A DNA stretch of 12,085 nucleotides from a virus: positions 1 through 12,085 of the IMG/VR virus record IMGVR_UViG_3300035670_002505; one strand, 5' to 3'. The number at the start of each line of letters is the position of its first letter. Positions within the stretch are counted from its first letter, which is position 1. Positions 1 through 12,085 of the stretch are shown here, piece after piece. Under the pieces are notes generated by a model that saw nothing but the letters and a program-made list of their open reading frames with translations, ran no database searches and had not been told where the DNA came from. Position numbers and translations under genes: made by a program.

Positions 1-127
1 CGCACACGCACGCACGCACGCACGCACGCACACGCACGCACGCACACGCACGCACGCACGGGCACGGCGAGGGCCCAGAAGGGCCCGAGCCAGATGAGCG
101 ACTCTTAAGGGGGGAGGTAGGTGGGGG
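1..127. repeat. Left copy of an exact 127-bp direct terminal repeat (identical to 11959..12085). Closes the sequence into an 11,958-bp unit.
   Basis: Hand alignment of 1..127 against 11959..12085 found no mismatch. This includes the irregular CGCA/CA repeat (1..60) and the unique part ggcacggcgagggcccagaagggcccgagccagatgagcgactcttaaggggggaggtaggtggggg (61..127). Confidence 0.95.
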
Positions 128-131
128 GTGG
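109..131 (+). repeat. G-rich tract GGGGGGAGGTAGGTGGGGGGTGG (possible G-quadruplex or protein-binding tract).
   Basis: Two G6 runs and three GG runs within 23 nt, non-coding. It contains a GTAGGT core at 117..122. Confidence 0.5.
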
Positions 132-243
132 AGCCGAGCCGCGAAAAATTATATTTTTCCTAGGCTCTCCCTAAAACTCCGTAACCCTCCCGTTACTTTA
201 AGTCTTCTTTACTTAAATTCTTTTCGTAACTATCTAGTTTATA

Positions 244-257
244 GAAAAGTTTATATA
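244..257 (+). promoter_or_regulatory. Archaeal-type BRE/TATA promoter P1 (GAAAAG-TTTATATA) for the RHH-terminase operon.
   Basis: Same GAAAnn + T/A-rich octamer as at 2167, 6411, 7751 and 9652. Here 40 nt, including a (TA)8 tract, separate the TATA from ATG 298, versus 21 nt at the other four. Confidence 0.55.
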
Positions 258-268
258 TATATATATAT
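252..268. repeat. (TA)8 dinucleotide repeat inside an almost pure A/T stretch (250..297).
   Basis: tatatatatatatatat read directly. It lies between the P1 TATA and the first start codon. Confidence 0.9.
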
Positions 269-297
269 CATATATATTATAGATATTATATATAAAG

Positions 298-537
298 ATG
301 AAAATACAAAAATTATTGACGCTAGATCAAGAGATAGCAGAGGAACTAAGAAAAGAGGAGAATGCTTCTTTATTAGTTAATAACCTATTGAAAGAATATT
401 TTGAAAAGAAAGTTTATCAATTTATGAGCACTGAAGAATTAAAGAAACAAGTTAGAATTCTAGATATTAAAGCTAAATATGAAGCGGCAGCAGAAGCAGA
501 AATTAAATTACTAGAGGTTACAAATGGAGCAAAGTGA
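298..537 (+). CDS. Ribbon-helix-helix (CopG/Arc-like) DNA-binding protein with a coiled-coil tail. Candidate transcription regulator and/or small-terminase-like pac-recognition subunit.
   Basis: ATG 298, TGA stop. KLLTLD-QEIAEELRKEE-NAS-LLVNNLLKEYF fits a strand-helix-turn-helix RHH pattern, followed by a charged helical tail. It is the first gene after the non-coding island and lies upstream of terL. Confidence 0.6.
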   Translation: MKIQKLLTLDQEIAEELRKEENASLLVNNLLKEYFEKKVYQFMSTEELKKQVRILDIKAKYEAAAEAEIKLLEVTNGAK

Positions 538-742
538 AGAAAGAAGGCGTTTAATAGAGATGATTAGCCAAAGAGAGCATAAAGAAAAGAAGATAGACGA
601 GTTTGAGAAGGCTAGAATAGAAGCTATTAAGAAACACCCGCTTTATGAAGAAGCGGTTAAGTTTTGGGCGAGCCCAGAAGGCAAGAAGTCTATTAAGAAC
701 GCGCTCTTATCTAAGAATGAAAACGCCGACAGAAATCTCTGA
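524..742 (+). CDS. Hypothetical protein, 72 aa, highly charged and helical.
   Basis: ORF track. GAGGT lies ~6 nt upstream of the ATG. It overlaps the previous stop by 14 nt. No family recognised. Confidence 0.5.
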   Translation: MEQSEERRRLIEMISQREHKEKKIDEFEKARIEAIKKHPLYEEAVKFWASPEGKKSIKNALLSKNENADRNL

Positions 743-917
743 AATTTACGAAAAGGAGTTTCAAGACTTAATAGCTTTATATCCTCTGGAGCAGAGAGAA
801 AACTTAGTTAAATTTCATAATGCTTTAAATGAGATAGAGCATAAATTGGCGGAAGAATTAACAAAATGGAACAAGAAAAACAAAAATTCGATATTAATAA
901 ACCCTGGCTTACTTTAG
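717..917 (+). CDS. Hypothetical protein, ~66 aa (reading frame open from 645).
   Basis: Internal ATG at 717 (MKTPTEISEIYEKEF...). The 645 start would bury 98 nt inside the previous ORF. It overlaps the terL start by 52 nt. Start choice is uncertain. Confidence 0.4.
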   Translation: MKTPTEISEIYEKEFQDLIALYPLEQRENLVKFHNALNEIEHKLAEELTKWNKKNKNSILINPGLL

Positions 918-2164
918 ACGGGTGGCAACTCGAATATATTAGGGCTAAAGGTAACTGCTTCTTATTGTGTGGCCGTCAAGTAGGCAAATCAACAGCGGCA
1001 AGTATTAAGGCCGTAGAGTTAGCCGTTCATAAACACACTAAGGGAGAGGATATACTTATTATCGCTTATACAGAAAAGCAAGCCTATAACCTATTCTTTA
1101 AGGCTTTTAACTATGCTTCTATAAGATACCCGCATTTAATTAGTAAAAAAGCCAAAGAAAAGCCAACTAAGCACGAATTCGTTTTAAATGGCGTCAAAAT
1201 AATGTGTTACGCGGCTGGCCTAATGGGAGAAGGATTAAGAGGCCTAACTTTAAAGAAGATCATAATAGACGAGCCGAGATCTATGAATGATGAAGTCTTT
1301 ACCGCAGTCTTTCCTATGGTTAGCGTAACTGGCGGAAGTATTGATCTTCTCGGAACGCCTGGAGCTAAAGAGGGTTTTTTCTATATGTGCTCTTTAAGAG
1401 ACGATTTTCAAAAATTTTACGTTTCCGCGGAAGACTGCCCAAGGCACTCTAAGGAATTCCTAGAAGGCCAGAAAACCATTTTAACAGAGTTAAGATACGC
1501 GCAAGAATATCTAGCTATGTTTTTAGATGATATGAGAAGATTTTTTCCAGATGAGTGGATTAAAAAAGTATGTGTATTAAAGAGGCCGAATAGTTTTAAC
1601 AAAATAGGAAAGACATATCTAGGAGTAGATGTTGCTGGTTTAGGAGAAGATGAAATAACCTTCGAAGTTATACATAAATTGAATAAAGATCGTTTTGAGC
1701 AAGTAGAAAATATTATAGATAGAAAAAAATTAACAACTCAAACAACAGAAAAAATTTTACAATTACACGACGGATATAAATTCGATATGATCGGCGTAGA
1801 TGATGGCGGAGTAGGCTTCGGAGTATTCTCGGAATTACTAAGGGAGCCGAGAACTAGGGATAAGGTTAAAGCTCTTAATAATGCAAAAAGATTTTTATCT
1901 TCTGATAAAAAAGAAAAGAAGAAACTAATGAAAGAAGAAATGTATTATAGACTTTTATTGATGGGAGAACAAGGAAAAATAAAACTTCTAGACGATAGCA
2001 ATATAAAAAAATCTTTACAAAGCGTTTTAACCGAGGTAGTTATCCGAGAAGGGCGAGATAGTATTGAAAGGATTTACGGAGATGATACGCATATAGTAGA
2101 GGGTTTAATAAGAGCTAATTGGGTTTGCACGGAAGACGAGGGTTTAAGCTTATGGTGGCGATAA
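866..2164 (+). CDS. terL: Terminase large subunit (ATPase plus RNaseH-like nuclease).
   Basis: Walker A G-R-Q-V-G-K-S-T is encoded at 971..994. Walker B-like LKKIIIDE is present. Nuclease-domain acidic motifs are YLGVDVAGLGEDE, MIGVDDGGVG and GDDTHIVEG. Length is 432 aa. Confidence 0.93.
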   Translation: MEQEKQKFDINKPWLTLDGWQLEYIRAKGNCFLLCGRQVGKSTAASIKAVELAVHKHTKGEDILIIAYTEKQAYNLFFKAFNYASIRYPHLISKKAKEKPTKHEFVLNGVKIMCYAAGLMGEGLRGLTLKKIIIDEPRSMNDEVFTAVFPMVSVTGGSIDLLGTPGAKEGFFYMCSLRDDFQKFYVSAEDCPRHSKEFLEGQKTILTELRYAQEYLAMFLDDMRRFFPDEWIKKVCVLKRPNSFNKIGKTYLGVDVAGLGEDEITFEVIHKLNKDRFEQVENIIDRKKLTTQTTEKILQLHDGYKFDMIGVDDGGVGFGVFSELLREPRTRDKVKALNNAKRFLSSDKKEKKKLMKEEMYYRLLLMGEQGKIKLLDDSNIKKSLQSVLTEVVIREGRDSIERIYGDDTHIVEGLIRANWVCTEDEGLSLWWR

Positions 2165-2166
2165 AC

Positions 2167-2180
2167 GAAAGAATTAAATA
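2167..2180 (+). promoter_or_regulatory. Archaeal-type BRE/TATA promoter P2 (GAAAGA-ATTAAATA) for the portal/assembly operon.
   Basis: Starts 3 nt after the terL stop. The TATA ends exactly 21 nt before ATGG at 2202, the same spacing as at 6411, 7751 and 9652. Confidence 0.65.
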
Positions 2181-2201
2181 TAGGGATATACTTTAAAAAG
2201 G

Positions 2202-2333
2202 ATGGTAGATCTAAAAAAGATTAAGATAAAAGAAGAGGAGTTTGATGTTGAAGTAAGAGATTATATTTTTATTGAAACTATAAGAGAGTTAAGTAAATCT
2301 ATTGAGGCTCTGAGGTTAGCCAGCTTAAGATGA
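2202..2333 (+). CDS. Small hypothetical protein, 43 aa (not in the ORF track).
   Basis: MVDLKKIKIKEEEFDVEVRDYIFIETIRELSKSIEALRLASLR. The ATG sits at the conserved 21-nt distance from a BRE/TATA element. The stop overlaps the next start as ATGA. It fills an otherwise empty 165-nt gap. Confidence 0.5.
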   Translation: MVDLKKIKIKEEEFDVEVRDYIFIETIRELSKSIEALRLASLR

Positions 2334-2689
2334 GTTTTACTTTATGCACTAGCGCGGCAATAATTCAAAAAGCTGGTTATAATGTTTCCTCGACGACAGC
2401 AACAAGCGGAACTTTATTAGCTTCTTTTTGTGATCAAGCTGAAGCAACGTTATCTATGAAAACTAGATACGACTGGGTTACTAATTATGCTAGCGTTAAT
2501 GCAAATTTAAAACCTATGTTAGCCGACGCTACAAGCGATCTAGCTGCTATGAAGGTTATATCTTATGATCTAGGAAGATATACGGGCTTAGGTTATGCGA
2601 ACACTATGTTAAACGTATTGAAAAATAACTTCGATCAAATCGTAGTAGATTTAAGAGAAAAAACGTTTCAAGAGAAGGTGGTTTCATAA
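2330..2689 (+). CDS. Virion-associated hypothetical protein, 119 aa. Possibly a head-tail adaptor, by position only.
   Basis: ORF track. ATGA-coupled to the upstream ORF and TAATG-coupled to the downstream one. It lies between terL and the portal. Function is not established. Confidence 0.6.
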   Translation: MSFTLCTSAAIIQKAGYNVSSTTATSGTLLASFCDQAEATLSMKTRYDWVTNYASVNANLKPMLADATSDLAAMKVISYDLGRYTGLGYANTMLNVLKNNFDQIVVDLREKTFQEKVVS

Positions 2690-3336
2690 TGGCGCAGTTA
2701 CCTACATTTTTTAATGAAAGCGGACAAGTAGCTCTAGCTAATTATGATTTTACTGATATAGCTGAAGGAACTGGAAATAGAGTTTTTTATTGTTTTACTT
2801 CTAAGCCTGGCGGAACTTTAACTTATCACTTAGGGCAAAATGCGATCGAAGTCGGCGGAGTTTCTGGAGATACTACTGACGGAGCAACTGAAAGAAGATT
2901 TTTATTTTCTAGCAATACGGCAACTTTTAGTTTATCTGCTTTTAATACTCCTCAAATAATACAAGGAACAGCTTATCTTAACTTTACTATTGTAACTTTA
3001 GGCGGTTATGGTGGAACTGCTACTATAACAGCTTCTATTTTAAAGAACTCGACAACTTTAGCAACTACAACAGCAACAGCGCCGACTTCTGCAACTGCGG
3101 TAAGAACTTATAATTTATCTTTAACAATTACTCAAACAGATTTTGCCGTCGGAGATGTTTTAAAAGTAGCGTTTGCCGTTAATGAGAGCGGACACGTTTG
3201 CCTAGAGCACGATCCAACTAATAGAAGCGCGGGATCTTCTTGGCTTATAGGTGGTAAAACACACCCAGCCGTAGATGCAACAGAAAACCCAACTAAATGT
3301 TTAGCTTATATACCCTTTAAGCTTAATCTTAACTAA
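2689..3336 (+). CDS. Thr/Ser/Ala-rich beta-type structural protein, 215 aa, function unknown.
   Basis: AGGTGG lies ~8 nt upstream. TAATG junctions on both sides. Composition (TTLATTTATAPTSATAV, alternating hydrophobic pattern) suggests a beta-sandwich virion protein. Confidence 0.6.
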   Translation: MAQLPTFFNESGQVALANYDFTDIAEGTGNRVFYCFTSKPGGTLTYHLGQNAIEVGGVSGDTTDGATERRFLFSSNTATFSLSAFNTPQIIQGTAYLNFTIVTLGGYGGTATITASILKNSTTLATTTATAPTSATAVRTYNLSLTITQTDFAVGDVLKVAFAVNESGHVCLEHDPTNRSAGSSWLIGGKTHPAVDATENPTKCLAYIPFKLNLN

Positions 3337-4439
3337 TGGCTATCTTAGATCACACACAAGGAAGCGTAACAGATTACGAGAATAATCTAACAGCCACGTC
3401 TATAAATCCTCAAAATACGGACGGAATAACAGCGGGAAAGGAAACTATTTACTCTAATTCACTCTGGGCTCAACACTGGGGATATTTTAATTCTTGCCCA
3501 GAGTTAAAATCTGCGATACTTATGAAAGCTATTTGGAACGTTGGTAAAGGTTATACAACTGATCCAGAAACTCAAATTATTCTAGATCATATTTCTGGCT
3601 GGGGAAAAGATACCTTCGAGGATATTCTTTTCAATATGGACGTTATTAGAAAAGTGGGTAGGGATAGTATAGCTCAAATTATAAGAGATAAAGAAACTGG
3701 AACTTTAATAAATCTTAAACCTTTAGATCCAGCGAGTATAAGATGGGTTGTAGATGAAAAAGGCATTATTATCCGATACGAGCAATTCGCTAAAACTGGC
3801 GATACTACGGAAGTTAAGAGAACTTTTAAGCCAGATGAAATATTCCACTTATCAAATAATAGGTTGGCTGATCAAATACACGGGATTAGTGTTATCGAGA
3901 GCCTAGATAGCACGCTTCTAGCAGAACTAGAGAGTTTTACGGATACAACTAAGCTTATGCATAGACAAGCTAAGCCTTTTATAGTTTTTAAGCTTAAAAC
4001 GGACGATCCAGTTAAAATAAGCGCTTTTCAAACTAAAATTCAAAATATAAGAGATAAAACTGAAGATTTAATCATCCCGGACGACGAGAATATATTATCT
4101 TATGAAGTAGTAAGCGTTCCAGTTTCATCCGTTATCCTAGACTGGAGAAACGACGTAACAAAGAGATTTTATAGGGCTCTAGGAATGCCTTTAGTTATCT
4201 TCGGAAGCGCTAACTCAACAGAGAGCGGCGGCAAGATGGAGTATTTTGCACACGAACAAGTATTCGAGCACGAGCAGAGATACCTAGAGAAACAGATTTA
4301 TAATCAATTAGGCTTAAGGATTAACTTATATCCGCCTACTTCTATGGCTCCTCAATTAGCTCAAGACACGGCTAAAGATGGCGGAGCTCAACAATTAAAC
4401 ACCCAGCCTAGCGACGCTATAGCTGGACGAGGTAAGTAA
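3336..4439 (+). CDS. Portal protein.
   Basis: 367 aa. The layout resembles the HK97-type Phage_portal family: CPELKSAILMKAIWNVGKGY, then GRDSIAQIIRDKETGTLINLKPLDPASI, then FHLSNNRLADQIHGISVIESL, then QAKPFIVFKL, then FYRALGMPLVIFG. It is in the same operon as the assembly genes. By-eye match only. Confidence 0.75.
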   Translation: MAILDHTQGSVTDYENNLTATSINPQNTDGITAGKETIYSNSLWAQHWGYFNSCPELKSAILMKAIWNVGKGYTTDPETQIILDHISGWGKDTFEDILFNMDVIRKVGRDSIAQIIRDKETGTLINLKPLDPASIRWVVDEKGIIIRYEQFAKTGDTTEVKRTFKPDEIFHLSNNRLADQIHGISVIESLDSTLLAELESFTDTTKLMHRQAKPFIVFKLKTDDPVKISAFQTKIQNIRDKTEDLIIPDDENILSYEVVSVPVSSVILDWRNDVTKRFYRALGMPLVIFGSANSTESGGKMEYFAHEQVFEHEQRYLEKQIYNQLGLRINLYPPTSMAPQLAQDTAKDGGAQQLNTQPSDAIAGRGK

Positions 4440-5377
4440 TGGCTCGGCCAATACCAGTAAGAAAATCAACTTCTTATGATAAACAAAAAAAACAAGAAAG
4501 CCAACTAGTAAGAGATAAATTAACTGGTAAAGATGTTTTTAAAGAAAGTGGCCAGCCTTTAGTTCCAGAAGTAAAAATATATAGTAGGCCAACGGGAACG
4601 GATCCAAGTAAAAACGTAGATATAACAAATTTAAGCCCAGAAGAAAGAAAAGTTATTCAAGAAAAAAACGCGAGGGTTGGTAGAGTATTAGAGGGAGCAA
4701 GTAAAGCAGCTTCAGAAGGAGAAGCTAAAGACATAGCTATACAAGAGATATTAAGTAAAGAATTACCTCAAGAAGAAACTACTCCAATACCAGAACAAGC
4801 TCAAGTAGCACAACCAACCCAGAGATTAACGCCAGCCGGACAGCCTTTAACTGAATTTATTAAAGAGGCTTTTCTCGGAAAGACTGAAACTTCAACTGGA
4901 GAGCCTATTCTAGCGGGAACAGCGCCTATAATTACGGGCGCGGGAGTAACTTCTATATTGCCTTCAATAACTAAAGCGTTACCTTCTATAAAAACTCTAG
5001 ATATATCTAAAAAAGTTTTATCTTTTAAGAGTTTATTAACTCTGGGAGCCGTTGGAACTTCGATAAAATTAAGGGCTAATACTGCTCAAAATATTCTAGG
5101 ATCTTCTCTTACTAGAGCAGAACAGATATTTAAAGAAGTAGAAGCTGGAAGAGATTACACGGATGCTCAAATAGAACTAGAGGAAGTTTATAATAATATA
5201 AGACAAGCAGAAAATACGGCGACAGCTATGAGTAAAGTAGATTTATTCGGCTTCTTAGGATTAAAAGATACTTTAGTAAAATTCCAATATGCAAAGCCAG
5301 CGATAGAGAACTTTAATAACGACTTACTAGAAGCTAGACAAAAAGCACTTTTAACTAAATACGGACTTAGTCAATAA
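4439..5377 (+). CDS. Hypothetical virion protein, 312 aa. Possibly a minor head, internal or ejection protein.
   Basis: GAGGT upstream and TAATG junctions. Charged N-terminus, central Gly/Ala/Thr-rich hydrophobic segment (PILAGTAPIITGAGVTSILPSITKALPSI...LLTLGAVGTSI), helical C-terminus. It lies immediately after the portal. Confidence 0.6.
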   Translation: MARPIPVRKSTSYDKQKKQESQLVRDKLTGKDVFKESGQPLVPEVKIYSRPTGTDPSKNVDITNLSPEERKVIQEKNARVGRVLEGASKAASEGEAKDIAIQEILSKELPQEETTPIPEQAQVAQPTQRLTPAGQPLTEFIKEAFLGKTETSTGEPILAGTAPIITGAGVTSILPSITKALPSIKTLDISKKVLSFKSLLTLGAVGTSIKLRANTAQNILGSSLTRAEQIFKEVEAGRDYTDAQIELEEVYNNIRQAENTATAMSKVDLFGFLGLKDTLVKFQYAKPAIENFNNDLLEARQKALLTKYGLSQ

Positions 5378-5556
5378 TGTTCGAAGAAACTTTATTTCAA
5401 TACGGAATGGCGGGAATTTTTGTAGCTTATTTAATTTACGATAGACAATATATTATTAAAAATTTTATGAGGGAGTTTAGAGAAGCTTTAAATAGAAATA
5501 CAAGCGCAATAAATAAATTATTAGAAGGGGGTAAATATTGTGGAAGAAGAAAATAA
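5377..5556 (+). CDS. Small membrane protein, 59 aa, one predicted TM helix (not in the ORF track).
   Basis: MFEETLFQYGMAGIFVAYLIYDRQYIIKNFMREFREALNRNTSAINKLLEGGKYCGRRK. TAATG start. It overlaps the next GTG start by 17 nt. The architecture (N-terminal TM plus amphipathic helix) resembles small YvrJ/holin-like phage proteins. Confidence 0.45.
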   Translation: MFEETLFQYGMAGIFVAYLIYDRQYIIKNFMREFREALNRNTSAINKLLEGGKYCGRRK

Positions 5557-5782
5557 ACCAGTAGAACAGCCAGAGCCACAACAAGAGGTTAAGCCTATTG
5601 CTAACGTGGATATAATAGAAAAAGAGAACGCTAGACTAGAAGCAGCTATTGCTAAAAGACAAGAACTTATAAGTAAAATTCAATTAGCTGGAAGCGCTGA
5701 CGCTGGAAGTATTTATAAGACGCCAGAACAGCAACATAAAGAGTTCGTCGAGGCTGAAATAAGAAAACGTTTAACTGGATAA
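5540..5782 (+). CDS. Scaffolding-like protein, 80 aa.
   Basis: GTG start with a strong AGGGGGT 7 nt upstream. Acidic Pro/Glu/Gln-rich N-terminus then a coiled-coil segment (EKENARLEAAIAKRQELISK). It lies upstream of the capsid genes. The capsid protein lacks an obvious delta domain. Confidence 0.5.
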   Translation: MEEENKPVEQPEPQQEVKPIANVDIIEKENARLEAAIAKRQELISKIQLAGSADAGSIYKTPEQQHKEFVEAEIRKRLTG

Positions 5783-5783
5783 A

Positions 5784-6296
5784 ATGCACTTAAATTTATT
5801 TGTAAGAGGGAAATATGAACAGCTTAAGCTATGGGAGAACTTAGTTAGCTCGCAGTTTTGGGTTTTTCCTCGGAAGAATATGCAAACGGGAGAAACAGAG
5901 CCGACACTAGTTCAAGGATCTTTAAGATACTCTATTCTAGGAGCTTATGAATATATTTTTCCAGAATATTGCTTACCAGAAGTTTTATCTTTTTTTGGAA
6001 TTACTAATAAAGATTATACTGGAGCAAAGAGCAACGAGACTTTAAAACATAAATTTAAATTAGGATTTTTAAGGAAAATATTTGAATGTCAAGCAATACC
6101 TAAAAAAGCAATTAAGGAAGCTTCTAAGATAGAGCCGACGATAGCTCTAGGAAAGAGAGGAGTAAGCTCGGCGCAAATTTTAGGCGTTTCTATACATCCA
6201 ATAGGAATAAGGAAAGATATTTTTGGAGTAATGCCTAAAGATCCAAGCGGTAAGGATCCGTATAGGCAAGTAGATTACTACCAGGAGCTTTTATGA
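5784..6296 (+). CDS. Hypothetical protein, 170 aa.
   Basis: ORF track. Starts 1 nt after the previous stop. It occupies the slot where a prohead protease often sits, but I see no S78/ClpP-type motifs. Confidence 0.6.
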   Translation: MHLNLFVRGKYEQLKLWENLVSSQFWVFPRKNMQTGETEPTLVQGSLRYSILGAYEYIFPEYCLPEVLSFFGITNKDYTGAKSNETLKHKFKLGFLRKIFECQAIPKKAIKEASKIEPTIALGKRGVSSAQILGVSIHPIGIRKDIFGVMPKDPSGKDPYRQVDYYQELL

Positions 6297-6421
6297 TTAC
6301 CGAGCTAGGAATAATTTATTTATCTATTTTAGCGACGATAGGCCTAGTAGTTAAGATTTTTCAACTCTGGCGAGAAGGTAAGTTTAGTTATTCGTTTAAA
6401 CGAATAAAACGAAAAGTTTAA
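6293..6421 (+). CDS. Small membrane protein, 42 aa (not in the ORF track).
   Basis: MITELGIIYLSILATIGLVVKIFQLWREGKFSYSFKRIKRKV has one TM helix plus a basic tail. ATGA overlap with the upstream stop. Its 3' end carries the 20-bp palindrome and the BRE of the capsid promoter. Confidence 0.45.
   Translation: MITELGIIYLSILATIGLVVKIFQLWREGKFSYSFKRIKRKV
6388..6407. promoter_or_regulatory. Perfect 20-bp palindrome TTATTCG-TTTAAA-CGAATAA, 3 nt upstream of the capsid promoter BRE. Candidate operator.
   Basis: The sequence equals its own reverse complement (checked base by base). The same 7-nt arms with the same 6-nt spacing recur at 11728..11747. Confidence 0.6.
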
Positions 6422-6424
6422 ATA
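6411..6424 (+). promoter_or_regulatory. Archaeal-type BRE/TATA promoter P3 (GAAAAG-TTTAAATA) for the decoration and major capsid genes.
   Basis: The TATA ends exactly 21 nt before ATGG at 6446. There is no Shine-Dalgarno in between, which implies a leaderless mRNA. Confidence 0.7.
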
Positions 6425-6445
6425 GTAGCTATATCTATATTTCTT

Positions 6446-6856
6446 ATGGCTAACGAAGCAACAAAAATAAGATTATACGGAAACAACGGAGACGTTGCTG
6501 ATTTTACCATCGCTGATGGAACCGCTATTTCTGCTGGAGCATTATTAAAATTAACTGATCCAGATACAGCTATTATTTCTTCTGCTGCGAACGATGTTTG
6601 CGCTGGAATTGCTGCTTCAAGTAAAGAAGCTTCGGACGGATCCACAAGACTAGGCGTTTATACTAACGGAGACTTTAAGATGTATGCTAGCGGATCAATT
6701 ACAGCTGGACAAATGTTAGTCTCTGCTGCTGACGCTAATTTTCCTAACTACGTTAAAGCTCTTTTAACTGCTACGGCTTCTGGAGCTGCTATTATAGGTT
6801 ACGCTAAAGAGACGGCTTCGGCTGGAGAAACTTTTGTAGCGAGGATAAGATTATAA
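6446..6856 (+). CDS. Head decoration/cement-like protein (DUF2190-like).
   Basis: 136 aa, Ala/Gly/Ser-rich. The pattern (AISAGALLKL, VCAGIAASS, GDFKMYASGSITAGQMLV, AIIGYAKETASAGETFVARI) resembles DUF2190 proteins commonly found next to HK97-type capsid genes. By-eye match only. Confidence 0.55.
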   Translation: MANEATKIRLYGNNGDVADFTIADGTAISAGALLKLTDPDTAIISSAANDVCAGIAASSKEASDGSTRLGVYTNGDFKMYASGSITAGQMLVSAADANFPNYVKALLTATASGAAIIGYAKETASAGETFVARIRL

Positions 6857-6857
6857 A

Positions 6858-7751
6858 ATGGTATATCAAACAACAGAAAACACTAATATTAGAAAGGAAA
6901 TAATAGACGGAACACTAAGACAAATAATACCTAAGAAATTCGTTTTTAGGCAAGCTTTAAGCGTTGTTTCAACTGGAGCTTGGAAAAATACCTTCTGGAG
7001 AGAAAACACAGCTACTTTAACTGGAGTTACTACAACTGGAATAACAAGAAATTCTTTTAAAGAAATTGGTAGAGGAGCAGAGTTTCCTAACGCTTCGGCT
7101 TCTTGGGAAGAAGTAAGCACAAGGATCTTAAAATTCGGAGCTCAAGATGTTTTGCAGTGGGAAGATGTTTTATCTGATAACGTTAATATTGAAGCTAGAA
7201 CTATCGAAAAAATAGCCGAGGGAGTAGCTTCTGCTGAAGATACTTATATCTGGAATACTCTTACTGAAAATAGAAGCCCGACAAATATTCAAAGCGTAGC
7301 TATTACAGCTACTCAACACTGGACTGGAGCTTCTGCTGCTATCTTCGATAACATTATGCAAGGAAAAGAAAAGCTTAAAGATTTCAATTACGATACTTCA
7401 AACGTTATAGTTTTTATTTCTCAAAGAGACGAGAGAGCGATAACAAAATGGGTAACTGATAAAGGAGCTCAATTTAACAGCATATCACAAGGAACAGCCT
7501 TAAACGGCCAAGTGCCTGGACTAGCTGGAGTTAGATTTGTAGTTTCTCCTAACGTTACAGCTTCTTACGCTTTAATGGTTATCCCTCAAAGGTGCGCAAC
7601 TCTTAGAGAACTAGAAAGTTTAAAGACTGATGTTACTGATGATCCAGGAAATACAAGAAGAATAAGAGCTTGGGAACAAATTTTAGTAGAACTTAACGAG
7701 CCTAAGGCTATTGTCTTATTCTCTAATACTCAAGGGCCTGGAACAGAGTAG
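6858..7751 (+). CDS. Major capsid protein, HK97 fold.
   Basis: 297 aa. GRGAEFPNASASWEEVSTRILKFGAQDVLQWEDVLSDNVNIEARTIEKIAEGVASAEDTYIWN resembles the Phage_capsid core (EGa.kp.s..f..v...v.kia....is.e.l.D...). The C-terminal block is GLAGVRFVVSPN...ALMV. It sits behind its own strong promoter. Confidence 0.88.
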   Translation: MVYQTTENTNIRKEIIDGTLRQIIPKKFVFRQALSVVSTGAWKNTFWRENTATLTGVTTTGITRNSFKEIGRGAEFPNASASWEEVSTRILKFGAQDVLQWEDVLSDNVNIEARTIEKIAEGVASAEDTYIWNTLTENRSPTNIQSVAITATQHWTGASAAIFDNIMQGKEKLKDFNYDTSNVIVFISQRDERAITKWVTDKGAQFNSISQGTALNGQVPGLAGVRFVVSPNVTASYALMVIPQRCATLRELESLKTDVTDDPGNTRRIRAWEQILVELNEPKAIVLFSNTQGPGTE

Positions 7752-7764
7752 AAACATATTTATA
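7751..7764 (+). promoter_or_regulatory. Archaeal-type BRE/TATA promoter P4 (GAAACA-TATTTATA) for the tail-fibre operon.
   Basis: Overlaps the last base of the capsid gene stop codon. The TATA ends exactly 21 nt before ATGG at 7786. Confidence 0.65.
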
Positions 7765-7785
7765 GTTGTTATTTCTTAATTTATT

Positions 7786-9171
7786 ATGGGTGGCTGGAGC
7801 AACGATAATCGTGATACAATAGAATGGGATGGATCTATAAAAGTTAAAAATAAATTTATTGGTGACGGATCACAATTAACAAATTTACCCATAGACTTCG
7901 GAGCTGCTTATGAAATACCGACGACAAACACGACTTCTGACAATTTTATTTATTCTTCAAAATTTACACACGACGGAGACGGCGGTATAAGTATAGGCGG
8001 ATTAAGTTTAAACAACAGCGAAGCATTAAAAATATATAAATTACAAACAGCATTAAGCGGTAATAGTTATGGTATTAACGTAGCGCCAACAGCACAACCA
8101 GCAAGCAACAGCACGGGTATTTTTACGGGAGCTAGAACTTCTATAACTGCCGAGGGATCTTCAACTATTACAAGATTAACGGGCGGATATTTCCAAGTTT
8201 ATAATAATAATAGTGCTACAAGTGGGAACGGATTAGCACAAGCCTTTGGCGGGCATTTTATAATCACTAACGCCTCAACGGGCAAGATTAATTCTATGGT
8301 ATGCGGAAGATTTGGGGTAGAAAATTTATCCACGGGATTAGTTAATAATACTTATGGTTGTGGTATTTTTAGGCCGGTAGGAACGGCGGGCGGAACTTAT
8401 GTCAATATGTATGGCTTATACATGGAAGATCAAACTCCCACGGCGGGTAGTATGAGTAATACGCCTTATGCTATATATCAAGCGGGAACAACTAATAAAA
8501 ACTATTTTGGCGGGTTAATTGGTATTGGAACAACAAATCCAAGCGAAGTTTTAGATGTTATAGGAGATATAGAAGTAAGTGCGGATATACATAACCTCGC
8601 AGATAACGGGAAACATTACTTCGGAGCTTCTGACGACGCTTCTATTTATTACGACGGAACTGATTTAATTTTAAATGGAAAGGAAGTAGGAACGGGCGGA
8701 GTAAGGCCAATAAGTAGGTTAATCGTTCCTATGGGTGAGATATCCTATTTTGACACTACGGGAACTACTATAAGTATTGCTTCAACTTCGGACGGATCAA
8801 CAAATATGGTTGTTGTTAATCCAACAACAGCATTAAGCACAAGTTACGAGTTTGACAACGGCGGATCAAACAACGGACGTTTAAGATATACGGGAACTAC
8901 TACTAAAATGTTTCATATTGCTTGCACGATTAGCATAGCAAGCACGGCAGCTAACGATTTATTTGTTTTTGGGGTTGCTAAAAATGGTAGTGTTGTGGCG
9001 GCGAGTAAAGTTTTAATGAAAGTTATAGGCGCAGCAGATACGCAAAGCACGGCTTTACACCTTATGGTAGAGATGGCTACTAATGATTACTTAGAATTGT
9101 ATGTTGGAAACACAACGGATACTGATGATTTGGTAGTCAAGACTTTAAATTTATTTGCAATGGGTATGTAA
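7786..9171 (+). CDS. Tail fibre / receptor-binding protein with a C-terminal C1q/TNF-like jelly-roll domain.
   Basis: The N-terminal FIGDGSQLTNLP and the central GLIGIGTTNPSEVLDVIGDI and ASIYYDGTDLIL motifs are typical of phage tail fibres. The last ~130 aa (GRLRYTGTTTKMFHIACTISIAS...VAKNGSVVAAS...NDYLELYVGN...LNLFAMG) fits the C1q/TNF-like pattern. Confidence 0.8.
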   Translation: MGGWSNDNRDTIEWDGSIKVKNKFIGDGSQLTNLPIDFGAAYEIPTTNTTSDNFIYSSKFTHDGDGGISIGGLSLNNSEALKIYKLQTALSGNSYGINVAPTAQPASNSTGIFTGARTSITAEGSSTITRLTGGYFQVYNNNSATSGNGLAQAFGGHFIITNASTGKINSMVCGRFGVENLSTGLVNNTYGCGIFRPVGTAGGTYVNMYGLYMEDQTPTAGSMSNTPYAIYQAGTTNKNYFGGLIGIGTTNPSEVLDVIGDIEVSADIHNLADNGKHYFGASDDASIYYDGTDLILNGKEVGTGGVRPISRLIVPMGEISYFDTTGTTISIASTSDGSTNMVVVNPTTALSTSYEFDNGGSNNGRLRYTGTTTKMFHIACTISIASTAANDLFVFGVAKNGSVVAASKVLMKVIGAADTQSTALHLMVEMATNDYLELYVGNTTDTDDLVVKTLNLFAMGM

Positions 9172-9181
9172 GGGGGTTAAT

Positions 9182-9397
9182 ATGGTAGATATAACGATAA
9201 AAAACGTTCCAGAAGGCGCAGAACAAGCCGTTAAGAATATGGCTATGGTTGCTATTGATAGATTTTTACAGCAACCGCTTCAACCGCCTAAAGAACTTTT
9301 CGATAACTACAAAGCAACTTTAGATAATTGTCTAGAAGCTAACGGATTACCTAAAAAATTTGATGTAGTGATCGAGGAGAAGATAAATGTCGATTAG
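9182..9397 (+). CDS. Hypothetical protein, 71 aa. The N-terminus is weakly RHH/FitA-like.
   Basis: AGGGGGT lies 5 nt upstream of ATG 9182, preferred over the track start at 9155, which lies inside the fibre gene. VDITIKNVPEGAEQAVKNMA resembles a strand-helix opening, but the second helix is too short for a confident RHH call. Confidence 0.55.
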   Translation: MVDITIKNVPEGAEQAVKNMAMVAIDRFLQQPLQPPKELFDNYKATLDNCLEANGLPKKFDVVIEEKINVD

Positions 9398-9575
9398 ACT
9401 TTTGAGGCAGAGTAAGAGCGAACTAGAACAAACGATAGTTAAAACAGCCAAGTTTATGCGCCAACATTACGACTATCAAAGTTTATACGAACTCTTACGC
9501 GAGGAACATTTTAAAGCTCAAATGATCTATAAACAAAGAACTGGAGATTTTTACAGATGGGAGCGCTTGAAATAA
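9387..9575 (+). CDS. Hypothetical protein, 62 aa, helical and basic.
   Basis: GAGGAG lies 7 nt upstream. Overlaps the upstream gene by 11 nt. Confidence 0.55.
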   Translation: MSIRLLRQSKSELEQTIVKTAKFMRQHYDYQSLYELLREEHFKAQMIYKQRTGDFYRWERLK

Positions 9576-9611
9576 TCTGGTATGTTTTACTAATATCCGT
9601 CGCTGTTATTC

Positions 9612-9634
9612 TTTTATTTTTGTTATCTTTTTTT
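9612..9634 (+). terminator. Oligo-T terminator-like tract (T4, T5 and T7 runs) at the end of the tail-fibre operon.
   Basis: cttttatttttgttatcttttttt lies directly before promoter P5. Oligo-T tracts are the usual archaeal termination signal. A 29-aa hydrophobic ORF (9557..9646) is an alternative reading. Confidence 0.45.
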
Positions 9635-9651
9635 AGTTACATATAAAAACC

Positions 9652-9665
9652 GAAAGATTTAAATA
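9652..9665 (+). promoter_or_regulatory. Archaeal-type BRE/TATA promoter P5 (GAAAGA-TTTAAATA) for the small-ORF module.
   Basis: The TATA ends exactly 21 nt before ATGG at 9687. Confidence 0.7.
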
Positions 9666-9686
9666 CTTACTTACTTAGTGTTTATT

Positions 9687-9866
9687 ATGGAAACAGAATT
9701 TAAAACTCCTCAACTGGAGACAACAACGGAAAGCTTAAAGTTAATTAAGAATACTAAAGGCTACAACTGGGAAATAAAACTCTTATCTTTAGATATTGAG
9801 AAATTAACAGAATTAAATAATGAGATGATCGCGCGCTTCGGATCTGGGAGTTTAACAGATGAATGA
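9687..9866 (+). CDS. Hypothetical protein, 59 aa.
   Basis: ATG 9687 (METEFKTPQ...) is chosen over the GTG at 9678 because of the conserved promoter-to-ATG spacing. Confidence 0.6.
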   Translation: METEFKTPQLETTTESLKLIKNTKGYNWEIKLLSLDIEKLTELNNEMIARFGSGSLTDE

Positions 9867-9925
9867 GGACGATATGAATAGAGATCTAGGAGCCGAGATA
9901 GATGAGATTTATGAGAGGTTAAGAG

Positions 9926-10087
9926 ATGAAAACATTAAATATTAGTTACGAAGATAAGGCCTTCCAGAAAATCCAGAAGATTAAAGTTAGATACATGAAG
10001 TTTCATAAATTAAAAAAAATTGCCTGGGATAGAATAATTTATGTTGCTCTATCTAGGCTCGAGGAAGATGGAAAAAACGTTAAATAG
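9926..10087 (+). CDS. Small hypothetical protein, 53 aa, possibly RHH-like (not in the ORF track).
   Basis: MKTLNISYEDKAFQKIQKIKVRYMKFHKLKKIAWDRIIYVALSRLEEDGKNVK. GAGAGG lies 7 nt upstream. It has a strand-helix-helix-like pattern and fills the 9867..10067 gap. Confidence 0.4.
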   Translation: MKTLNISYEDKAFQKIQKIKVRYMKFHKLKKIAWDRIIYVALSRLEEDGKNVK

Positions 10088-10319
10088 TGTCCAGAAAGAA
10101 GTAGCGCAAGAAGCTATACAAACTAAGCACGGGTTAATAGAGATGTATCAAGCTGGCTTTTTAGATGGCTATAAATTCCACGCTAAGAGCCACGCTACTG
10201 ATAAGGGGATCTGGGGCAAGATAGCTAAAGACTCTAAGAGATATTTTGAGAAAAGATTTTTTAAGAAAATCAATAAGAGGTTAAACTATAAAACTGGAAG
10301 ATGGAAAGCAAAAAAGTAA
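10068..10319 (+). CDS. Hypothetical protein, 83 aa, basic C-terminus.
   Basis: Frame open from 10041. The ATG at 10068 (MEKTLNSVQ...) is preferred because it reduces the overlap with 9926..10087. Start is uncertain. Confidence 0.5.
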   Translation: MEKTLNSVQKEVAQEAIQTKHGLIEMYQAGFLDGYKFHAKSHATDKGIWGKIAKDSKRYFEKRFFKKINKRLNYKTGRWKAKK

Positions 10320-10495
10320 AACAACTTAAGCCTAAGAACTGCAAGACTGCGATTAAATGCATTCAGAAGGGAATAGACTTCAACTTACAAGTTTCTCCTA
10401 ATAGATTTATAATGTTCGTTGGTGGGATATTGTCTAAAATTGAAGATGGGCAACAATTCGTTTATATACGTGAAAGAGGGTGGGTTGGGATATGA
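10301..10495 (+). CDS. Hypothetical protein, 64 aa.
   Basis: ORF track. 19-nt overlap upstream and an ATGA junction downstream. Confidence 0.5.
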   Translation: MESKKVKQLKPKNCKTAIKCIQKGIDFNLQVSPNRFIMFVGGILSKIEDGQQFVYIRERGWVGI

Positions 10496-10674
10496 AAATA
10501 ATATTTACTTGTAAAAATGGGCATAGTTATGAAAGTAAAAATCCAATAACTACCGAAGGGGCATCTAGATTTGGTTGGAAGCAAAACGATACTTGCAAGG
10601 TTTGTGGAGAAGTTATCATTAAAGAAGATTGCTACGTAAACGGAAAAATAGTTATGGGGGCTATAAGAATATGA
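10492..10674 (+). CDS. Zinc-ribbon-like small protein, 60 aa.
   Basis: GGGTGGGTTGGG lies just upstream of ATG 10492. CKNGH...CKVCG gives a C-x3-H / C-x2-C metal-binding pair. ATGA junctions on both sides. Confidence 0.55.
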   Translation: MKIIFTCKNGHSYESKNPITTEGASRFGWKQNDTCKVCGEVIIKEDCYVNGKIVMGAIRI

Positions 10675-11063
10675 GTGAATTAATAATTGAGGAAGAAGAA
10701 AAAGCTAAAGACTTTCAAACTATAAATTTCAAAGGTAAAGAGTTTAGAATTTATAAATGGGAAAATAAACCTATTAAAGATTTTGTTTATCCAAAAGGAT
10801 TTAGAATGGCTGAATTTCAAGAGTTAGTAGATTTGATAGATAATAAGAAATTTGAAGCAGAAGTTTGGAAATCGTATTATACTAAACATTGGAGTAAATT
10901 ACAACAAAATAAAGAATATTGTTTGTCTAGGGCTTATCTCAACTATGCCGGCGGTTGGGATTCCTATTACGAGCTTTTGGCGGATTCCAATGGCTATGGT
11001 CGGGTAGTAGTCGTGAGGGATTTAAAATCTAAATTTAAACGGGGGGTAAAAAATGATAACTGA
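10671..11063 (+). CDS. Hypothetical protein, 130 aa. Weak DUF1566/FISUMP-like pattern.
   Basis: TGGGGG lies ~10 nt upstream of ATG 10671. KGFRMAEFQELVDL and the C-terminal GRVVVVRD loosely resemble the GWRLPT..EL..L ... vRcVR signature. Weak. Confidence 0.55.
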   Translation: MSELIIEEEEKAKDFQTINFKGKEFRIYKWENKPIKDFVYPKGFRMAEFQELVDLIDNKKFEAEVWKSYYTKHWSKLQQNKEYCLSRAYLNYAGGWDSYYELLADSNGYGRVVVVRDLKSKFKRGVKNDN

Positions 11064-11349
11064 TTTTAGTGGCGATTTTCTTAACTATGATAGCACGAAC
11101 GACGGCGATATAGTTACTATTCTCGACGAAGGTAAGACTGAATATAACGAAACCTTAAAGAAAGAGATGTTTAACTTAAGCGTCGATCTTAACGGCAAGA
11201 AGAAGATCTATTCGCCTAACAATACAGCGGGTAGAGCATTACAAGAAGCCTTTGGGAAAGATAGTAAGAACTGGATTAACAAACAATTCACTATATTCCA
11301 CGTAGATAAGAAAATGGTTATTAAACCAATTAAAAATGATAAAATATAA
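11053..11349 (+). CDS. Hypothetical protein, 98 aa. A nucleic-acid-binding OB-like fold is speculative.
   Basis: GGGGGGT lies 6 nt upstream of the ATG. ORF track. No family recognised with confidence. Confidence 0.6.
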   Translation: MITDFSGDFLNYDSTNDGDIVTILDEGKTEYNETLKKEMFNLSVDLNGKKKIYSPNNTAGRALQEAFGKDSKNWINKQFTIFHVDKKMVIKPIKNDKI

Positions 11350-11455
11350 AGACTTATCTGGATGGCTTAAGCTAGCTATCGTAACTGGCTGGATATTAGC
11401 CTTTTATTGTATGATAGCTTTTAGTCTAGGCTTTATCTGGGCATTGTTTGCTTAA
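11336..11455 (+). CDS. Small hydrophobic membrane protein, 39 aa (not in the ORF track).
   Basis: MIKYKDLSGWLKLAIVTGWILAFYCMIAFSLGFIWALFA. Overlaps the previous gene by 14 nt. It is the last ORF before the terminators. Confidence 0.4.
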   Translation: MIKYKDLSGWLKLAIVTGWILAFYCMIAFSLGFIWALFA

Positions 11456-11477
11456 ATAGATAGATTTATTTACTTTG

Positions 11478-11485
11478 TTTTTTTT
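11478..11485 (+). terminator. T8 run, an archaeal-type oligo-T terminator after the last gene.
   Basis: tttgttttttttatg lies 23 nt after the final stop codon. Confidence 0.5.
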
Positions 11486-11509
11486 ATGAGGCTAATCACC
11501 TCTTTTTAT

Positions 11510-11552
11510 CCCACTCCGCTGGAGGAGTGGGGCTTACTCTTTCTTAATTTTT
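11510..11552 (+). terminator. Hairpin (8-bp stem CCCACTCC / GGAGTGGG, 6-nt loop) followed by T-rich sequence ending in T5.
   Basis: Stem arms 11510..11517 and 11524..11531 are exact complements. Downstream is gcttactctttcttaattttt. Confidence 0.5.
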
Positions 11553-11592
11553 CGTGTGTTTCCTCGATGTATTGAGGATTGATGTGTCTTTC

Positions 11593-11618
11593 CGCGCTCG
11601 CCCTTCTGGGCTCGCGCG
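11593..11618. repeat. GC-rich hairpin element CGCGC-TC-GCCC-TTCT-GGGC-TC-GCGCG, an inverted copy of the element at 68..90 / 12026..12048.
   Basis: The reverse complement of its core is GCGAG-CCCAGAAGGG-CGAGC. The other copy reads GCGAG-GG-CCCAGAAGGG-CC-CGAGC. Confidence 0.7.
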
Positions 11619-11725
11619 TTAGTTTTATATACTTCATTTACTTATAAAAGGCGTAGCCTTTTACAGCGTCGCACTCATTCTCAAACGTAACGGGCGGATC
11701 ACACACGGGGCGAAGGCGCGGACTG

Positions 11726-11749
11726 AGTTATTCGGATAACCGAATAACT
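11726..11749. promoter_or_regulatory. Inverted repeat AGTTATTCGG-ATAA-CCGAATAACT with core TTATTCG-N6-CGAATAA. Second copy of the candidate operator.
   Basis: The 10-nt arms are exact complements. Half-sites and spacing are identical to the palindrome at 6388..6407. Confidence 0.6.
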
Positions 11750-11762
11750 TTTCCACTGGAAA

Positions 11763-11791
11763 CGTAGGTTAGCATACCTTTATTTCCTATG
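11763..11791 (+). repeat. Iteron R1: CGTAGGTTAGCATACCTTTATTTCCTATG.
   Basis: 24 of 29 positions match R2 at 11849..11877 (86-nt periodicity). Contains AGGT...ACCT dyad symmetry. Confidence 0.7.
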
Positions 11792-11848
11792 CGTATAAAC
11801 GTGTCGAAACCCTCAAATTTGGGCGTTATAGCCAGTCTGGACAAGAAG

Positions 11849-11877
11849 CGTAGGTTAGACAACCTTCATTTCCTATG
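11849..11877 (+). repeat. Iteron R2: CGTAGGTTAGACAACCTTCATTTCCTATG.
   Basis: Direct imperfect repeat of R1. Both are preceded by CTGGA. Confidence 0.7.
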
Positions 11878-11893
11878 GAGCGCTTCGTTTGCA

Positions 11894-11907
11894 CGTAGGT
11901 AACCTTA
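11894..11907 (+). repeat. Partial iteron R3: CGTAGGTAACCTTA, inside the imperfect 21-bp palindrome GCACGTAGGTAACCTTAGTGC.
   Basis: Shares the CGTAGGT core and the AGGT/ACCT dyad with R1 and R2. Confidence 0.55.
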
Positions 11908-11946
11908 GTGCAAAGCCATAGATCGTTTCTCTTAGCCTTTACTCAC

Positions 11947-12018
11947 TACGCACGCACACGCACACGCACGCACGCACGCACGCACGCACACGCACGCACG
12001 CACACGCACGCACGCACG
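11947..12018. repeat. Imperfect (CGCA)n/(CA)n microsatellite, an uninterrupted alternating pyrimidine-purine tract of ~72 nt. A truncated copy lies at 1..60.
   Basis: Read directly: tacgcacgcacacgcacacgcacgcacg...cacg. Every position alternates Y-R from 11947 to 12018. The tract is non-coding. Confidence 0.9.
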
Positions 12019-12085
12019 GGCACGGCGAGGGCCCAGAAGGGCCCGAGCCAGATGAGCGACTCTTAAGGGGGGAGGTAGGTGGGGG
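11959..12085. repeat. Right copy of the exact 127-bp direct terminal repeat.
   Basis: Same alignment as for 1..127, at an offset of 11,958 nt. Confidence 0.95.

What the first reader, a model, noticed from the sequence alone, without database searches (positions are those of the whole stretch)
1..12085. Complete ~12-kb genome of a miniature head-tail virus with no recognisable replication, integration or lysis genes
1..127 equals 11959..12085 exactly, so the window closes into an 11,958-bp unit. It encodes a full packaging and capsid set: large terminase, portal, scaffold-like protein, DUF2190-like decoration protein, HK97-fold capsid protein and tail fibre. All genes are on one strand in five transcription units. 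I cannot recognise a DNA polymerase, primase/helicase, Rep, integrase, tail tube, tape measure or cell-wall hydrolase. Tailed viruses of this size sit at the extreme lower end of the known range. The small ones I know of (phi29-like phages, Mycoplasma phage P1) carry a protein-primed polymerase, which is absent here. Described archaeal tailed viruses are, to my knowledge, at least about twice this size. So this is either a new lineage of minimal podovirus-like viruses or a capsid-encoding, helper- or host-dependent element.
Basis: partly seen in the sequence, partly recalled or inferred. Interest (0 to 1): 0.85.

Follow-up and report, generated by a model that had tools for sequence, protein, structure and literature searches.

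The report
Miniature 12-kb archaeal-type head-tail virus genome
This window is the complete, circularly closing 11,958-bp genome of a tiny capsid-and-fibre virus with archaeal-style promoters, one member of a large, apparently undescribed clade of 10-12.5-kb viruses that almost never carry their own DNA-replication or integration genes.

Summary
Bases 1-127 equal 11959-12085, giving an 11,958-bp unit. Large terminase, portal, cement protein, HK97-fold capsid protein and a fibre are confirmed, all on one strand, behind five promoters.

The window is not a one-off. Terminase relatives at 46-61% identity number in the hundreds across JGI, ENA, Logan, NCBI and Tara data. Every contig listed in the four terminase searches (the best 80-120 hits of each) is at most 12.75 kb, except one probably chimeric 49-kb contig. 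Eighteen genomes that are closed, or complete under weaker criteria, measure 10.1-12.4 kb and share gene order.

The promoters are archaeal in type. A BRE/TATA box (RAA-N2-3-TTTAWATA) ends exactly 21 nt before the ATG of the first gene of each block, with no Shine-Dalgarno sequence, so the host is most likely an archaeon.

No polymerase, Rep or integrase was found in the window or in most accessory ORFs of 38 related genomes or long contigs. One relative has a D5-like helicase, and several have Hjc or RusA resolvases.

A conserved noncoding region of about 0.9 kb probably serves as origin, packaging site or both. It carries an ORB-like box, iterons, G-runs, an A/T palindrome and an operator. 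The ORB-like box occurs in only 3 of 18 genomes.

Tail architecture, host and replication mode remain inferred. I rate it a new variant of a known kind (Caudoviricetes).

The parts
1..127 (.). Assembly overlap, identical to 11959-12085; closes the 11,958-bp unit
   Evidence: Exact identity; the longest terminal repeat is 127 nt. Bases 1-60 are (CGCA)n microsatellite and 61-127 are unique.
108..160 (+). Two G-runs followed by the A/T palindrome GCGAAAAATTATATTTTTCC. This module is seen in 8 of the 9 relatives whose noncoding region was read, 10-150 nt upstream of the first gene; candidate unwinding element or terminase site
   Evidence: Sequence. The same module, G- or C-runs plus AAAAATTTTTT(AAAAAA), is in L005, L007, L010, L011, L012 and L014, with a weak form in L015. 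It was not seen in L001. Function is inferred.
244..276 (+). Early promoter: BRE GAAAAG plus a TATA-rich (TA)n run; the octamer CATATATA ends 21 nt before ATG 298
298..537 (+). g1, 79 aa, ribbon-helix-helix-like DNA-binding protein; candidate regulator or small-terminase substitute
   Evidence: The sequence pattern KLLTLDQEIAEELRKE..NASLLVNNLL is my own reading. There is no Pfam hit. It is BLAST-similar to an ORF in L007. The first gene after the control region is also RHH-like in L007.
524..917 (+). Two overlapping small ORFs (524-742, 72 aa; 645-917, 90 aa) upstream of TerL; it is uncertain which one is real. Several relatives have an Hjc-like resolvase at this position, but the window does not
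866..2164 (+). Large terminase: ATPase domain plus probable RNaseH-like nuclease domain
   Evidence: PF03237 1.5e-7 and phrog_2 2.8e-33. The TerL profile hits PDB 4zni, entry named 'Phage terminase large subunit' (9e-11), and T4 gp17. Walker A GRQxGK and Walker B DE are invariant. Nuclease hits in the window are sub-threshold (PF22530 0.011, PF17289 0.051), but homologues carry precomputed hits to these families.
2167..2180 (+). BRE/TATA promoter GAAAGAATTAAATA, 21 nt before ATG 2202; in relatives it lies inside the 3' end of TerL
2202..2333 (+). g5, 43-aa ORF, first gene of the morphogenesis operon
   Evidence: ORFs of similar size are called at this position in L007, L010, L012, L014 and L015
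2330..2689 (+). g6, 119 aa, all-helical core protein; head-tail adaptor or connector is my guess
   Evidence: Present in every relative in which that region was recovered, including the L001/L002 branch. No family hit. The single-sequence AF2 model has pLDDT 52, with helices only, so it is inconclusive.
2689..3336 (+). g7, 215 aa, probably beta-rich (my reading of the sequence) core structural protein of unknown role; candidate tail/nozzle or vertex protein
   Evidence: Conserved in 10 genomes with motifs HDPxNR and PFKI. No hit in PHROGs, Pfam or PDB.
3336..4439 (+). Portal protein
   Evidence: PF04860 1.9e-12, phrog_12 2.2e-21
4439..5377 (+). g9, 312 aa: apparently disordered N-terminal half, hydrophobic middle, apparently helical C-terminal part (my reading of the sequence). 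Scaffold or internal/ejection protein (inferred)
   Evidence: Syntenic in relatives except the L001/L002 branch. No significant family hit.
5377..5556 (+). g10, 59 aa with one hydrophobic segment; membrane protein, candidate holin-like factor
   Evidence: sequence; no family hit
5540..5782 (+). g11, 80 aa, possibly coiled-coil by eye; candidate scaffold
   Evidence: BLAST cluster in 5 genomes; no family hit
5784..6296 (+). g12, 170 aa, clade-specific core protein (motifs VQGxLRP, EYxFPE, HPIGIK, C-terminal QExL)
   Evidence: Alignment. An exhaustive phmmer search of 1.84 billion representatives gives 94 clusters, all stand-alone proteins of 54-199 aa. No hit in PDB, PHROGs or Pfam.
6293..6421 (+). 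g13, 42 aa, single hydrophobic segment
   Evidence: homologue in L010
6388..6424 (+). Late promoter: operator palindrome TTATTCGTTTAAACGAATAA, then BRE/TATA GAAAAGTTTAAATA ending 21 nt before ATG 6446
   Evidence: BRE/TATA lies 21-28 nt (mostly 21-23) upstream of the cement-gene ATG in all 11 genomes examined. The operator is next to it or overlaps it in W, L001, L007, L010, L014 and L015.
6446..6856 (+). Cement/decoration protein (DUF2190, Phage_cement_2)
   Evidence: PF09956 1.4e-7
6858..7751 (+). HK97-fold major capsid protein
   Evidence: PF25209 3.6e-10, phrog_1650 4.8e-14. The AF2 model has pLDDT 76.5 and pTM 0.77. Foldseek finds encapsulins, T7-like capsids and HK97 at 1e-12 to 7e-16. 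In BFVD the top hit is Bacillus phage Anath MCP at 1.4e-19, and HGTV-1 MCP ranks 4th.
7750..7764 (+). Fibre-gene promoter: GAAACA plus TATTTATA, 21 nt before ATG 7786
7786..9171 (+). Fibre / receptor-binding protein: conserved 35-aa N-terminal anchor and a variable C-terminal domain
   Evidence: phrog_24754 'tail fiber protein' 4.5e-7. The N-terminus MxGWxxxDRxxIEWDGxI..GDGSxLTxL is shared with 5 relatives whose C-termini are unrelated. Genes at this position or other accessory ORFs in relatives carry Laminin_G_3, BclA_C, K1-lyase_C, Beta_helix, Phage Tail Collar and Collagen domains.
9155..11349 (+). Variable module of about 9 small ORFs (53-144 aa) with its own promoter at 9652-9665. The true start of ORF 9678-9866 is probably ATG 9687. 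It includes an RHH-like ORF (9155-9397), a Zn-ribbon ORF (10480-10674) and a weakly SSB-like ORF (11053-11349)
   Evidence: No significant Pfam or PHROG hit. phrog_1278 SSB scores only E 0.058. Only scattered homologues exist in relatives. Promoter spacing.
11336..11455 (+). 39-aa hydrophobic ORF with a homologue in L012
   Evidence: sequence
11456..12085 (.). GC-richer (about 48-59%) noncoding control region, continuing into 1-297. Contents: inverted repeats 11600-11617 / 12025-12042; operator palindrome 11726-11749; ORB-like palindrome TTCCACTGGAAAC 11751-11763; 33-nt direct repeats 11759-11791 and 11845-11877; hairpin 11888-11914; (ACGC)n 11948-12018. Candidate replication origin and/or packaging site
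   Evidence: Folding z-scores are -3.2 and -5.0. Motifs are shared with relatives whose MCP is about 40% identical to the window's or, for L001, about 20%. ORB consensus from PMC1868953 and PMC4153887.

Best explanation
The window is the complete genome of an autonomous, very small virus of the class Caudoviricetes that most likely infects an archaeon.

Shown: it encodes a terminase, a portal, an HK97-fold capsid protein, a cement protein and a modular receptor-binding fibre. It closes into an 11,958-bp unit. It belongs to a large clade with the same gene order and a tightly constrained size of 10.1-12.4 kb.

Inferred virion: the capsid is very small, T=3 or T=4. The fibre, with three small clade-specific core proteins (g6, g7, g12), forms a short podovirus-like tail at the portal vertex.

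Inferred expression: five archaeal BRE/TATA promoters drive leaderless operons. A palindromic operator sits at the late (cement/capsid) promoter and again in the control region, which suggests a simple early/late switch run by a small dimeric DNA-binding protein such as the RHH-like g1.

Inferred replication: there is no polymerase, primase, helicase, Rep or integrase, so the DNA is copied entirely by host enzymes. Replication starts in the conserved 0.9-kb noncoding region, where an ORB-like box, iterons, G-runs and an A/T palindrome lie. TerL then cuts and packages the product. The tight genome-length limit reflects capsid capacity. Some relatives add Hjc or RusA resolvases to debranch the DNA before packaging.

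Without an integrase the element is lytic or persists as an episome.
For: Completeness and circular map:
- Exact 127-nt overlap in the window.
- Exact end overlaps (DTRs) or permuted copies in relatives: L001 (115 nt), L005 (30 nt), L007/L008 (two permutations of one 11,603-bp unit), L010 (an ORF runs across the junction), and nine IMG/VR contigs with end overlaps of 54-141 nt. L168 is a circular permutation of the L085 lineage.

Size constraint:
- All 17 MCP relatives lie on contigs of at most 12,085 bp.
- The 120 best TerL relatives lie on contigs of at most 12,567 bp.
- The 80 best IMG/VR loci and the 80 best metagenome loci are all at most 12,747 bp, apart from one 49-kb contig.

Gene identities.

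Fibres:
- A conserved N-terminal anchor with swapped C-termini.
- Tail-collar, beta-helix, collagen and depolymerase domains in relatives.

Archaeal host:
- The motif GAAANNTTTAWATA gives 5 hits against 1.2 expected by chance.
- It is conserved before the cement, fibre and post-TerL genes in 9-11 genomes.
- 30 of 43 + strand matches lie 21-23 nt before an ATG that opens an ORF of at least 40 aa, 25 of them at exactly 21 nt (some sites are counted twice, because the N2 and N3 forms of the motif overlap).
- No Shine-Dalgarno sequence is seen at operon starts, while internal genes have GAGGT/GGTG.
- Hjc-type resolvases occur in 6 relatives.
- TerL and MCP both have the haloarchaeal virus HGTV-1 among their best known matches.

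No replication or integration genes:
- Window.
- 28 selected accessory ORFs of nine relatives.
- 121 accessory ORFs of 29 further contigs of at least 9 kb (nine of them closed genomes) yield one D5_N/DUF5906 helicase and no integrase, Rep or PolB.

Control region: motifs are conserved among members whose MCP is about 40% identical to the window's or, for L001, about 20%. An ORB core with at most 1 mismatch occurs in 3 genomes, always in that region; P is about 1e-4 for 3 of 9.

Capsid size: the predicted mean genome length for a T=3 tailed-phage capsid is 11.8 kb (PMC7762592).
Against: - No adaptor, nozzle, tube or tape-measure protein was identified, so a tail is inferred only from portal plus fibre.
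- g6, g7, g9 and g12 have no detectable homologues of known function.
- The host was not identified. Three relatives sit on short contigs binned to an Actinomycetota MAG, a Woesearchaeota MAG and a Staskawiczbacteria MAG, which contradict one another.
- The ORB-like core is present in only 3 of 18 complete genomes. It is a single site in the window, where a chance hit occurred in 26 of 200 shuffles.
- No orc1/cdc6 gene lies next to it.
- The physical ends and the packaging mode are unknown.
- One relative's genome appears joined to a larger virus-like contig through a shared fibre-gene segment. That could hint at an association with a larger virus.
Confidence: 0.6

Rival explanations
1. It is a capsid-forming satellite or other helper-dependent element. 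It builds its own small heads and packages itself, but needs a co-infecting larger virus for replication functions, tail parts or lysis. This would resemble capsid-forming PICIs or P4, but without integration.
For: No replication, lysis or recognisable tail-tube, adaptor or nozzle genes. Its size is like P4 and the PICIs. One relative's 11.66-kb circle is joined, inside its fibre gene, to a larger virus-like contig through a 163-nt segment at 92.6% identity. That implies fibre-module sharing with a larger co-occurring virus.
Against: It encodes its own receptor-binding fibre, with a clade-specific N-terminal anchor, and three extra conserved structural-module proteins. Known capsid-forming satellites lack fibres and carry an integrase plus a primase or Rep (own knowledge of cf-PICIs and P4). 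No integrase was found in any scanned ORF and no copy has host flanks. No conserved gene resembles a helper-sensing or capsid-redirecting factor.
Confidence: 0.17
2. It is a bacteriophage, for example of Patescibacteria or another AT-rich uncultured bacterium, not an archaeal virus. The TATA-like boxes would then be unusual bacterial promoter elements.
For: Two of the three MAG-binned relatives are in bacterial bins, Staskawiczbacteria and Actinomycetota. The nearest MCP sequence matches are Bacillus siphophages. TerL also resembles Thermus/Meiothermus phages and pelagiphages.
Against: The binned contigs are 2.9-6.8 kb and carry no host genes, and the three bins disagree, so the binning is uninformative. 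A similar spurious binning of small elements is described in bioRxiv 10.1101/2025.08.03.668216. A purine-rich BRE plus TTTAWATA ending exactly 21 nt from an SD-less ATG is the archaeal leaderless-promoter geometry, not a sigma-70 -10/-35 layout (the geometry itself is established knowledge). Hjc-type resolvases and an ORB-like box fit archaea.
Confidence: 0.12
3. It is not a complete replicon. It would be a fragment of a larger virus or provirus, or an assembly artefact closed through the (ACGC)n microsatellite.
For: Half of the 127-nt overlap is a low-complexity repeat. One relative lies on a 49-kb contig.
Against: 67 nt of the overlap is unique sequence. The junction order is reproduced inside the contigs of relatives. 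Eighteen diverged genomes that close, or are complete under weaker criteria, measure 10.1-12.4 kb, with different permutation points. The lineage on the 49-kb contig also exists as an 11.66-kb circle in another sample.
Confidence: 0.03

Closest known systems
Archaeal tailed viruses of the class Caudoviricetes (haloarchaeal families such as that of HGTV-1; Asgard verdandiviruses of about 19-20 kb)
   Same: HK97-fold MCP, portal and TerL. HGTV-1 is the top TerL match (32% identity over 55% of the protein) and ranks 4th among structural MCP matches. The promoters are of archaeal type.
   Different: The genome is about half the size of the smallest described archaeal tailed virus. Verda V2, at 19.5 kb, is the only small one the papers I read mention (bioRxiv 10.1101/2025.06.18.659913); that described archaeal tailed viruses are otherwise larger is my own knowledge. 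There are no tube, sheath or tape-measure genes and no replication genes. No protein is close enough for family membership: at most 32% for TerL, and no portal hit at all.
phi29-like and other minimal podoviruses (Salmonella phage astrithr 11.6 kb, Mycoplasma phage P1 11.7 kb)
   Same: Genome size at the lower limit for tailed viruses (PMC7762592; PMC11476376). A short-tailed architecture is presumed.
   Different: phi29-like phages replicate linear DNA with a protein-primed PolB and package it with a pRNA-dependent ATPase. Here there is no PolB, no pRNA match in Rfam, a TerL of the T4/P74-26 type and a circular assembly map.
Capsid-forming phage-inducible chromosomal islands and satellite P4
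   Same: Elements of 11-15 kb. cf-PICIs make or use small HK97 capsids and encode their own TerL, portal and MCP.
   Different: Those elements are integrated, carry an integrase and a primase or Rep, and have no fibre (own knowledge). This clade has no integrase, no host-flanked copy, usually no replication protein, and its own fibre gene.
Small DTR contigs with HK97 proteins from metagenomes ('twilight' mini viral genomes, bioRxiv 10.1101/2025.06.18.659913; predicted T=3 candidates, PMC7762592)
   Same: Metagenomic, terminally overlapping contigs near or below the 11.6-kb limit of isolates. The MCP has family-1 encapsulins as its best PDB structural matches.
   Different: The group described there is about 8.9 kb, from human gut, temperate, with RepA or helicase and integrase, and lacks terminase, portal and tail genes. 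This clade has terminase, portal and fibre and lacks integrase and Rep.
Gene transfer agents
   Same: A head-and-packaging gene set without replication genes.
   Different: GTAs are chromosomal loci that package random host DNA (own knowledge). Here the gene set is itself a recurrent unit of fixed size that closes on itself.

Membership tests
Caudoviricetes (realm Duplodnaviria) | HK97-fold major capsid protein | tested here: met
   PF25209 41 bits against a cut-off of 27. AF2 model pLDDT 76.5; Foldseek probability 1.00 to encapsulins, HK97 and T7-like capsids.
Caudoviricetes (realm Duplodnaviria) | Portal protein | tested here: met
   PF04860 47.5 bits against a cut-off of 39.1; phrog_12 2.2e-21.
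Caudoviricetes (realm Duplodnaviria) | Large terminase with an ATPase domain and an RNaseH-like nuclease domain | tested here: inconclusive
   The ATPase domain is clearly present (PF03237 above cut-off; PDB 4zni 9e-11). The nuclease domain is only sub-threshold in the window (PF22530 0.011, PF17289 0.051), although homologues carry precomputed hits to both families.
Caudoviricetes (realm Duplodnaviria) | A tail attached to the portal vertex | tested here: inconclusive
   The fibre has a PHROG tail-fibre match, and relatives carry the Phage Tail Collar domain at 2e-19. No adaptor, nozzle, tube or tape-measure protein was recognised.
phi29-like phages (protein-primed small podoviruses) | [quoted passage not shown] | tested here: not met
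   No polymerase hit in any ORF of the window or in the 149 accessory ORFs scanned from relatives.
phi29-like phages (protein-primed small podoviruses) | Packaging RNA (pRNA) | tested here: not met
   The Rfam scan at E <= 1 finds only a chance snoRNA-like hit.
Capsid-forming PICIs / phage satellites | Integrase and residence in a host chromosome | tested here: not met
   No integrase. No relative was found on a host-sized contig in GTDB genomes, IMG/VR or metagenomes.
Capsid-forming PICIs / phage satellites | Own replication initiator (primase or Rep) plus dependence on helper tails (no fibre or tail genes) | tested here: not met
   No Rep or primase in the window. A fibre gene is present in the window and in every relative whose fibre position was examined.
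Archaeal viruses (host domain) | BRE/TATA promoters about 26 nt upstream of the transcription start, with leaderless first genes | tested here: met
   RAA-N2-3-TTTAWATA ends 21 nt before the ATG. 25 of 43 matches are at exactly 21 nt (some sites counted twice through overlapping N2 and N3 forms), and the motif is conserved at three operon starts in 9-11 genomes. Transcription starts were not measured.
Archaeal viruses (host domain) | Direct host link (CRISPR spacer, provirus in an archaeal genome, co-culture) | not testable with these tools
   Only pattern scans were possible. One 4.8-kb relative is binned in a Woesearchaeota MAG, but two others are in bacterial bins.
Archaeal Orc1/Cdc6-dependent origin (oriC-type) | Several ORB or mini-ORB repeats flanking an A/T-rich unwinding element | tested here: inconclusive
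   The window has one 12/13 match to the ORB core TTCCAGTGGAAAC, plus degenerate repeats. L007 has three boxes with at most 2 mismatches within 165 bp, and L001 has one. The core is absent from 15 of 18 complete genomes. Consensus from PMC1868953 and PMC4153887.
Archaeal Orc1/Cdc6-dependent origin (oriC-type) | Adjacent orc1/cdc6 gene | tested here: not met
   No AAA+ initiator gene in the window or in the ORFs of relatives that were scanned.
Encapsulins | HK97-fold shell gene in an operon with cargo; no portal or terminase | tested here: not met
   Encapsulins are the best PDB fold matches, but portal, TerL and fibre are present.

The most novel reading that the evidence does not exclude
This clade would be a new family-level or higher lineage of the smallest self-sufficient tailed viruses of archaea, possibly of DPANN archaea such as Woesearchaeales. 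Its members would build the isometric T=3 HK97 capsids that theory predicts for genomes of about 11.8 kb but that have not been seen in an isolate. They would carry no replication protein at all because their control region mimics the host origin (ORB-like boxes, G-strings, A/T element) and recruits host Orc1/Cdc6-MCM directly.
Probability: 0.2. Interest if true: 0.85.

Novelty: new variant of a known kind. Interest (0 to 1): 0.68.

Why it matters
If the reading is right, four things follow.

1. It roughly halves the lower size limit known for archaeal head-tail viruses. It also defines, with hundreds of members, how few genes a Caudoviricetes virion needs: TerL, portal, MCP, cement, a fibre and about five small proteins.

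2. It supplies natural candidates for the "missing" T=3 tailed-virus capsids (PMC7762592).

3. It shows a tailed-virus lineage that has handed genome replication entirely to its host. That makes the conserved 0.9-kb control region a compact test bed for archaeal origin recognition and for terminase site choice.

4. The clade is abundant across groundwater, sediment, lake and marine data sets, yet its host is unknown. It may be a major unrecognised predator of an uncultured archaeal group.

Tried and rejected
- **Near-identical DNA in GenBank phages:** none.
- **MCP peptide scan of IMG/VR:** nothing. MCP-profile scans failed for lack of conserved blocks, and the MCP scan of GTDB genomes found nothing.
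- **Concatenated g6+g7+g12 query in the large protein search:** Deep alignments for structure prediction of the unknown core proteins were therefore not available.
- **Single-sequence AF2 of g6:** pLDDT 52, unusable for fold search.
- **Profiles of g7 and g12 against PDB sequences and PHROGs:** only noise.
- **Fibre against PDB sequences:** noise.
- **Hjc profile against six-frame ORFs:** the window has no Hjc-like gene. I therefore dropped the idea that ORF 645-917 is a resolvase.
- **Family-wide ORB origin:** weakened, because only 3 of 18 genomes have the core.
- **Structured ncRNA in the control region:** strong folding z-scores but no Rfam match. Many of the hairpins are DNA palindromes shared as sequence motifs, so a DNA-level role seems more likely. 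Not resolved.
- **Salinibacter plasmid pSR11 (11.2 kb) as a bacterial analogue:** rejected. It has only a TerL-like ATPase, together with a P4 primase and ParA.
- **The 49-kb contig as a larger relative or a concatemer:** rejected as a clean concatemer. The same lineage exists as an 11.66-kb circle.
- **MAG bin taxonomy as host evidence:** rejected as inconsistent.
- **First simulation for ORB statistics:** timed out and was replaced by an analytic estimate.

Full report
**1. The observation**

The first 127 bases are identical to the last 127, and no longer exact terminal repeat exists. The window therefore closes into an 11,958-bp unit with 36.9% G+C. About 60 nt of the overlap is an (ACGC)n microsatellite, but the remaining 67 nt is unique sequence. 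A length of 127 is a standard assembler k-mer, so I read the repeat as the overlap left by a circular assembly path, not as a physical terminal repeat (inference).

The junction itself is real. Going through it, the order is: a hairpin GCAC(G/T)TAGGTAACCTTAGTGC, two G-runs, an A/T palindrome, then the first RHH-like gene. The same order is found inside the contigs of relatives L012, L014, L007 and L010.

All plausible genes lie on the + strand. Pfam and PHROGs confirm five of them:
- large terminase, 866-2164
- portal, 3336-4439
- DUF2190 cement protein, 6446-6856
- major capsid protein, 6858-7751
- a fibre, 7786-9171, whose C-terminal domain matches a PHROG 'tail fiber protein'

An AlphaFold model of the capsid protein, built on 17 homologues, has pLDDT 76.5. 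It is an HK97 fold by Foldseek. The best solved matches are family-1 encapsulins, then T7-like capsids and HK97. The best predicted viral matches are Bacillus phage Anath, with the haloarchaeal virus HGTV-1 in 4th place.

No ORF gives a polymerase, primase, helicase, Rep, integrase, tail-tube, tape-measure or cell-wall hydrolase hit. Pfam covered every + strand ORF of at least 42 aa and PHROGs covered 20 of the 25. There is no tRNA and no Rfam family.

**2. It is one of many**

No GenBank phage or archaeal-virus record is close:
- no DNA match
- TerL at most 32% identical (HGTV-1, Meiothermus/Thermus phages, pelagiphages)
- MCP about 22% identical to Bacillus siphophages
- portal with no hit

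Metagenomes tell a different story.
- The capsid protein has 16 relatives at 40-74% identity, with longest contigs of 11.7-12.1 kb.
- The terminase has 1,671 homologues at E <= 1e-10. The best 120, at 50-61% identity, never lie on a contig longer than 12,567 bp. They come from JGI, ENA, Logan, NCBI and Tara.
- A TerL-profile scan found 276 relatives in IMG/VR and at least 376 in JGI/GenBank metagenome contigs. The best 80 of each are at most 12,747 bp, apart from one 49-kb contig.

Fetched genomes share the gene order: small ORFs, TerL, g6, g7, portal, g9, g11, g12, cement, MCP, fibre, variable small ORFs.

Closure is shown independently many times:
- exact end overlaps of 30-141 nt in L001, L005 and nine IMG/VR contigs
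- two different permutations of one 11,603-bp genome, L007 and L008
- an ORF running across the ends of L010
- a permuted copy, L168, of the L085 lineage

Eighteen genomes treated as complete span 10,115-12,426 bp. Fourteen of them are closed by one of these criteria; L011, L012, L014 and L015 are taken at contig length. The clade-specific protein g12 alone forms 94 clusters at 50% identity among 1.84 billion representatives, all short stand-alone proteins. The window is therefore a complete genome of a large, size-constrained clade, not a fragment.

**3. Host domain**

A purine-rich BRE followed by TTTAWATA occurs 5 times on the + strand against 1.2 expected by chance. It sits before the first gene of each block.

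The same element is conserved before the cement gene in all 11 genomes examined, in TATA-like form before the fibre gene in 9 of 10, and in 9 of 10 before the gene after TerL. In most relatives it lies inside the TerL coding sequence.

Over 11 genomes, 30 of 43 + strand matches end 21-23 nt before an ATG that opens an ORF of at least 40 aa, and 25 of those are at exactly 21 nt (some sites are counted twice, because the N2 and N3 forms of the motif overlap). This puts the TATA box at -29 to -22 relative to the start codon, with no Shine-Dalgarno sequence in between. Internal genes do carry GAGGT/GGTG.

This is the geometry of archaeal leaderless transcripts, not of sigma-70 promoters (established knowledge). 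Supporting hints are the Hjc-type Holliday-junction resolvases in six relatives (Pfam above threshold in two) and the recurrence of HGTV-1 among the best TerL and MCP matches.

Direct host evidence is missing. Three relatives in GTDB genomes sit on contigs of 2.9-6.8 kb. They are binned to an Actinomycetota MAG, a Woesearchaeota MAG and a Staskawiczbacteria MAG, which contradict one another and carry no host genes. I put about 0.8 on an archaeal host. Within that, a DPANN lineage is a weak guess.

**4. Virion**

The fibre genes share a 35-residue N-terminus, MxGWxxxDRxxIEWDGxI..GDGSxLTxL, followed by unrelated C-termini. In relatives, genes at the fibre position and other accessory ORFs carry Laminin_G_3, BclA_C, K1-lyase_C, beta-helix/pectinesterase, collagen, Phage Tail Collar and depolymerase domains. 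This is the signature of exchangeable receptor-binding proteins anchored to a conserved virion site, so the particles recognise cells on their own.

The anchor site cannot be named. g6 (119 aa, helical), g7 (215 aa, probably beta-rich by my reading) and g12 (170 aa) are conserved but have no detectable relatives of known function. g9 (312 aa) has a hydrophobic middle part, by my reading of the sequence. It may be a scaffold or an ejection protein, and the 80-aa g11, possibly coiled-coil by eye, may be the scaffold (inference).

With no tube or tape-measure gene, a short podovirus-like tail is the economical reading. The genome length matches the 11.8 kb predicted for a T=3 tailed-virus capsid (95% interval 8.1-17.1 kb; T=4 13.2-24.5 kb; PMC7762592). 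The narrow size range across the clade fits a capsid-capacity limit.

**5. Replication, integration, lysis**

Beyond the window, I scanned 28 selected accessory ORFs of nine relatives and 121 accessory ORFs of at least 94 aa from 29 further contigs of at least 9 kb, nine of them closed genomes. Apart from the fibre domains, the yield was:
- nucleases: SNase, HNH, RusA, Hjc
- two DNA methyltransferases
- a pentapeptide-repeat protein
- a CcdA-like antitoxin
- exactly one replication protein: a 503-aa D5_N/DUF5906 helicase in the 10.1-kb genome L099

No integrase, Rep or polymerase appeared. Replication genes are therefore detectable when present, and they are optional in this clade. The window has none. 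Its only hint is a very weak SSB-like match for ORF 11053-11349 (E 0.058).

That some duplodnaviruses lack almost all replication genes and rely on the host is accepted (abstract of PMC11348598). What is unusual here is the combination with a 12-kb genome and the absence even of an initiator.

The missing lysis genes carry little weight, since lysis modules of archaeal tailed viruses are largely unknown (own knowledge). Three tiny hydrophobic ORFs (5377-5556, 6293-6421, 11336-11455) are candidates.

**6. The control region**

Between the last gene and the first lie about 0.9 kb (11456-12085 plus 1-297). This stretch is GC-richer (up to 59%), rich in hairpins (z = -3.2 and -5.0) and built of motifs shared with relatives whose capsid proteins are only about 40% identical, or about 20% in the case of L001.

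- An operator palindrome TTATTCGG-N4-CCGAATAA lies at 11726-11749. It recurs at the late promoter (6388-6407) in the window. In relatives it lies next to or over that promoter. This suggests a dimeric regulator that couples the control region to capsid-gene expression.
- Directly next to it is TTCCACTGGAAAC (11751-11763). On the other strand this is a 12/13 match to the archaeal origin-recognition-box core (consensus GTTCCAGTGGAAAC-AAA----GGGGG in PMC1868953; CTTCCAGTGGAAACGAAAGGGGT in PMC4153887).
- It is followed by two 33-nt direct repeats, at 11759 and 11845, containing CGTAGGTTAG...ATTTCCTATG.
- L007 has three boxes with at most 2 mismatches to the core in 165 bp, and L001 has one.
- Under a composition model, three of nine genomes with a site of at most 1 mismatch has P of about 1e-4.
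- The test is post hoc, a single hit in the window is not significant by itself (26 of 200 shuffles), and none of nine further complete genomes has the core.
- Most of the clade members whose control region I read share a different module: two G- or C-runs followed by AAAAATTTTTT(AAAAAA), 10-150 nt upstream of the first gene (window 108-160).

My best reading is that this region is the origin used by host replication proteins and probably also the terminase recognition site. The specific idea that it mimics a host ORB gets about 0.3.

**7. A loose end**

One relative lies on a 49,360-bp contig. The same lineage is an 11.66-kb circle in another sample (L168). In the long contig the circle is opened inside its 713-aa fibre-like gene, at a 163-nt segment that is 92.6% identical to the other end. 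It then continues into unrelated virus-like genes, including a 1,529-aa ORF. This is either a chimeric assembly or a recombination through a fibre segment shared with a larger co-occurring virus. It is the only observation that hints at a partner virus.

**8. Comparison and verdict**

The element meets the capsid and portal criteria of Caudoviricetes, and its terminase has a clear ATPase domain; the terminase nuclease domain and the tail remain inconclusive. It fails the defining features of phi29-like phages (no protein-primed polymerase, no pRNA), of capsid-forming PICIs and P4 (no integrase, no Rep or primase, own fibre, never integrated), of GTAs and of encapsulins.

It also differs from the small 'twilight' HK97 entities described in 2025, which lack portal, terminase and tail genes and carry an integrase and RepA (bioRxiv 10.1101/2025.06.18.659913). 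I found no paper in the held library that describes this clade. That is not proof that none exists, and IMG/VR already lists hundreds of members as unclassified contigs.

I file it as a new variant of a known kind: a miniature, host-replicated, probably archaeal podovirus-like lineage. Confidence in that explanation is 0.6. A helper-dependent capsid-forming element gets 0.17, a bacterial host 0.12 and an incomplete or artefactual genome 0.03.

Noticed in passing
window 6388-6407 and 11726-11749; L007 4635 and 10280; L010 2491 and 9418; L015 4247 and 10254; L005 11575; L014 8066; L035 2886: A conserved palindromic operator, TTATTCGG-N4-CCGAATAA, occurs both next to or over the BRE/TATA of the cement/capsid operon and in the large noncoding region. 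It is found in about 12 of 18 complete genomes. It is probably the binding site of a dimeric regulator that controls late genes.
   Followed up: partly
L085 (IMGVR_UViG_3300023257_000002 = Ga0222658_1000118, 49,360 bp), L111, L112, L084, L168: An 11.66-kb member of the clade, circular in sample Ga0307928, appears in another sample joined to unrelated virus-like genes (1,529-aa ORF, secreted 197-aa protein). The join lies inside its fibre gene, at a 163-nt segment with 92.6% identity. It is either a chimeric assembly or recombination with a larger co-occurring virus that shares a fibre module.
   Followed up: partly
L099 8257-9768 (IMGVR_UViG_3300011118_000803, 10,115-bp unit): This is the only clade member seen with a replication protein, a 503-aa D5_N + DUF5906 helicase. 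tblastn with the window's and L001's cement and MCP finds nothing in this genome. A 421-aa ORF follows its portal.
   Followed up: partly
L005 766-1035, L007 9110-9481 (-), L010 3319-3612, L011 906-1199, L015 3023-3313 (-), L016 527-850 (-): Short (about 90-aa) Hjc-like PD-(D/E)xK resolvases with the motif RSAGSHSPIDV...Q.K occur in six relatives, often directly upstream of TerL. One further relative has RusA instead. The window has neither.
   Followed up: yes
window 11948-12018 (= 1-60) and 252-294: An (ACGC)n microsatellite of about 18 units sits at the assembly junction, and a (TA)n run of about 22 units forms the early promoter. L001 has (GTA)n/(GATA)n and (GT)n runs and L014 and L015 have comparable simple repeats (TG- or CA-rich, GTT/GTA-rich) in the equivalent region. 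Copy number in the assembly may be collapsed.
   Followed up: no
window 11600-11617 and 12025-12042: An 18-nt inverted repeat (89% complementary, each arm itself a GGGCCC...GGGCCC-type hairpin) brackets the 407-bp stretch that holds the operator, the ORB-like box, the iterons and the microsatellite.
   Followed up: no
window 6858-7751 (model m4047564825f0): The best solved-structure matches of the capsid protein are family-1 encapsulin shells (9fy6, 7mh2, 9i8e, 6nj8; E 7e-16 to 5e-14), slightly ahead of phage capsids. Pfam Linocin_M18 is only a faint hit (0.082). This fits the compact, insertion-free HK97 fold of small viruses.
   Followed up: partly
window 9678-9866: The mechanical ORF starts at GTG 9678, but promoter spacing (TATA ends at 9665, plus 21 nt) and the JGI gene call (59 aa) point to ATG 9687 as the real start.
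   Followed up: yes
NC_014026.1 (L030), Salinibacter ruber plasmid pSR11, 11,229 bp: This small bacterial plasmid carries a TerL-like ATPase (28% identity to the window's TerL N-terminal half) next to a P4-family primase and ParA. It is unrelated to the clade, but it is an odd terminase-bearing plasmid.
   Followed up: partly

What the first reader, a model, noticed from the sequence alone, without database searches (positions are those of the whole stretch)
244..9689. Five BRE/TATA elements with fixed 21-nt spacing to ATGG indicate an archaeal host and leaderless operon-first genes
GAAAGA-ATTAAATA (2167), GAAAAG-TTTAAATA (6411), GAAACA-TATTTATA (7751) and GAAAGA-TTTAAATA (9652) each end exactly 21 nt before an ATGG start (2202, 6446, 7786, 9687). 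No Shine-Dalgarno lies in between. A fifth copy, GAAAAG-TTTATATA (244), precedes the first gene. A purine-rich BRE followed by TTTAWATA, centred ~26 nt upstream of the start, is the classical archaeal promoter geometry and would make these mRNAs leaderless. Genes inside each unit instead carry GAGGT/AGGTGG/GGGGGT motifs 5-10 nt upstream, or are coupled by TAATG (2689, 3336, 4439, 5377) or ATGA (2330, 6293, 10492, 10671) junctions. The motif also rescues a 43-aa ORF (2202..2333) missing from the ORF track and re-assigns the start of the 9678 ORF to 9687.
Basis: partly seen in the sequence, partly recalled or inferred. Interest (0 to 1): 0.72.

Follow-up and report, generated by a model that had tools for sequence, protein, structure and literature searches.

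The report
Archaeal promoters in a tiny tailed virus
This 12-kb virus genome carries textbook archaeal promoter boxes placed so that transcripts should begin at the start codon, and together with an archaeal-type replication-origin motif this points to an archaeal host for a large, barely described family of very small head-tailed viruses.

Summary
Four copies of GAAANN-WWTWWATA end exactly 21 nt before an ATG, at 2167, 6411, 7751 and 9652 (0 expected by chance). The fifth copy (244) lies 40 nt from its ATG, not 21.

The window is a complete 11,958-bp head-tailed virus genome from a large family of ~12-kb genomes. In 80 relatives, exact TTTAAATA/TTTATATA octamers peak sharply 21 nt before ORF-opening ATGs (121 at 21, 24 at 22). 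Columns that were not selected show:
- AAA at -34..-32 (a BRE);
- A or T at -10;
- a pyrimidine at -1;
- almost no Shine-Dalgarno motifs.

Bacterial controls show no such peak. Environmental archaeal contigs carrying an Orc1/Cdc6 gene do.

I also found origin-recognition-box-like repeats (TCCAnnGGAAATGAAGG) in the single long non-coding region, conserved across the family. The same sequence sits next to orc1/cdc6 genes in environmental archaeal contigs.

Best reading: these are host TBP/TFB-dependent promoters that give leaderless first genes, and the host is an archaeon whose lineage is unresolved (possibly DPANN). The mechanism is ordinary for archaeal viruses. The interest lies in the virus family and in a possible takeover of the host origin machinery. 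No transcription start site was measured.

The parts
244..257 (+). Promoter P1 candidate: BRE GAAAAG (244-249) plus TATA TTTATATA (250-257). It ends 40 nt before ATG 298. A (TA)n tract follows (258-296), within which an alternative CATATATA (269-276) ends 21 nt before the ATG.
   Evidence: Sequence. Homologues of gene 1 in L070 and L075 have TTTAAATA/TTTATATA at exactly 21 nt. Spacing claim not met in the window.
298..2164 (+). Unit 1: three small genes (298-537, 524-742, 717-917) and the large terminase subunit (866-2164).
   Evidence: Pfam Terminase_6N 1.5e-7 and PHROG 2 at 2.8e-33. ORFs.
2167..2180 (+). Promoter P2: BRE GAAAGA (2167-2172) plus TATA ATTAAATA (2173-2180). Predicted start site at or next to A2202.
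   Evidence: In relatives the equivalent promoter (CAAAAC/CAAAAG TTTAAATA N21 ATGG) often lies inside the 3' coding end of TerL.
2202..2333 (+). 43-aa gene, first gene of unit 2, ATGA-coupled to the next gene (2330-2689).
   Evidence: Positional homologues of 46-61 aa in L013, L014, L016, L017, L033, L050, L084 and L092, with a shared C-terminal pattern. A promoter lies at 21 nt in L013, L017, L050 and L084.
2330..6421 (+). Rest of unit 2: conserved 119-aa gene, 215-aa gene, portal (3336-4439), 312-aa gene and five small or medium genes, joined by TAATG/ATGA overlaps or SD motifs.
   Evidence: Pfam Phage_portal 1.9e-12 and PHROG 12 at 2.2e-21. Junctions and SD motifs.
6411..6424 (+). Promoter P3: BRE GAAAAG plus TATA TTTAAATA. 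It overlaps the 3' end of gene 6293-6421. Predicted start site at A6446.
   Evidence: 29 of 40 cement-gene homologues have the box in exact register, and most of the rest are shifted by 1 nt.
6446..7751 (+). Unit 3: cement/decoration-like protein (6446-6856) and HK97-fold major capsid protein (6858-7751).
   Evidence: Pfam Phage_cement_2 1.4e-7 and Phage_capsid_4 3.6e-10; PHROG 1650 at 4.8e-14.
7751..7764 (+). Promoter P4: BRE GAAACA plus TATA TATTTATA. It starts at the last base of the capsid gene stop codon. Predicted start site at A7786.
7786..9575 (+). Unit 4: tail-fibre-like protein (7786-9171) and two small genes (9182-9397, 9387-9575).
   Evidence: PHROG 24754 (tail fiber) 4.5e-7 on residues 324-458.
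9628..9634 (+). T7 run inside a T-rich tract (about 9605-9650) between unit 4 and P5: candidate archaeal oligo-T terminator.
   Evidence: This and the T8 run at 11478-11485 are the only intergenic T runs of 7 or more; the one other T7 run lies inside a gene. The termination role is inferred from general knowledge of archaeal termination, not tested.
9652..9665 (+). Promoter P5: BRE GAAAGA plus TATA TTTAAATA. Predicted start site at A9687.
   Evidence: L093 has GAAACA TTTAAATA 22 nt before the first gene of its small-gene module.
9687..11455 (+). Unit 5: eight small genes (first gene 9687-9866, start moved from GTG 9678 to ATG 9687). No recognisable function.
   Evidence: No Pfam hit above threshold.
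11478..11485 (+). T8 run just after the last gene: candidate terminator. A hairpin at 11509-11532 with a T-rich tail follows.
11748..11763 (.). ORB-like element 1: TTTTCCACTGGAAAC (palindromic core TTCCACTGGAA).
   Evidence: It contains the TTTCCACTGGA(A) core of the Pyrococcus furiosus ORB and mini-ORB probes used in Cdc6 binding assays (PMC1904270).
11776..11793 (-). ORB-like element 2 (imperfect): acctttaTTTCCTATGcg, 31 nt after element 1. The same inverted arrangement occurs in L033, L039, L057 and L063.
   Evidence: (repeat D4).
11863..11881 (-). ORB-like element 3: on the minus strand it reads TCCATAGGAAATGAAGGTTG.
   Evidence: Near-identical to TCCAGTGGAAATGAAGGGGT found beside orc1/cdc6 genes in L135, L184 and L195.
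11959..12085 (.). Exact 127-nt repeat of positions 1-127 (includes a (CGCA)n tract). It marks a circular or terminally redundant genome of 11,958 bp.
   Evidence: repeat D2.

Best explanation
The four (probably five) motifs are basal archaeal promoters. A purine-rich TFB-recognition element (A[G/C]AAA) sits directly next to an 8-bp TATA box bound by host TBP. Each is placed so that the host RNA polymerase starts at, or within a base or two of, the A of the start codon.

The first gene of each transcription unit would then be translated from a leaderless mRNA. Downstream genes in the unit use Shine-Dalgarno motifs or stop/start overlaps.

The genome is a complete 12-kb head-tailed virus with no transcription or replication genes of its own. 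Its host is therefore an archaeon.

Shown here: the motifs, their geometry, their family-wide conservation and the absence of SD motifs.
Inferred: TBP/TFB binding, the start-site position and the identity of the host.
For: Window:
- 4 matches to the combined pattern against 0 in 200 shuffles, all on the coding strand.

Family:
- The strict motif occurs 88 times on the + strand and 6 times on the - strand. 36 of the + strand copies lie exactly 21 nt before an ORF-opening ATG.
- Selecting only on an exact TATA octamer gives 121 sites at 21 nt and 24 at 22 nt.
- In those 121 sites the unselected columns show A at -34/-33/-32 (0.87/0.86/0.96), G or C at -35, A or T at -10 (0.98), pyrimidine at -1 (0.91), and SD-like motifs in only 5 of 121.
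- An unbiased profile of 255 genes preceded by a gap shows the same boxes. 688 tightly packed genes do not.
- 222 genes with the box in register have SD-like motifs in 9% of cases, against 37% of 973 others.
- The promoter before the cement gene is in exact register in 29 of 40 homologues although the spacer sequence varies.
- The promoter before the 119-aa gene is kept even when it lies inside TerL coding sequence.

Literature:
- TATA about 23 bp and BRE about 33 bp upstream of the start site in Thermococcus (PMC4247193).
- BRE CGAAA and a WW element at -10 in haloarchaea (PMC4983044).

Controls:
- No 21-nt peak in phi29 or in bacterial MAG loci.
- 7 sites at exactly 21 nt in environmental contigs found by the ORB motif, 3 of them in the cdc6-bearing L195 and 4 in L123, whose origin is unassigned.
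- Sigma-70-like sites are not enriched (44 against 35.4 +/- 6.3).

Independent archaeal signal:
- ORB-like repeats in the non-coding region: 44 against 6.3 +/- 3.3 expected across the family, mostly 570-1900 nt upstream of TerL.
- The same motif lies beside orc1/cdc6 genes in L135, L184 and L195.

Nearest cultivated TerL: Halogranum tailed virus 1, 32% identity.
Against: - No 5'-end data, so 'leaderless' is a geometric inference.
- P1 in the window does not have the canonical spacing.
- No CRISPR-spacer, tRNA or provirus link to any host was obtained.
- Of five close MAG-binned relatives, three sit in bacterial bins (Actinomycetota, Staskawiczbacteria, Saccharibacteria) and two in DPANN bins. 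All are short whole contigs that carry the same promoter architecture.
- The closest cultivated capsid proteins are from Bacillus phages (about 22% identity), and Thermus/Meiothermus phages appear among the TerL hits.
- The SIRV2 positive control gave no clear peak with my octamer set.
Confidence: 0.8

Rival explanations
1. The host is a bacterium (for example a CPR/Patescibacteria member). The motif would then be a bacterial or phage-specific promoter, such as an AT-rich -10-like box with an upstream A-tract, producing a short SD-less leader of about 14 nt.
For: - Three of five MAG-binned relatives are in bacterial bins.
- The closest cultivated capsid homologues are from Bacillus phages.
- Thermus/Meiothermus phages are among the TerL hits.
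Against: - TTTAAATA matches TATAAT poorly and lacks its final T, and the conserved GAAA box abuts it instead of lying 17 bp away (sequence).
- Sigma-70-type pairs are not enriched.
- The bacterial-binned contigs carry the same boxes, and L001 also has an ORB-like inverted pair.
- Bacterial control DNA has no 21-nt peak.
- The pyrimidine at -1, the W at -10 and the BRE columns fit archaeal grammar.
- No RNA polymerase or sigma factor is encoded.
Confidence: 0.07
2. The motif is an operator for a virus-encoded regulator, or some other signal, rather than the basal promoter. The fixed distance to the ATG would reflect translational or regulatory coupling.
For: - Several small proteins of unknown function are encoded, one with a weak HTH hint.
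- Portal-gene promoters in a subset of relatives also share spacer sequence, which could be an operator.
Against: - The motif equals the general archaeal BRE/TATA consensus.
- The same geometry occurs on environmental archaeal contigs unrelated to the virus (L195).
- It precedes different gene families in different relatives.
- Apart from that subset, the spacer sequence is not conserved.
Confidence: 0.05
3. The promoters are archaeal, but not every unit is leaderless. P1 in particular starts transcription about 23 nt after TTTATATA (near position 280) and gives a leader of about 18 nt without an SD.
For: The best BRE/TATA match before gene 1 ends 40 nt from the ATG. Short-leadered mRNAs are common in some archaea (median 16 nt in Thermococcus kodakarensis, PMC4247193).
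Against: Homologues of gene 1 in L070 and L075, and the first gene of L093, have the box at 21-22 nt. The extra 19 nt in the window are (TA)n-like and contain a TATA-like octamer in the canonical register.
Confidence: 0.4

Closest known systems
Archaeal basal promoters (BRE + TATA box + initiator) with leaderless mRNAs, as mapped in Thermococcus kodakarensis and Haloferax volcanii and used by archaeal viruses
   Same: - 8-bp TTTAWATA box.
- A-rich BRE directly upstream (A[G/C]AAA, compared with CGAAA).
- A or T at -10.
- Pyrimidine/purine at -1/+1.
- Box-to-start distance that matches the published 23 bp and 33 bp medians.
   Different: Nothing in the sequence grammar differs. Start sites were not measured here. 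The spacing to the ATG is unusually uniform (21 nt, sometimes 22) across a whole virus family.
Verdandiviruses (tailed viruses of Asgard archaea; bioRxiv 10.1101/2021.07.29.453957)
   Same: - Small archaeal head-tailed genomes.
- A capsid-stabilisation (cement) gene directly upstream of the HK97 capsid gene.
- No replication or transcription genes.
- Arrays of small unknown genes.
   Different: - Verdandiviruses are 19.5-20.6 kb with siphovirus-type tail modules, whereas this family is 11.5-12.6 kb with only a fibre-like tail protein recognisable.
- Sequence relatedness was not tested.
- The host lineage here is unknown.
Archaeal chromosomal origins: ORB and mini-ORB repeats bound by Orc1/Cdc6 (Pyrococcus, PMC1904270)
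   Same: - Core TTCCA(C/G)TGGAA with the extension ATGAAGG(GG).
- Several copies, often as an inverted pair.
- AT-rich or microsatellite sequence nearby.
- The same motif occurs beside cdc6 genes in environmental archaea.
   Different: - No orc1/cdc6 gene lies next to it, because the virus encodes none.
- The long G-string of full ORBs is short or absent in the window copies.
- Binding and origin activity are untested.
Smallest known tailed phages (11.6 kb genomes, as cited in bioRxiv 10.1101/2025.06.18.659913)
   Same: Genome size at the lower limit for Caudoviricetes, with TerL, portal and an HK97 capsid protein retained.
   Different: Those phages infect bacteria or are satellites. This family carries archaeal cis-elements.

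Membership tests
Archaeal BRE/TATA basal promoter | 8-bp A/T-rich TATA box (TTTAWATA-like) about 23-27 bp upstream of the start site | tested here: met
   The octamers span -29..-22 relative to the A of the ATG at four window sites and at 121 + 24 family sites. The position is measured from the ATG, not from a mapped start site.
Archaeal BRE/TATA basal promoter | Purine-rich TFB-recognition element directly upstream of the TATA box | tested here: met
   GAAAGA, GAAAAG or GAAACA in the window. In columns not used for selection, A at -34..-32 reaches 0.87-0.96 and G or C sits at -35. Compare CGAAA (PMC4983044).
Archaeal BRE/TATA basal promoter | Initiation at a purine preceded by a pyrimidine, plus an A/T element near -10 | tested here: met
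   Pyrimidine at -1 in 0.91 of sites and A or T at -10 in 0.98. In the window, -1 is T at three sites and G at 2201.
Archaeal BRE/TATA basal promoter | Binding by TBP and TFB, and transcription by archaeal RNA polymerase | not testable with these tools
   Needs biochemistry or transcriptomics.
Leaderless mRNA | 5' untranslated region of 0 to about 8 nt | not testable with these tools
   Inferred from the box-to-ATG distance only. No 5'-end data.
Leaderless mRNA | No Shine-Dalgarno motif before the start codon | tested here: met
   None at the four window starts. 5 of 121 and 9% against 37% in the family.
Bacterial sigma-70 promoter | -35 TTGACA and -10 TATAAT hexamers 16-18 bp apart upstream of operon-first genes | tested here: not met
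   44 hits against 35.4 +/- 6.3 in shuffles. No good hit is placed appropriately before 2202, 6446 or 9687, and the one at 7759-7787 overlaps the ATG.
Caudoviricetes (HK97-fold tailed viruses) | Large terminase, portal and HK97-fold major capsid protein | tested here: met
   Pfam and PHROG hits. The fold itself was not modelled.
Archaeal ORB-type replication origin | Repeated TTCC...GGAA dyad elements matching known ORBs | tested here: met
   Three elements at 11748-11881. Family enrichment is 44 against 6.3 +/- 3.3. The sequence matches the Pyrococcus furiosus ORB core and ORBs next to cdc6 genes in environmental archaea.
Archaeal ORB-type replication origin | Adjacent initiator gene (orc1/cdc6) | tested here: not met
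   No Cdc6/AAA+ hit in any window protein. The host protein would have to be used.
Archaeal ORB-type replication origin | Orc1/Cdc6 binding and origin activity | not testable with these tools
   Needs gel-shift, ChIP, replication-initiation mapping or a plasmid replication assay.
Verdandiviruses | Sequence or structural relatedness of the capsid protein and TerL to VerdaV1-4 | not tested
   No verdandivirus record appeared among the hits in the 'phages' collection. I made no direct comparison.

The most novel reading that the evidence does not exclude
This is one genome of a globally distributed, essentially undescribed family of about 12-kb head-tailed viruses. They would be the smallest tailed viruses of archaea. 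They encode only virion and small accessory proteins and hand over both transcription and replication to the host:
- transcription through BRE/TATA promoters that give leaderless mRNAs;
- replication through ORB repeats that recruit host Orc1/Cdc6.

Members are currently mis-binned into CPR and Actinomycetota MAGs.
Probability: 0.35. Interest if true: 0.7.

Novelty: new member of a known kind. Interest (0 to 1): 0.5.

Why it matters
The promoter grammar itself is textbook. Its value here is diagnostic in three ways.

- **Host domain.** It assigns a large, uncultivated family of minimal tailed viruses to archaeal hosts without CRISPR or provirus evidence. The family has more than 1,600 TerL homologues, and its longest contigs cluster at 11.5-12.6 kb. 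The grammar also exposes contigs that sit in bacterial MAG bins.
- **Annotation.** It fixes start codons and rescues small first genes such as the 43-aa ORF.
- **Replication.** If the ORB-like repeats are functional, these viruses would show how a 12-kb tailed virus can replicate with no replication gene, by borrowing the host initiator. Other studies looked for ORBs in archaeal viruses and did not find them (AGV1, bioRxiv 10.1101/2021.04.21.440749; Thermococcales viruses, PMC12934983).

Tried and rejected
- **Capsid-based search of IMG/VR with exact peptide words** found nothing. A TerL alignment was needed.
- **tRNA and Rfam scans** found no tRNA and only one sub-threshold snoRNA-like hit, so they give no host link.
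- **MAG binning as host evidence** was set aside. The bins are mixed (DPANN, CPR, Actinomycetota), all contigs are short, and all carry the same archaeal-type boxes.
- **The 49-kb contig behind L067** was considered as a possible provirus. Its first 205 nt recur 11,663 nt downstream at 85% identity, so it looks like concatenated related genomes. Pfam hits show phage tail proteins, not host genes.
- **Exact look-up of the window's own TerL** found no other contig.
- **SIRV2 as a positive control** for the 21-nt peak was uninformative with my octamer set.
- **The metagenome scan for the ORB 17-mer** returned mostly single hits, which I attribute to chance. Only clustered hits were used.
- **Literature.** I could not read Wu et al. 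2024 (Nat Microbiol, DPANN viruses), so I cannot exclude that this family is described there. The papers I could read on CPR/DPANN and groundwater viruses do not describe it.
- **An extra TTTATATA at 10461-10468**, 23 nt before ATG 10492, was not counted as a promoter. It has no GAAA box, and a strong SD motif lies in the spacer.

Full report
**What the window is**

Positions 1-127 are repeated exactly at 11959-12085. The window is therefore a complete circular or terminally redundant genome of 11,958 bp. All plausible genes lie on the + strand. Profile searches identify:
- a large terminase subunit (866-2164);
- a portal protein (3336-4439);
- a cement/decoration-like protein (6446-6856);
- an HK97-type major capsid protein (6858-7751);
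- a protein with a tail-fibre-like C-terminus (7786-9171).

No polymerase, primase, helicase, initiator, integrase, sigma factor or RNA polymerase was detected. There are no tRNA genes and no significant Rfam hits. This is a very small head-tailed virus.

**Checking the observation**

The pattern GAAANN-WWTWWATA-N21-ATGG occurs four times, at 2167, 6411, 7751 and 9652. All copies are on the + strand, and none appeared in 200 dinucleotide-preserving shuffles.

None of the four start codons has a Shine-Dalgarno-like motif upstream. About 14 of the other 21 genes do.

The fifth copy is real as a sequence (GAAAAG-TTTATATA, 244-257), but it ends 40 nt before ATG 298. A (TA)n tract fills the gap. 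A weaker CATATATA at 269-276 sits in the canonical register. The G that follows the ATG is a general property of genes in this family, not of these sites.

**The family**

The terminase has 1,674 homologues at E <= 1e-5. Among the best 120, the longest contigs cluster tightly between about 11.1 and 12.6 kb and none is longer. That is the signature of a family with a fixed genome size of about 12 kb.

Eighty related contigs were fetched from IMG/VR (TerL 46-58% identical), plus two closer complete genomes at 58-61%. The terminase, a 119-aa protein, the portal, the cement protein and the capsid protein are conserved. Most small genes are not.

**The motif across the family**

1. In 36 of the 88 the next ORF-opening ATG lies exactly 21 nt downstream, and in 7 it lies 22 nt downstream.
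2. An unbiased profile was made from 255 genes that follow a gap of 30-200 nt, aligned at the ATG with no motif input. It shows TTTAAATA at -29..-22 and GAAA at -35..-32. A profile of 688 tightly packed genes shows neither. Instead it shows G enrichment at -14..-8 and TAA just before the ATG.
3. Selecting only on an exact TTTAAATA or TTTATATA octamer gives 311 sites on the + strand. Of these, 121 lie exactly 21 nt and 24 lie 22 nt before an ORF-opening ATG. On the other strand there are 162 octamers and only 4 at 21 nt.
4. In those 121 sites, the columns that played no part in the selection show:
   - A at -34, -33 and -32 (0.87, 0.86, 0.96), G or C at -35, and A at -36;
   - A or T at -10 (0.98);
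   - a pyrimidine at -1 (0.91);
   - an SD-like motif in only 5 of 121 spacers.
5. Over all called genes, 222 have the box in register. Of these, 9% have an SD-like motif and 83% have a pyrimidine at -1. Among the 973 others, 37% have an SD-like motif and 59% have A at -1.
6. Before the cement gene, 29 of 40 homologues carry the box in exact register, and most of the rest are shifted by one base. The 21-nt spacer differs freely between them.
7. Before the 119-aa gene, many relatives keep CAAAAC/CAAAAG-TTTAAATA-N21-ATGG inside the 3' coding end of the terminase gene. A subset also has AAAACA-TTTAAATA-N21 before the portal gene.

Conservation of the box and of the distance, but not of the spacer, and even inside coding sequence, is what selection on a promoter with a fixed start site predicts.

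**Comparison with published archaeal promoters**

In Thermococcus kodakarensis the TATA box lies a median 23 bp and the BRE a median 33 bp upstream of mapped start sites (PMC4247193). For haloarchaea the proposed elements are CGAAA (BRE), a TATA box and a WW element at -10 (PMC4983044).

With the A of the ATG taken as +1, the family consensus places the TATA box at -29..-22, the AAA of the BRE at -34..-32, W at -10 and a pyrimidine/purine pair at -1/+1. Every element therefore fits a start site at the first base of the start codon.

**Controls**

- Sigma-70-type hexamer pairs are not enriched in the window (44 against 35.4 +/- 6.3), and none is sensibly placed before the four genes.
- The same octamer-to-ATG analysis gave no site at 21 nt in phage phi29 (0 of 17 octamers) or in about 99 kb of bacterial MAG sequence (0 of 56).
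- It gave 7 sites at exactly 21 nt, and none at 19, 20 or 22-27 nt (one at 18), in about 29 kb of low-GC environmental contigs found through the ORB motif.
  - Three of the seven are in L195, which carries orc1/cdc6.
  - Four are in L123, whose origin is unassigned.
- SIRV2 gave no clear peak with these octamers, so that positive control was uninformative.

**An independent archaeal signal**

The one long non-coding stretch (11456 through the repeat to 297) contains TTTTCCACTGGAAAC at 11748-11763. Two further related elements lie at 11776-11793 (imperfect) and 11863-11881. The third reads TCCATAGGAAATGAAGG on the minus strand.

The Pyrococcus furiosus ORB1-3 and mini-ORB probes used in Cdc6/Orc1 binding assays all contain ATTTCCACTGGA. 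The reverse complement of ORB1 reads TTCCAGTGGAAATGAAACTCTGGGGGG (PMC1904270).

Across the family, TTTCCNNTGGA/TCCANNGGAAA occurs 44 times against 6.3 +/- 3.3 in first-order Markov simulations. Most copies lie 570-1900 nt upstream of the terminase gene, in the equivalent non-coding region. They often form an inverted pair about 31 nt apart, with the form TCCACAGGAAATGAAGG(GGT).

A scan of public metagenomes for TCCASWGGAAATGAAGG returned many single hits, which I attribute to chance. Where the motif is clustered, it lies directly beside genes with Cdc6_C, Cdc6_lid and AAA domains in L184, L135 and L195. Those copies read TCCAGTGGAAATGAAGGGGT. In L136 and L206 it lies beside D5-like primase-helicase genes, which suggests mobile elements.

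The viral motif is therefore the same as a genuine ORB of environmental archaea. My inference, not shown, is that the virus uses host Orc1/Cdc6 at this region.

**Host**

No direct link was obtained. Contigs of the family are binned into Woesearchaeota and Nanoarchaeota MAGs, but also into Staskawiczbacteria, Saccharibacteria and Actinomycetota MAGs. All are short whole contigs, and all carry the same box at 21-22 nt. The 'Actinomycetota' contig also has an inverted ORB-like pair. I treat the bacterial bins as mis-binning and the DPANN bins as a weak hint only.

The nearest cultivated terminase is from Halogranum tailed virus 1 (32% identity), followed by Meiothermus and Thermus phages and Halorubrum virus Hardycor1. 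The nearest cultivated capsid proteins are from Bacillus phages at about 22% identity. Neither result is decisive.

**Inferred transcription map**

| Unit | Promoter | Genes | End |
|---|---|---|---|
| 1 | P1, 244-276 (spacing uncertain) | 298-2164: small genes and terminase | none seen |
| 2 | P2, 2167-2180 | 2202-6421: 43-aa gene, 119-aa gene, portal and others | none seen |
| 3 | P3, 6411-6424 | 6446-7751: cement and capsid | none seen |
| 4 | P4, 7751-7764 | 7786-9575: fibre and two small genes | T-rich tract with T7 at 9628-9634 |
| 5 | P5, 9652-9665 | 9687-11455: small genes | T8 at 11478-11485 |

These are the only intergenic T runs of 7 or more; the one other T7 run (5990-5996) lies inside a gene. 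I take oligo-T as an archaeal termination signal from general knowledge, and this was not tested. P2, P3 and P4 abut or overlap the preceding gene, so they would act as internal promoters that add to read-through.

**The two annotation claims**

The 43-aa ORF 2202-2333 has positional counterparts of 46-61 aa between the terminase and the 119-aa gene in at least eight relatives. They share a C-terminal pattern. In L013, L017, L050 and L084 they are preceded by the box at exactly 21 nt. The ORF is most likely a real gene. Moving the start of the 9678 ORF to ATG 9687 follows from the same geometry.

**Novelty**

BRE/TATA promoters and leaderless first genes are standard for archaea and their viruses, so the finding is a new member of a known kind.

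What may be new is the family itself. Its genomes sit at the lower size limit of tailed viruses (11.6 kb for isolates, according to bioRxiv 10.1101/2025.06.18.659913). They are smaller than the roughly 20-kb verdandiviruses of Asgard archaea, which share the cement-before-capsid arrangement and the lack of replication genes.

In the papers I could read, ORBs were looked for in archaeal viruses and not found. I could not read the main paper on DPANN viruses, so prior description of this family cannot be excluded.

Noticed in passing
window 11748-11881 (also L018, L019, L033, L039, L057, L063, L076, L093 and others): Origin-recognition-box-like repeats (TCCAnnGGAAATGAAGG, often an inverted pair about 31 nt apart) lie in the single long non-coding region. 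They are enriched about 7-fold in the family and match ORBs next to orc1/cdc6 genes in environmental archaeal contigs L135, L184 and L195. The virus has no initiator gene of its own.
   Followed up: yes
window 1-63 and 11945-12021: A (CGCA)n-type tract of about 75 nt with strictly alternating pyrimidine and purine lies next to the ORB-like region. Relatives have other microsatellites at the equivalent place: (CTAT)n in L050, (TAC)n in L093, and (CTGACTGCT)n at the start of L094. Its role is unknown; it could be an unwinding element, a slippage product or a packaging signal.
   Followed up: partly
window 11600-11617 and 67-84 (= 12025-12042): An 18-nt inverted repeat (GCCCTTCTGGGCTCGCGC / GCGAGGGCCCAGAAGGGC, 89% complementary) brackets the ORB-like elements and the (CGCA)n tract, 407 nt apart. 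A G-rich stretch follows at 108-135.
   Followed up: no
window 11509-11543: A G+C-rich hairpin with a T-rich tail (bacterial-terminator-like) lies on the + strand, 50 nt after the last gene and after the T8 run.
   Followed up: no
L067 (IMGVR_UViG_3300023257_000002, 49,360 nt): The first 205 nt recur at 85% identity 11,663 nt downstream, and the contig length is about four genome units. It looks like several related ~12-kb genomes joined head to tail (assembly chimera or concatemer), not a provirus.
   Followed up: partly
L001, L004, L005 (MAG contigs CAZLME010000152.1, JBAZUH010000003.1, CAYZYK010000037.1): Short contigs of this virus family sit in MAGs labelled Actinomycetota, Staskawiczbacteria and Saccharibacteria, yet they carry the same archaeal-type promoter boxes. 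L001 also has an ORB-like inverted pair. This is probable mis-binning.
   Followed up: partly
L020, L024, L029, L030, L032, L036, L068, L070, L075, L082, L083, L091 (upstream of the portal gene): In a subset of relatives the portal gene has its own AAAACA-TTTAAATA box at 21 nt. Unlike other promoters, these share a similar spacer (caaGcttcTACatNaatTtaC), which may be an operator or may reflect common descent.
   Followed up: no
L195 (5982, 6324, 7919) and L123: Environmental low-GC contigs found through the ORB motif show the same TATA-N21-ATG geometry at several genes. L195 carries orc1/cdc6 and includes GAAAAG-TTTATATA-N21-ATG. These could be relatives of the host lineage. Their taxonomy was not determined.
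   Followed up: partly
L136 (38-168), L206 (1899-1958), L104 (2415-2536): Clusters of three or more identical ORB repeats (TCCAGTGGAAATGAAGGT) lie next to D5-like primase-helicase genes (DUF3987, DUF5906/D5_N) on low-GC contigs. These are probably archaeal plasmids or viruses that use ORB-type origins.
   Followed up: no
family-wide, +4..+6 of promoter-proximal genes: Promoter-proximal genes strongly prefer GCA as the second codon (G 0.70, C 0.70, A 0.68). This partly reflects the many cement-gene homologues that begin Met-Ala.
   Followed up: no
window 10461-10468: A perfect TTTATATA lies inside gene 10301-10495, 23 nt before ATG 10492. It has no GAAA box, and a strong SD-like GAGGGTGGG lies in between. 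It is either a chance match or a weak internal promoter.
   Followed up: no

What the first reader, a model, noticed from the sequence alone, without database searches (positions are those of the whole stretch)
11456..12085. GC-rich non-coding island of about 0.8 kb in an AT-rich genome: probable ori and/or pac region
From the last stop (11455) to the first promoter (244, across the junction) there is no ORF of 60 aa or more on either strand. Composition shifts sharply. The 1..127 segment is about 70% GC by my hand count, against roughly one third in coding lines. The island packs many structured elements:
- two terminators
- several exact hairpins (11510..11531, 11645..11663, 11726..11749)
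- a pair of inverted GC hairpin elements
- GTAGGT iterons
- a 72-nt alternating Y-R tract
- a G-rich tract
- a GAAAAAT-tat-ATTTTTC dyad (143..159)
- a (TA)8/AT-only stretch that could act as an unwinding element
Iterons combined with an easily melted AT tract is the classic origin layout. Its position directly upstream of the RHH/terminase operon equally fits a packaging-recognition region.
Basis: partly seen in the sequence, partly recalled or inferred. Interest (0 to 1): 0.62.

Follow-up and report, generated by a model that had tools for sequence, protein, structure and literature searches.

The report
Host-type replication origin in tiny archaeal virus
The 0.8-kb gene-free stretch of this 12-kb head-tailed virus carries the DNA boxes that archaeal cells use to mark their own replication origins, so the virus, which has no replication gene, probably borrows the host's initiator protein there; a packaging signal in the same stretch is possible but untested.

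Summary
The window closes into an 11,958-bp circle. Positions 11456..12085 plus 128..297 form one 800-nt stretch with no ORF of 60 aa or more. Its GC is 45% against 36% in coding DNA, with a 541-nt core at 53% and 1..127 at 72%.

- 11751-11769 reads TTCCACTGGAAACGTAGGT, against the published archaeal consensus CTTCCAGTGGAAACGAAAGGGGT.
- The boxes form three tail-to-tail pairs between 11751 and 11914.
- In relatives not used to build the matrix, the box is about 20-fold enriched upstream of the terminase gene.
- In five of five Nanoarchaeota genomes examined, the box lies within about 200 nt of an orc1/cdc6 gene.
- No initiator gene was found in the window, in mid-sized ORFs of 22 relatives, or in six relatives' precomputed gene tables.

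Best reading (0.6): a replication origin that recruits host Orc1/Cdc6. It is embedded in a control region with terminators, a regulator palindrome, a variable microsatellite, a conserved "twin-G box" and the first-operon promoter(s).

This scan has already noted the same kind of ORB-bearing control region on other small archaeal virus genomes.

The parts
11456..11555 (+). Transcription-termination zone behind the last gene. It holds a T8 run at 11479-11486, hairpin 11509-11532 followed by T-rich DNA, and a T5 run near 11548.
   Evidence: Sequence; terminator-like scan found 4 sites against 0.8 expected. The termination role is inferred.
11594..11617 (.). GC hairpin A: GCGC-TC-GCCC ttct GGGC-TC-GCGC. 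It is an inverted copy of hairpin B.
   Evidence: I1 (arms 11600-11617 and 12025-12042, 18 nt, 89% complementary); fold.
11645..11663 (.). 8-bp hairpin TAAAAGGC gta GCCTTTTA.
   Evidence: Sequence; present in both folds.
11726..11749 (.). Operator-like perfect palindrome AGTTATTCGG ataa CCGAATAACT, 1 nt upstream of the first ORB. Candidate binding site of a dimeric viral regulator.
   Evidence: I4. TTATTCG-N6-CGAATAA occurs only twice in the genome, against 0.00 expected. Near-identical palindromes or half-sites occur in L066, L108, L014/L015, L081, L020 and L019 and L003.
11751..11769 (+). ORB 1 (strong): TTCCACTGGAAACGTAGGT.
   Evidence: Zero mismatches to the literature-derived pattern TCCASTKGAAAYRNAGG; matrix score 28.1; compare the published consensus ORBs.
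11776..11794 (-). Degenerate ORB-like box (ACGCATAGGAAATAAAGGT on the minus strand), tail-to-tail with ORB 1 across a 6-nt spacer.
   Evidence: Direct repeat family D3; read by eye against the matrix consensus; scores below threshold.
11832..11855 (+). Degenerate ORB-like box ending in GCGTAGGT; first half of the second tail-to-tail pair.
   Evidence: Repeat D3, 85% identical to the first unit; inference.
11862..11880 (-). ORB 2 (strong): CTCCATAGGAAATGAAGGT on the minus strand.
   Evidence: 2 mismatches; matrix score 20.7. The identical 19-mer AACCTTCATTTCCTATGGA occurs in L081. The same CCATAGGAAA variant occurs at Nanoarchaeota origins.
11888..11914 (.). Third pair: palindrome TTTGCACGTAGGT a ACCTTAGTGCAAA. 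The AGGT/ACCT tails are kept and the dyads are replaced by GCAC/GTGC.
   Evidence: I3. Similar sequences in L107 and L081 and L106. CCTAAGTG is enriched 11:1 upstream of TerL.
11947..12018 (.). (ACGC/AC)n microsatellite, 72 nt of alternating pyrimidine-purine.
   Evidence: Family-wide, short-period arrays occur at 4.48 per 10 kb upstream of TerL against 0.6 elsewhere, with different units in different genomes.
12024..12049 (.). GC hairpin B: GGC-GA-GGGCCC agaa GGGCCC-GA-GCC (also present at 66-91).
   Evidence: I1; fold.
96..159 (+). Twin-G box module: GAGCGAC..TTAAGGGGGG-aggtaggt-GGGGGGTGGAG..CGAAAAATTATATTTTTC. Its first part also stands at 12054-12085. Candidate packaging signal or promoter-upstream element.
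   Evidence: nhmmer model. It is on the + strand and upstream of TerL in 13 loci counting the window, E 1.6e-13 to 4.7e-4. No conserved RNA fold.
143..156 (+). It is positionally equivalent to the first-operon TATA box of relatives.
   Evidence: Comparison with L081, L067, L056, L070 and L109; inference only, and no ATG follows at 21 nt.
244..297 (+). BRE/TATA (GAAAAG TTTATATA, 244-257) plus an A/T-only stretch that includes (TA)n, up to the first start codon at 298. Promoter of the first operon and possible unwinding element.
   Evidence: ATAGAAAAGTTTATATAT recurs in relatives. TATATATATA is enriched 15:0 upstream of TerL.
6388..6407 (.). Second copy of the palindrome TTATTCG-N6-CGAATAA, 3 nt upstream of the BRE of the decoration/capsid promoter. 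It links the island to late-gene control.

Best explanation
The island is the single non-coding control region of a roughly 12-kb tailed virus of archaea. Its core, 11751-11914, is most likely a replication origin of the archaeal ORB type.

Structure of the core: two well-matching and three degenerate origin recognition boxes, arranged as three tail-to-tail pairs.

Proposed mechanism: the host's own Orc1/Cdc6 initiator binds these boxes. It then loads the host MCM helicase on nearby easily melted DNA. The virus encodes no initiator, helicase, primase or polymerase.

Elements around this core:
- oligo-T and hairpin terminators of the last operon
- a palindrome shared with the capsid promoter, presumably bound by a viral regulator
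- a hypervariable microsatellite
- two inverted GC hairpins
- a conserved "twin-G box"
- one or two BRE/TATA promoters for the first operon, which holds a putative RHH gene and the terminase gene

Shown here: the sequence identity of the boxes to cellular ORBs, their conservation and position, and the lack of viral replication genes.

Inferred: Orc1/Cdc6 binding, origin firing, which DNA melts, and every role assigned to the other elements.
For: 1. Match to published ORBs. 11751-11769 TTCCACTGGAAACGTAGGT matches the archaeal consensus CTTCCAGTGGAAACGAAAGGGGT and Methanomassiliicoccales ORBs such as TTTCCACTGGAAACAG-AGGGGT (PMC4153887). It also matches the Ori-Finder 2 common motif (PMC4164010) and the Pyrococcus mini-ORB TTCCAGTGGAACT (PMC1904270). 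The literature-derived pattern TCCASTKGAAAYRNAGG gives 3 hits in the window at up to 2 mismatches against 0.04 expected, and two of them lie in the island.

2. Conservation in the virus family. The matrix gives 52 hits in 641 kb of relatives against 2-5 in shuffles. In loci not used to build it, there are 31 hits in 95.9 kb upstream of TerL against 4 in 254 kb elsewhere, with 1-6 copies per genome. An unbiased k-mer screen picks the same core: TTCCACTGGA 10:0, TTCCTGTGGA 7:0, TTCCTATGGA 11:1.

3. The box is archaeal. The exact box TTCCASTGGAAAYGTAGGT occurs at 14 places in one genome each of 185,579 species, and 8 of those are archaeal records. From my own knowledge archaea are only a few percent of that collection; this share was not checked here.

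4. The box marks cellular origins. In the Nanoarchaeota genome L115 it lies 112 nt from an orc1/cdc6 gene, as one of a pair of inverted ORBs around an AT-rich stretch. The relaxed viral-type box occurs in 16 of 301 Nanoarchaeota genomes, against 0 for the reversed control. In all four further sites examined an orc1/cdc6 gene lies within about 200 nt. In Methanolobus two inverted copies flank the end of a D5-like primase-helicase gene.

5. No viral initiator found. There is no Orc1/Cdc6, MCM, primase, polymerase or Rep hit in the window's ORFs, in 143 ORFs of 22 relatives, or in the gene tables of six relatives.

6. Archaeal host. Four BRE/TATA-N21-ATGG promoters are found against 0 expected.

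7. Not coding and not a known RNA. No conserved small ORF and no Rfam or tRNA hit.
Against:
- The boxes lack the canonical GGGGT G-string. The full published patterns give no hit at up to 3 mismatches.
- Only 15 of 34 relatives with at least 1.5 kb of upstream sequence show a box at the chosen threshold.
- The two strong boxes face each other tail-to-tail, the opposite of the dyads-inward arrangement around the AT-rich element in L115.
- The nearest A/T-only stretch is 322 nt away, and family-wide proximity to AT tracts is weak: median 224 nt against 344 nt for random positions.
- GC skew turns at the island, but all genes point one way, so this says nothing.
- Orc1/Cdc6-like proteins and other winged-helix proteins also act as transcription regulators, so the boxes could be regulatory sites.
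- The Pfam screen of relatives skipped ORFs of 281-479 aa, the size range of Orc1/Cdc6. That range was covered only for the window and, through precomputed tables, for six relatives.
Confidence: 0.6

Rival explanations
1. Packaging-recognition region (pac or cos). The terminase holoenzyme recognises and cuts concatemers here. The twin-G box module (96-159), or the GC hairpins, would be the signal. This is not exclusive of an origin in the same island.
For: The island lies directly upstream of the small-ORF/TerL operon. The twin-G box is single-copy, always on the gene strand in the closer relatives, and always between the ORB cluster and the first gene or TerL. It is preceded by AGCGAGC-type repeats that are enriched in the family (GAGCGAAGCG 7:0). 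GC-rich cohesive-end sites are common in phages (my own knowledge).
Against: No small terminase is recognisable. In relatives the box keeps a fixed distance of 20-45 nt upstream of the BRE/TATA of the first operon, which fits a promoter element just as well. Contig break points of the circularly assembled relatives are scattered around the genome, so no fixed ends are visible (overlaps and the TerL positions). An 18.3-kb contig holds more than one unit length. No read-start data are available.
Confidence: 0.2
2. Purely transcriptional control region. The ORB-like boxes, the palindrome and the twin-G box would be operator or activator sites for viral or host transcription factors that switch early and late operons. 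Replication would start elsewhere or by another route such as recombination-dependent replication.
For: The island ends in the first-operon promoter. The palindrome 11728-11747 recurs exactly at the capsid promoter. The twin-G box is positioned relative to TATA boxes. The first gene looks RHH-like by eye, though it has no profile hit.
Against: The boxes match cellular ORBs over 17-19 nt and occur immediately beside orc1/cdc6 genes in DPANN genomes. They vary in number from 1 to 6 and in orientation, as ORB clusters do. No other candidate origin and no replication gene is present in 12 kb.
Confidence: 0.12
3. The GC-rich core encodes a structured non-coding RNA, as GC-rich islands in AT-rich genomes often do.
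For: GC is 0.53 in the core against 0.36 in the coding part. Segment 11560-11760 folds with z -4.0. A TATA-like TTTTATATA stands at 11625-11633.
Against: No Rfam hit at E up to 1 in the island. The opposite strand folds even better (z -5.1), as expected of DNA palindromes. Segment 1-240 is not structured (z -0.46). The GC-rich parts are not conserved in sequence among relatives. The twin-G module shows no consensus fold or covariation. The TATA-like site lacks the GAAA BRE of the four genuine promoters.
Confidence: 0.04
4. Bacterial-type origin: DnaA boxes, or iterons bound by a plasmid-like Rep protein, in a phage of an AT-rich bacterium.
For: TTTTCCACT resembles a DnaA box with one mismatch.
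Against: TTWTNCACA occurs once, inside a gene, against 0.88 expected, and never in the island. The conserved part of the box extends to TGGAAAyrnAGGT, and CCATAGGAAA variants lack CACA. No Rep or DnaA-related gene is present. The promoters are of the archaeal BRE/TATA type.
Confidence: 0.01

Closest known systems
Cellular archaeal oriC1-type origins: ORB elements bound by Orc1/Cdc6, as in Pyrococcus, Sulfolobus, Methanomassiliicoccales and the Nanoarchaeota loci L115 and L131-L134
   Same: Same box: dyad TTCCA(s)TGGAAA plus a purine-rich AGG tail. Several copies in both orientations, lying in a non-coding stretch that also contains AT-rich DNA.
   Different: No orc1/cdc6 gene is adjacent or anywhere in the genome. 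The G-string is shortened to AGGT. The boxes are paired tail-to-tail with 1-6 nt between the tails, instead of flanking the unwinding element dyads-inward. The nearest A/T-only stretch is 322 nt away. The cluster is embedded in GC hairpins, a microsatellite and a twin-G box not seen at L115.
ORB-bearing integrated or extrachromosomal elements of methanogens: Methanolobus locus L124 with a D5-like primase-helicase, and Methanocella locus L122 beside an integrase
   Same: The identical 19-nt box sits on a mobile element, in L124 as an inverted pair 350 nt apart.
   Different: Those elements carry their own replication or integration gene next to the boxes. This virus has neither.
Phage pac/cos regions upstream of the terminase genes (lambda cos, P22 and SPP1 pac; from my own knowledge)
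   Same: The position immediately upstream of the packaging operon. One orientation-fixed single-copy element, the twin-G box, preceded by short repeats.
   Different: No recognisable small terminase, no mapped ends, no sequence similarity. The box keeps register with a promoter.
Other roughly 12-kb tailed archaeal virus genomes noted earlier in this scan (for example e1-3280088, e1-3419515, e1-3433861, e1-3446339)
   Same: By those notes: a gene-free control region with host-type ORB boxes, archaeal promoters and no replication genes.
   Different: They are different genomes, and I did not examine them. Here the island has an unusually GC-rich core with a 72-nt (ACGC)n tract between the ORBs and the promoter.

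Membership tests
Archaeal ORB / Orc1-Cdc6 origin (oriC1 type) | Sequence match to the ORB consensus: dyad TCCA..GGAAA plus a G-rich 3' part | tested here: met
   11752-11768 has 0 mismatches to TCCASTKGAAAYRNAGG, and 11863-11879 has 2; there are 3 hits against 0.04 expected. Caveat: the full consensus including GGGGT is not matched at up to 3 mismatches. The same short AGGT(G)T tail occurs at Nanoarchaeota origins.
Archaeal ORB / Orc1-Cdc6 origin (oriC1 type) | Several ORBs clustered in an intergenic region, including inverted copies | tested here: met
   Two strong and three degenerate boxes lie in 164 nt (11751-11914), in both orientations. Relatives carry 1-6 copies.
Archaeal ORB / Orc1-Cdc6 origin (oriC1 type) | AT-rich unwinding element flanked by the ORBs | tested here: inconclusive
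   The A/T-only stretch 244-297 is 322 nt from the nearest box and is not flanked by boxes. Family-wide proximity is weak. Some relatives (L106, L006, L009, L087) do have boxes within 0-27 nt of an AT tract.
Archaeal ORB / Orc1-Cdc6 origin (oriC1 type) | Adjacent cognate initiator gene (orc1/cdc6 or whiP) | tested here: not met
   No Cdc6, MCM or other initiator domain was found in any window ORF or in relatives. The claim is therefore "works like an ORB origin using the host's initiator", not "a replicator-initiator pair".
Archaeal ORB / Orc1-Cdc6 origin (oriC1 type) | Orc1/Cdc6 binding and initiation of replication at the site | not testable with these tools
   This needs EMSA or footprinting, marker-frequency analysis or 2D gels.
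Phage packaging site (pac/cos) | Genome ends, or the first headful cut, map to the site | not testable with these tools
The assemblies are circular with scattered break points.
Phage packaging site (pac/cos) | Site lies in or next to the small-terminase gene and is bound by it | tested here: inconclusive
   The island is directly upstream of the operon that ends in TerL, but none of the 72-90 aa ORFs matches a TerS profile.
Bacterial DnaA-box oriC or iteron/Rep plasmid origin | Cluster of DnaA boxes, or a Rep gene with its iterons | tested here: not met
   TTWTNCACA occurs once, in coding DNA, against 0.88 expected. No Rep or DnaA gene is present.
Described structured RNA family (Rfam) | Covariance-model match or conserved covarying structure | tested here: not met
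   No Rfam hit in the island at E up to 1. No consensus structure for the conserved module. Fold scores are symmetric on both strands.

The most novel reading that the evidence does not exclude
A very large, globally distributed and essentially undescribed family of 10.5-12.5-kb tailed viruses replicates with no viral replication protein at all. TerL relatives number 1,664 at E <= 1e-20, and none in the 120 best-scoring rows listed sits on a contig longer than about 12.6 kb. The viruses would carry copies of the host chromosome's origin recognition boxes, probably those of DPANN (Nanoarchaeota-type) archaea. The conserved twin-G box would be a new kind of packaging or promoter-coupling signal that links origin, packaging and first-operon transcription in one 0.8-kb hub.
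Probability: 0.4. Interest if true: 0.75.

Novelty: new variant of a known kind. Interest (0 to 1): 0.6.

Why it matters
- Host domain: the boxes assign an archaeal host to a huge uncultured family of miniature tailed viruses, using DNA signals alone.
- Replication with no viral replication gene: the boxes offer a concrete answer to how a 12-kb tailed virus can replicate, namely by mimicking the host origin. This gives a directly testable target: the 11726-11914 fragment against Orc1/Cdc6 from candidate DPANN hosts.
- Host prediction: if confirmed, viral ORB variants could be matched to cellular ORB variants to predict hosts of uncultured archaeal viruses.
- A new element: the twin-G box would be a conserved cis-element to study for packaging or promoter control.

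Tried and rejected
- Rfam (E up to 1) and tRNA scans of the whole window gave nothing in the island. The weak whalefall-1 hit in L003 (E 0.0045, below the gathering score) was not pursued.
- Full published ORB patterns including the GGGGT G-string gave 0 hits at up to 3 mismatches in the window. The common pattern also gave 0 exact hits in all loci. Only the pattern truncated at AGG matches.
- DnaA boxes are at chance level and none lies in the island.
- No conserved small ORFs: 32 frames of 20 aa or more gave no tblastn hit in relatives.
- No RNA structure for the twin-G module.
- Searches for close relatives of the island to align it base by base failed. Megablast against phage records found none, and exact 29-mer and 18-mer scans of IMG/VR found none. 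The closest relative has 61% TerL identity (L106), so only short boxes can be compared.
- Host assignment by co-binning failed. TerL patterns found nothing in 185,579 species genomes. Only 3 weak TerL hits appeared in 401 Nanoarchaeota genomes. One 2.6-kb family contig is binned in a Methanomicrobia MAG, which is weak evidence.
- The viral-type box is above control in Nanoarchaeota (16 of 301 genomes against 0) but not in Thermoplasmatota (4 of 121 against 4). This is a lead, not an assignment.
- ORB-to-AT-tract proximity is only weakly better than random.
- GC skew is uninformative because all genes share one strand.
- An invertible segment bounded by the two inverted GC hairpins was considered. 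It was dropped because no recombinase is encoded and the element order is the same in L106.
Full report
**What the window is.** The window is a whole IMG/VR virus record whose first 127 bases repeat its last 127 exactly. An overlap of 127 is probably an assembler k-mer length (my reading). Relatives show overlaps of 127, 123, 115, 99, 66 and 21 nt, with break points at different places relative to the terminase gene. One 18.3-kb contig carries the terminase gene and an ORB twice, 11,721 nt apart. I therefore read the genome as an 11,958-bp circle or a circularly permuted unit, not a linear genome with true terminal repeats.

All genes lie on the + strand:
- small ORFs at 298-917
- large terminase at 866-2164 (phrog_2, 2.8e-33)
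- portal at 3336-4439
- decoration/cement protein at 6446-6856
- HK97-type capsid protein at 6858-7751
- fibre at 7786-9171
- a module of tiny ORFs up to the stop at 11455

**The observation.** Positions 11456..12085 plus 128..297 form one 800-nt stretch without any ORF of 60 aa or more. Its GC is 0.453 against 0.359 for the coding part. This is a composite: a 541-nt core at 0.532, with 1..127 at 0.717, followed by the most AT-rich DNA of the genome, 143-297 at 0.239.

Segment 11560-11760 is more self-complementary than all 200 shuffles. It is so on both strands (z -4.0 and -5.1), which is what DNA palindromes give and what a strand-specific RNA would not. Segment 1-240 is unremarkable (z -0.46).

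**What the iterons are.** Reading the repeats together with their flanks shows that each GTAGGT is the 3' end of a longer box. The best box, 11751-11769, reads TTCCACTGGAAACGTAGGT.

Published origin recognition boxes (ORBs), the binding sites of the archaeal initiator Orc1/Cdc6, read:
- CTTCCAGTGGAAACGAAAGGGGT, the archaeal consensus
- GTTCCAGTGGAAATGG-AGGGGTA, Methanomassiliicoccales, with individual sites such as TTTCCACTGGAAACAG-AGGGGT (PMC4153887, Table 2)
- TCCA[CG]T[TG]GAAA[TC][GA]AAGGGGT, the Ori-Finder 2 common motif (PMC4164010)
- a Pyrococcus mini-ORB, TTCCAGTGGAACT, with TTCC and GAA as invariant cores (PMC1904270)

The full patterns, which include the GGGGT G-string, do not match the window within three mismatches. 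The viral boxes end in AGGT. The literature pattern cut at AGG (TCCASTKGAAAYRNAGG) gives three hits at up to 2 mismatches where 0.04 are expected. Two of them lie in the island: 11752 (+, 0 mismatches) and 11863 (-, 2 mismatches).

With three weaker copies, the boxes form three tail-to-tail pairs:
- TTCCACTGGAAACGTAGGT tagcat ACCTTTATTTCCTATGCG
- ..CTGGACAAGAAGCGTAGGT tagaca ACCTTCATTTCCTATGGAG
- TTTGCACGTAGGT a ACCTTAGTGCAAA

**Conservation in relatives.** The terminase protein retrieves a very large family: 1,664 proteins at E <= 1e-20. No contig in the 120 best-scoring rows listed exceeds about 12.6 kb. I fetched 23 viral and 80 metagenomic loci plus six further contigs.

- A position matrix built from ten boxes finds 52 hits in 641 kb against 2-5 in composition-preserving shuffles.
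- In loci that did not contribute to the matrix there are 31 hits in 95.9 kb upstream of the terminase gene against 4 in 254 kb elsewhere, about 20-fold.
- Copy number per genome runs from 1 to 6.
- Fifteen of 34 loci with at least 1.5 kb of upstream sequence have at least one box, so it is common but not universal at this threshold.
- A k-mer screen that knows nothing about ORBs returns the same core among the most enriched 10-mers upstream of the terminase gene: TTCCACTGGA 10 loci against 0, TTCCTGTGGA 7:0, TTCCTATGGA 11:1. It also returns (TA)n (15:0), long G-runs and AGCGAGC-type repeats.

**Is the box really a cellular origin box?** I scanned one genome for each of 185,579 bacterial and archaeal species for the exact viral box TTCCASTGGAAAYGTAGGT. 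It occurs at 14 places, and 8 of them are archaeal records. From my own knowledge archaea make up only a few percent of the collection; I did not check this share here.

- In the Nanoarchaeota genome (L115) the box lies 112 nt from an orc1/cdc6 gene. It is one of a pair of inverted boxes around an AT-rich stretch, with the partner reading CTCCATAGGAAATATAGGTGT.
- A relaxed viral-type pattern (TCCANNGGAAAYRNAGGTKW) occurs in 16 of 301 sampled Nanoarchaeota genomes, with none for the reversed control.
- In all four further sites I examined, an orc1/cdc6 gene lies within about 200 nt of the box.
- The same pattern is at control level in 121 Thermoplasmatota genomes, 4 against 4.
- In a Methanolobus genome two inverted copies flank the end of a D5-like primase-helicase gene. 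In Methanocella one copy lies beside an integrase gene.
- One archaeal hit is itself a 2.6-kb contig of this virus family (TerL 39% identical), binned in a Methanomicrobia MAG. It has three boxes upstream of its terminase gene.

**No viral initiator found, and an archaeal host.**
- No Orc1/Cdc6, MCM, primase, polymerase, Rep or DnaA domain appears in any window ORF.
- None appears among 143 further ORFs (110-280 aa or at least 480 aa) from 22 near-complete relatives, which yielded only structural proteins and nucleases. ORFs of 281-479 aa, the size range of Orc1/Cdc6, were left out of that screen.
- None appears in the precomputed gene tables of six relatives.
- Four promoters of the form GAAA-NN-(8-bp TATA)-N21-ATGG stand in front of the operon-first genes at 2202, 6446, 7786 and 9687, where none is expected by chance. 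This is the archaeal BRE/TATA layout with leaderless messages.
- DnaA boxes are at chance level and absent from the island.

**The rest of the island.**

(a) The perfect palindrome at 11726-11749 ends one base before the first ORB. Its core, TTATTCG-N6-CGAATAA, occurs only once more in the genome, 3 nt upstream of the BRE of the decoration/capsid promoter. Near-identical palindromes or half-sites occur in at least eight relatives. I read it as the site of a dimeric viral regulator. The first gene product looks ribbon-helix-helix-like by eye but has no profile hit.

(b) A "twin-G box" is conserved on the gene strand in 13 loci, counting the window. It reads GAGCGAC..TTAAGGGGGG-N3-8-GGGGGGT..ACAAAATTTT and occupies window 96-159. 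It always lies between the ORB cluster and the first gene or the terminase gene. Other relatives carry a related element on the other strand. In five relatives it ends 20-45 nt before the BRE/TATA box of the first operon. The module has no conserved RNA fold. It is the best candidate for an orientation-specific packaging signal, but a promoter-upstream element fits equally well.

(c) Short-period tandem repeats are 7.5-fold enriched upstream of the terminase gene across the family, and their unit differs from genome to genome: ACGC here, and TAC, ATAG, TCTA, GTAT, TTTC and TA elsewhere. The 72-nt (ACGC/AC)n tract is therefore one instance of a variable feature. I have no tested explanation for it.

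(d) The GC hairpins and the GC-rich filler are not conserved in sequence, although G/C runs and GC-rich repeats of this kind recur. There are 105 runs of six or more G or C in 105 kb upstream against 34 in 284 kb elsewhere.

(e) No small ORF of the island is conserved in any relative.

**Mechanism proposed.** Host Orc1/Cdc6 binds the ORB pairs at 11751-11914 and recruits host MCM to nearby DNA, and host enzymes do the rest. The palindrome next to the first ORB, shared with the capsid promoter, could couple replication to late transcription. The twin-G box and promoter(s) start the packaging operon and may hold the packaging signal. Only the sequence-level statements are shown; binding, firing and melting are inferred.

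**Weak points.**
- The G-string is missing.
- The tail-to-tail arrangement is the reverse of the dyads-inward arrangement at L115.
- The nearest A/T-only stretch is 322 nt away, with only weak family-wide support for ORB-to-AT proximity.
- Recognisable boxes are absent from about half of the relatives.
- The GC-skew turning point at the island is confounded by the uniform gene orientation.

**Novelty and context.** In the paper library I found no description of this virus family or of ORB clusters in a tailed virus lacking an initiator gene. One preprint looked for ORBs in an archaeal virus and found none. Within this scan the phenomenon has been noted repeatedly on other small archaeal virus genomes, and once in a follow-up on this genome's promoters. 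Those notes are unverified leads and I did not use them as evidence. My ORB reading was written down before I consulted them.

I class the finding as a new variant of a known kind: an ORB-type origin detached from its initiator gene and carried by a miniature tailed virus. The host lineage is unresolved. The box variants (CCATAGGAAA, AGGTGT tail) and the phylum comparison point to DPANN/Nanoarchaeota as a lead only.

Noticed in passing
window 2167-2205, 6411-6449, 7751-7789, 9652-9690: Four promoters of identical build: GAAA-NN, an 8-bp TATA box, exactly 21 nt, then ATGG. None is expected by chance. This is the archaeal BRE/TATA layout with leaderless first genes.
   Followed up: partly
window 6388-6407 and 11728-11747: The palindrome TTATTCG-N6-CGAATAA occurs only at the capsid-operon promoter and beside the first ORB. 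It is conserved in many relatives. The regulator that binds it is unknown.
   Followed up: partly
L098:2740-2965: Four tandem copies of a roughly 60-nt unit. Each holds a GC hairpin whose stem differs between copies but stays paired (GGGGGGCTCCGCCCC, GGGGGAGCTACGCTCCCC, GGGGGGGCAAGCCCCCC, GGGGGCTTCGCCCCC), followed by CTCCACCCC. The array lies in a 58% GC island of a 38% GC relative.
   Followed up: no
L082/L083 (contig Ga0222667_1000456, 18,348 nt): The terminase gene and an ORB occur twice on this contig, 11,721 nt apart. The contig is therefore a more-than-unit-length (concatemer-like) assembly of an 11.7-kb genome.
   Followed up: partly
L117 / L126 (2,590-nt contig in a Methanomicrobia MAG): A fragment of a family member (TerL 39% identical to the window's), with three ORBs, (TA)n and GC hairpins upstream of TerL, is binned in a methanogen MAG. 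This is weak host evidence because the contig is short.
   Followed up: partly
L124:7494-7863 (Methanolobus) and L122:2398 (Methanocella): The exact viral ORB variant occurs as an inverted pair beside a D5-like primase-helicase gene, and as a single copy beside an integrase gene. These are probably origins of integrated archaeal elements.
   Followed up: partly
L096, L031, L034, L016, L019, L073 (upstream of TerL): A related G-run element (CCCCCC-TTGA-GGGGGG-N-GGGGGGTG) lies on the opposite strand in these more distant relatives. The twin-G module is therefore not orientation-fixed across the whole family.
   Followed up: no
window 11591-11604 and 11707-11722: A further long-range inverted repeat (CCGCGCTCGCCC / GGGGCGAAGGCGCGG) encloses hairpin 11645-11663 and the TATA-like TTTTATATA at 11625-11633.
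   Followed up: no
L108:1159-1584 and other relatives: Some family members carry RusA, staphylococcal-nuclease-like or HNH nuclease genes just upstream of TerL. The window has none.
   Followed up: no
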